Shown: positions 1 through 64,000, counted from the first letter of the stretch. The stretch: 64,000 nt of DNA from Monocercomonoides exilis PA203 (GCA_001643675.2 LSRY02000011.1:744001-808000), one strand, 5' to 3'. The notes: generated from the sequence alone by a model not told the origin. Translations and numbers: made by a program.

Positions 1-2
1 GC

Positions 3-3000
3 AGCTGCTGTGGAAGAGGAGGGGGGATACATGCAAGTGTGAAAGGAGAAGGAAGTGTGGTTGTGAATGGGATGAGTGTGATTGATGGATGTGAAGCGAA
101 TGGTTTGGGAGAAAGAGAAGGGAGAGGCGGAGGAATGATGGTTGAGATGGGGAGCAGAGATTGTGGATTGAAAATAGAGAGTGGTGTGAAGTTTTCAGTT
201 GATGCAGATAATGCTGCAATGTTTGGGAAGGATGTGTTTGTTTGTTGCAACTCAGGGATATTGCTTGAGTCAAAAGTGAATGCAACTTCATTTGGATTTT
301 TTGATGCAAGAGCCATTCCAACAGATGTTTTGGAGCTGAGTGGGAGTGAGAATGGGAATGAAGACGAAGTGATTCCGCTGTTTGTGTATTTGTGTTCAAT
401 GGGATCAAAGCTGATTGTTGATGGGAGTGGAGAATGGTCATTGGATCACAGCCGATGTGGATTCGAGAAGTTTGGGTGTCTGACGATTGACTATTGCATA
501 AGTGAGAGAGCGAACATAAGCATTCATATAATCGAAGTTGTTTCTGAATCATCAATTAAAAGTGAAGTGAAAGTGGCTTCAAGTGATGTGTGCCTATCAG
601 GGAAAATAGAATCAGTGGAAGAAGAGAAGATGAGAGTGGAGGTGAGTGATGAAGGATCAGCAAACCAAGAAAGGTTTATTGAGTGCACAAGTTCGCTTTC
701 AGTCAGCTATATCACTTTTTCTGTGGATTCTCCTCTGAAAAACGCAAGAAAGGCACTTATTTATTCATCGCTGTCAACACTCACAATCGCAAACTGCTCC
801 ATTTCATTTGCAGAAGAGGCACTGACAAGTGGGATGATAGGATACAGCATTATTGACATTAAAGGAGGAGAGCTGATTGTTGATGTGTTTGTGATGGAAG
901 AGAAAGTGAAGATTGTAATGAATGGCATATCACCAATAACGATGAAAAATGGAACGGAACTGGATATAAAGAACATCAGTGTGAGTGGAGTGGAAGTGGC
1001 AGGTGGGAGTGGAGGAGGATGCTTGAACGTGGAAATCAAAGAAGGGGGGAATGCGAATATTGAAGGATGCAATTTGTCATCAAGATGCTCAGGGGGGAGT
1101 GGGATGAAAGGAGGAGGGGTGATGATATCTGTTGGAGAGAGAGGAAGTTTGGAGATAAAAAACGTGAAGTTTGATGGATGTGAAGTGCCATCAACGGATA
1201 AAGAGGAAGGAGGAAGAGGAATTGGAGGAGGGACATTTGTGAGATTTGCAGAAGAAATGGGATCAACTGTGCTTGAAGGAATGATATTCGAAGGATGCAA
1301 TGCCTGGAAAGGGAAGAATGTGTTTGTTTCAGGATGGGATCTGAGAGAGATAATGCCAAACGAACAACTGAAATGGGAGATAACTGAAGAGAAGTTGGAT
1401 TTATTGGATGAGTTGTGTGGATGGGAGAGGAAGACAACAGGAGAGGGATATGTGATTCCGCTTGTTGTGTATTTGTGGAGCAACTGGAGTGGGGATGGAT
1501 TTGTTTCGAAAGAGAAAGGAGGAGACTTCAGTGGGTGTGGATTTTCAGAAGCACCATGTTCATCAATTGATCATCTTGTTTCATTGAGATACGCAACACT
1601 TGAAACAGAAGAATCAAAGATCATTGTGTCTGATTCAGGATTGCTTCGAAGTTCAATATTATTCTCTTCTTCATCATTATCATTAAACACACCAGTTGTG
1701 AAGATTGAAGGGGAGATAAATGGAACAGTTTTGAGGATTGAAGAAGAAAAGGAAACAGATGGAGAAAATGGAGAGGCAATGGTTGCTTCAGAAGTGATTC
1801 TCTCATTTGTGAATATTTCATTTTCTCTTCCAAATGTGCTTGTCCACCATCTGTCTTTCCTTAAATCATCATCAACGAATGGTACCCTTTCTGTGAAAAG
1901 CTGCTCATTTGTTTGTGAGGATCCCTCAAAAGAAACGGATTTCTGCTTGGTGAAAGTGGATGGAGGGAGTGTGGCAATTGAAGATTGTGCTCTGAAAGAA
2001 TTCCATTTTTCACAAGGTTTTGTGGAATTGTCTTCAGATGTGAAAGTGGCAGATGTGATGAATCTGTCGATCACCAACACAAGCATTTCGGGAAGGAGTC
2101 TGATTTCGCTCAGCGAATCTGCTCTCTCATCAGCCAGCTTATTGAAAGGAACAACGATGCTGAGAGGCAAAGAGAATGGAGATGGAGTGATGTTGCTGAG
2201 CATCAACAGCTCATCATTCACAAGCATCACATGCAATGATAGCAGAGCCGCAATTCTGAATGGTGACTCATCTGATTGTGGAATGAAGTGCTGTGTGGAA
2301 AAGTGTGTGATGACAAAGTGTCTGAGCGAGAAGAGCGAAGAGGGAGGAGGGATGAAAGTGAGTTTGAGGGGTGGAGGAAGTGAGCTGAAAGTGAGTGGCT
2401 GCTCGTTTGGGATGTGCATTTGTTCCATTGTGAAGGGGAGAGGAGGAGGGCTGATGATCGATGCATCTGGCCTTGGTGAAACAGAAGCAGGCACAGAGGA
2501 TGCACCGCCTTTGGGGATAATGATCGAGAGCACCAGATTCGCAATGAATGATGCATTTGTGGGGAAGGATGTGTTCATCCGGTGCAAGTGGATTGAAAAG
2601 CAGATCAATGAGAAGCTGTTCTCGCTGGACTTCAGCCAGGATGCTCTGAAGTCGAACAACTCGATTTGTGGAAACGATGAAGAGAAAAGAGATATTGATC
2701 TGATCCCGCTGATCACATTCTATTATGGGCAGCAGGTGTTTGTGGAAGCGAATGGGAGGGATATGCGACAGTGTGGAGAACAGATGAATCCATGCAAAAG
2801 CATCAGCCATGGAGTGTCTCACATCCAAAAGGGGATCATGAATGCGATTTTTATTGATGGAGAAGGTGACATTGGAGGAGAATGTGTGATGGGAGATGTG
2901 AGTGTGAAGCCAATGAAGAAGGTGAAGGCGACAATCCGTTTCAATGAAGCAATTCAAGAGATGGGAAATGAAGGGAACATGATCATGTTTGTGAATGAGT

Positions 3001-5264
3001 GTGTTGTGGAGAGGTGTGTGTTTGAGTTTGGAGAACAGTTTTCATCGAGTCACAGCTGCATTATGAAAGTGAAGAACGGGACAACAGAGATGAGGGAATG
3101 TGAATGCTTGTCATCCACATTTGTGTTGACCATTCACAGCACAATAATGGGAGTTGAGGGAGGAGAGCTGGAGATGGTCAAGTGTGTGTTCACGAGAATG
3201 AAATTGTCTGTGCCTTTGATTGAATTCATTGGGGAATCGAAAGCAGCCATATCAGAAACAAAAATAGATAATTTGGATTCAGAGGGAAATGTGATTGAAG
3301 TTGGAGACAGAGCAGACGTGGAGATGAAGGAGCTGGATGTTCAGAACATCACTCTCTCAAGAAGTGGAAGTGTGGTGAAAATGCAGAATTTGGTGAAGAA
3401 TGAAGTATTATCGAACTGTTCATTTGGAAAGTGTTTGAGCTCAAAGGAGAAAGGATCGATTGTGTCAGTGAGCAATTGTGCCAATGTGAGGTTTGATCTG
3501 TGCAGGTTCTCTGGGGATTTGGAGGAAGAAGCAAGAGAAGAAAGGAAAACAAATGGAAGAACAGAAGAGGTTTGCAAGTGGAAAGGATCAGTTGTGGATG
3601 CCATTTCAAGCAGTCTGACAATGAAAGACACCACAATCAGCAACTCGAAGAAAGGAGGGCTCTCTTTGTCAGGTGGAAGTGTTGTTATTGAGAAGGGAGA
3701 ATTCGAGAACAACAATCCATCAATTGAGGGATATCCATCATTGAGAAGAAACATCATTTGTTCAGATTCGGGAACATTGAATGTTGTGAGTGTGAAAGGA
3801 GGAGATGGAATAGAGAAAAACACTTCATTGTGGATATTGGATGAAGGATGCAAATTGGGAGGAATAGCAGCTGAAAGCGCATCTCCCTTCTTTATTCCTG
3901 TTCTTGAAGATGTGCAGAATGCAACCAAGCCATCAGGCGAATTGAAGTTGATCATTCATGGGAAGCTGCTTCTGCCATGCAATTTGTCAGTGAAGATAAA
4001 CATGAAAGATGGGGATGTTGAACTTGTTGAAACACAAAAGATCGAAGAAGGTTGGTTTGTATCAGAGAACGAGGTGCATTCAAGAATTTCTTTGGAATTG
4101 CTCAAAGTGATGGAGAAGAAAACAGAAGTGAGTGTGTGGATGGTGTTTGGAAAAGATGAAACATGTTTTTCGAATGGAATTGTGGTGATAAGCAAGAGTG
4201 AGTCTCAATCAAAAGGAGATGAGAATGAGAATGAAGGAGGTGGCAATATCAATAAAGGAGGGACTCGCAAAGAATGGAGCTTGATTGTGATTGTTGTGAT
4301 GGGTGTGCTGTTTGTGATATCCATGCTAATATTTGTTGCAGTTGTTGTGCTTTTGCGAAAGAAACTGAAGGAAGCAGAAAAAAGGGTTTCAAAAGAGAGA
4401 TTAGAAAACGAGCAGATAATGGGGAAGCCTGAGAGGAGAAGAAGGGAAAACAATGGAGGAAGCTTTGAGGTGAGTGAAATTCCATCAACATTGCTGGAGG
4501 GGATGACAAGCCAAATTCCGCTTCTCATTGACAACGATGAAGATCTTCCAGAGCCTCCGTCAATGAACGAAGGAATTTTGAATGAAAATGATCTTCCAGA
4601 TTTGGAATCTTCATTGCCATTTTCTGAGGACGATTCTGCTGCTGGAGCACCAAAATCTCATTCATTCAATGTGATATCAGCGAAGAAGCCATTTCGAGAG
4701 AAAGAGAAAAAGAACATCAAAACATTATACTCGATGATTCATTCCGTTCAAGGTAATTTCACGTTGGGAACAAGGGCGATGGATGTTGTTGATGGGAAGG
4801 AGGTGGTTTTGGCAGTTGCAGAGCTGTTTGAGCATTTGATTTCAGTTGAAGACGAAAGGACGGAAATGATGGCAAGACAGCTGTGCCCATATTCAATCTT
4901 TGTTGAAGAAGGAACAAATGAAATATTTGTGTTGACTGAAGAACTGGAAGATGAGAAACAGAAAGATGAAATGAAGCGATGGAAGGCACCTGAAGAGGAA
5001 GATGAGGAAATAGAAAAAGCAGTTGTATTCACGCTTGGACTGATTCTCCATGAAATGACAACTGGGGAAGTGCCTTTGAGTGAATGCAATGCAGAAGAAG
5101 CGCAGGAGATGATAAGGGATGGGGTGCGACCGCTGACAGAAGGAATCGAAGGAGAAGAGCTGATTGAGGTGATGGAGAAGATGTGGGCAGATGAGCCAAA
5201 TGACAGACCCAGTTTGGCAGAAGTGAAAAAATCAATAAAGAAAATAATGATGGATGAAGGATGA
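3..5264 (+). CDS. Large Cys/Gly-rich receptor-like surface protein with single TM helix and C-terminal degenerate kinase C-lobe; 5' end lies outside the window
   Basis: Frame is open from base 3, so the GTG at 39 is not a true start. Repeated GGG-hydrophobic and C-G-x4-P-C motifs. Hydrophobic segment WSLIVIVVMGVLFVISMLIFVAVVVLL followed by RKK (~4275-4360). C-terminal RWKAPE...VFTLGLILHEMTTGEVP...MWADEPNDRPS resembles kinase subdomains VIII-XI. Confidence 0.85.
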   Translation, partial: SCCGRGGGIHASVKGEGSVVVNGMSVIDGCEANGLGEREGRGGGMMVEMGSRDCGLKIESGVKFSVDADNAAMFGKDVFVCCNSGILLESKVNATSFGFFDARAIPTDVLELSGSENGNEDEVIPLFVYLCSMGSKLIVDGSGEWSLDHSRCGFEKFGCLTIDYCISERANISIHIIEVVSESSIKSEVKVASSDVCLSGKIESVEEEKMRVEVSDEGSANQERFIECTSSLSVSYITFSVDSPLKNARKALIYSSLSTLTIANCSISFAEEALTSGMIGYSIIDIKGGELIVDVFVMEEKVKIVMNGISPITMKNGTELDIKNISVSGVEVAGGSGGGCLNVEIKEGGNANIEGCNLSSRCSGGSGMKGGGVMISVGERGSLEIKNVKFDGCEVPSTDKEEGGRGIGGGTFVRFAEEMGSTVLEGMIFEGCNAWKGKNVFVSGWDLREIMPNEQLKWEITEEKLDLLDELCGWERKTTGEGYVIPLVVYLWSNWSGDGFVSKEKGGDFSGCGFSEAPCSSIDHLVSLRYATLETEESKIIVSDSGLLRSSILFSSSSLSLNTPVVKIEGEINGTVLRIEEEKETDGENGEAMVASEVILSFVNISFSLPNVLVHHLSFLKSSSTNGTLSVKSCSFVCEDPSKETDFCLVKVDGGSVAIEDCALKEFHFSQGFVELSSDVKVADVMNLSITNTSISGRSLISLSESALSSASLLKGTTMLRGKENGDGVMLLSINSSSFTSITCNDSRAAILNGDSSDCGMKCCVEKCVMTKCLSEKSEEGGGMKVSLRGGGSELKVSGCSFGMCICSIVKGRGGGLMIDASGLGETEAGTEDAPPLGIMIESTRFAMNDAFVGKDVFIRCKWIEKQINEKLFSLDFSQDALKSNNSICGNDEEKRDIDLIPLITFYYGQQVFVEANGRDMRQCGEQMNPCKSISHGVSHIQKGIMNAIFIDGEGDIGGECVMGDVSVKPMKKVKATIRFNEAIQEMGNEGNMIMFVNECVVERCVFEFGEQFSSSHSCIMKVKNGTTEMRECECLSSTFVLTIHSTIMGVEGGELEMVKCVFTRMKLSVPLIEFIGESKAAISETKIDNLDSEGNVIEVGDRADVEMKELDVQNITLSRSGSVVKMQNLVKNEVLSNCSFGKCLSSKEKGSIVSVSNCANVRFDLCRFSGDLEEEAREERKTNGRTEEVCKWKGSVVDAISSSLTMKDTTISNSKKGGLSLSGGSVVIEKGEFENNNPSIEGYPSLRRNIICSDSGTLNVVSVKGGDGIEKNTSLWILDEGCKLGGIAAESASPFFIPVLEDVQNATKPSGELKLIIHGKLLLPCNLSVKINMKDGDVELVETQKIEEGWFVSENEVHSRISLELLKVMEKKTEVSVWMVFGKDETCFSNGIVVISKSESQSKGDENENEGGGNINKGGTRKEWSLIVIVVMGVLFVISMLIFVAVVVLLRKKLKEAEKRVSKERLENEQIMGKPERRRRENNGGSFEVSEIPSTLLEGMTSQIPLLIDNDEDLPEPPSMNEGILNENDLPDLESSLPFSEDDSAAGAPKSHSFNVISAKKPFREKEKKNIKTLYSMIHSVQGNFTLGTRAMDVVDGKEVVLAVAELFEHLISVEDERTEMMARQLCPYSIFVEEGTNEIFVLTEELEDEKQKDEMKRWKAPEEEDEEIEKAVVFTLGLILHEMTTGEVPLSECNAEEAQEMIRDGVRPLTEGIEGEELIEVMEKMWADEPNDRPSLAEVKKSIKKIMMDEG

Positions 5265-5802
5265 AGGATGAAGCTGATAGAATATAGTTTCAAAAAAATG
5301 AACCTAAATTATTAAAATTTCTCCCTTAAAAACTTCATAACAAAATTGTTCTGTTTAGTAATTATGTAAATGGAGCTTTTCACATCACTGGTGTTGTTTG
5401 AGTTTTTAAAATTTTATGAAACATTTGTAAATTACCACTCACTGTTCACTTTGGTTTCATGAATAACAAATCATTCCTCATTAAAGTTTCGTTGCTATCC
5501 GATTGTTATATTTTCACTTTCATTATTACGAAGATTTCATTTTTAATGTTGCATTTGGATACTTGATCTTTGTATTGATTTTTTATTTGAAATATTCAAA
5601 TGATAAAAAATTTATTTCTTTATCATATCAATAAAATTAACTTTTGAGAGAAAAATCACTTTCTTTTTGAATTCTCTAAATGTATTTCTGTTCGATTCAC
5701 ACTTCAAATTTTCAACTATTTGTCATTTCGGAATAATATCCACAAATTATAAGAGATTTAAAAATTGTGTTTAGAGTTTTTCTTTTATTTCAAACTCAGG
5801 CA

Positions 5803-5833
5803 TGTCTCAACTATTTGTAACATTCAGAAACTC

Positions 5834-5868
<35 letters not shown>

Positions 5869-6357
5869 CAGATCTTCTCTTATTAAATGCATTAATATAA
5901 AAATGAAAAACTTGTTAGGGGTGAATTTTTCGTTTTTACAATATAGTGTGTCACAAATCCGGGAAAGTGTAAAAATTTCAGCTTTCAAAAACTTTTCACT
6001 CATTCATTTGCTTCAAATTATATAAATGAAGCATTTGAAGAAATAAGAATTGCTTTTCTAATATTATTGTGTTCGCAGAGACCCTTTTTCTTCAGCTTTT
6101 TTTCAAATACGAGATATGAAGAAAAAGGGTCTCTGCGAACACAATAATATTAGAAAAGCAATTTTATTTCTTCAAATGCTTCATTTATATAATTTGAAGC
6201 AAATGAATGAGTGAAAAGTTTTTGAAATTTTCTGAAACGAAAAATTCACCCCCAACAAGTTTTTCATTTTTATATTAATGCATTTAATAAGAGAAGATCT
6301 GAAAAAAAAAAAAAAAAAAAAAAAACGAGTTTCTGAATGTTACAAATAGTTGAGACA
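5803..6357. repeat. Foldback palindrome (MITE-like), arms 5803-6094 and 6117-6357, 22-nt loop
   Basis: TGTCTCAACTATTTGTAACATTCAGAAACTCG... is the reverse complement of ...CGAGTTTCTGAATGTTACAAATAGTTGAGACA. Poly-T (~34) mirrors poly-A (~24). The left arm has ~45 extra bases. Confidence 0.9.
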
Positions 6358-6678
6358 CACCAACGAAATCATTCTGAAAATCTTTTATCGATCATTTTCA
6401 GGGATTTCTCTTTTTTGAATTTTTTGCATATAATTTTTATTAGTGGGTTGGGACTTTGATAACTTGTGGGATGAGGTTTTTTGCTTTGTGAATTTTGTTC
6501 CACACGTTAAACCCTATTTTTTTCTCTATTAAAAATTTTCACTATATATGTCTCAATTTTTTTGAAAAGTTCCTTTTGTTAAATTTACAAATATATATAA
6601 TATTTCTTATTTCGATCAGATTTCTGTTTCCACTCACCAAATATCGCTGCAATGAAAATAAAATTTTGACAATGTTTA

Positions 6679-7636
6679 TAGGGTCAGAAATTTATCGGTA
6701 CCCAAAAAATTAATCGGGACCTAAATTTTCTGGCTCACAGGAGCACTTTCAGTAAAAAATAAATAATAGGAAACCTTTTTGAAACTTTTATATACTATGC
6801 CAGAAAATATTTTTTTTTTATTTCTGTAAATAGATCTGAAATTTTTTGTTTTATTTTTTTGATCAAAGACTTGCTCATATTTTCACGAGCTTTTTGTTTT
6901 GAGTGTTTTGAGCTATATCATTGTAAATTAACTGAACTTATTAATGCCTTTGGTTATTTTTCATTGTTTAACACTTCGTTTTTTTATTATTTTTTCCATT
7001 TCACTCAATTTCGACAAAATGAAGAATACATTTGAATAAATAAGTTTTTTCGTTAATTCAAAGAGGAAAATATGAAAACTATCAATTAACAAAGGTATTC
7101 AAAAAGATGAAAATCTTTAATTCTTAATGATCGAGATTATTTTTCAAAATAACATGTTTTTATGTATTTTAGCATTTTTTGCTTCAAATCACATTCTTTC
7201 ATTTCAAAATCTTTGTAACGCACATAACAATCATTTTTTCAACTTTTCTTTAACACGAAAAACCATGACAATTTCAAACTCTGCTATTGTTTCTAATTTT
7301 GTCAAAAAATCATGAAATGGAAAAAACAATAAAAAAACGAAGTGTTAAACAATGAAAAATAACCAAAGGCATTAATAAGTTCAGTTAATTTACAATGATA
7401 TAGCTCAAAACACTCAAAACAAAAAGCTCGTGAAAATATGAGCAAGTCTTTGATCAAAAAAATAAAACAAAAAATTTCAGATCTATTTACAGAAATAAAA
7501 AAAAAATATTTTCTGGCATAGTATATAAAAGTTTCAAAAAGGTTTCCTATTATTTATTTTTTACTGAAAGTGCTCCTGTGAGCCAGAAAATTTAGGTCCC
7601 GATAAAAAAAGGGTATATGATAAATTACTGACCCTA
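6679..7636. mobile_element. Non-autonomous long-TIR (foldback) element with ends TAGGGTCAG...CTGACCCTA
   Basis: Near-identical 291-bp inverted arms at 6713-7003 and 7313-7603 around a 309-bp spacer. More diverged inverted similarity continues outward to ~6556 and ~7741. No coding capacity. Confidence 0.8.
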
Positions 7637-7910
7637 TTTCCATAAAAGAAAAGTTTCGTGAGTGAAAACAGAAATATGATCGAAATTTGAAATATATTTT
7701 TTATTTTAAAATTTTACAAAAGGAAGTTTTCAAAAAAAAAATATCCATATTTTATAAATAAATACGTCCCACTAAAAATGACAAAATTGCAGAAAGAGTT
7801 TGGATCAAAACGTTGTTTTTTCATTTATGCAAAAATTTTGTCCAATATTAAAAAGAAGGAAAGAATCAAAGAAATGGAACGAAGTTTTGACTTTTATGAA
7901 AATATGAAAA

Positions 7911-10357
7911 TAGGATGATTTTTTAATCCAGACATTTTTTTTAATCCGGACATTTTTTTTGCGTTTCTCACTAAATAAAAACTGAAAATAAAATAAGCAT
8001 ATTGAACCAGGTTTGAATGTATATTAAATGTTTATTCAAAAAAAAAATAATTTTGTCAATTTTTGTTTTTGTTGAAGATCTTGGGAATTTTTAATTTATT
8101 TTTGATCATTTGCTTTGCTCGTTAATAACCCACTCTTTTTTTCTATTATTTTTTGCTATTGGACCGGATATCATACATAATAATCACTTCCAATTTCAAA
8201 TCTTTTATGCTTTTTCTTATTTTTTCGCAAGTTTTTCGCATTTCATTGTTTTTAAAGATAATTACAAAATACTTATTTTTTCCTCAACTGTTATTTGTTC
8301 TTTCAATGAAAATACCTATATATAATGAAAATTAGGGTTTTTTTTATATCCGGACATAATGTTTATTTTTTGTTAAAAAAATTAAATATTTATTATAAAT
8401 CGCATGTTGAAATTTTTGAAAAAATGCAACAACCAATAGTTAATATAATTCATCAATTCTCGTGAGAAAAATTTTTCTGGTATTTCTTCGTTCATTATCA
8501 TCTCATAAATCATCATCTTTTTAAATTTGGGATAAAATTTTTTCTTTTTTTTCGGCTTCTCTTCAGAAAACAAATCTTTTTCAATTTTTTCTTCAGTAGA
8601 ATCATCAATATTCTTCTTCTCTTTCATCTTTTTGTATTCTTTCCATTTATCTTAAAATGCTTGGCCTGAAATATTTTTTTCCATGGAAATTGAAACGATG
8701 GGATTTTTTTTTCCGCTGAACTGAAGGAGTGTCAGATAACTTCACCAATACAGAATTAAATCGTCCAAACAACACACCGCTCTTTTCAAATGCAGAGTGA
8801 ATTATTGAAGGAAGCAATGCAGTTTGCAAAGCCTGTGGCAAGGCATTTTCAACTTCATTTCATCGAAGTGAGATCAAAGAGGAAGATGGAACAACATAAT
8901 TAGAATTGAAACATTCACAAAATATAGCAAAAACAACACAGTCAAGTGGTTGCGTTTGATGAGTGCAATGAAGAATGGATGTTACTGCATCAATTGATGC
9001 ATCTACATATTTTTATCACAGATCTGGCTGTGCTCTTGAAGGATGAGAATCCAAGAGATGCAAGCATCTATCTCGTTCATATCCAGTTATTTTCTTCTTT
9101 GTGCAATTCCAGACAGAAGAATCTCTTCAGCATATCAAACAATCAATGCATCAGTCATCCACAATTGTCTTCTCAGACATGAAGCTGCAGGCTGAGCAAG
9201 ACTTTTATTTCTTGTGGGAGTTTTTATGATGACAAATGAATTAGGTTTGGTTAAGAATTACCATCAGCTGCAACTGCAACCACAAGAGTGGATTTTGGCA
9301 TATAGATTGGTGTTTTGGAAAACCCGACTGGAACTTCTGAAGGATGAACGGCTAGTTGTTTTGTGGAGTCGGAGAGACGAAAAGAAGATTTGTGGGTGTT
9401 GAAGACGAGTGAAGGAGAGTTTTAGTAAGAGTCATGAAGCGATTGAATAGGAGAGAAGAAAATTAAAAGAGATTGTTTGTTTTATACAGATATACGTTCA
9501 AAGTCAACGAGATGAAGAATGGATGTTTTAAGATCTGGATTTCGTTTGATAAAGAAATATGGTATTGACTTTGAAATTATGACTTCCGATTTTTCTTCTT
9601 CACCACTTTGAATTTTTTTATAAGAAAGCACTGATTCAATCTTTCATTATTATTTAAAATAAATATTTATAAGAAAGAAATGATAATGAAAACCTGTTGT
9701 TTTGTTTGAGTAACAGAATAACTTCCTCCTGTCATGCTTTCTATTTTGATGACTTCGGAAATCACTTCTTTGCCTTCTTAAGTGAAAGGCTCTGGTCGAC
9801 CAACTTTTCCCACGGTCCCACCCTTTTCAATGGCAGTTACAGCTCGGTTTATCGATGAACGAGAGAATTCATTTGGATTTGCAGTGTCCGCAACACGGCA
9901 TTTTCAATCAGCAATTATTGCAGCAATACGTACTAATCGATTTTTAATTTTGACGACACTGGAAAGATTTCGTCAAATCTGTCAATATCGTTAATCCACT
10001 TTCTTTTCTTTGTTTCACGATACATATGCAAAAAATATACGAAATGATTATTTATTTTATTAAATAAATATATCCACTTTAGAATAGAAAAAAAACAAAA
10101 ATAAATATAATTTTTATCTCATAGAAGTCTTTTTAATTAGCTTCGTTGCAATTTCCTTATCTCCTCGGAGGAGGCATAAATCAGATGGAGATTCTAACCC
10201 TCACATCTTCTCCCCATCAGAGAATAGGTGAAGTAATTTAATCTTAATTTCTAACTGCTGACTTTTCCTTATATACTAAAAACAACTTATAAAATATGAA
10301 ATGTGGGTTGATTAAACTAATTATTAAAATTTTTGTCCGGATAAAAAAACCATCCTA
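7911..10357 (-). mobile_element. Decayed pogo-like DNA transposon with 24-bp TIRs
   Basis: Left TAGGATGATTTTTTAATCCAGACA (7911-7934) matches the reverse complement of the right end TAGGATGGTTTTTTTATCCGGACA (10334-10357). It encloses transposase remnants. Confidence 0.8.
8382..10030 (-). pseudogene. DDE_1/pogo-type transposase pseudogene
   Basis: Minus-strand fragments with stops and frameshifts: SRSSINRAVTAIEKGGTVGKVGRP (N-terminal GRP motif), WMTD, CLHLLDSHPSR (second catalytic Asp motif), and ALQTALLPSIIHSAFEKSG, which parallels SYQSCTIPIINRAAFRRAG in the intact transposase at 56-58 kb. Confidence 0.7.
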
Positions 10358-10387
10358 TTCTTTTTCGAATTAGAATTATTTTTGGAG

Positions 10388-10470
<83 letters not shown>

Positions 10471-10490
10471 ATTAATAAATAAATTAATAA
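10388..10490. repeat. (TAAA)n microsatellite
   Basis: About 20 perfect TAAA units followed by degenerate units. Confidence 0.95.
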
Positions 10491-10498
10491 ACTATCTT

Positions 10499-10891
10499 TT
10501 CACTTTTTTTGCAGCGAATTCTCTTCAATCGTATAACGCCAATCTGCAATGGACGATGTCATGCTTTCCATATTTGTTTTGACCGCAAATGAAAAGCTTC
10601 GTCGACTTCTAATCGAACTGATAGTATCTTATTTCATCCAACAGATTCATGGATGAAGTGATCGGAATCGAATTCTCAATCAAAATAGACAAAGTCGTTG
10701 TATCTGCGATTGAGGGTTTTAAAGTTAATGATATGTACAAGGATGGTGAATGTTTCATCATTTCTTCTTCATTTTCATCCTCCTCCATCTTCTTTATCAC
10801 TCTTTCGTAGCATAATCTGAGTCTTGCCCATTTATATATTCTGCAGATCTACCGTTGCTCAATTGCTGCTCAAATGATTTGAAATGCCATC
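10499..10891 (-). pseudogene. Possible decayed coding remnant, unknown product
   Basis: Coding-like composition. ATG-started frame with internal TGA/TAG, then an apparent frameshift into ...SIRSRRSFSFAVKTNMESMTSSIADWRYTIEENSLQKK*. No recognisable motif. Confidence 0.25.
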
Positions 10892-11989
10892 TTTTTCAAT
10901 AAAAAAATTTTTCCAACTCCATTTCATATTCTTCCGATTAAAAACCTTTGAAAATCTCTTTTTCCCATCACATTTTTTTCTATTTCTATTATTATTTCGT
11001 CTCGCTATCTATTCCTTCTTCAGTTGTAGAAAATTTGTGAATTAAAAGCAACGATTCGATATCTTGATTAGTGCACAGAGTTTATGTTCAAGAATAAGCA
11101 ACAAATTAGTTGAAGAAAATACTGCTTTAATTAGCTGAGAGGAACATCTTTCAATATCAGAGCTTCATGTTCCATCGAAAGTAGATTATGCATCCAAAGG
11201 CTCTTCAAATAGAGCTTATTCTTCTTCCCGGTTTCCGTTTGGCTTGTTATGGTTGCAGCGCATGTGGAAAAATAAAACTTGAAAATAGTTTGACGTTGAA
11301 GGAGATTAAGAAAGACAACATTAACGATTACAAAAGCAAGAATTCGCGAAGTTATGAGGCTGAAGATCAAAATGTGACTGTTTGCAGTTAAAAATGATGA
11401 AGATAGAAACAATAAAGGAAATAAATATAATACGAATGAAAATCTTTTTATAGAAAAATTGATTTGATAAAAGTTAAGCTGACATTCAAATAATCAATAA
11501 CTCTTTTCAATCAGAAGCAATAAAACCGTAAAATATCGATGATATTCTTCAACCTTAACAATATGCGAATTTTCATTATTTCAACAATCAAAAATGCTAC
11601 AAATGCGCTGCAAATTCTTTTTAGTGCATTTGCATCAAATATATTTTAAAAAGAAAGAATGATTTTTTTTCTTTTTTTATAAAAGAAGATTTCAGATAAA
11701 ATAACATTGAAATCAACAATTAAAATATGTACATTTATGTTATGTTAAAGGCAAAACAATCCGGCAACTTGAACTGTCAATTATGAAGAAAAAACTTTGA
11801 ATAAAAAATTCAGTAATTAATAAGACAATTCTACAAGATTTTTAAGCTTCAAAAACAATTATCAAAAAAGCATTAAATAATTTCGAATTATTTTACAAAA
11901 AGCTTATTTTTATGATTTTTTAAAATAATTATGATCGATTTCTACCATTCCACAATAAAAAATACCCATAATGTGTATACAAAGATCAG

Positions 11990-14900
11990 ATGTCAAAGAT
12001 TGAGAAGAATCTCCAGCGTTTATTTTCTCCACACGTTGATTCATACAATTTTTTTGTTGGAACAGGAATTCGCAAAGCAGTAGATTTAATTGAACCGAAT
12101 TTCATCACCACACAAGAAGGAAATCGACTTAGATTCTGGTTTGAAAATGTACAAATACTCCAGCCATATAAATCTGATCCAAATTGCAGAGATCAACGAA
12201 TTTTTCCTCGCGAATGCAGAGAAGCAAAAAAAACTTACAGTGGTTCACTTCAGGCTTCACTTTGCTTGCAATATAATGATCAAGATATCATTCGAATTCC
12301 TCGACGTCTTGGATCAATACCAATCATGGTCAAAAGCGCTCGCTGTCACTTATATAGAATGAGCGCTGCGGAGCTTGTTGCACATGGGGAGGAAGAACAT
12401 GAGTGCGGTGGATTTTTTATTGTTCACGGTTTAGAAAAACTTATTCGTATGATCGTTCTGACAAGACAAAATTATCCAATGGCTGTCGAAAGAAATTCAT
12501 ATTCTAGAAGAGGAAAACTTTATTCGCAATTTGGTGTTCAAATGCGATGTACTCGAGCCGATCAGTCAAGTTCAACTGTTGTGCTTCATTACCTAACTGA
12601 TGGAACTGCAGAGTTTCGATTTCAAATTAGAAGACAGGAATTCTTCCTTCCTGTTGCATTTCTTATGAAAGCGTTATATGATGTTACAGACAAACAAATT
12701 TATGAAGACGTGCTAATGGGAGATGAATCAAATTCTTTTATGATGAGCTCGCTCGAAGCAATCCTTCTTCACGGGCATGCGTTAAACTGTTTTACAAGAA
12801 CTGAAGCATTAGCTTTTATTGGAAAAAGTTACAGAACAACGGTTAGATGGCCAACATGGTGGACAGATGAAGAATGCGGCGCAGATCTTTTGAAACAGCA
12901 CGTTTTGGTGCATTTGAATTCGGATGCAGATAAATACCAAATTCTTGTTGTTATGCTACGAAAGTTGCTTCTTCTTGCTTCAGGTGAATTAAATCCAGAA
13001 AATGAAGATTCTGCTGAGATGCAGGAAGTTCTGCTTCCTGGGCAGCTTATGCTGTTGTCTTTGAAAGAGCAGCTAACAAACTGGCTTGAAGGATTTCGAA
13101 GAGCAATGGAAAGACACATGTCTATGCATCCCGCTGATGTAATTACTGATTTTTCAACAATATCAAAGGTAATTGACAGAAATCCTGTGAACATTACTCA
13201 AAGAATGGAATACTTGCTTGCTACTGGAACACTTGTAACACAAACTGGGTTGGATTTGAAGCAGGTTTGCTCTATTTCTTTGAATTTATTGATTATTTAA
13301 TTAAAAACGCTTTTTAACTGTACTTTCATTATTTCGTAATTATTTCAATGCACCAACCGCCATTTCATTTCAACGCAATTAATAACGTCGGAAAACATTT
13401 AACAATGAAAATAATTTTGTTTATATGAAATTTCATTTATCTTCGCTTCTTCAACATTTCAATTTATAATTTCCATCCTCTTCTTGACAGACAAAAGGTT
13501 ACGTTATCACAGCCGAAAGATTGAACTATCTCCGTTTTATCTCTCACTTCAGGTCTTTGCATCGTGGGCAGTTCTTCACAACGATGCGAACGACAGAAAT
13601 TCGTAAGCTTCTTCCGCAGTCATGGGGATTCATCTGCCCTGTGCACACTCCCGATGGTGGACCCTGCGGGCTGCTGAACCATCTTGCAGCACTCTGTCAG
13701 ATTGTGATGACAGACAGCGACACATCTGCAGTGGGGCCGTTTTTGGTGTCGTGCGGTATGATTCCTGTGGAGGAGAGGCCAGCAATGGGAAGAGAAGGAG
13801 CGGGAAGCGGAATGAAATTGCACAAGAAAAAGAGAGGAGCAGAGGAGTCTGATGAAAGCGATAGCGAATCTGATGGAAGTGATGAGAGTGATGACGATTC
13901 ATCGGAGGAGATTGAGCTGCATCACACGCAGCATCTTGCACCATGTGTTGTAGATGGACGTGTTGTTGGATTTGCAAAGTCTTCTATGCTGGAAACGATG
14001 GCTCAACAGCTGCGAGACATGAAGATCAAAGATCCTCAGAAGTTTTCTGCCGCACTGGAAGTGGCTGTTGCCCCTCCAACACATCTCTTCTCGTTCCCAA
14101 TGCTGTCTGTATTCTCTACGCCCAGTCGTATGATGCGTCCAGTTGTTGACCGGAACAGTGGGAAGAAGATCTTCATTGGCTCGTTGGAGCAGACGTCGAT
14201 TTCCATCAGCTGTGTTGGGGCTGACGAACGCCCAGACACTTTCTACAAAGAGCAGCATCCGTCGTCCATGCTGTCTGTGGTTGCCTCACTTACTCCATTT
14301 TCTGACTACAACCAGTCACCTCGTAACTTGTATCAGTGTCAGATGGGGAAACAGACAATGGGGACACCATATCACGCAATGCGCTATAGAAACGATTCAA
14401 AATCAAACAGAATCACACACGTGCAAAAGCCCGTGGTGAGAAACACAAATCAAGATGTTTATGACATTGACTCGTATCCACAGGGGGTAAATGCGTGCGT
14501 GGCTGTTATATCATACACAGGGTTTGATATGGAAGATGCTATGATTATAAACAAGTCATCCTTTGAAAGAGGATTTGGACACGGAGGAGTGTTTATCACG
14601 AAGGAGTTTGAGTTGGAAGACGAGCGAGGAATGAGAAGCGGCAAGAAAAGTGCAGGGCAACAAGCATATGCGGCGATTGAGAAAAAGAGAAAAGAAGAGC
14701 GAGAAATGGCTGCGGCTTCAGGAAACGCGAATGCTCAAAGCGCTTCTTCATCATCTTCTTCATACTCATCATCTTTGGTGGCACCCGTCCCAGAGAACAT
14801 GTTTGTGCGCTCATATTTCACGAACATCAATCCAAAGACCAATGAACTTATCGATCCTAAGCTGGATATCGATGGGTTCCCGTTCATTGGAGATGTTATC

Positions 14901-16354
14901 CGCAAGGGAGATCCATTGTGTGCATATGTGACAGAGTCAGGCGAGGCAAAGATCAATCGATACAAGTTGTCTGAAAGTGGTATTGTTGAAGCTGTCACAT
15001 TGGCGTCAAAAGGTGGAGTTGGAGGAAGTGGTGCTTATTCTTCATTTTCAGCTGGCGGAGGAGGGCAAGGCGGTGCAGGCAACGCAGCAGGCACTGGAAT
15101 GGCGACAGGCGGAAGTCTGCCTCATCTTGTTCGTATCAAGCTGCGTCTGAACAGAAATCCTGTGATTGGTGACAAATTCTCTTCGAGACATGGACAAAAG
15201 GGTGTGCTGTCTGTTTTATGGCCTGATGTGGATATGCCGTTTACTGAGACTGGAATAACGCCTGATTGTATCATCAATCCTCACGCTTTTCCATCTCGAA
15301 TGACCATTGGTATGATGATTGAGGCTATGGCTGGGAAAGCTGGTGGAGCTCATGGTGTGTATGAAGATGGTACTCCGTTCCAGTTCACACAAAACAGAGG
15401 GCTTGAGTCTGGAAAAGACGACGAGTCAGTTGTCGATTATATTGGAAAGCAACTTGTGAAAGCCGGGTACAATTATTATGGAAGTGAGCCATTATACTCA
15501 GGAGTCTCTGGTGAATTACTAAAAGCAGAAATATTCTTTGGGGTTTGATGATTTATTTGTTTTAATCTTTATGAGTTTCTATTTGAAAAAAAAAATATTG
15601 ATTAATTTATTTTTAATCAAAATAATCATTTTAATAGGTTGTGTATTATCAGCGTCTTCGTCACATGGTTTCAGATAAGTTTCAAGTGAGGTCAACAGGA
15701 CCAGTCAATGCATTGACACATCAGCCTGTCAAGGGACGTAAAATGGGAGGAGGAATTCGTCTTGGAGAGATGGAACGTGATTCTTTGATAGCTCATGGGG
15801 TGTCTTTCATTATGCAAGATCGTTTGCTCCATTGCTCTGATGAACATGAGGTGTGTTATAATATTTGAATATGAGGTGAAGAAAAGCGGTTTTTGAATGT
15901 TTTTTATATCTTTAAAATCTATTGTTTAGTTTTTTGAAAATTTATGAAAACATTCATGCTTATAACATATTATTTTGTTCTTTTGTTCTAATTATTAATG
16001 CATAACAACACTTTATTTATTTATTTATTCATTTTATAGACACACATATGCACAAAGTGTGGCTCTTTGGTGTCTGTTGTACTGAGAGACAGGCAACCTT
16101 CAAGTTCTCAGAGCGGAGGAATGGACAAAGCACAGACCACAGGAATGGGTCAACATCAAGAAGGAGCTTCAACAGGCAACAGCGGACTGCAAGAAAGGGT
16201 GTGCTTGCTGTGTGGGAGTGGAGAGTATGTGGGGAAAGTTCGGATTCCGTATGTGTTACTTTATCTGGCAAATGAAATTGCTGGAATGAATTTGAAATTG
16301 CAGTTCCAGACAAGAAAGTTTACAGATGCGTTGGAAAATGATGACGAAGAGTGA
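11990..16354 (+). CDS. RPA2: DNA-directed RNA polymerase I second-largest subunit; exons 11990-13264, 13491-15542, 15638-15850, 16040-16354
   Basis: Motifs [78 protein letters not shown] and the C-terminal CxxC...CxxC. GLDLKQ|[21 protein letters not shown] is Pol I-type. Three phase-0 GT-AG introns (226, 95, 189 bp) join the ORFs in frame. Confidence 0.95.
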
Positions 16355-17373
16355 AAAGGAATCCGTCAGTGAAATTCATTATTTAATTATCCTCAATTCA
16401 CAATTGTACACAATTTTCAAAAATTAGTAATTTTCTTTACCACTTCAAGCAATCTTTCACTTCATCTATCAAAACAAAAAGAAATAAAATAATAAAAAAT
16501 TGCTATTTTTGGAATAACTTAAAATTGTTGACTATTTGAAGATTTCAGTTGAAATAACAATTTATTCAAGCGTCAGCTTGACTTTTTGAACATTAGTTCA
16601 ACAAAAAATACTGTCACTTCGAAATTTTAAGAGTTACATTCGTTGATTGCTGCGAAAATAAAATAAGTGAAATGAAATGAAACAAACTTACTAATCGTTG
16701 GTATGTCAAATAGCAACGCATGTGAAATAATAATACTAAAAAAATATGATTAAGGCTAATTATTTCGAACATAAACAACTATAACAAGATTGAAAGCTTT
16801 TAAAACAGGAGGAACAAAAGCGATACAAATTCACAATTAACTCCAAGAAAATAATTAGTTTTTTTTTTAATTAAAAAAAACTATTTTTCTTTGTGTCAAC
16901 TTTTCACCGAAAAGGAAAAAAAATTAACTTGCAACCATTCAAATAGAAAAAAATAGAAAATGCTCTTCGAATATTCGAATTGAAGAGCCAGTAAATTAAG
17001 AAGAAGATCAAAAATGAAAAATTGAGAAATATATTTTGATTGCAAGAAAACTCAAGACAATAAATGCATGTGTAAAGGAATTATTGCAAAAAAAAGAGAG
17101 AAAAGAAAAGAAAATAGAAAACTTGATAAAAAATATCATAAAATATCTACTATATTGTCTAGCATATCATAAAAAGATGACATATAAATGATAAAAGATG
17201 TTCAGATGAATAAATCTACAATCATTAAACACGAATATTTTTTTATTTGAAAAAAAATAAAACATTTATTCGTTGTTAAGTACTTGTAAGACCATAAAAA
17301 GAAGATGAAAGAAAAAGAAGATGGTCAAAAGTACCTATTTTTATTCACTCCAGTGAAAGTTGTTGGATGGCAA

Positions 17374-20300
17374 TTAATTGGGACTGCTAAAGGATGACTG
17401 CAGCCACGACCGATTTAACGGGCGAAGCTGAGAAGAAAACGCATTAGCAGAGACATACGTTGTGCAGTCAGAAACATTTGGGAGTGGGCGCATCGTTCTA
17501 GCATCCGCCACAAAGGCACACGAATTCACAGCCATTGGATTCGCTCCAATCATCGCGATTGGAACCGTGGTGTAAGGTAGGTTGGACGAATAAGGAGACG
17601 TGGGGGATGTGTGCATGGAGCGCGGGTCTTCAATCATTTCTCCATCCAGCGTGCGCAGCTCCCCAGTCTTTGTCCTGATGGAGACGACAGCCCTCATAAA
17701 TGGCAGCGAAGAGGAGTTCAGCGGAAACTGCGTAAAGTTGGATGACTGCAAATCCAGATAGTCCGCCTCTGTGAACGATTTGAGGAAGCGCTGAGCATTC
17801 GGCAGAGAAATCTCCAGCAGATGCGGGATTCTCGGCGAGATCAGCGGATGCAGGTTCATTGGAATAAGAGAATGGATAGAAAGTCCCTTTGCGCGTTGCA
17901 TTGGAAGCTGGCGCAAACTCTGAGTGGAAAGAAGCTGTGTGGATGTAAGTGATAATGTAGAAGAATTTTTCTGAGAAGAGAGAGAAGAAGAAATAGAAGA
18001 AGAGGAGGAAAGCTGAAGTTTTGATTGACTCGACGGGTGTAGTTGAGAGGAATATACAGAAGGCATTGAAGCAGACGGAGCAGAAGAAGACGATGAAGCA
18101 GGGTAAAAAGTGTGTGTATTTGATGAAGCGCTTGATGCGAATCTGTCTGGAAGCGACACCAAATGAAGGTTCCTTTGCTCAAAAGCAGCGCTTTTTGACG
18201 AGAAGACGCTCAATCCGCCAAAATAGAAGGACACAAACGGATTCATCGCTGAGCCTTTCGTCTCTTTGAGAATCTCGCTCATGCGCTGGATGCTTGTGGG
18301 CACATACACAAACACGATGTCTGCAAGCGACACCATTGGATTGATTTCTGCATTTTGTGCTGCTGAAATCAGAATCGATCTTGCACGGAGGATGTCGAGT
18401 GACCTCTTCTTTGACTTTAGTAGATTCATTGCAACAATCTGTTTCTCGTTTTGCTCGTAACGATCTGAAGACATCCTGTTAGGATGCTTGTGTTTGTTCA
18501 AATATGGCATTATTTGGCCTGACTGATGGCTGAATGGCACATATCGTGAATGTTGATCATCCTGCAGAAGAGAAGATGAAGGGTACACAGATTCCTCGAA
18601 CGCAGCTTGATGGCTAGACGGGCTTCTGTAGAGCGACGCCTCGTCAGAAGCACCAAAATCGCGTCCGTCGAGGAAATTGGATGAGCTTGATGTGAATGCA
18701 TCGAGGCGAGGGATGTCTGAAAATGGAAGCACAGAGGCAGAAGAGTAGATGGACAAAGCAGCATCTGGCACGCCTGCATCTGTGTATGATGAAGGGAGAT
18801 TCAACGACAGTGCATTTGTTGAGTCGCTTGAAAGCGACGAGAGCTTCTGAAAGACTGGGAATGCCTGACGAATCAGATTCTGATCGAATGACTTGAAGGA
18901 CTCAGAAAGCGAGAGCAGAGACGGGATAGACGAAGACTGCAAAGAAGAAGGAGCAGAAGCCATAGAATTCCTTTGCTGAGAAAGGACTGAAGACAACGGA
19001 GAAATCTGTGGTGCTCTGTTTCGTGGTGTTCCGACTTGTGAAAGCGGCTGCTGCGCAAAAGAAGAAGGTGACGAAGACAAAGTGGATGTAGAATATGAAA
19101 GCAAAGTAGATCCTTTCGTTCCGCTGGAATTCCGATCAGTTCTCAGCAGAGAAGTCACCTTTGATGACTTATTGGAATCTGAAGATTTTCCACCAAATGA
19201 CGATGAAGCAGTCTTTGCTTGCAGCTGAGCTTGTACAATTTTGGCCCTAGCAAGCAACGGCAGAATCGAATTCACCACTTTTGTGGACTCTTGCTTCAGA
19301 GTTACCAAAAAGCCTGTTGGAATGCATGTGAAAGAAGGAAACACCACCACAGAAGACTTAATCATGGCCTCGCCTTTAGCCAATAGAGAAGAAGCAGACA
19401 AAGGCTCGTCTGACAAACCCTGCAATCTGTGCTTCATAGGTACATAGCAGAAGAATCGGTGGATTTGCTCGATTGTACCCAATGCAAAGTTCAGGAACTG
19501 AAGAATCAATGGTGGTTTGTCTTCACTGATTGTAGTGAGTGAATGAGCAGCTGAGTCTGGCGAGTTGCATATCCAGCCCAATGGAATCTCTCCGCGTGTC
19601 AGATGGAGCCAGCTGTTCACGAACGACGAGGAATATGAACTCGACAGCAGATTTATTTCAATATCGAACGGAGACAGTGTGATGAATGAGATGTCGTTGA
19701 ACTCGTCTTTGTCGTCTCTCAAATCGTTTGGTGAAAGAGAGAATGTCTGTTGTTGTGCAGAAGAGAACCCGAATGCGCCAGTGGCCTGAATGTTTGGCTG
19801 GTTGGGATCAGTAATAGAACTGGAAGATGGCATGCTGGTACCATCTTGATTCAGCAGCACTTGAGACGAGGAGGAGCGGAAAGGCAGCGCAGATTGAGCA
19901 TTTGAAAGAGAAGAAGAAGAGGAAGAAGACGAAAATGAAGACATGAAAGGAGAAAATGACTGAGAGAGAGAGGGATCTGTGAAATCTGAAGGCGTGCCAT
20001 TGGAGAACGGAGACAAAGAATTGGGAAAACTCGAAGACGAAGAAATGTTAAGTTCGGTGAGTATATCTTCAGCAGGAGGAAGCGAGAAAGCAGAGCTTTG
20101 GAATGAGTTATTATCTTTGCGAGCTGTTGGAGCTTGAGCAATCCCTGAAGTTTGTCTAAGCTGTCTATCTGAAGGCATGAAAGCAGTGGCAGAAGATGCA
20201 GTAGATGCAGGCGCAGATAAAGAAGTCGTTAATGAAAGTGGGACAATCGAGTCAGACTCCATCGTTGCGTCAAGCGTGATCCGCTGAGAGTAAGTCAAAA

Positions 20301-23300
20301 AGCTTGGCAGCTGCTTCAGAGTGCAGTTGATTGTGTGCATGAAGGAGTTAGCCGAATTCGCCTCTCGCAGCATGCCTAGCACAGTTGGTGGGAGGGAATG
20401 TTCTGACATGCACACAGCGATAACAGCCTGTGTCAGCTTCTCCATGTTGAATAAGCGCGATGGCAGGAGCTGCTGCAATTCCTCACAGAAGCGCAGGACG
20501 ATTGCTGGATGGAAGACAAGTGTGTCGCAAGACGGGATGATTGAGAAGTGTGTGCTGCTGTCGAACGGCGAGTTGGAGGAGAACAGCGCCCGCAGATTGC
20601 TCAATGCTTCCACGTTGTCCCAGCGAACGTTCCACGAATGGAACGGAATCTCAAACACCTCGTCGCTCACAGTAGATGCGACCAGCGGAGGCATCGAATA
20701 GAAGTCTCCGATGGTAAAGTGCAGGCACGACTCCACAATCGTCTGCTGTGCCCCGTCGCTTCTGCCGATATCGTTGACTTTGCTGCCGTAAACACCAGAA
20801 CCTGAGTGCCTTCCGTGTGATGTTGGGTGGATCACAGCGTGTAGATAGTGGCTAATCTCTGTGAAGTACGTCTCGTGGGACGGGTTTGGAATGTCAGGAT
20901 ACACTGTCAGTGGTGAATCTGAAGAGAATGACTCAGGGTTGATCAATGAAAGGTGGAGGTTGACGAATATTCTTGTTGGCAAGGCACCCAACAGGAAAGG
21001 ATATGCATGCACACAGATCATCCGCAGCATGCTCGACCATATCCAGCTTTCAGAAGTGCCAGTTCGCATCTTCTTTGGTAACAGTTTGTGTTGGAAGAGT
21101 TGTTTGTTTGGCTGTGATGGCAATTTTATCAGAAACTTCATCAGACGTCTTAGCGCTGAATAAGGAATGCAGAAGCGTTTGTTGTTCATTCTTCCGTTGT
21201 TCACTCTGAAATACTCAGTGATGAGTGAGAACGAGCATATTAAGCAGAAGAGGAGATGCAAAAATTGCCTTGTGGAGAGCGATTCTTTCGTTGCAAGCTG
21301 GTCGCAGTGCTTTACAGTTTTCAGTAGTTTTTCTGATGATACTTTTCCCATCGCATCCACAATGCACGACGAAAGAAGGCCACGGAATGTGATTGCACTG
21401 CGGATTGTGATGCACTTCGCAAAGAATGAGAGATTTCGCGTCAAAACGTGCAGTCTTGAATCTGGCGAGAAGCATGAAGAATGCGACAGAATCAGCCACA
21501 AGATGCAATTTTTATGAACTTTTGGTGATGAAGACTGCTCAGGTGATGAAGCAGAACCAGCTGGCAGCAAGCTGTTAGCATTTTCATCTGTTCTTTTCTT
21601 CCAAAACGTATTCTCCATCCAATCTGAAAACAGCTTCAAGTAGTGCTCCGATGCATACTGAATTCCCTCTACAACAATCCAAGCACCCATTTCGACGCTG
21701 CCGTTGAGGTACTTCACTGAGATGTTCCATGCTGCCTCCCACACATCGATCAACGTCAGCGACGATGCGCTTTTCCGAGACTGCGACTCAATCAGCATCT
21801 TCGCGTCTCGATAGGCCTCAGAGATGTGAAGTTCAGACATCGGCTGCTTCCTTCTCTTTGCAAGCAAGATGATATCAGAGGCCAGGCGATAATCTTCCAC
21901 AGCAGACATTCCAGAATGGCTTTGTGTCGTCAAACAAATCACCTGCTTTGGAGACTCAAATCGCTCGAGAATGCTTCGGAACTTCAGAGATTTGGCATCT
22001 GTTGGATCAACGAAGTTCTCAAGTGAAGCAAGTCCACAATAGAAGAACGGAGATGGCAGCACAGACTGCTGCTGTGATGGTGTGTGGTGTGCTTGTGTGT
22101 AGTGATACGAAGGCATCCCGCAAAACAGATACGCCGACTCAACCCCAAACAGCGGCTGGGAGCTGATGCCCAGCATGACAGCTTCTCGCGTTCGAGATGG
22201 GATCAGCACTGAAATCAGCAGCATGCGCTGGAAGATGTTCAGCTGCTGCATCTGCGCGTTTGGATACTCTGCTAATTCTGGTGTCTCGTCGTTGAACCAG
22301 TCGGCCCAGCGGCGCTGTGTGTTGCTGATGAACACAGGAGTTGCCACAGTCGGCGAATGCGACTGGAAAAACGAAGGCGAGTTGCGAGAACGTGCAGCCG
22401 CCGGAGAATTTCCTTCGAGTGCTTCTTTGATTGCAGAGTAGCCTGACAGCGATGTCGGATCTAACACATCTCTTTGGTTGAACAGCGACTGCCTGCGCTT
22501 TCTGTACGACGAGTCTGCTCTCTTCTCGCGCGAGTCGTTTCGGAAGATCGTCTCGTCAAACGGGTTCGATCCACCTTCAGACTGCAAATCTTCGCTGTTT
22601 CCAGACGGGTCGACGCCAGAGAACCGCAGCCCAGACACGAATGTCTGCCGCTTGAACGAATACTTCGAGCGCTCCTTCTCATTCTGGATCATAAACATAG
22701 AGTCTGCCACGGCTGACGAGAAAGACAGCGTTTCGTCTGCTTTCGAATTCCCTTGCTGCATTTCACCACCAGATGCAAACAGACCTCCGGTGAGTGTTGA
22801 GTGCTGGTGTAGAGCCATCGGCGAGTGGACAACCGACGAGTAGCGCGACACGTAGTGCGACTTGTTCTGCCTCAGATCTCTGTGTGCATTGCTCATAAAA
22901 GACGGGTCATATAGCTCCATTGCATCCATCGTCTTCTGCGAGAACTGCGGCACTGATGTCTCCTGAAGGATGCGCAGAAGCACAGAAGAACGGCTTTCAG
23001 GGTAAAATGGCATGTGATCAATAGCAGAGAAGATGCTGTGGATCTGCGGATCCAAATCCAGAATCATCGGTCTGTACACTGGGCACAAAACTCCCAGCAC
23101 AAACAGGTCTTTCCACGACATGTCTGGAAGCCATGCAGACGCTGGGTTCTTTGGCAGAAGACCGAGCACTTGAAGAACAGCAGTTTCGAGAGGGAAACGC
23201 AGCTGTACAAGCTCTGCGAACATGACGCTCTGAGGATAGCACCTTCCCTTAAAAGCAGAAGATGGCTCTATTTTCGGAGGAAGCGTATGGACCATCACCG

Positions 23301-26300
23301 TTTGTGGTGAAAGCAAAGCATCCATTTCAATGCCCGACAGCCCCTTTCCCTCAGCGTTTGCCATCCGCAGCGACAAGAACAGCATCACTGTGATGTAATC
23401 CGATGGAGAAGTGTCTTTTTCCTGGTGTGTCTTCACCATATATGCAACAACACACTCAACAATTTGTGTTCTCTCGTGCTTCGTCATGCCAATTGGAGAA
23501 GTCTCACTGTTGTGATATTGAAGCAGCTTCATCAGAATCCTCCGCTCAAACAGAGACAGGTCTGCAAGCTCTTTTTGCTCGCTACTTTGCTTTGGCTCTT
23601 GCTCTGTGCCTGACGTACCTTGTTTGCTTCGAGTCATACTTCGACTTCTATTCCTGCTCTTACTCTGGCTCTGGCTCTGGCTCTGGTTTTGATTCTGATC
23701 ATGTTCCATTCGCTCAAGTTGTTCTTTTTCTTCTTGTCCCTGTTCTTGTTCTTGTTCTTGTCCCTGCTCTTTCTGCTGTTCCTTCTCTTGTCCAACTTCT
23801 TGCTCTTTTCCTTCTTCTTGCCCTTGTTCTTTTCCTTGCTCTGACTGCTGGTCGCTTATATCGTCGCTGTGAAGCTGATGCTGCTGCGACTGCTGGAGTA
23901 GAGAAGGCGACGACAGCTGCACGATGTTCTGGATGAGGTGCGGGCGCCGGATGAGTGAGGAGGATGAGGCAGCAGACAGATGAGAGAGAGAAGGAGGATG
24001 AAGAGATGACAGAAACGGTGTGGAAGATGAGTCACGCAGAGCAACAGTGGCTGAAGAGGAGTCGACAGATGTTGTGAGAGACGGGGAGTGGGAGAGAACG
24101 TCTATGGCAGACGCACCACTTGGAGATGCGTTTGGAGACTCGGCAGCTGCAGCTGCAGCAGCAGAAGAAGAGGAAGAGGAAGAAGAAGAAGATGATGATG
24201 ATGACGATGAAGGTGTTGCAATTACTGGGGAAGATGACGGAGTTGAGGAGGATGGGGAAGATGATGAAGAGGATGAAGAAGAAGATGGCTGCGAAGGAGA
24301 AGAAGAAGGCGATGATGAAGGAAGAGAATTCTGAAGACGAGGCGAAGGGAACGGCGAGAGTGTTGCAAGGGCAGATGATGTGTCTGAATCGTTTGTGCTG
24401 TTCAGAAGGATGAGCTCTGTCATCTTGCTCATCACATCCACCACGTGATGGAATTTTTCGTTTGCCCACATGACTGGCGAGTTCTTGTTGAACGGCTTGC
24501 CCACTGTGCGGATCATGGAGAACGAGAACATACTGAGCAGGTTGCAGAATGGGCGGATGTGGTTGTACTCCCAGCTGAAGCAGAACTCCAGCCACTGCAG
24601 CGCCGATCGAGATGCCAGCTCTTTCTCCTGCCACATGTCCACATCCTTCTTCACCGCCTCGCATTGCGACGCAAAGATCTCTTCCTCTTCTTCAGAGTGC
24701 GCCATGAACAGGGATATGAGTGTGCATGCATTGGGCGTGATGCTCTTGAACTCCTTCGACAGCTCGGCCTCTGCACTTTCTGTGGTTGACGACACTTCAT
24801 CGTCGTCCTCCTCAAACGCTGAAGACCTGTCTGTAAACAAGAAAGGCGTTGAGGCAGAGTCATCAATGGAGATAGCGCAGTCAAGCGGTGATACAGGCGA
24901 TGTAGGTGAAGAGAGAGCAGTCGTTGGCGATCCAATAGAAATAACAGACACAGCAGACCCGCTGTTCCCAGCAGACTCGCCTGTTACTTGTCTGTTCTGA
25001 TTGCTCTGGCTGCTGTGATTGCTGTGGCTGCTGAGGCTTCTGTAGCGCAGGCTGTGCATCGAGTTGTGCTGGTGCAGCTTCTTCGCACCGAACTCGGCCA
25101 AAGGATCAAGTGCCTGCGGAGACACAGGGATGAACTTTGGGCTTGTTGGAGAAAGACTCAAAGAGAAAGTGTTGTTCTGAATGGGCAGAGAAGCTAAATT
25201 GCCGGTGGAAGAGTCAGTTTTCTGTGTGGAGTCGATGCTGATGTCGAAGAGAGAGGCGTCCTTGGAAGAGGAAATAGACATGTTTGAGGAGCAGATTGAC
25301 GAAGACTCGTTTTGGTGGAGGATGGAGTTGATGGATGTGGCGGAGTGTGGAGGTGTCAAGGGAACAGAGTTGCTGATAACTAAGAGAGGAACAGAAAACG
25401 AAGAAGATGCGGAGGAAGAGGAGGAAGAGGAGGAGGAAGAAGAAGATGTGGATGAAGCTGAAGAGGAAGAGGACAAAGTCTTTGGGTTCTTAGCAGCATT
25501 GAAATTCAGCCCGTATGCCATTGATAATCTTTTGAAGGCTGGTGTGACTCTTGAAGTAGCAAATGTCAAGCGGAAGTTGGATGAAGGAGTAGCAGAAGCA
25601 GCAATAGTAGAAGCTGTAGAAGAAGAAGAAGAAGAAGAAGATGATGATGATGAAGCAGAAACAGCAGAAACAGCAGAAACAGCATCTGGATTGAGTGCCG
25701 AAAGCGACGGCGACACAATCATCTGCCTAGCCTCTGGTTCTTCCTGCAGAATTGGCGTGGTATTTCCACTGTATTTGGCAATAAGATCCAGATCGAGTGG
25801 CAAATCGCCCTTTTCTGAAGGCAAAGTGAGGATTCGGCTGTCGCGAATGTCAGTCAGCAGCGTCTGGATGAGCCTGGCGCGGCAGACGTTGCGCTGCACC
25901 TCGCTCTGGTAGGCCTCGTTGGTGTCTGGGTAGAGCGTGGCGATGGTTGTTCCGAAAAGATCAGGGGCTGTGTCTGTGCGGAGATGGTGCGACACAACAG
26001 AGCCGATGGCAGGCGACAGCGCCCAGCGGAAGAGCTGCTCGGAGGGGGCGATGATGACTGGGGTGCACAAAAGAGACCAGCCGTTGTTGAATGTGGCACC
26101 TGCGCCCATTCCCGCGACGAGGATGAGATCAACATCGCCTGGAAGATACATCGCCGGGTGGAATTTTGGCTGCAGCGGGTCGAATATGCCGTCTTCGGGG
26201 ATGATCAGCTCGAAGGGCATGGAATCGACAGTGCAGTTGTCCATCGTGTTGGTCTCGTAGAGGATGCTCATCGACTTCCGCTGGGACTGCATGCTGAAGG

Positions 26301-29300
26301 GGATCTTGTTCTGGCAGTACCTTGCAAAGAAGATGAAGAACCGCATGTCTGTTGTGGTGTCGTTGATGTCGGTGAGGATGATGCACTTCCTCATCGAACT
26401 GTGCGTGCCGAAATTCGGATTGACAAATGGAGATGAAGATGAGGAAGATGAGGAAGAAGAAGAAGAAGAGGAGGAGGAAGAAGAGGAAGAGGAAGAGGAA
26501 GAGGAAGAGGAAGAGGAAGAGGAAGAGGAAGAGGAAGAGGAAGAGGAAGAGGAAGAGGAAGAGGAAGAGGAAGAGGAAGAGGAAGAGGAAGATGATGATG
26601 AAGTTGCTGTAGACGAGAAGGAAGACATCAAATTTGAAGAAGAAATACGGAAACCCTCGCTGCTGCGGCTGGGCTTCAGAGCAATCATCGACAGCGCATG
26701 CAAAAGCAGGCCATAAGCATTCGGGTTCTTCATCGAAATCACAAATGGCGAGTTCTGCGGATCTTCTATGCCATACAGCCAGAAGATGGAGTTGATTCTG
26801 TCTGCTTTGTGCGAAAGGGAAGTTGAGGTGATCACTTCGAACTGGTCGAACAACAGAGGGATGCTGTAATGCAAGGCAAACGATCCAGGAAGAGAAGTCG
26901 GGAAGAATTTCTTCATTCCGCTGATCTGCGCAAGATAGTCAAAACGCAGCGGGGCGAAGAAGAAGCCAGAGGCAAAGAGGATGTATGTGAACATGTTGGT
27001 GATCAGCTTGCGGCTGGTGGAGAAGGAGCAGCGGGGAGGAGCAGAGGAAGCAGGGTTGCTGAAGGTTGAGTTGAGCATAAAAGCAGAAGAATTAGCGAAG
27101 GGAGAAGAAGGAAGAACAGATCGATCGTCAAACATGGGCTGCGATTGACTGGATGATGTGGGGGAGATGGCGGGTGTTCGTGAGAAGAGAGAAGAAGGAG
27201 GAACTGAAGAGGAAGAGAAAGAAGGAGCAGCAGCTGTTGTTGAAGGCAAAGAGGCAGCAGAAGAGATGGCGTGTGCTGCACCTGGCAGAGTTGAAGCGGA
27301 GACGCCTGACAAGTTCGGATTCGACACGTAAAGTTCCGTTTTGTAGAGAGGAACCCCCTTTCCTTCCTGCAAACGCGCGAAGAGGGAGCGGTATCTGTCA
27401 CCAGATGAGTACTTAGCATTCGATTTGAACGTGTCTTTTGCTTCGGGTATGCTGTCAGCGGGGTTTCTTCTGTGCAAGTTCTTGAGGAGCTCCTGTGTGG
27501 ACGAGGCATACGGCACATCAGCACAGCGCGGGTGATCTTCGCTGACACCATCGGCGAAGAGATACAAATTGGAAGAACACGACTGAAGGAAGAAGTAAGG
27601 CACAGACAGGATGTCCAGGCCGTGGGAGTGGAGGATGCCGCAGTAGGACTTCAGCTTCAGGTTGAGTGGAAGATGGCGCATGGTGCTTAGCGGAGAGGAA
27701 GAAGGAGAGGTAGAGGCAGAGGCAGAGGAGGAAGAGGAGGAAGAAGAAGAACCGAAAGGCGAATGAGCTGCAGAGGGGGATATGGCATTTGCAGGAGATT
27801 GCATCTGCAACGACCCGTTCTGAAACTTCGATGAAGATAAAGATGAATTCATTCTTTTGAGCGGCGGGATGTTCGGAGTGCTTCTCTGGCTGTGTGGGAA
27901 AGCGTGGTTGGAAGGAGTGGGCGAAGAAGAAGGCGTCGGCTGGCGAGAAAGATAGGCACTGGATGAATGCGAGTTTGGCATCATTGAAGAGGAAAAATAA
28001 GGAATAAGCGACAGATGAGACGGTGCTTGTGCTAATTCGGCCTGTGTGGAGGAAGGGGCAGGGCACTGAAGAGAAGTTAAGGAGTTCATTGAAGAGTTGC
28101 GATGGAGAGGGGATATGGGAGGTGAAGGGGAAGCGGTTGTTGAACTGACTGCAGAAGAAGAAGAAGACAAAGATGATGAAGATGACGAATTTCCCAAAGG
28201 ATTCGCACCGAAGCTGATTTCATTGCTGTTAATAGCCTTGGAAAAAGCCGCGTTCATATCAATTTGATTCATCAGTGTTTTGCTCACATCAGCAAACGAG
28301 AACGAAAAACTGTCCATGCCACTTTCCGCCAAGCGGTCAAACGACATCGAAATGAGCGTGTTTATGTTGTTTGCATTTGGCGAGACAGAAATGTGGTTCT
28401 CGTTCAGAATGGGCATCACAAAGTCCTTCATCAGCTTCGTCCGCACAGCCAGCCCGCATTTACATCCAAGCACAAGCTCAACAGAAAGCACGATTGTATC
28501 ACCGATCATCGTCCGCAGTAGGTTCTTCTCCTTTCCGAGCTCCAAATAGAGCGAGTCGATCATCAGAGACAAAGAAAACATCAGATATTCGGATTTAAGC
28601 AGCAGGCTCTTCGCTTTCTGCAGCGCGCCTTCAGACAAGTTCTTGTTCTTTTCAAGCAGTTTTATCTGCTTTTCGCAGATTTCTTTTTCCTTCTCGATTT
28701 CTTTGTTCATCTCCTTCAGCTTCTCCCTCTTCGCCTGCGTCGTCACGATGAATAGCATCAGCTCAAACTGCTTCTTCTCCTCCTCTTCAAACGACGCTGC
28801 ATGCACTGCCGTGAACGATATGTTCAGCAGCCATCGATAAATATGCCTCGCACACGAATATTCTTCTGGAAGCTCATTGAACGCCACACTCGATTTCAGC
28901 CTGTTGAATGTCTCCTTCGCCACCGCCTCAGGCACTCCCATCAAGTCTACGTGCCACAGTCGCTTCAGAATCTCGTTCGAAGGCAGGTTGTGCCCGTTGG
29001 TCGTCCTCATCTCATCGCCCATCACAAAACTGACCACAATGTCAGACAGCTTCCGTCCGGCGGTGCTTCGAGTGATGACAGAGCGGAAGTTCGTGATGGC
29101 AGACGGGCTGAGCAGCATCAGCTCAGACATCGCACTCTTCACGAAGCCCAGCAGAACCAGCTTCTCATCAGTGACATGTTCATTTCCCCGCTTCACAAAC
29201 ACATTGGCCATATCCAATTCTTGGCTAAGTGTGTCGATCTCCATCTTGTTCTTCATGTAAGCTGTCTCGAGTGCAGTCACACGGTTCTTCATGAGCACAA

Positions 29301-32300
29301 CGATATCCTGGTGCTGCAGCAGAATCTGCGTCTGCGAGATGATCTGCCTCAGCTTTTCTATCTGCTGGTGCAGCCGTTCAATGAGTGATATCACAGACTC
29401 GATGTGCGCAATCTGCTTCTGGTGAGATCGCACGCCATAGTACAAATAGCGCGAAAAGTATTCAACCAGCAGCACGAAGTCGATGATTGAAGGCCCATTC
29501 ACGTAGAACGAGCCGATCTGCCTGTCTGTTCCTAAGTGGCCCCAGATCGTGCGGTCCATGTCAGACTTCTGGGAGAGAGAGACAGCAGCTGAGTAGATCT
29601 GGGCGAGGACGAAGTTGATGGTGCGCACGAGGAGAAACTGCGAGCTGGAGGGGGAGAAGAGGGCGGTGGGGAGGTCGTGTGCTGCCTGCTGGGCAAGCGG
29701 CGACTCGGCTGGCGACATTTCTGTGGGCGAGTCGGGATCTTTCCTTTCGGAAATGCCTTCGCCAATCGCACTGGCAATAGATGGATTCTTGGCGAAGGCG
29801 TTTGGAGATGTACCATCCAGACGGGAGCCGGAGGAAGAAGGAGACGTTGGAGTAGTAGAAGAAGTGACAGAGAAAGAAGAGCGGCGTATCAGTTCTCGCT
29901 GGGAGCGTTGGACTTGCTCTGTTCTGAGTGATTTTTCATTGAAGGAATGTTGATACATCAATGGAGGGACGCCTTTTGGAGAAGTAACAGAAGACGGAGA
30001 AACAGGGAAAGAAGCTGAGGAGGAAGGAGGCAGAGGCGTTCTGGCTGAGTCTGGGGGTGCTTCAGCGATTGTGGGAGGATGTGTGAATGACTCTGATATG
30101 AGCGAGGATGCTGATCCGGCCGGGGTGATTGGGGTTGTAGCTGTGGTTATTGTGGATAGAGTAGGGCGATGCATAGGAGTTGACATAGCAGCAATGAAGG
30201 AAGCGGAGGAAGAGGAAGAAGAAGCAGAAGGTGAAGCAGAGGAAGAAGTTGGAGATATATTTGACAAAGTGGTGTGTTTCAGAGCATTCAAAACTGCTTT
30301 GCCAAGCACACTTCCATTGCCGTCGTGCGAGTTCGATTTTTGTAGCGACAGCTGGAAAATGGTGTCTTCGCAGGAGAGAAAAGGCGCGAGTGTGCTCATC
30401 ACATGCCTCGATATGTTCGAAGAGATCTGCGCAAGCGTTGTTTCTGCAGGGAGCATGCTGAAGATGAATGACACCGTGTCCTTCATCGAAGACACCGCAT
30501 AGAGCAGCTTCTCGAAATTGCATTTTTTGGAGTAAAAACAGACCCGAGTGGTCTGAGACACTTTGTCCAGCATCATGTCGATGTCTCTGCCTCTGATGGT
30601 TGGCATGCCCATCTGCGACATGATGAACGCCATGCGCCGCAAGAAGAACGTGAGGAAGCCTTCGTTCGACGTCAGCTGGAAGTTCCGCGCCTCTTCAAAG
30701 GCCAGCGGTTCAAACGTCTGGTCCATGTACACCTGGTTGAGCATGCCCTTCTGGAAGACCATCAGCAGGATGTCGAGCAGATACAGCATGTCTGGAACCA
30801 GCTGGGTGAAGCGCACCACAAAGAAAGCAGAGAGGCCTGTGGGAAGATACGTCGAGTGCGGCGGGCGAATGCCGTTCTTGTCCTGCAAGCGAGTGACCTG
30901 CGGAATGAGTCGGCGACGTTCAGATGCTGCGGAGCGAGAAGAAAAAGCAGAAGAAGCAGAACCATGAGAATGAGCACGAGCATGAGAAGGAGCAGGTGGC
31001 TCAGGCGGAGGTGCGCAATGAGCGTGTGGCACGAACGAGTCGCAAATTGTGGGAGCACCTTCACAAAGCCCGTGTCTGGTGACAAACAAAGCCAGCGTGT
31101 CCAGAAACATCTTGGCAGACTTGAAATTCAAAGGGAACGAGGTGAATGTGAAGTTGACATCGAGAAAACACGCAATAGAGTGGAACATCACGTCCTTGTT
31201 GAGCCCTTCGGTATCAATCACTGCAATTGGGTTAGTCGACTCGACGAATGTCTCGCAGCACTTCATGAACCACATGGCATACTCGGGAGAAGCACACAAA
31301 TTGGACGTGTAGTAGTTGGCAAGTGTAGCAAAAGTGTTGTCGCGCAAGCCATTTGGCAGCAGCCGATCGCTGAAGAACTTGCCGATAGTTTCCAACGACC
31401 CGCTGATGGGGGTCATAATGCGCTTGGATCCAGTTGAGGACATCTCCTGATATGGCTGCTGCTGCGGAGGCGGAGGCTGGTTCTGCATCACAACTTGTTG
31501 CCTTTTGGAGGATGAAGAAGCAGGGAACATGGCAGAGGTGTAAGGCTGCGAAGATGGTTTGATCTGGTTGTGGAGGTGAATAACCTCAAAGAACACTCTT
31601 TCTGTGGTTTGCACTTCATCTGCAAAGAAGGCGATCCAGGCATTGTTGATGATCTTCTTCACGAATTTGCCCAGTCTATGTGTCCTCTGGCAGAGCACAT
31701 ACACTCTTTCGCACTCCCACAGCCACAGCTTGGCGAAGAGGCTTGGGTTCTGCAGGATCGCAGTTGATCCGCTGCAGACACCCTGCAAGACAGATATGTA
31801 CATGTCGATTGTCGGTGGCGACTGCCCGTGCTTCTCATTCGCAAGTGCCAAGTGCACATAGACGGTGGCCGGTAGCACGTTTCCGAAGAACATTCTGTAG
31901 CAGTCTCTCAGCGGATAGTCCTGGATGATCCCCATCCCGGTGTCTGGGCACAAATACAGTGGAGAGTAATCCTTTCCACCGCTGTTCAGTCCGCACGCTG
32001 CTGCGCTTTGGCCACGCTCGAAGGAATCTTCAGGGCAGAACGAGTCGATTGATGACTGCAGCACATTAGAAGCAACCCAGGGGATGTTTCTGTTCCACAT
32101 TACACGCGCAAGCTCAAAGTAGTCTTCGAAACTGGGTTTCGAAAAGCCGAAAATTGTGAAGGAGTTTGACACCGCCACGTTCTGCTCGTACGAAAAGAAG
32201 GAGTCGTCAGAGCATGTGCAGATGACTGGTGGCTGTGATTGGATCTTCCTCTCTGAAAACTCGGGTGTGATTGAGTATCCTTTGGCCACGCTTGACTGAA

Positions 32301-35300
32301 TGGCCTCTGCCACTGCCCCGATGACTCTTCTTCCTTGTCGCTGCTGCTCCACACTCTTGTCGTCAATGAAATGGATCACTTTCGCCTGCAGCGGGCACAC
32401 TGGAACGGTCAGATTCTTGCTTATTTCCTCGAAGGATTTGATGTACTCTTTGAGATGGATGGGATCGCATGACGAAAGCGGGATGTTGTACAACCGAGGC
32501 CAATGCACTTGAGAGTCGCAGCGGCGTGCCCATGACGACGTCTCAGACAGCAGCACTTCAGCGACTTTCGGTAGACAGCAAGCGATTGTCTCAGAAAGAG
32601 AAATACCGTCCAAGTATGAGTCGTCGAGGAGGATAATTGGCCTTCCAGCAAACGCCACAAGCGCAACAGCTGGAAGAATCATAGTGAAAGGCAGATATCT
32701 CGAAAAATATGGGGAAATCTCCTCGCAGTTTGGTAGGAATCCCAGAATGCTGTGAGAAGGCTGGATTTCGTACGTCAGCATCATCTTTTTCTCGATTGAG
32801 TCTGGGAAATAGTCAAAAATCGTTCCCACTTTTCCGAACTCCACGTCTTTCTCGAAGGCTGTCCTAAACCATTCGTCAAAGAGCTGGCTGTTAACTCCTG
32901 TTATGTTCCCTTTCCTTGAGTGGTTGATTTGGTTTGACGAAAAAGACACCTCGTCGGTGCTTTCGTTCAGATGCGTGTCCAACTCCTTCAGTTTCTTCAG
33001 AGGAGAATGGCGAGACACATCCATAAACAGATCTCCTTTTTGCTTTGGATGAGAAGGATAGTCCAACTGGTATCGCTCGTACCACATTGAGAACTGTGGA
33101 ATTGTCTTGTCAGGAGTGATAAAGTTCCCACCAGTTCCCCAAATGACGGCATACACTACAAACAGCTTCAGCACATCCATCTCCAGCCGCGTGCGAATGT
33201 ATCTGTTGTGCAGCTTGATCAGCGAACCAAGGATGGCAGTTGTTGTGTGGATCAGCCCTGTGATGGGAAGGCGCGCAGTCGATGAATGCTCGCATGCAGC
33301 GCCGGAAACTTTGATGAGAGAGATGCACTTCTGGAACGACAGACGCAGCCGCAGCACAGTCGCATCCAGAATCTCCCGCGGGATCTCATCTCCCATCGAC
33401 TTGGCCCATGCATCAAAGAGGTAGTTGGATATGGACAGCGAAGGAAACTGGATGGAGACAGAAAATGGTGATAAGCTGATGGAAGGAGGGATTTGAAGAA
33501 CAGAAGTGCGAACCTCAATAATGAATCTGGAGAGTGGAGGGAAGATAAATCTGTCTTGATCAGAGAAATTGAGTTCAAATGAATTTTCGTAGCCTTTTAT
33601 TGTGCATCCGTAGTATTTTGCGAGTATGGAGTGCAAGTCTTTGAATTGAGATGACTCTGAGATCTGGAACAGGATCCAAATTGGTCTTTCATGCGATGTG
33701 TGAGGGAGCGAAAAGTTGTATACCGATGATATGTCACCATACGCATCAGTGGGTGTGGCTTCCCCGTGTGGTGAAGATGACATCAATCCTTCTTTTTCAG
33801 ACTCCTTCATCGACTGCAGCTGGCTCATCCAAATAATCCCCCGCAGCGTTTCCATCGCCATCTGCATGATTCCATTGTAGTTTCCGTCTCTGTGCAGCAT
33901 CAAGCGCGACGTGTATGTGGTTAAGTTGTGAATTATCGGCGCCCGCTCGTATTTTTCCTCGAACAGGCCCTGCACCATTGAAAGCACAGCGGATTTTCCC
34001 AATCCCGGATAGCCAGTCAAGATTGCATGCCAGTTCGACTCCATCAGATTGAACACTTCCCAGCATTTATTCAGAAACGTCACATCTGGTGTCAGATTCA
34101 GCTTCTCCGCAATCGACTTCATCACAGTGTATGCAGGCCGAAGCACATAAGTATGAGTTGCTTTATCAAATACAACTAAAGTTTCTGCGATAAGAACTTT
34201 GCTTATTTCTGGGAACAAAAATGTGTTTGTCAGTCCAGGCAACAAAAGTCCCTCAGATGTCAAGCCAGATATGCTGGCAGCTGCTCCAATTGTAGGTAGA
34301 GAATGAGGCATTATTTGAGAATTGCGAGGCGCTGGGTATGCCAAATGTGAAACAGTCGATGGAATTGGTGAGAACGAAGCATTTGCGCAGGACGGGAACA
34401 CAGAAAGCAGAAGTGAATGGAGAGATTCAATCAGAGGCGGCAGGCATTTTTTAGACTCGTCAGGCATTGTGCACGATGTGTGAGTGAAATCAATCAGTCC
34501 AAGCGGAACATTTTGGTTGTAGAACTTCTCGATAGCTCTCCAAGTGGCCAGGTAAATCGCGTTCTCTTCAATGGCCTCGTTGAACTTTGAAACCAACGGA
34601 CTGAACGTTGTGGGGTATTTCCATACCAAATGCTGCAGTCTTCTGATATCCCCGTTTTGCTTTGCCAGAGAAGTTGACTGAGACCGCAGATAATAGCTGG
34701 CATTAGAAACGATAGTGCGAAGGAACCGATAGTCAGTCAGCCTTGTTGAAATCATGTCTCTACCATCTTTGAATTCATATCGCATCAGATTTGAAGCGTT
34801 TGTAAAGAATGTGACAAGCTTCTCGTTCAAACTGTCGTAGCAAGTGAAGCCAAACGATGCAAGAACAAATGAAAGGAAGTCGCGAGGCGACATAACTGGG
34901 AATCCAATGGCGCGCAATGCCAAGTCCAATGAATCCTGCACTTGCCCATCATACGGAGTGCTAGATGAGTAAATGCCCATCACACACCATTCCTTCAGGG
35001 GCAGGTTGATTGTTGTTCTCAGCCCTTCCAAGTTGAGCGTTGCTGTGCCGTCAGTTGAGCCTGAGAACTCGTTGCGCCATTTTCTCAGGTCGTTCAGCAG
35101 ATCCACAAGCGAACGTCGAACGATCGGCGACAAAAGCTCAAGACGATCAAAGAGGATCCATCGATAGTCAATCAGCATTGACAGAAGCAGACGTTTCACC
35201 TGGTTGATGCCCACATTGGGAGTGCAATCAAAGATGTACAGGTTTTTACCCAACGAATGTGCCGAATCCAACAGGAACCTGACTGCAAGCTCGTGCTCTC

Positions 35301-38300
35301 TTTCATCTGCAATTAACAGAGGACCAGATATCTTCGCTTTGGGGCGATTTGCATCGAGAAAAGCAACAAAGATTGAATCGAAAATAAGAGCTGACGGGCC
35401 AGAAAATGGGAATGAGGGCAAAGAATTCCACGACGGAATCCATTCGAATCCATAGCGAAGCCGATTTAAACCATCATTTTGGTCGAGCGAACGGTCAGAA
35501 CACGGAATTATTTGCAGCAATGTGTTCTTTGTTTTGTCATATTCCATTGTTCTTCCTTGCTCCAACTTCAGTTGCAGAGCACGCATGTTTATCATTCCTT
35601 TGTAGCGATAGTCGTTTGACTCAACTTTCATAATCTCATTCACTTCTCGTGTGTCTGCAAGAGGGTGCATCACAAGTGGGTGCTGGAGGAACCCAGGAAC
35701 TTGCTTAATGGCAGCCAAGCGAATCGCGTCTTGGTGTGAAAAGTCATACAGCACAACAATTAGACGCTCCACAAAACTGCGAAATGTCAATAGTACTTCA
35801 GTGCTGCTCATGCGATTCGTCCTTCTCATTCGTCTTTGAGGCCTCGGCCGCATTCCTTTATCGTCTCCGCCATCTTCTATATCAATCCCCGAGCGCCCAT
35901 CCATTCTCATCTCATCAGCATCAACGATTTCATTTCCCGATAGATAAACACTGTGCATGTTGTGATAGGGTGTATTTCTGCCCACTCCTAACCTTGCGGT
36001 TGAATCAAAGCCGGTCTCATCATTTGACAGATTCTCTTCCTCATCAAAGTTTTCTTGTTCAAAGAATGCTAACAAATCGTCTTCATTATCGTCTTCGTCC
36101 TCGTAGCTTTCTTCCTCCTCTTCGTCGTCGTCGTCATCATCCAAATCATCGAGCTCTGATTCACTCTCGTGGATATCCTTTGTTGAGTCGCTTTGATCTG
36201 ATGCTTCAGTTATCGTGCTGAACGTGGTGAGGCTGCGAGAGGACGTGGGAAGTCCCATGTCCAGCTGCTCCGTCGCGTTGCTTATGTGTGAAATAGTTGT
36301 GCCACTAACCCATCCACTGACTGAAGATCTGCCTTCGATTTTGCTCCTTTGGCTGGTGGAATATGCTGTTGCTAGCTGCGAGCCGGCTGCTTCGTTCGGA
36401 TGCACTTTTGGCAAAAACGAAAAAACGGGAGAAGAAGGTGCTTTGATGTTTCTGGCCAACTCGGCTTTTTCGAATTCTGCTCGTTTCGATGGATCCATTT
36501 CGTCCTTTGACAACTTTGCATCATTTCTCAATGAACTGTCAACGTCGCTTCCTTTGAAGGCACTTTGGCGAATATCTTGGCTTTTCAGTCCATCTTTGGC
36601 AATTTCGTCTAACCGAAATCTTTTCTCCAAACTCATCTTATCTGAAAATCCCTTTTTCGGATCAACATTTAATTTTGAGTCTCTGTAATTCTGCATCAAG
36701 TCCTTTGCAAAATGCATCTGCTGCTTGAGTTTCCTGTGCTGCTTCCTGATCAGCTGGAGAATGAACTTTTTGTGTCTCACGAACGGGAATGGAATACGCT
36801 GGATGGACATAAGAAATGCCATGCAGTGATAGACATTCAGGTTCAGATCTTCGATGTGTGCTGTGAATGCTGACAGCTCTTCGTTCACAAAATAGTCGCT
36901 GATGACTCTCACTTTCAGCGAATATGCCAGTCGCACTGCTGCATAGAACACTTGCATCTGGACAGGATAGTTCTCCACAAAGTCAAACTGCATAAACAAG
37001 TAGCAAAACCAATGGAAGAACGTGTCGAATTCGTAGAGCGACTCCAGCGCAGATATAACTTGCTTCAGCAAAATTTTCGAGTTAGTCTTTGCAATCACCT
37101 CAGGAAGAGACCAGATGTCAGAGCCAATGTCCAAGGGGTCTTCGTTGTATATCATCCTCTCACCGCCAGATCCGACCAAGTAATGTGCAACGAATGAAGA
37201 CTCGTTGCGTGTGAGCTCAAAGCACAGCTCCTGTGCGCCTGGAACAAACTTCGACAGCAAATATGAGGGCACTTCACATCTTGTTCGGCCTTCAATGAAA
37301 GTCCCAGCAAAGTTGATCAGCTCGCTCGCAGTGAAAATGAGGAAGCGAGGCTTGTCAACAGCAATGCTCTTCATCTGCAAGGTTGGCGAATCAGATGTTA
37401 TCAGATTGGCTGCTTTGATGTAGCTCTCCAGTTCGTGCGTGATGTTCTTTGAATTGCGTATGTCGCTGAGTGAATGCATCTGCTCCAGTGTGATTGAGAT
37501 TTGCTCAAGCCCGTCAAAAAATGCGAGTGTGGATTGGTCCAAATGAATGATGTGGTGCAGCATCGCTGCTTTCACTTGGTTCATCACTTTCTGCACCTGG
37601 AAAAGCACATCGAGAAAACTGGTGATTTGCACGATCATGTTGATTGCAGAGTCGATTTCCTTCTGGTAGTCGCATGAATTCTCAGTCAGTGCGATCCCCA
37701 TGAGCTGGTGAAAGTCGTTGTTTGATTCCTCAATCAGCTTCGGGCACAGGCTTATGTCAACTGTTGGAAATGGGATGTCTGTCATACTCCATTTGCCTCT
37801 TTTCTTTTTCTTTCCTTTGCTCAGCGAAAGAGATGAATTCGATGCGTGTGAAGAACGAACAGCATATGAAGAAGAAGAAGAAGAACCAGGTGAAAGCGAT
37901 CTCTTCTCGTTTTCCCTGTGCTTGAAAATGAGCGGAAGTTTTGTAGTGGCCCATTTTTCTTCAATGTTCAGAATCTTCCTCTTCAGCACCGAAAGCTGCT
38001 CGCATTTTTCAAGCACAGTTTCAATGGCAGTTTCGCAGTCAGGGGTGCATATGTCAAAGAGCACTGACAATTCTATTTTCTTCTTCTGTGCCAATTCGAG
38101 ATAGTTATCAAATTGTGCGCTTGGTGCATGCATCTTCTTTAAGAGATCGCTCCAGTATTTCTCCTCAATCGATGTTTCTTTGATCCTGTTCATAATCTTC
38201 CACGCAACACTCCACTTCGTCAGCTGCGCCTTAAACGTGCGAAAGACCGATGTTGATGTTACTGGCTCAGTCATCGAAGATATGAAAGAGACAGACTTCT

Positions 38301-41300
38301 CAAACAGATCGAGCGGAAGATCCTCTTTTTCGAACTCGTCCCAGGTGTATTTAAAGAGCTCCTGTTTGATGTTTATGTCTGTTGACTTGATCAGGTTCCA
38401 CAGACTCGAAAGCTGCGTGACGTAGTTTTCGCACTCGTCGAAGTGGGGCAGAGGAAAATTGCTTGTGTGCGCGAATGAAGTTCTGATCTCGCCCAGGCTG
38501 GAGACTGATGCTGCGATGTCTTCGAACTCCTCTGTCAATGACTTCATCTTGCTGATGGCGTCCTCCCACGGCACTTCGTCTGTAAGTGGCGTGAACTCCT
38601 CGTCAAAGAGCTTTTCGTGGTACCGACTGATTCTTGCAATGGCTGTCCTGCCCATTGTGGATATCTCGTCCATCAGCATCTGCTCAATCACCTGGATTCG
38701 CTCTGCTGCTATGGACAGCTGGGTGCTTTTCAGTGTCTTCCACAGCTGCTCCAGCTCGACTGTGAGTGCGTTTAAGTCGTGATAGGCAACAGATGAGAAG
38801 TTTGTGAGCTGCGACAGACGAGAATTCACCAGAAGCAAGAAAGTATCAACGTTCTGCACATCTTGCAGTGCATTTCTTGTCGCATTCACCACTTCAACTT
38901 TCTGTGCAGACGACAAGTGAGTGAACGTCAGATCGAGAAAGCGCAAGATGGACGAGAGCACGTTCATCCCCCGCTGGCACTCTTGAGTGAGCCCGTTGTA
39001 CATGAATATGCAGAACGGGAGGCTCCACAGCACAGTGCGGGAAAACAGGTCCTGCTTCAGCGTCACCACGTCGATCGCCACCCACCCGAGAGGCACCCAC
39101 TGCGCAAGCTCAGACACACTCTGCTGCCACTTGTTGATCATCATCACGTGGCGGAGCCATTCGCACACGGGAGGGTTGCAGTTGCACTTGTTGATGACCC
39201 TTTTGAAGAGGTCGATCGCATCCACAACAAGATTGTCCCTCATCACAAACTTGTCTGCATTTCCGTTGTGTTTCGCGGTGGTGAGTGCAAAAGACGAAGC
39301 AACTCTAACAAGTGAAGGGGCAGAGACATTCGAAGGGAAGTAAGAAGAAGCAGTGGAGGATGAAAAAGAGGAAGAAGACGAGCTAGAAGAGAAAGAAGGC
39401 TGAGATTGGTCTCTTTGAAATCTGTCAAGTGACTTGTTCAACGAATCATAGACAACTTTAGTTTTTTTACTCTGATCAGTTATCTCATACTCAAACTCCT
39501 GATACAGAGCATCCTCGCCCGTCTCACTTGTTGCAACCTGCTTCGGATTTTTCGAGATGCCAGCGAGTTTCGTCTGGCACTGCCACTCAGCTTTCCTGTC
39601 TTCCAGCGACTCACTCACTTTAGCCAGTCTGATAAACGAGCTCGGAAAAACCGGAATTGCTGGTTCATCTCCAGCCAGGAGTGGTTTGCGCACAAAGGCT
39701 TCAAACGCCTCTTCCGGCTGCTTTGTCCACAGCGGCTCAAACAGCAGCAGCCGCTCTCTGAATTCGATGCAGCGCTTTTCGGACTCAAAGAGAACAGAAG
39801 ACAGCTGAGATGTGATCTCGCTGGTCTGCTCAACATCGTCCAGCTCAACAAGATTGCCCAGGTTTTCCATCATTTCGTCGAACAAGGCCACAAAATTGAT
39901 GCGATTGGGCAGGCTGCGACCAGCTGAATGCAACGCGACTGTTGGAAGCGATGAGGACATGGAGGAAGAAGAGGAAGAAATGAGCGGGGTGCCGAGTGTT
40001 GGGGTGGATGCGTAGTTCTGTTTAGGAGTGAGAGGCATCTGCAGAGAAGAGGTGAAGGCGGTGGAGAGGTCGAGTGTGCGGGGGGAGGAAGTGTTTGACG
40101 GTATAATCAAACCAGACGGAGGTGTCATAGTGGAAGACATGGGTGAAGACATCATTGCCACAGAATTCTGTAAGGAAGAGGAAGAAGACACGTGGAACTG
40201 TGCGGAAAACGTCGAAAGCGGAGTCGCCGATGCGTCTTCTGAAGCTGCTCTGGATGCAGCGACAGAGCCAGGGGCCATCGTGGGTGTGATTGGGAGCGAG
40301 GGCACTTCAGCGCTGTTAACTGAGTGGAATCCGAAGCAGAGCTGGCCTCCCGAAATGAGGAGCGGGATTTGAATCAAGGCGCGGTTGGAGCGGATGCTGT
40401 TGAGGATGTTCTGCAAAGTGAGGTTGACGGAGTTGATGAGTGTGGTGCGGAGGTTGTCGAAGAGCTGCCGGCTGATCATCTGCAGCGCGCTATCGTCGAC
40501 CTGCTCTCTTTCTAAATAGAGCAGCATGTTCTGCCGCATCGTGTGCAGCCGCTTCTCAAACAGCTCCTTCTCTTCCATCATCCTTCTGGGAATGGTCTTT
40601 GTTAGCTCCATGAATGAATCCTCCGTCAAAATCTCTGCCGGCATCGTTGACACCAGCGAGTTCTGCAGCGTCGTCAGCTCGTTGTTGTATGCTGCTCTGA
40701 GCGACGACAAGTAGCCCAGCTCCTTCAGCAGGGACTTGATGGCGTCGAGGCAGTGCGAGGCAAATGCCTGGAGATCTGGGTCAGACCAGGTGATCTGCTT
40801 CAGCCCGCGTTCCACACAGCCGACGACGAGGTTCACGCGCATCCGCAGGCACATCCGCATCAGCTGGCTGGACGAGGACATGAAGGACTTGTACTCGGTC
40901 AGGAAAAACACAAACCGCTGGCGCTGGTAGAAGAGCTGCGTCATCGTCTTCGCGATGGTTAGTGCGTGTGGAGTGACTTGTGAGTGCAGAGATTTCACAA
41001 TGCGGAATGTGGAGAGCAGCCAGTAGTAGTCACCAAGTGGCACATAAATAGACATCGGGTCGCTGTGATCGCGCAGCACAAACACAGTTTCGCCGAACTG
41101 GTCGCGCCGCAGCAGCTCCAGCTGCTCCATCCACGCAAACAGCCTGCTCTGAAAGGAAGAGGAAAGGGCGCTGTGGAGTTCAGAGAAACGCCGGTGCACG
41201 GAGATAAGCTCAGCAGCGAAGAGGGCAAAAAGCTTGGCGTTGGAGCTTTCGGCGTAGAAGATGCTGTAGGTGGATGAAAAAGTGCCTGGAAGGGCGTGGA

Positions 41301-44300
41301 AGGCAGGGTGGGCAGAGGAAGAAGGAGAGACAGGAGAAGAAGAGAAAAGAAGGGTGCAGCCGGAGAAGAGATGGTTGTCTGTGTGTTGTTTGGATGGGGA
41401 ATATGGTGATTGAGATTGAGACTGAGGTACAGTTGCTGACGCAGAAGAAGAAGATGATGATGATGATGATGATGATGATGAAGATGTTAACAGCTGAGGA
41501 GCTGAAAGAGAAGTAGTAGAAGAAGACATCAATGGGGCAAAAGTGGTGTGGATGTCAGCAAAGTTGTCACCTGTTGTTGAATTAGAGGCAGAAGACATGT
41601 TTGGCGATGTATCAGGCGTGGCGCTGGCGCTGAAGGGGATGTTTTTGAGATCGAGCGAGTTGAGCGAGAAAGGAGGGCTGGAAATAGATGAAGCAGGTGA
41701 TTTGGAGGGAAAATGGCTGGAGTTGGATTTTTCGTGCTCGTGCTTGTGTTCGTGTTCGTGTTCGTGTTCTTCTTTGTGTTCATTTTCGATGGATGGACTG
41801 GTTGTCTCGTTGACAAGTGGGATGGAATCTGATTGGTTATTGTCTAAGAATTTAGAGTATGTGAATGTGAATATATATTGGATGCATATTTATATGAAAT
41901 CATTCCATTATTTCAAAGAAAGCATCAAAAAAAAAAGACAAAAAATAAATACAAAGAAAAAAACAGTCTAATCCATTCAAACCTTCCATTCCATTCGCCT
42001 CCTTCTGTGCTGCTGCTCTTCCCTGAGCATTCTTCTCTGCTTTTTTCTTCTCTTCTTTCTCTGCCTTCAGCTTTTGCAGCTCGTTTTGCGTATCAACCGG
42101 ATAAGGCAGCGACTCCAGTGTATGCAACAACGCCAGCATTAACTCAGAATTCGCCAGCAAAATCTTCAGACCCAAAATTTGAGCAAACATTGCAGGTAAA
42201 TTCGGGAGCAACGGCGGCTCGTCAAGTATTTTCCTGTAATCTGCTGTGATTCTGTTGCAGATCGAGTCAAACGGCGCAATAATCGTCTCCCTCCGCTTCA
42301 TAATCGAGTAAAAAATTATTGGGTTCCGGAAAAACGGGGAAATAGAGCTCATGATGGCAGCAAAGTCCCTCACAGACACAGCTGCCTCGAGAGCAGTGAG
42401 CACAGCGAATGAGATGTTCTGGGCAGTCTCAGTAACCGTCGTGAAGATCTTCTTCAGCTTGTCGGGACGGAAAACAGAGTCAAAAACATCGCTGCCTTGT
42501 TTTGTACCGATGATGTGGGGCAGAAGCTTCGTGTGTGCAAAGAGAAAGGGGGTGGATGTGGGAAGAAGAGAAGAGGAGGAGGAAGAAGAAGAAGAGAAGG
42601 AAGAAGAAGAGGAGGAGGAGGAAGAAGAAGCCGATGGACCAATAGTTGAGCGATAAGCAGAAGTAGCAACAGATGAAGACGACGAAAGAGAATAAAGTGA
42701 ATACAAATCAGATCTGAACGGGTCAACCGTCTTTCTCGCAATATGCAGTCGAAATCTTGAGTTCGAATTGCCCAGCGACTGATCCTGTGTCATAGAGCTG
42801 CTTGAAAGAGGAGAATGTTTCCGGCTCGGCGGAAGTGAGTTGCTGCCCATCGCAGCAGGCACCCCCGTCGCGAACGAGATGCCTGCGCCTTCCAAAGATG
42901 TGTTGTCTGTCGCAGAGACAGAAAGAGAACTGGAGAAAACAGAAAGTTTTCCGAAGTTATTTCCCGCAGAAGACGAGGCGCTCAGCGAGCTCAGCGAAAA
43001 AGGTGGGTCGTAGTCGCTTCCAGGTGAATTTGTGCGGAAGATGGACTGGCCAAACGCTTGTGACTGAGACAGAGCCTGATTCTGAGACTGACTCTGATTC
43101 TTTCCCTGTGATTGTGTCTGTGTGTTCAATGCATTTGTGCCTTGTTCTTTGCCCTGCATATACTCACTGCTGTTCTCCTTTGATGCGCGTGACTCGTCTC
43201 CTCCACTCCAATCAAGCAGCCCGCTCTGCTGCTGATAGCTCGAAGGCCAGGGACGCTTGCCCCGCAGCAGCTTCAACTTCCCAATCCTTCGCCCGCTTTT
43301 GCTCCTCCCTTGTAAATAGCCTCGGGTCTTGCTTTGACTTCTGCTTCCTGTCAGATTTCTTCCCTGTGATCTTCCCTGACTTCTTCCTTGGCTGCTGCTG
43401 CGACTGCGGGTGGCGCTGTTATTGCGGCTCATGCTTCTGCTCCTTCCTCTCCCCACGCTCTTGTGATGCCTTCCTCCTCTTCCCTTGCCCATCTTCCTCG
43501 CTTCAAACCCATCTTCCCCTTTTTCCTTCATCGATGCTGCTGCTGCTGCCGGCCCATTCTTCACCACTGCAAAGTATCTTCCTTCTGCTGCCTCCACCAC
43601 TGCATCCAACTCCTCCCCTTCTTCAATCGTGCGGCAGTTCACATGCAGCAGCGTCTTCGCAAACGATACAAAATGCCTCTGCGCCGACTCCACCTGCCTC
43701 GCAGCGGCTGTCCCTGCAAGCCCAGACGCCTTCATCTCTTCGCAGGCAGACAAGTCCCGCTGCATCTGCAGGACAATCTTCAGAACAGTGCATTGGGAGA
43801 TTAGGTTGTCCAGTGGGGCAACAAGCGACAGAATATCACGAGGAGGGCTGGCTTTGGCGTGGCTGTGCTGTTCAGAGAGCATTTCGGAGAGCGGCTTGCG
43901 TGGCGGAGGAGGAGGGGGTGTGGGGACGAAGGGGGGCCATTGGCAGATGAAGGGAGAGGAGGAGGAAGAAGATGAGGAGGAGGAGGAGGAGGAAGAGGTG
44001 GAAGAAGAAGAAGAAGATGATGATGATGATGAATGTTGTTCTGTTGAAGCCGGAGAAGCAGCAAATGCTGTTGGGATAGCTTTTGTTGTTGCAGTCACTG
44101 TTGATGTCGTGGTCGTTGTAGTGGTGGTGGTCGAAGAAGAAGTTGTAGTAGTCGTTGTTGTTGTTGTGGTTGTGGTGGTTGTTTCTGCAGGTGCTGCTGA
44201 ATTAATCATAGCAGAAACAGCAGAAGCATCAGCAGAAGCATTAGCAGAAGCAGCATTTGTTGCAGTTGTTATAGAAGTCATATTTGTGTTTGTGTTTGTA

Positions 44301-47141
44301 TTTATATTTGTTATCATTGTCGTTGTTTGTGGAGGCTGCTGCTGCTGTTGCTGCTGTTGCTGCTGTGTCGATTGCTGAAGTGAAGGTGATTCAGTTTCTA
44401 TTTTCTGTTGAGTGTTTGTTGGGGTTGATGAGGTGTTTGAGTGAGATGGCCCGTCTGTTGCAAGACGGGGCGATATGTCTGATGATGCATCACCAGTAAA
44501 GAGAGAAGAAGAAGAGGAAGAAGAGGAGGAAGAAGAAGAAGAGGAGGAGGAGGAGGAGGAGGGAGCAGACGATGAAGAGGAGGAAGAAGAGGAAGAAGAA
44601 TGTTGAGGAGTAGGAGAGCAAGAACGAGCAATGTGATGATGATGAGCATGATGATGGCTGGGCTGATGGCTGTGGTGTTGATGATGTTGTTGATGTTGAT
44701 GATGATTATGGCTATGGCTGTGATGTGAGTGATGTGGGTGAAGTGAGTTGTGGTGTGGGTGTTTCAGCAGCTGATCGGTTTCTAAGCCTTGTTCTTCTTC
44801 CTTCTCTGCTTCCTGTTGTTGTATTCGTGAATGATGATGATTATGATTATGATGATGTTTGCTGAGGTGGAAATGGCTGTGCACATCAAGCGATTTGTGC
44901 TGTTTTGGGCGTCTGTGAATTTCATTCAATTGATTTTCGGCTGATGTTTCTTGTGTCATTTTGTTGTCTGTTTGCTCATTTGATTGAACATTCGGTTGTT
45001 TGGTGTCTTTGAATGAAGAAGCATTATTCAACAATGCTTCGATGTGCTTGTTGTTTTGATGGGAATCCAAAGGGGCTGTTGGTTGGTCAGCTGACTGGAA
45101 AGAGGAACTTGCAAAGGCTGATGAAAGAGAGTGGTCTGCGGAAGCAGCTGTAGATGATGAAGGTGGATAAAGAGAAGGAGAAGGAGAATGTGAAGGTGAA
45201 GGAGGAGAAGAATGTGATTGTGATTGCGATTGTGATTGTGGTGATGATGCAGAAGCAGATAAAGCAGCAGCAGAAGAAGAAGAAGAAGAAGAATGTGAAG
45301 ACTTTCGTTCTGAATCTGACGATGTATCATTACTCTGATCAGAAGAAGAGCCAGAAGAAGAACCAGAAGAAGAAGAATCCGAGTCCAGTCCCTGTGACGA
45401 CCCCATCTGAGCAGCGCTGCTGTACCAGTTGTAAGTGTGCACAAGCCGAAACACAGCTGTCTTCAGATTGCGTGCTGCTTCCATTGCTCCATCGACTCTC
45501 AGTGCAATGTCTGGATCGTCCACAATAGGATACGCATATGTCGCCATTCCAAACTGCAGCCCTGGAAAATACTCCCTCGCCACACACTTCACTTCCTCGC
45601 TCTCAATTTCTCTTTCTCTCTCTCTTCCTCTCTTCCTCTCTCTTTCCTCTTCTCTCTCTTTCTTCCTCTGCCTCCTGCTGCTTCTCGAGCGGTGCCTTTC
45701 TCGCACTCTGCTTCCGCCTTGTCTGAACGCTCTTCGGTTCGCTTTTTCGATCTCTTTGTCTCTCTTTCTGGGCCCTTCTTCTGCGCTGCTGGTGTCTTCC
45801 TCATCGCCAATCGCCTGGAGCGGATGGAGCGTAGTCACCACAAGCTGTGTATTGTCTGCGTATTCTGAATTAATTGCGTTTTTGCCGGCATCTTTCCACA
45901 GCGTCCGCTCCCATTTCCGCTGCAACGCGTTATTCCGCATCTCGTTCAAGTGCCTCAGTGCCTCTGCGGAGAGCGGGGCGTGCCCTAAAAGGATGTGCTC
46001 TTTCGCCTTCGCAATGAAATCGCCGATGAACGTCTCGAGCATTGGGTGGAGCAGCGAAGGCTCTGATAGATACTCCCCCAAAGAGAACAGAGAGCGGAGA
46101 AATAGATGGGCAGAGCTCAGAGAACGGGGAAACTCGTACGGCAGCGTGTTGATGAAAGACAGCAGAAAAGGCGAGATCAGCTTGTATGCGCTGTTGTGTG
46201 TCTTTGCAATTTCAGCTGAGCGGGCAGCCTTTCCAAACGCACACCTCATTTTATCCTTTCTTTCCTGACTTAGACAATATGAAGGAAAAGATTTGATGTT
46301 TCTCAATGTTGTTCTAAAAACTTCTGCTCTCTTCTTCCAATATAAAATAAGTGGTATTGATCCGCCAATATGGCTGAGATAATCATAAGATGGAGGATGT
46401 ATCATTTTTTTCAAAAAAAGAAGTTGTTGATCAAATCGCTTCATCGGACGAACACACGACAATATGTCGTGACGAAAAAGTACAATTGGTATATTCTAGA
46501 GATATGCATTAATAATATTCAAATAAAATAAAAAGAAAATAATTTTTTAAATATAAAACCTTTGACAATTGTTCTTCGTCTTTGAGATCAATCATTAATC
46601 TTTCCGTTTCTTGAATAAGTTTCCTATCTGCATCTTTTTGCATTTCGCTGATAATTTTTGTAGTTGAAAAATGAGTTTCTTGTTCGTCCAATTGTCGAGA
46701 AGATTCATTATCACTTAAAGAAGGAAGAGCAACGTGTTTAAGAAAATGATTCAAATATGAAATTGCAGTTTCGTGATGAAAAGAAATTTGAGTTTTCGTT
46801 TTAATGGTTTCTTTTGTCAGTGCTGTCATTTCAAGTTTCAAAAATGATAAAACAGTATCTTTTCCAGAAAAAGTTAAAATGTTCATGGCATCCAAAGGAG
46901 GACTTTCGTTTGATACAAATATTGATTTAAATGTTACTCTTCTTATAAAAAACAATGATACGCACGATGGTTCATCAATAAATAAATCAATTGGGTCACA
47001 ATTATAAATATTAGGCGTATATTCTAAATGTATATCAGAAGAAATTCCAAATATTTTTCCTACAATTACAATAATTTCTTCTCTTGCTGATCTTTGTTTT
47101 CGTTCTTCAGTAGTAATTAAAAATTGTTCAGTAAATGCCAT
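17374..47141 (-). CDS. Giant divergent dynein heavy chain-like protein (~9,854 aa); exons 47141-46560, 46495-41983, 41843-17374
   Basis: GT-AG introns at 46559-46496 (phase 0) and 41982-41844 (phase 1) fuse the 210, 1520 and 8074 aa ORFs in frame. Colinear DHC motifs: KPRFLIFTASELI (cf. FPRFYFLS), GSGGERM, RYGFEW, LGKNLYIFDC...WILFD (AAA1), GYPGLGKS (AAA2), LWLWECERVY, stalk coiled coil, MIGDTIVL, LNIFQRMLLISVLIPSR, GAWIVVE, VHKNCILWL, GEIPLGW. Confidence 0.85.
26430..26600. repeat. (GAGGAA)n-type tract encoding a ~55-residue poly-Ser run in the dynein-like gene
   Basis: Long perfect hexamer run; the longest of many poly-Ser tracts in this gene. Confidence 0.9.
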
Positions 47142-47376
47142 TTACAGAATAAGAAAATATTCAATTATAATATTATGGTAACATGAAAATTTTAAATAAT
47201 GTTATTACTGATCTGTGGAAAAAAGTTTGCATTTCTAATTATTAAAGTGTTAAGGATAATAAATTTTTATATTGCTGCTTTCAATAATAATGGCATTCGT
47301 CAATCTTGCTATTAATATTTTTAAAATGTGTTATTTTTCGAACAATTGAATAATTCTTATCTTCAATTGTTAAAGA
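47142..47376. promoter_or_regulatory. Putative bidirectional promoter
   Basis: 235-bp AT-rich spacer between divergent start codons at 47141(-) and 47377(+). Positional inference only. Confidence 0.45.
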
Positions 47377-47887
47377 ATGGTGACACGTCTCCGTCAAACA
47401 CGTAAGAAGCGTGGGCAAGTTACAATGGGTTATGGTCGTGTTGGAAAACATAGAAAGCATCCTTCAGGTCGTGGAAATGTTGGTGCTTTCTCATTCCACA
47501 GAATTTTGTTTGCAAAGTACCATCCTGATTATGTGGGGAAAGTTGGACAACGCCACTTTCATCGCCTTCCAAACAGAGAATACTGTCCAACAGTTAATGT
47601 TGACACTTTATGGTCATTAGTCTCTGAACAAAAGCGTAAGAGAATCAGAAAAGGAAAGATGCCAGTCATCGATGTTGTGCGTGCTGTATGTAACTTTTAT
47701 TGAATCCATTTCGCATTTCGTATAATTTGTGTTGTAATTTTAGGGATACTTCAAAGTTCTTGGAAAAGGACGTCTTCCAAAGATCCCAGTTTGCGTTCGT
47801 GCAAGATCGTTTTCAAAAGAGGCAGCAAGGAAGATTAGAGCAACTGGAGGATTAGTTCAAATTCTTTCTCATAAAAAGAAGCAATAA
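47377..47887 (+). CDS. RPL27A: 60S ribosomal protein L27a (uL15); exons 47377-47685 and 47744-47887; 150 aa
   Basis: [50 protein letters not shown] 58-bp GTATGT...TAG intron is followed by [27 protein letters not shown]. Confidence 0.95.
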
Positions 47888-48639
47888 AATGCTGCTTTCA
47901 TCTCACATTTTTATGAAATGCTCATTTTTTGTCAAAATAACAGTTATTAAATTCTTGTATCAAATAATGTTGCAGAAAGTTATAACTCAATGTCATTTCA
48001 AATTGTGAATTCCTAATAAAAAGTTTGAATCGGGTGATTGCATGATCATTGTTTCCTATTATATCCATTCAACAAACATTGAAGATAATGATTTGTTTAC
48101 AACAAGAATCCATGACGAAGACATATTGAAAAGTTTGGGAATTTCTGGGAGCTTAAATTTGATTTGAAAAATGAAAGAAAGTTAACGCGAACCAGGTTAT
48201 CGTTCTTATAAAACAATATGAATGGAGGTAATTTTCTTTAGGAAATGAACAATTTCAAAATCTTTGAAAATCATTCAAAAAGCAGAACTTTTCATTCCGT
48301 ACAGAATCAATGAAAAAATTCATTTATATGTTCAGAATTTTACAGAATATTCAAAAATCATTTTTCAATATTTGGATGAATATTATTGAAGTCTTTGTTA
48401 AGTTCATCAATCTGTGGTGTTGATAAAAAAATATTAAATGTAAAACATAGATAAATTTCGAATAAAGAAAAAGACTAAAGTCACAATTTTCTAAAGACAA
48501 AAAATAGAGTAGTTGATGTCTTTGAAAAAATGAAAGATATTAAACCATAATATTCCAGTAAAATATTCTTCACGAAAATAATCAAGTGATAGCAGAAGTG
48601 TTTTACTGAAATTTTTTAATAAGATAGGCATGAAAGTGG

Positions 48640-49346
48640 TTAAGCTCTTGTCATTTGGCTTAAATCGTGTGTTGCTGAATCAACGCCAGGATCTCTTCCA
48701 GCTTTTCCTCTGCCTTTTCCATCAGCATCAAATCTGTTTTTATGGGCTCCTGTGTACAGTTTTGGATCTGTTAATCTATCAAAGATGTTAGACTTTTTGG
48801 CTTTCGGTTTTGGAGCAGATCCGTCACTTTTTGGTGATGTTGGTGGTGCGTCTCCTTTTGGAGAAGTGGGTGCAGCTTCTTCCTTTCGTTCTGCAGGCTT
48901 TGCAGCAGGTTTTGCTGGTGATCGAGTTACTGGTTTTGCGGCTGGTTTGCTGGTTGTATGTGACGTTGAATGAGCAGGTGAAGTAGCGCTTCCGCTAAGT
49001 CCAGGTCGAGTCATTTGGCTTAAATCGTGTGTTGCTGAATCAACGCCAGGATCTCTTCCAGCTTTTCCACGACCTTTTCCATCAGCATCAAATCTGTTTT
49101 TGTGTGCTCCTGTGTACAACTTTCTGTCAAAATATAAATTCGTTTTAAATGAAAGAAATGTTGAATGATATTCGATTTTAGCATTTGAAAAGCAAATAGA
49201 TGCAATATTTATTGGAAAAATAGCGAAGGAAAAAAAATTCAAACGGATCAGTTAACTATTTCAATAGATTTAATAAAGCATGAATAAATTTACGGTATTA
49301 TAAAAGCAAAACAAACTCTATCGAAAATGCTTTGTTTTTTTGACAT
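48640..49346 (-). CDS. Protein with two partial p25alpha (TPPP/apicortin-type) repeats; exons 49346-49317, 49255-49245, 49123-48640; 174 aa
   Basis: Motif FDRLTDPKLYTGAHKNRFDADGKGRGKAGR occurs twice, joined by a Pro/Ala/Ser/Lys linker. The first copy is rebuilt as MSKKQSIFDR|LTDP|KLYTG using GT-AG introns of 61 and 121 bp. Confidence 0.9.
48649..49120. repeat. Internal ~110-bp direct repeat (48649-48760 vs 49009-49120)
   Basis: Near-identical DNA offset by 360 bp, encoding the two p25alpha repeats. Confidence 0.9.
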
Positions 49347-50667
49347 GATAAAACTTCCAATAGATCTTCAATCAGTACTTTTTGATCTAAAGCCCAATTT
49401 ATGGAATATGAGTTAAGAATGAATTGTCATTAATAAATAAATTTCTTTTGAAAATTTGAGAATAAAAATTTCAACTGAACGGTGCAATGAAATTTCAAAT
49501 TAAACATGTGTTACTGATTAAAAAATTTTTGCCACGTCCGTCAGTAATTAAAAACCCTCGTCAGTATTGGTATTTAAAAAAAATAAATTTATTTTCTCTG
49601 ATATTTGGAATTTTCGTTGCACAAATCATATTCTATTTATATATTCATTTTATTCTATTTTTCGAACTTTTCTTTTTTTCATAAATTAATTAAAAATAAC
49701 TTCCCTGCAGAATACTGACTCCATTAACAATCACTGACTTCACTGACTTCACTGAAGGTCCGATGATCAATTCATTTCAAATATGATTTTTTGTCAAAAT
49801 CCTTTTTGAGATATGCATTTTCATTCTTCGCTTATTTGAATAAATATTTAACAATATTTGCATATGCAATTATTTGTTCTAATAATTGAGGTTCTGACGT
49901 GAACATTATTACTCGGTCCGTCAGGAAACCAATTTTGTCTACCAATGGTCACAAAGTAACACATGTTTATTTCAAATATTATTTTTCCAGATATTTTTAA
50001 TTTTTCTTGAAAAATAGGTTTCTTTTTCGAATAATGGAAATACAGACTAAACCGGATATAATCACATCGAATAAAATCACATTCGTTTATAGCCACATTT
50101 TTAATTGCACCGACATTTTTTGCTTATTTTTCTTTCATTTCACATCGAATATTGTCACAGGGCTGAAAATATGGGTGATTATTTTTGAAATCATAACTTT
50201 TTTCATTCAATAATTAAGGTGCAAAAATATATATTGATTATCAATTTGAAAAAAATAAACAGTGAAAAGGCTTATTGAATACATTTTTATCATTGATTCG
50301 GTAAAAACATTTATTTTGAAAAGCAATAACCATGCTTTTTCTCTTATGAATTAAAAATTTCTTTTACAAAAATTGACAATCTTTGAAAAATCATCACACC
50401 GAAAAAAGATATGATTACAAAAATAATCACACATATTCCATTCTGTTTTAATAAAAAATTTCCATATTGGTTAGAAGTTTTCGGATTCAGAACCATTTGA
50501 AGTGAAACATTGTTCATTTGAGTATCAAATGGGAAAAATTTAAAATAAATAAACAATTTATTTCAAAAAAAAATGTTCAATATATTCCTCTGTGACTTGA
50601 CAATTAACTTGAAGCCTCGTCTGTCACAAAAAAAATTTTTTTTAAATTAAAAATAATAAAAAAAATA

Positions 50668-51025
50668 CAGATATCGCATGAAATACCGGACAAGATCGTT
50701 TTCTCAATAACTGCAACAGGAATAATATTGACAATTTTCTCCAAAATATATTTTAACAATAATAACTTATTTGTCAGATCAAACTTTCATTTTTGTGTCT
50801 ATCGAATATTAATCAAAAAATCATTTTGAAATCTTAGAGAAACTCAAAATCCTATTTCTCCGAGATTTTAATAATAACTTTCTCTGAGAACAAAAAACAT
50901 ATTTTTTAAGTCTCATTTATCAATTGAGTTGCATTGATGAGATATATTTTGAGGAAATTTGTCAGAATTATTCCTCATGCAGTTATTGAGATATTGATCT
51001 TGTCCGGTATTCTGTGCGATAACTG
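50668..51025. mobile_element. 358-bp pogo/Tc1-type MITE flanked by TA
   Basis: TA|CAGATATCGCATGAAATACCGGACAAGATC ... GATCTTGTCCGGTATTCTGTGCGATAACTG|TA. Imperfect inverted repeat extends ~100 bp. Confidence 0.85.
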
Positions 51026-51105
51026 TATTTGGATAATTGAGTAATGATAATTATTTTTTTAAATAAGAATTATTATAAGTGTTGTTCTTTTGATAAACAA
51101 AAACC

Positions 51106-52605
51106 AGCATGATCCGAAGATATCGTCATCTTCTATATTCACAAATTTGAAATTATTTTGTCTTATTAACACATTCCAACAATAAATAAAACAGTTTTAT
51201 GTGTCTAAAATGTGTTTCCAAAAAAAATAAAACCACAATATTTTTATTTTTTATTCATTTTATGGGTTTTGATAAAAGTTGATCTCATGGCGCGTGATGT
51301 CAAACTCATCAGAAAAGAAGAAATATCCGAGCTCAATCGTTTGTTTTATAGTGATGATAAGGCATGGGATTGGTTCATTGATGAAATCGTCAGTAATCGC
51401 ATTCCGATGTGCAGCAAGCATAGAGTCTTCAAACATTTACACAAAAATGGAAAATACAGATATTTTACCCGTCCGACGTGCAAGACGAAGACAAGCGTCG
51501 TTTCCGATACGAAATTCAGCAAAACAAAAATAGGATTATGTATCACTCAGCTTGTTTGCCTATATTACTGTTCGAAAATTACTTATAAATCAATTGCAAC
51601 GTTTTCTTTAATTGATGAAGACACAATTTTCTTATTGGGAATGCGTCATCAGAAAAACATGTGCTGACATATGGAATGAAAGGCAAGTATCTATTGGAGG
51701 AGAAGGCAAAATTGAAGAAATTGATGAAACAATATGGAGGAAAAGAAAAATTTTTTGTGAAAGAAAGAAGAAACAAATTTGGATTTTTGGAGGAGTGGAG
51801 ATGAAAGAGGATGGTAGAGCTGGATGAAGATTCATGGACGTGGGACCAAACAGAAAAAGAGAGACACACATTCCATTGATACAGAAGTCCATTAAGGAAG
51901 TGACAACAATTATGTCTGATGAATGGAGAGCGGACGACATTTAGGAGACTCTGGGTGACAAGCATTTGAAAGTTTGCCGCAAAAAGCAATTCTTCAATAA
52001 GGACACAGGAGTATGCATGAATACAATAGAGGGTTTGTGACATCATTAACCTTGCACTTTTCCGTCTTTTGGAACTTGCATTCGATTGATGCATGATTAT
52101 CTCTCTCTTTATCTTGTCAAATCTTCATTTAATATCACTTTTACTGAACTCGTTAAGAACATTTGCATGGAAAATGATGATGACGATGATGAAAAAGAAA
52201 TTGAGGAAAACGAAATTGAAGAAGAATAATCTGAAGAAATTGCTGATATTGACGATATTTTTGGTGAAAAAGTTGAAGGAGAGGAAACAGAGTCAGAAGG
52301 TGACAATTGAGCAGGAGATGGTGAAAGTACATCTGAATATGAACCCTAAAAATTATTATTGATGATTATTTTATATCACTTTTATCAAATACTATTTTTT
52401 TCATTCAAATTTGATGGAAAAAAATCACTTTTTTTTAAATATTATTTTTTATTATTTTTTTGATCACAAAAATTAAAATAATTTTTTTCTCCAAAACCAT
52501 GAACTTCCGACATGCGACAATAGCATAATAGTAATGTGCAATGCATTGTTGAATTACCGACAAATTTTTAAAAAGATCTGAGGATGACGATTTCATCAGA
52601 TAATA
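51106..52605 (+). mobile_element. Decayed Merlin (IS1595/ISXO2-like) transposon
   Basis: Imperfect TIRs: AGCATGATCCGAAGATATCGTCATCTTC (from 51106) vs the reverse complement of GAGGATGACGATTTCATCAGATAATA (to 52605). They enclose a Merlin transposase pseudogene. Confidence 0.7.
51287..52310 (+). pseudogene. Merlin/ISXO2-type DDE transposase pseudogene
   Basis: IGGEGKIEEIDET, QIWIFGGVE, PNRKRETHIPLIQKSI, TTIMSDEWRA, TGVCMNTIEGL. Frameshift near 51630-51660, several in-frame stops and an acidic tail. Confidence 0.88.
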
Positions 52606-53729
52606 TAGATTGCGCAAAAAATACCGGACATTGCAAAAAATACCGGACAACATTAACTATAAAGGGAGAATTGAAATTTTGTTAAAAATATCAAATAAAC
52701 AATATTGAAACTCATTATACTATAAAAATTAACTGCATTTTGTGTTTTTTTTTACATAACTTTCTGAATAATAACCCATTAAATTATTGATGATTTGTAG
52801 TGATTTCTATTCAATATCATTTTTGTTTTAATTGTTATTTGAATTAAACGCTTAATGGTAAAAAAATCACTGATTCACAAACAAACAAACATATGAACAT
52901 ATGAATATTTAAATTTATTTCCTTTTTAAGGAATGAAGTGATTAATAATAATAAACATACACACGCAAATAAAAAATATAACACAAATTTCCTCAATTGT
53001 AAATGAATATCGATATATTTCTTTTTCATGAAATCAACAATAATCACAAAATAACACAAAAAATTCATTAACAAGTTATGAAGGTGAATATTATAAAAAA
53101 TTTAAAGGATATCTAAAAAAAACAACGAAATCAAAAAATAGAGCAAAACAACTGTTTATTAAAATCAAAAAACGAAGTGATCTCATGAAAATCGATAAAG
53201 ATCGGCAGTTGAAAACAGCTATTATAAAAGAAAAAAACAAGTGAAATAATTGGAAAGCATTTTTGTGTGAATGAAGTTAACAAAAAAAATGATTCAATAC
53301 CAAGTCTTACAATAAACAAAAGCAATTCCCTCAAGAAAATAACTATCAAAAGATAATAGCAACAATATTGTTGATTAGAAATGGATTTTTGGCAAAGAAA
53401 TAAATACAACAAACCTTTTATTCGATCGTTTGATATTTCTTAATCATTGTTGCGTCAATTAAGTAATGAAAGAAAGAAATGATCTTCGTGATAAATTTTG
53501 ATCAAGACCATTATTTAAGATACAAAATGAATAATAAATATTTTGAAAAATGCTTGTTTAAAAAGTCTTTTTCTGATAGATTGATAAATTAACTTGTGAA
53601 AGAATTGATCGTTTATGTTTTCTATGTTGAGAAGAAAAGATATTTGATGTTTTAATCCATCATTAAAGGATGATCTTGCAAAACTTATGAAACATTCATC
53701 GTCAAACCAATCAATCCACAATAATTTCA

Positions 53730-54530
53730 GTTGTTAACTCATCACTTGATTCAATATAACACTTCATTACATCCTTCATTCACACTGCTTGATGAAAGAG
53801 AAATCGAAAATAACGGAACTGTTGATTTCACATCTGAAATTGTTCCAAACTCCAGTTCAACCATCTTCCCTTTCGATTTGATCAAGGAAAACGCAATTAT
53901 GTTTTGCTTCCCTCCATTCACACTCTCATGCAGTTCTTCATGGGCAACTCTCAATCTTCAGCGCTTGATTCTATCACTGCTGAGATTGATCTGTTAAAGC
54001 TCGATGAAACAACAATCTCAATGAACTTCATTTCAGAAAGTGATGTTAATTTCAGAATACAATTTTCTTCAGATCCATTCACTTCTGTTTGACATTCTAT
54101 CTCCACAATTGTCTCGGACTTGGCTTTCACACACAATCCTCCCACATCCGCGCTTCCCCTTAAAGACGATTTTGCAGATAAAATTATTTCTTCTTTTATA
54201 TTATGTGTTCTCTTCAAACGCTCCATCCTATAATTCACATTCTCACAAAGTGCTTTCTCCAAACCACAACGCATCTCTTCCACTCCAGATTTCCCATCAA
54301 CAAACACCTTATCAGCCTTATCTCTATCGATAAATATAAATAAATCAACATCCCAATCGCCAAATGGATCTGTTCTGTCATGCCCAGCAATCGAATTGTC
54401 TTTTTGAGTGATGTTCATCATGAAGGAGAACAAGGACTCTTTCATAAAAGCGGAAAAAGACTCACACACAAAATATGCATTTCTTCCGAAGCATGACTTG
54501 TTAGCCTAAAAACACGACATTTACAACGAC
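53730..54530 (-). pseudogene. Fragment of the large surface-protein family inside the pogo element
   Basis: FGRNAYFVCES...NSIAGHD...DVDLFIFI...KVFVDGKSGVEEMRCG parallels VGKDVFIRC...NSICGND...DIDLIPLI...QVFVEANGRDMRQCG in the 3-5264 protein. Stop near 54505 and a frameshift near 53955. Confidence 0.75.
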
Positions 54531-56492
54531 AAAAGATGAAGCTGACAATTCTAATTTGTAAACAATTCATGGTTGAAAATGTTTTCTGTTTTCATTGCTT
54601 AACATGAATTCTATCGTCTATTTTTGTTCACTAAGATATTATCTGATATTTCACGCAAAAACACAAGACACTTTTTTGTTTAAAAAACATTCCGTGTTCA
54701 AAATATATTTATTGAAAGAAAAAATTGAGACAAAATTGAAAAGCAGTTAATAGAAAATAAAAGAATAAAGTTTTTTCTCATTTTTTTACTGTTATAAACC
54801 CTCATGATTAACTGAATTGCATGCAACATTAGTTCATTCAACTATGAAAAAGATGCAGGTTGTTGAAATAGCATTTGTGCATCTGATAATTCCAACATTG
54901 AAATTTTTAATACAAATTTGGTAAAAGGAACAAAAAAAGAAAAGAAATAATCTGAAAGCTCAAAAAGCTGTTCAGTAAGTTTTTTTAAAATAACTTTGGA
55001 TGATCACAATTATCAATAATTTTAATCCAAACATGTTTTGTTTTCATTCATCAATCATTACATGAATTTTGTACACACATTTATATATTTATATCACATT
55101 GTTACATATTCAATAAAGAAGAATAAGATTTGCAACAAAATTATCAACTTCAATCATGTTTTGTTTGAAAGATCCTTCACAACTACATCAAAAAACAGAA
55201 TTGCTGCTTTGAGTTTTTTAAATGCTTCAAACAATAAAAGCCAACCATTGACTTATTTACTGTCCAATCTTTATTAATAGTTTGGGGGGGTGTGAAATTT
55301 CTTTTTGAAAAATTGCAACAATATATTCGTTTGATTTTATTATTATTCTTGGAATATAAAATAAAACGTAATTGTTTACACAAGATTTCAAATCATTTCC
55401 AATATGTTGTTTTTCTATTATTTCCCTCAATTGAAAACTCCAAGAACTTTTTTCGATTTGTTCCCGAGTGTGTGGCGGAATTCCGTTCTTTGAAAAGCAA
55501 AATGAAATTAGTTTTGGATTACCCTTCAAAGTTAAAAAGAAATTAAGAAAGAATAATTCAACTCTTCCTTTTGAAGTTGATGAATTTTTCATTTTCCAAT
55601 GGATGAACAGTCAGTCCTGAATTGAAAACTGATTTGACAAAGTCTATCGACGCAAATTTAGTGAATGAACACAAGAAGGATCTTTCTACAAATATGCTGT
55701 TCGCACGATTACTGAAAATTTCAATTGACAATTCGAAGATAATTTAAAGACTGCAAAATTTCAATGATTAAATAATAACTCTGCACTTTTCAAACTCTAA
55801 TGTCTATTTTCTGGATCGTCCAAACAGAATAAAGTTTATTTCAATATAAATGAGTGATTCCTACATTAGCAGCTGTTCAATTCAAGAAATGGGATCTTGT
55901 AATATCGATTTTCAACAAAATCTGACAAAATAATGCTACTCCTTTATCACTACTCTAACAATTGTTGATTAACAAGAAGTTATTGTGAAGTTAGCATTTG
56001 TTTGAACTTCATTTTGTTCGCCACATCATCTATCTCCACCGTTTCAATTTTCCCATTTGCCTAACGTAAGAAAAGACTGTTTACAACATATGAAACTACA
56101 CTTCTTGGATTTTTTCAAATTGTTTCAGTTCCGACATGTGTTATTTGATCTTTGAAAAAGAGCATATTTCAGGGAAGAAAAGTTACATAAACTTTAAAGA
56201 ATAGTGGATGGGCTGTTTTGAAAATGAGTAATGATTAGCAAACGTTGACGAATCATGTTCAAAAAACATTTGATTGTCAGAATGATCGCATTAAAAAAAA
56301 CATATTTAAAACATTGTCTTATCAGAAAAAGAGTTAAAAAAATATTTTTATCAGATGTTTTTTTTTTTGTTAAATACGAAATGATGAAATGTACATGTTA
56401 AAAATCGTAAAAAATGATTGCGATATTAATTTCATTAATTTGGCATTCAATACTTATATCTTTGTGAAAATAACAGCCAGTTGGGAAATTTA

Positions 56493-58391
56493 TTAACCAA
56501 AAGAAGAAGTTGTATACTCAATCGAAGAATCTTCGCTATTCTCTGTGGTTGTGCTATCATGAAATGTGCTTGACTCTACAAATGAATCTTCGTAAAAATA
56601 CATGTCAATTCTTTTCTGTGTCTTGACAGATCTTGTTCGTCGAAATTGTTTTATTTCTTTAGCACTCTCAGAATCACTATCGGACTTCTTGCACCGTTTG
56701 GCTATCAATCGTTTTGGTTTTCTGTCAGTGGAATCACCTTTCTTTTTTCTCTTCATACTAAAAATACATTCATTCTCATCATCTTCTGGCGAAGAATCTT
56801 TATCTTTTTCTTTTTTTGATGGAGGTTTTCTTTTATTAATATTCGCTAAATCTTCCACACGTTTTTTTATCTTGTCTCTCTTTTTCATCAACATTTCGAC
56901 AACATACGATGGATGATCATCTATCCATCCCTTCCAATATTTTATTTCATCTTCCTTTTCGTTTTTCTTTTCTTCTTCTTTCCTTTCTTCTTTTTCATCT
57001 TCCTTTTTTCCTTCATTTTCTTCTTTCTTTTCAACTATTTCTTTGTTTGGATCTTCGTTTTCAGTGCGTTCCTGAGAAACATCTTCATCTTTTAACATTC
57101 TTTCAATATGTTGAGCCATCCTAAACAAATCAACTGTAACAATTTGTTTGTTATCTTCATTTTTGCAGATGATTCCAGCTCTTCTAAAAGCAGCTCTGTT
57201 AATGATCGGAATTGTACATGATTGATAACTTTTAACTATTCCTGTCAGAATATGTGCCTGCTGCCTTGATGGGAATAATGATCGTAATTTTTTTAAGTTA
57301 TTTTTCAGATTAGAGAATGTTACCAAATCCAAAGGAGAGAACAAATGCGATGAATGAGGTGGAATGAAAATAATGCATATCTTGTTTTGCTCCATAACAT
57401 GAAGGGCTTCTGCACCAGAATGTGCTCTGAATCCATCTGCTATAAGAACCGTTTTTTTGCTTGCTTCATCTTTCAGCCTATTAATATGTGGAATAAAACA
57501 AATATTTAGCCATTCCAAAAAGATCTGTGAAGTACAATAACCCTTGGATGAGTTTTTGATAACCACATCCACTCCATCAATCAAATCTCCAAATATTAAT
57601 GATTGAACAGTGGCAGTTTTTGTAATAAGCATGGGAACAACTGAAGGACCAACAAGAGGAATACACCCGATTAATGACACCAGGTTTCCATCTCGAATAA
57701 CGTTGTATGTAACATTCCCGTCATCCACTTCCTTTGGGCATATGACTTTTTTCTTTTTAGCATCTACATATTCTTGAATACCAGTTTCATCCATGCAGAA
57801 AACAAATTGAGGTTCCACATTTTCTAAAATTTTTTCTAAGTTATTAACATATTCTTTTCCTATTGATTGCTTCACTTCTTTCCTTTTAGATTCTATTGGC
57901 TTTGCTAATCGTTTTTTTAATTTGTCTTTATGAGACAACAGAAAATGCCGAACAAAGGAGTAAGAAATATTTAATTCATAAGTTAAATTGATGTAAGTTT
58001 GTAAAGAAGAAATGGTGAAAGGATTTCCTTGATTATATTTATCAACGCAAAGCTTTACTAGCTCCATCTCCTTTTCTTTTGACATAGCACTTGGTCTTCC
58101 TCTTTCTTTCAGTTCTTTATTTGCCATTTTAATTAATTCGTCTATTCTTGATTTTTTGAAATTGACAAACAATTGCAGTCCTCTCGATGTTGAGTATTTT
58201 GGATAATAACGAATGAGTAGCTCTTGTAAATATTTCAACATGATTGGCACATTTTCTGGATTAAGTGATTCCAATTCATTGAATATAATCATTGCCGTGT
58301 CGTAATCGATATTTTCAGTTAGTTTTTCCAACAGTTTTGATTTTTGCAATAATGAGCTTCCATTCACTCCAGAATCTTCCTCCGATGACAT
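56493..58391 (-). CDS. pogo-type DD35D transposase (CENP-B-like HTH plus DDE_1), 632 aa, intact
   Basis: RGRPSAMS...FVRHFL HTH region, VFCMDETG, VLIADGFRAH, FIPPHSSHLFSPLD. There are 35 residues between the 2nd and 3rd Asp. First ATG is at 58391; the track's start at 58481 is TTG. Confidence 0.92.
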   Translation of the reverse strand: MSSEEDSGVNGSSLLQKSKLLEKLTENIDYDTAMIIFNELESLNPENVPIMLKYLQELLIRYYPKYSTSRGLQLFVNFKKSRIDELIKMANKELKERGRPSAMSKEKEMELVKLCVDKYNQGNPFTISSLQTYINLTYELNISYSFVRHFLLSHKDKLKKRLAKPIESKRKEVKQSIGKEYVNNLEKILENVEPQFVFCMDETGIQEYVDAKKKKVICPKEVDDGNVTYNVIRDGNLVSLIGCIPLVGPSVVPMLITKTATVQSLIFGDLIDGVDVVIKNSSKGYCTSQIFLEWLNICFIPHINRLKDEASKKTVLIADGFRAHSGAEALHVMEQNKICIIFIPPHSSHLFSPLDLVTFSNLKNNLKKLRSLFPSRQQAHILTGIVKSYQSCTIPIINRAAFRRAGIICKNEDNKQIVTVDLFRMAQHIERMLKDEDVSQERTENEDPNKEIVEKKEENEGKKEDEKEERKEEEKKNEKEDEIKYWKGWIDDHPSYVVEMLMKKRDKIKKRVEDLANINKRKPPSKKEKDKDSSPEDDENECIFSMKRKKKGDSTDRKPKRLIAKRCKKSDSDSESAKEIKQFRRTRSVKTQKRIDMYFYEDSFVESSTFHDSTTTENSEDSSIEYTTSSFG

Positions 58392-59914
58392 TTTTTTATT
58401 AATTTTTTTGATATAATGGGAAAAATACACATAAATTATATATTTTTTGATAAATGAGAAAGAGTCAAAATTCGAACTCAATGCTAATTATTTTATCTTC
58501 TTATCAAATAAATAATTCAGTTCTTTTAAAACCAAAAAATAGAACTGACCATAAATTTATTTTTTGTCCGGTATTTTTTGCGCAATCTATACCCCAAAAA
58601 AATGATATTTTCATCAAATGAGAAAAAAAGCGAAAAGATGAAATTTAATATTTAAATCAAAAAATTTTTGGATTGAAAAAGAGAGAATCGAAAAAATTTT
58701 CAAGAAAATAAGAAAATGGCATTCAAAAAAACACTTCAACCTTGGAAATTGTGTCGTTGTGAAAAAGTTCACAAAACATTCTGAGAATTCATATTTAACT
58801 GTCATATTTTTTTTTTCAAAAACGAAAAAAACTGAGTTTAAATAATTCAAATCCGCCTCTTTTCTCAATAAAATTTCCAGCTTGCTTTTGTCTTGTTTAT
58901 TTACTCAACTCAATTCAAAATTTTACATTTTTGAACATCATTGATTCCATAAAAAGCGATTGAATTGAAAAAATAACAAGAATGAAATCTCAACTGATTT
59001 TTCTTTTCAAGGAACAAAAAAGCAGATGAAATGTTGCATTGGTGGTTCAACAGAAAAAAATACTACAAAAAAGCAGAGTTATTCTTTTTCAAAAAAGAAG
59101 AAGAGAAAAGAAGAATCGACAAACAACGAAGAATGTTTGTCAAAGATGATGAGCTCGAAGTACCTTTGCGCTTCTGTTTGAAGACATGAGGATGAGTCGA
59201 AACGGAGTTCTTCAATGTCTCAAATCGAAAATCTTTGCGCATTCCTTCAAATATACTTCATCAAATGGCATTGGTCGTATTTGTTTTTCATTCATATTTG
59301 TAAAACGTAAGTGAGTCCTCTTTTGAAAATGTTCGGTAACTGTTGAAGTCTTCATTGCAAACAGCGATGAACCCTGCTTTCATCATCATTGGAAAAACAT
59401 ATAGATAAATTGGAAGGCACTACGCTCTTTGGCTGGCTTTTGTGATGATTTCTCTCAAGTCGAAAAGATAAGAAATTCCACAATAAAATTAGAACGACTT
59501 CCATTGAAAACAGAAAATGGAGAATGATTTTCTGTAATGTTTCGAGATCATCATATTTGTGGGTTGTGAATTTCAAAATGAGCGTTCAATTTGTTTCAAA
59601 CAATATCCAAACAACAAAACACTTCATCGTTCCACATTCTGCATGCACTCAAAATGAATCATGAAATGAAACGCTTTCAAATGCACAACAAACAGTTTTT
59701 GGACAACAAATTCATTTTTGTGTTCTTCTCATTGATTTCCAAACAAATGCAAAGAAAGAACAGAAATCAGGAGAATTATTCCTGTTATTATATAAATGGA
59801 TCAAAAGTTCTTAATTAAGGTTCATCTGACAAAAAATGTTTATTGCACAATGGCTTGTGCCATGCATTGATGGATGCTCATGCATTGCCAAAAATCGTTT
59901 GATTGAAAAATCAT

Positions 59915-62900
59915 ATGAAACCCATACTCACACTCAGAATGAATTTGATGTTTGTGTTTGCGTTGATTGCGCTGTTGAACAGCTTTGAGACAGCTCACAA
60001 ACACGAACAATCTGACTTGACATTTGATGAAGATGTCCATTTTGTTCATATCAGGAAACAAGAATCAACTAACGAACATTCAAAGGAAACTCCATTTGGA
60101 TGTGCTTATAACAGACAAAAAACAAGAAATAGTCTTAAAGAAGATGATATCGTTTGTGAAGATGCCGAATCAATGAAGATGATATTGAGGGAGAGTGAAA
60201 GTGATTCAAAAGAGAAAAGAAGTGAACCAAACGATATGAATTGCCATTTGAAGAATGAGAAGAGTCAGTTGAAGATCATTCGTGATTCGAAAAGTGTTTT
60301 TCACAATCCAAGATCCACCGTGATGACGATGGTCAATTTTGGAAATTCGAGTTGTGAGATGAAATATTTGGTGCTTGTCAAAGAAAAGAGAAGATCGATG
60401 ATTCTCATCAACAGCTTGTCCACCGTTCTTGTCCATTGCTGTTCAGTGCATGATCATGGAATGTCAGGTGGTCATTTGTTGAAGTTGAATGAAGGTCATC
60501 TGATTTTGAGCAACATTTCTTATTTTGCCAATCAGTTTGCAGAAATTTGTGAACCGCTTGTTAGCTGCGACGGAAAGGGTTTTGGACAAAAGAATAAGAA
60601 TTTGAAAATGTTTGATTCTGATTTTTCTTCATTTGCTTTGGGAAGATCAATTTCTCTTTTGGCAAGCACAGACATAAGGGAAATAGCAGTTTGCACCTGC
60701 CATTTTGCAAACATCTCACAAAGTGCGAGAGTCCAAAGCAATCGATGTTCAATGGGCAGTTCAGAAAATGAATATCGTTTCGAGGGATGTTTTGTGGAAA
60801 AAGTTGAGTCACCACTTGGAGGAGGATTGGTTGAAGGGATGCGTTCAGAATATAATCACTTTTTGGCTCTGAATTCATCGTATTCTCAATGCGTTCGGAG
60901 AGAAAATGCAGATCCAGTGATTGGAAACAAAAGCATGGAAAGTCAAATTGTGAACTCAGGTGATGCAACATTTGTGAATTGTGATTTCAACAACCTTTCA
61001 AACGAAAATTCATCACGATCGTTTGGTGGAGCAATTGTTTTCTCTTCTTCTGGTCTCTTAAATGTCACCTTGTGTAAATTTCATTCATGCCACAGCATTT
61101 ATTGTGGTGGGGCAATTTCATCAAGACAAACCGGAAAAAATTTTGTCATCTCATCTTCTGAATTTGATTCTTGCACAGCTGAAGCTTCTGGAGGATGCAT
61201 TGACTTTTATTATGTATCAACACTCTCAATGAAAAACATAAATTGCTCCAACAGTTCAACCAAACACACTGGAGGTGGGATATTTATCGAGAAAAACGAG
61301 TATCAGGGAATTGTTGAAAGATGCAACTTTTTTTGTTGTTGCAGAAAGAATACAACATATTACGATGAAGGGGGAAGTGTTGGATTTTATAATGATGTTG
61401 CTGGTATTTTCACTGATTGTTCAATTTGTGGTGGATACAGCGAAAGACATGGAGCAGGATTTGGATGGACCAAGGGAACAGGAGTGAGCGACATTCAGAT
61501 TATATTTTGCTTCTTTTCAAACAACACATCCGAGAATTTGGGCCACGATATCTATGCTGTTGAAGGGTGGACAAACATCACAGAAAATTCGTTTGTGCTT
61601 TGTCGTTCAAGCACAGCTGCAGATAACAATCGAGTGGTGATTGGAACAACAGAATACAACAATTGGATTCCAAAAGTTTTCTTCAACCCAGTGTTTGTGA
61701 ACTCACAGGAAGGGTTGGATCACATGGCCTGTGGGTTTGTGAGAGCAGCAGATGAATATGGAAGGAGATGCAAAACAATCGAGTTTGGAATGAGTGTGCT
61801 GGATGGTGATGGAAGCAGCAATGAAGTGATCATTGAATTTGGGGATTATGAAGAAAACAAAATTGATGTTGGAAAAATGAGAATTGCATTTGAGGGGAAA
61901 GACAAAGCACAAGTGGTTGTTCGCAACAGATCACCAAATGGAGAATCATTGGTGGCCATTGACACAGGAGTGGGAAGTTTCAGAAAAATCACATTTGTTT
62001 GTGGAGAGAATCCATCGTCTCATCTGATGGAAGTGTTGGCAGAAAAAGGGATGTTGAAATTGGTTGAGTGCGTAATCACTTCATCGTCAAGCTATGAAAA
62101 CTGTGTTTTAACAGCATCGCTGATGATTGTCCAAAAGGGGTCTGTCAGTTTTGATTCTGTTGAGATCAGTGGAATATCGTTTTCATCTGTTCCAGCATTC
62201 GACGTCAGAGGCGAAAGCTCACTGTCTTTCCAGATGAACAATGTTGATGCATTTGGCATTTCTCGAGTGAGTGGAGATGGGAGTGTGATTTGTGGGAATC
62301 TGGTGAATGGGATGAATGTGAATGTTTCAAGGGGAATGATGAAGAACTGTGGGTGTGAGGATGGGTGTGGAGGAGGGATGTGGATTCAACTGGATGAAGG
62401 CTCGAAGATGGAGATCGGGAATGTCTCAAGTGAAGGTGCTGATGAGAATGTGGAACGTGTGACATTCAGGAGTTGCAGCTGTGTGGGGAAGGGAAATGGA
62501 GTTGGAGGATATGGCGGAGCTCTTTATCTGGATGTTGTTGATGAGGATTGTGCTTTTTGCATCCATTGTGCTCGTTTTGAGGATTGCCAGGCCGAAAAAG
62601 GGAACAACATGTTTGTGAATGCACAGTGTCTGAGAGATGTTGTGAGTCACACCACATTTGGCTTTGCGCATGAGGGCATGACAGACGATGACTTGTTGGG
62701 ATTTGAGGATGGGTGCCGGGAGGAGTGTGTGCCACTTCTTTCATTCTTGATGGAAGCAGGGGATGTTGGATTTGTGGGAGGAGAGAAAAGCATGGACTTC
62801 AGCAGATGTGGATTGGAGCATTATCCGTGCTCATCGATCAAGAGAGTGGTTGAGTTGTGGTTTGGGGCTGTGCCACGAACAATCCGAATCAAAAATGGAT

Positions 62901-64000
62901 TTGTGCTCTGTGAGGAGGTTGTGATGGAGAGCCAGTTTTGGAATGTGTCAGGCACAACTGGAGGCACTGCGATTGAGGTTGTTGTGCCTCCTGCTCTTCA
63001 GTTTGACTCAGAATGTTTGATCAGAGTTTCATCTGAAGCATTGCTGAAAGATATGTGCTTTTCGCTTCCATCAGCACTTTCTCCAGCCTCTTCATTCATC
63101 ATTTCCTCTTCAAATGCTTTGAGTGTCAGTGATTGCTCAATTGAGCCTGCCATCGGAAACTCACTGAATGAAATCGAATTCTGTGTTTTTCAGATTGAGG
63201 GAGGAGTTCTGCACATGACAGGCTTCTCGAACAAAGGATCATTAAACACCTTGTCAGATCCAATAATCAGATGTGCTGGAGAATGTTCAGCTGAATTGTC
63301 AAATTGTGTTCTGACTGGAATTTCGAGGAGAAATGGAGAAGGAAGCTGTCTGGAAAGGAGTTGTGACAAAAAGGAAATCGAGAATTCTGACACTTCTATT
63401 GTTGATGTTATAATAATCACTAATTGCACATTCAGTGAGTATGGTGTTGAGGAGAAAGACGGTTGTGGTGGAGGAATGAAGATTTCAATTGGCAAAGATG
63501 AAGGGGTTGCGATCAATGGGTCAACCACGTTTGATGGATGCAAGACGGAGAATGAGGCAGACTCAAATGGAAGAGGAGGAGGGATGATGATAACTGTTGG
63601 AAGTGGAGGGAGCTTGAAGATGAAGGAAGTGAAGTTTGAAGGATGTGAAGTGCCATCAGGTGAGAGTGATGAGGTGGGGAGAGGATTGGGAGGAGGAATG
63701 TTTGTCGAACTTCCCAATCAACTGGGAACATTCATTTTGGAAGGAATGACATTTGAGGGATGCAATGCGTGGAAAGGAAAGAATGTGTTTCTTTCAGGTT
63801 GGGATCTGAGAGAGATTGTGAACAAAGAGAAATTCAAATGGGAGATGAGTGATGAGGAGTTGGGATCATTGGGTGAGTTGTGTGGATGGGAGAGGAAGAC
63901 AACAGGAGAGGGATATGTGATTCCACTTGTTGTGTATTTGTGGGATAATTGGAGTGGGAATGGATTTGTCACTTTTGAAAGTGGAAAAGATTTCAGTGGC
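59915..64000 (+). CDS. Second large surface-protein family member, 5' part (>1360 aa), with signal peptide; runs off the window
   Basis: After a stop at 59900-59902 the frame reads MKPILTLRMNLMFVFALIALLNSFETAH. Both ends translate in the same frame and the ORF track reports no terminated ORF in it. FGGAIVF and CGGAIS repeats. The end module GCNAWKGKNVFLSGWDLREI...CGWERKTTGEGYVIPLVVYLW is nearly identical to 1290-1500. Confidence 0.85.
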   Translation, partial: MKPILTLRMNLMFVFALIALLNSFETAHKHEQSDLTFDEDVHFVHIRKQESTNEHSKETPFGCAYNRQKTRNSLKEDDIVCEDAESMKMILRESESDSKEKRSEPNDMNCHLKNEKSQLKIIRDSKSVFHNPRSTVMTMVNFGNSSCEMKYLVLVKEKRRSMILINSLSTVLVHCCSVHDHGMSGGHLLKLNEGHLILSNISYFANQFAEICEPLVSCDGKGFGQKNKNLKMFDSDFSSFALGRSISLLASTDIREIAVCTCHFANISQSARVQSNRCSMGSSENEYRFEGCFVEKVESPLGGGLVEGMRSEYNHFLALNSSYSQCVRRENADPVIGNKSMESQIVNSGDATFVNCDFNNLSNENSSRSFGGAIVFSSSGLLNVTLCKFHSCHSIYCGGAISSRQTGKNFVISSSEFDSCTAEASGGCIDFYYVSTLSMKNINCSNSSTKHTGGGIFIEKNEYQGIVERCNFFCCCRKNTTYYDEGGSVGFYNDVAGIFTDCSICGGYSERHGAGFGWTKGTGVSDIQIIFCFFSNNTSENLGHDIYAVEGWTNITENSFVLCRSSTAADNNRVVIGTTEYNNWIPKVFFNPVFVNSQEGLDHMACGFVRAADEYGRRCKTIEFGMSVLDGDGSSNEVIIEFGDYEENKIDVGKMRIAFEGKDKAQVVVRNRSPNGESLVAIDTGVGSFRKITFVCGENPSSHLMEVLAEKGMLKLVECVITSSSSYENCVLTASLMIVQKGSVSFDSVEISGISFSSVPAFDVRGESSLSFQMNNVDAFGISRVSGDGSVICGNLVNGMNVNVSRGMMKNCGCEDGCGGGMWIQLDEGSKMEIGNVSSEGADENVERVTFRSCSCVGKGNGVGGYGGALYLDVVDEDCAFCIHCARFEDCQAEKGNNMFVNAQCLRDVVSHTTFGFAHEGMTDDDLLGFEDGCREECVPLLSFLMEAGDVGFVGGEKSMDFSRCGLEHYPCSSIKRVVELWFGAVPRTIRIKNGFVLCEEVVMESQFWNVSGTTGGTAIEVVVPPALQFDSECLIRVSSEALLKDMCFSLPSALSPASSFIISSSNALSVSDCSIEPAIGNSLNEIEFCVFQIEGGVLHMTGFSNKGSLNTLSDPIIRCAGECSAELSNCVLTGISRRNGEGSCLERSCDKKEIENSDTSIVDVIIITNCTFSEYGVEEKDGCGGGMKISIGKDEGVAINGSTTFDGCKTENEADSNGRGGGMMITVGSGGSLKMKEVKFEGCEVPSGESDEVGRGLGGGMFVELPNQLGTFILEGMTFEGCNAWKGKNVFLSGWDLREIVNKEKFKWEMSDEELGSLGELCGWERKTTGEGYVIPLVVYLWDNWSGNGFVTFESGKDFSG

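What the first reader, a model, noticed from the sequence alone, without database searches (positions are those of the whole stretch)
17374..47141. A ~9,850-aa dynein heavy chain homologue that appears unable to act as a motor
Seen: three ORFs splice into one 29,565-nt CDS with DHC landmarks in canonical order from tail to C-terminus. The AAA1 Walker A position reads GPLLIADERE (~35290-35330) instead of GPAGTGKT, and Walker B reads FDRLE instead of FDEFN. AAA3 (PIILLDDSYLDG) and AAA4 (AVIDTEGLNK) also lack P-loops. Only AAA2 keeps GYPGLGKS (~33990-34014). Known: AAA1 hydrolysis drives the dynein power stroke, AAA2 binds nucleotide structurally, and typical DHCs are ~4,000-4,700 aa. Inference: a 24-kb stop-free exon implies selection, so this may be a pseudo-motor used as a microtubule cross-linker or scaffold (e.g. 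axoneme or axostyle), conceptually like DNHD1.
Basis: partly seen in the sequence, partly recalled or inferred. Interest (0 to 1): 0.85.

Follow-up and report, generated by a model that had tools for sequence, protein, structure and literature searches.

The report
Giant catalytically dead dynein heavy chain
This is an intact 9,854-codon gene of the gut protist Monocercomonoides exilis for a dynein motor protein that keeps its overall build, including a normal-length microtubule-binding stalk, but has lost the ATP-burning site that drives movement. It is one member of a family of such "dead motors" found so far only in oxymonads.

Summary
Three minus-strand ORFs join through two GT-AG introns into a 29,565-nt CDS of 9,854 codons.

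Family profiles align colinearly with canonical dynein heavy chains:
- Linker, AAA1 to AAA4 and stalk/MTBD: hhalign probability 99.9, E 2.7e-37.
- Start of AAA6: probability 94.7.
- AAA5 and the C-terminal domain could not be recognised.

Motif status:
- AAA1 has no GK[ST] and no Walker-B glutamate.
- AAA3 and AAA4 have no P-loop.
- The AAA2 P-loop is kept.

The same pattern holds in 13 compared relatives: 5 M. exilis, 7 Blattamonas, and one contig from an organism that reads TAA/TAG as sense codons. These form one clade against six canonical dyneins (support 100/100).

The stalk is 333 residues against 334 in a canonical dynein. It folds with pLDDT 85.8 into a dynein stalk/MTBD.

RNA-seq contigs from one study hold about 85% of the sampled words of the gene's 5' 5.9 kb.

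The gene therefore cannot work as a canonical motor. A static role as a microtubule-bound strut or scaffold is inferred, not shown.

The scan has already described paralogues of this family on other pieces of this genome (s1-471129, s1-463753). I found no published description of the family.

The parts
46560..47141 (-). Exon 1 (582 nt, 194 codons), start ATG at 47141
   Evidence: A 210-codon ORF in 29% GC DNA, with an in-frame stop directly upstream. Residues 127-189 align with the first 63 residues of paralogue P0002 (BLASTP E 0.004, colinear). The start codon itself is not verified.
46496..46559 (-). Intron 1 (64 nt, GT...AG, phase 0)
   Evidence: Read from the sequence; GC 12.5%. The join gives ...QLSK|NIPIVLFRHD..., which matches GQEVVLFRPQ in P0002. 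No junction reads were obtained.
41983..46495 (-). Exon 2 (4,513 nt): dynein tail with long Ser/Thr/His/Gln-rich low-complexity inserts
   Evidence: Its two ends match the N-terminal regions of P0001 and P0002 colinearly. 43% is low complexity.
41844..41982 (-). Intron 2 (139 nt, GT...AG, phase 1)
   Evidence: Read from the sequence; GC 23%. The split codon g|ac restores the frame of the large exon.
17374..41843 (-). Exon 3 (24,470 nt, stop-free until TAA/TAG at 17374-17376)
   Evidence: open frame of 8,171 aa. P(no stop) is about 1e-157.
40759..41202 (-). End of the tail domain (DHC_N1-like)
   Evidence: Pfam DHC_N1, E 7.5e-4, profile positions 416-562 of 562, below the curated cut-off.
37054..38439 (-). 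Linker (DHC_N2)
   Evidence: Pfam DHC_N2, 32.5 bits against a cut-off of 31.9. hhalign aligns 378 of 433 columns.
34699..35454 (-). AAA1 module with its nucleotide site destroyed
   Evidence: Walker A remnant GPLLIADERE at 35296-35325. Walker B remnant FDRLE at 35137-35151. Family profile against PDB dyneins, E 2e-11. hhalign and MAFFT columns.
33991..34014 (-). AAA2 P-loop GYPGLGKS, kept
   Evidence: G-x-x-G-x-[GA]-K is kept in all 13 family sequences. The AAA2 Walker B aspartate position reads Q.
32140..32751 (-). AAA3 module without a P-loop (PIILLDDSYLDG at 32605-32640)
   Evidence: hhalign against canonical GxTGxGKT. Family columns.
29452..31284 (-). AAA4 module without a P-loop, split by long Ser-rich inserts
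28408..29406 (-). Coiled-coil stalk with microtubule-binding domain (333 aa)
   Evidence: Family profile against PDB dyneins, E 3e-7. hhalign is nearly gap-free against 334 canonical residues. AF2 model pLDDT 85.8. The top 50 Foldseek matches are all dynein heavy chains or the axonemal/dynein complexes that contain them (best E 6.5e-7).
25699..27036 (-). Family-conserved blocks at the place where AAA5 is expected (identity not established)
   Evidence: Conserved in 7 family members. No match by PDB profile, hhalign, Pfam, atlas or fold.
21214..22329 (-). Start of AAA6 (W..W....PE...LP motif and D6 region)
   Evidence: Family profile against DNAH5 3962-4016, E 2e-6. hhalign probability 94.7-95.5.

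Best explanation
Shown: the locus is one intact gene with two short 5' introns and one 24.5-kb exon. Its 5' 5.9 kb is held by RNA-seq contigs. It encodes a 9,854-residue, fast-evolving paralogue of the dynein heavy chain.

What it keeps, in order: the end of the tail, the linker, AAA1, AAA2, AAA3, AAA4, an antiparallel coiled-coil stalk of canonical length with a microtubule-binding domain, and the start of AAA6. About half of its length is extra. That extra sequence is mostly Ser-rich low complexity and family-specific blocks in the tail and after the stalk.

What it has lost: the P-loop lysine/threonine and the Walker-B glutamate of AAA1, and the P-loops of AAA3 and AAA4. Only the AAA2 P-loop is kept. 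Even in working dyneins AAA2 binds nucleotide without driving the cycle, and here its Walker-B acid is missing too.

The same pattern is found in every member of an oxymonad-restricted clade, so the loss is old and the rest of the protein is under selection.

Inferred: with no hydrolysis-competent site, the protein cannot perform the ATP-driven linker swing. It most likely works as a nucleotide-stabilised, static dynein-shaped strut. It would be anchored by its tail and would touch a microtubule through its stalk. Possible places are the oxymonad microtubular cytoskeleton (axostyle or preaxostyle) or the flagella. It might also act as a non-motor partner of active heavy chains.
For: Gene model:
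-.
- Colinear BLASTP to paralogues across ORF2 and ORF3.

Homology:
- Pfam DHC_N2 above its cut-off; weaker DHC_N1 and AAA_6, all in order.
- Family profiles against PDB dyneins: E 2e-11, 3e-7 and 2e-6.
- hhalign against six canonical M. exilis dyneins: one colinear hit of 2,368 columns, probability 99.9, E 2.7e-37.
- Domain map.

Motifs.

Clade and distribution:
- A search of 1.84 billion representative proteins finds full-length family members only in M. exilis and Blattamonas, plus metagenome fragments. Scores then drop sharply to ordinary dyneins at about 1e-13.
- Tree support is 100/100.

Stalk/MTBD fold.

Expression: four RNA-seq runs of one study hold 84-86% of the sampled words of 41400-47300.

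Established knowledge: AAA1 is the main hydrolytic site of dynein (PMC2533788).
Against: - No experiment shows microtubule binding, lack of ATPase activity, or location in the cell.
- The MTBD has lost motifs that canonical dyneins keep, such as the PP turn and a Trp. Binding is therefore not assured.
- AAA5 and the C-terminal domain could not be recognised, so a complete six-module ring is not shown.
- The stalk model used canonical dyneins in its alignment, which favours a dynein-like fold.
Confidence: 0.65

Rival explanations
1. It is a non-motor partner that pairs through its tail with an active dynein heavy chain. An example would be an axonemal two-headed dynein. It would hold, brake or position the active chain rather than forming an independent strut.
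For: The end of the tail and the linker are kept. The genome has about 17 canonical heavy chains available as partners. Heterodimeric heavy chains are established for axonemal dyneins (general knowledge).
Against: No partner was tested. The tail is interrupted by more than 600 residues of low complexity. This largely overlaps with the best explanation and differs only in the context of action.
Confidence: 0.2
2. It is still an ATP-driven motor that uses an unconventional site, either AAA2 or a pocket without a P-loop.
For: The AAA2 P-loop is invariant in 13 relatives. The linker and a stalk of canonical length, which are the mechanical parts, are kept.
Against: The AAA2 Walker-B acid position reads Q and is not conserved in the family. 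AAA1 lacks both Walker motifs in all members. No dynein is known to move without AAA1 hydrolysis (PMC2533788 for the role of AAA1).
Confidence: 0.07
3. It is a decaying 'ghost' gene, a duplicate on its way to becoming a pseudogene, as has been suggested for DNHD1.
For: The enzymatic motifs are lost. End branches in the tree are long (median 0.84 changes per column over all rows; canonical rows 0.15-0.64). About 20% of the protein is low complexity. The 'ghost gene' idea for DNHD1 is in PMC8754002.
Against: The 24.5-kb frame is open (P about 1e-157). There are conserved blocks and an invariant AAA2 P-loop across two genera and a third lineage. Stalk length is preserved to within one residue. 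Paralogues have been duplicated repeatedly and retained. RNA contigs hold the gene.
Confidence: 0.03
4. The gene model is wrong: the upstream ORFs are separate genes, or more exons lie upstream.
For: Exon 1 has the GC content of intergenic DNA (29%). Its match to P0002 is weak (E 0.004). No junction reads were obtained.
Against: Both introns have GT-AG ends, fitting phases and the low GC typical of M. exilis introns (25.2% mean, 124 nt mean length; PMC6759080). ORF2 and ORF3 are colinear with the paralogues. A 210-codon ORF in 29% GC DNA is unlikely by chance.
Confidence: 0.05

Closest known systems
Canonical dynein heavy chains (cytoplasmic dynein 1 and 2, axonemal outer and inner arm chains)
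   Same: Same order of linker, AAA1-AAA4, stalk/MTBD and AAA6. Stalk of 333 against 334 residues. AAA2 P-loop kept. Profile-to-profile probability 99.9.
   Different: No Walker A or catalytic glutamate at AAA1. No P-loops at AAA3 or AAA4. Twice the length. AAA5 and the C-terminal domain are unrecognisable. It forms a separate, long-branched clade.
[quoted passage not shown]
   Same: A dynein heavy chain relative outside the standard classes that has been regarded as not being a working motor. DNHD1 is linked to a microtubular structure (PMC8754002, PMC9916431).
   Different: DNHD1 is a single gene of normal length. This protein is one of a multi-gene family of roughly 5,000-10,000 residues restricted to oxymonads. 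Orthology was not tested here, and no DNHD1 sequence was compared.
Paralogues in the same genome already reported by this scan (s1-471129, s1-463753) and NCBI entries MONOS_8071 and 'dynein haevy chain, unidentified'
   Same: Same loss and retention pattern of nucleotide motifs and the same giant size. 28-41% identity over AAA1-AAA3 with the close subfamily.
   Different: This is a distinct locus (contig C5:744001-808000). Its nearest paralogue, on contig C1, is 38-41% identical. The largest giants of the genome did not reach E 1e-5 with this subfamily's profile.

Membership tests
Dynein heavy chain superfamily | Linker domain (DHC_N2) directly before the AAA ring | tested here: met
   Pfam DHC_N2, 32.5 bits against a cut-off of 31.9. 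hhalign aligns 378 of 433 columns.
Dynein heavy chain superfamily | AAA1 to AAA4 modules in one chain, in canonical order | tested here: met
   One colinear hhalign hit, probability 99.9, E 2.7e-37. PDB dyneins at E 2e-11 with five colinear stretches.
Dynein heavy chain superfamily | Antiparallel coiled-coil stalk with a microtubule-binding domain after AAA4 | tested here: met
   AF2 pLDDT 85.8. The top 50 Foldseek matches are all dynein heavy chains or complexes containing them.
Dynein heavy chain superfamily | AAA5 and AAA6 modules completing a six-module ring | tested here: inconclusive
   The start of AAA6 was found. AAA5 was not recognised by profile, Pfam or fold.
Dynein heavy chain superfamily | Tail domain (DHC_N1) | tested here: inconclusive
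   E 7.5e-4, 18.7 bits, below the cut-off of 28.3, and only the end of the profile is matched.
Active dynein motor | AAA1 Walker A GPAGTGKT and Walker B D-E | tested here: not met
   The positions read GPLLIADERE plus a 7-8-residue insert, and FDRLE. The motifs are lost in all 13 family sequences.
Active dynein motor | Regulatory nucleotide sites at AAA3 and AAA4 | tested here: not met
   No GK[ST] at either aligned position.
Oxymonad giant dead-dynein clade | Monophyly against canonical dyneins, with loss of the AAA1 motifs and retention of the AAA2 P-loop | tested here: met
   Tree support 100/100, motif table, and the sharp score drop in the representative search.
DNHD1 orthologues | Closer to DNHD1 than to other heavy chain classes | not tested
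   No DNHD1 sequence was compared. The nearest hits outside the family that carry names are dynein 2, DNAH14, a ciliary beta chain and a trypanosome cytosolic chain.

The most novel reading that the evidence does not exclude
These giant dead dyneins are the fixed cross-bridges of the oxymonad axostyle or preaxostyle microtubule sheets. On this reading a motor family was converted into static lattice struts and multiplied in oxymonads. That would give a molecular handle on the long-known dynein-like bridges of axostyles, which have been compared with a precursor of the cilium (PMC3160578).
Probability: 0.2. Interest if true: 0.85.

Novelty: new variant of a known kind. Interest (0 to 1): 0.6.

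Why it matters
Dynein is normally defined by its AAA1 engine. Here a whole lineage-restricted family keeps the dynein body, including a stalk of exact canonical length, while discarding every hydrolytic site and doubling in size. That makes it a natural experiment on what a dynein scaffold can do without motor activity.

It also offers candidate components for the oxymonad microtubular cytoskeleton, whose bridge proteins are unidentified as far as I could find. The genome paper treats the M. exilis dynein set as nearly complete and does not mention this family in its main text (PMC6759080). One member is merely labelled 'dynein haevy chain, unidentified' in NCBI.

Tried and rejected
- Whole-piece Pfam scan: no hits. 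Low-complexity stretches had to be cut out first.
- Single-sequence phmmer of AAA1-2 against PDB: nothing.
- AAA5 region: PDB profile search, hhalign with 4 and 7 family rows, Pfam on 7 members, ESM atlas. The AF2 model had pLDDT 48.9 and Foldseek gave no match below E 0.9. All uninformative.
- C-terminal 1,275 residues: the atlas gave only a 0.77 chance-level hit. hhalign hits to Dynein_C were colinear but insignificant.
No junction or depth data exist as a result. Exon 2 was used after that only for local length, GC and composition counts.
The family's position among dynein classes is therefore unresolved.
- My first impression that the exon 1 start (MAFTEQFL) matches the start of P0002 was not borne out. 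BLASTP instead aligns exon 1 residues 127-189 with P0002 1-63.
- The spliced protein was never joined for a search or a fold. Exons were searched separately by reference, and only residue counts were summed.
- Supplementary files of PMC6759080 are not held.
Full report
**Organism and locus.** The closest database proteins are from Monocercomonoides exilis and Blattamonas nauphoetae. Earlier notes of this scan name the genome as M. exilis. The window is contig C5:744001-808000 of an 82-Mb assembly.

**Gene model.**
- The minus strand carries ORFs of 8,074, 1,520 and 210 codons.
- Reading the junctions gives two introns with GT-AG ends.
  - Intron 1: 46496-46559, 64 nt, phase 0.
  - Intron 2: 41844-41982, 139 nt, phase 1.
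- Both introns are very AT-rich (GC 12.5% and 23%). M. exilis introns have a mean GC of 25.2%, a mean length of 124 nt, and are all GT-AG (PMC6759080).
That is 9,854 codons.
- The middle and large ORFs are colinear with paralogues P0001 and P0002.
- Junction 1 creates NIPIVLFRHD, matching GQEVVLFRPQ in P0002.
- Exon 1 residues 127-189 align with P0002 residues 1-63 (E 0.004).
- Exon 1 has only 29% GC, so its start codon is the least certain part of the model.
- The chance of 8,155 stop-free codons is about 1e-157.

**Is it a dynein heavy chain?**
- A Pfam scan of the raw pieces found nothing.
- After removing low-complexity stretches, three hits appeared in canonical order: DHC_N1 (E 7.5e-4), DHC_N2 (E 5.5e-8, above the curated cut-off) and AAA_6 (E 0.013).
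- Profiles built from the window protein and its relatives hit solved dynein structures:
  - AAA1-AAA3: E 2e-11, with five colinear stretches.
  - Stalk: E 3e-7.
  - W..W....PE...LP motif at the start of AAA6: E 2e-6.
- I took six canonical M. exilis heavy chains from the genome. Each is one unbroken ORF of 4,423-5,320 codons, and one was annotated with Pfam.
- Profile-to-profile alignment against these gave a single colinear hit of 2,368 columns from the linker to the end of the stalk (probability 99.9, E 2.7e-37). A second hit covered the start of AAA6 (probability 94.7).
- Domain map in residues of the large ORF:
  - Linker: 1054-1515.
  - AAA1: from 2049.
  - AAA2 P-loop: 2529-2536.
  - AAA3: 2950-3153.
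  - AAA4: 3439-4049.
  - Stalk: 4065-4397.
- AAA5 and the C-terminal domain were not recognisable by any method tried. Family-conserved blocks do lie where AAA5 is expected.

**Nucleotide sites.**
- AAA1: canonical GPAGTGKT is replaced by GPLLIADERE followed by a 7-8-residue insert. Walker B FDEFN reads FDRLE.
- AAA3: reads PIILLDDSYLDG where GxTGxGKT should be.
- AAA4: has no P-loop. hhalign places it about 20 residues further on.
- AAA2: keeps GYPGLGKS, but its Walker-B aspartate position reads Q.
- No hydrolysis-competent site is therefore detectable. AAA1 is the main hydrolytic site of dynein (PMC2533788).

**Family and distribution.**
- The genome has about 17 canonical heavy chains. It also has at least a dozen giant open frames of 5,600-13,800 codons with weak AAA_6 matches that begin after the Walker A position.
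- The close subfamily has five members: the window plus loci on contigs C1, C16, C50 and C25.
- A profile search of 1.84 billion representative proteins found nine full-length family members: two from M. exilis and seven from Blattamonas. It also found a few metagenome fragments. Scores then drop sharply to ordinary dyneins at about 1e-13.
- One fragment lies on an 18.8-kb contig of a public sequencing run.
  - The contig is open for 3,785 codons only if TAA and TAG are read as sense codons (194 TAA, 39 TAG and 0 TGA in frame).
  - It is colinear with the window protein from AAA1 to the AAA5 region.
  - This points to a third lineage with a reassigned code, likely an oxymonad.
- All 13 sequences lack the AAA1 Walker A and the Walker-B D-E pair, and all keep the AAA2 P-loop.
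- In a maximum-likelihood tree the 13 form one clade against six canonical dyneins (100/100).
  - The window gene groups with the C1 and C16 paralogues (100/99).
  - M. exilis and Blattamonas copies mostly cluster by species, which suggests repeated lineage-specific duplication.
  - Family branches are several times longer than canonical ones.
- The family's parent dynein class is unresolved. I could not fetch more loci.

**Stalk and microtubule-binding domain.**
- The stalk region aligns almost without gaps to canonical dyneins, 333 residues against 334.
- An AlphaFold2 model (15 sequences, pLDDT 85.8) shows two long helices flanking a small helical bundle.
- Its top 50 PDB matches are all dynein heavy chains or the axonemal and dynein complexes that contain them, including a stalk/MTBD crystal structure (best E 6.5e-7).
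- Caveats:
  - Canonical dyneins were in the alignment used for the model.
  - The family has lost the PP turn and a Trp that canonical MTBDs share, while keeping motifs of its own (LW..D, LP, W).

**Size and composition.**
- 16.7% of residues are Ser and about 20% of the protein is low complexity.
- Relative to a canonical chain, the extra length is distributed as follows:
  - About 1,900 residues before AAA1.
  - About 550 residues within AAA1 to the stalk.
  - About 2,100 residues after the stalk.

**Expression.**
- Four metatranscriptomic RNA-seq runs of one study hold 84-86% of the sampled 31-letter words of 41400-47300.
Splicing and expression level are therefore unverified.

**Interpretation.**
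- Shown: an intact, selected dynein heavy chain paralogue without a working ATPase site, whose 5' part is held in RNA-seq contigs and which has a preserved stalk.
- Inferred: it acts as a static, possibly nucleotide-stabilised, microtubule-associated strut or as a non-motor partner of active chains.
- The axostyle or preaxostyle is an attractive location, because oxymonad axostyles carry bridges between microtubules (PMC3160578 cites the classic work). Nothing here tests that.

**Comparison with what is known.**
- The nearest concept is DNHD1, an 'orphan' or 'ghost' heavy chain of mammals (PMC8754002) that is needed for sperm flagella (PMC9916431).
- I found no paper describing the oxymonad family.
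- This scan has already followed up two paralogues on other DNA of this genome and reached the same reading (s1-471129, s1-463753). This locus is therefore a further member of that family, not a first sighting.

Noticed in passing
whole genome G000, e.g. C45:398014-398457, C56:364707-365162, C69:1318715-1319173, C41:54036-54485, C14:90499-91137, C10:189557-191779: At least a dozen further giant open frames (5,600-13,800 codons) give weak AAA_6 matches, most of them starting after the Walker A position. Most did not reach E 1e-5 with this subfamily's profile. There may therefore be several separate subfamilies of giant, degenerate dyneins.
   Followed up: partly
L022 (contig of public run SRR8661007), whole locus: An 11.4-kb stretch is open for 3,785 codons only if TAA (194 in frame) and TAG (39 in frame) are read as sense codons, with no TGA in frame. 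It encodes a member of the same dead-dynein family. The organism uses a reassigned genetic code and has 29% GC.
   Followed up: partly
window 17374-47141 and the canonical dynein loci L009-L020: M. exilis averages 0.8 introns per kb of coding sequence (PMC6759080). This 29.6-kb CDS has only two introns, both within the first 5.3 kb, and six canonical heavy chain genes are single unbroken ORFs. Dynein genes here are strikingly poor in introns.
   Followed up: no
window 11990-15548 (+): Two adjacent ORFs carry RNA polymerase second-largest-subunit domains, including the Rpa2-specific domain. They are probably one RNA polymerase I subunit gene split by an intron.
   Followed up: no
window 56493-58481 (-): A 662-codon ORF with a DDE_1 endonuclease domain (pogo/Tigger-type transposase) lies in the AT-rich region downstream of the window's centre.
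   Followed up: no
window 39-5264 (+): A 1,741-codon ORF ends in the C-terminal half of a protein kinase domain. It probably continues across an intron.
   Followed up: no
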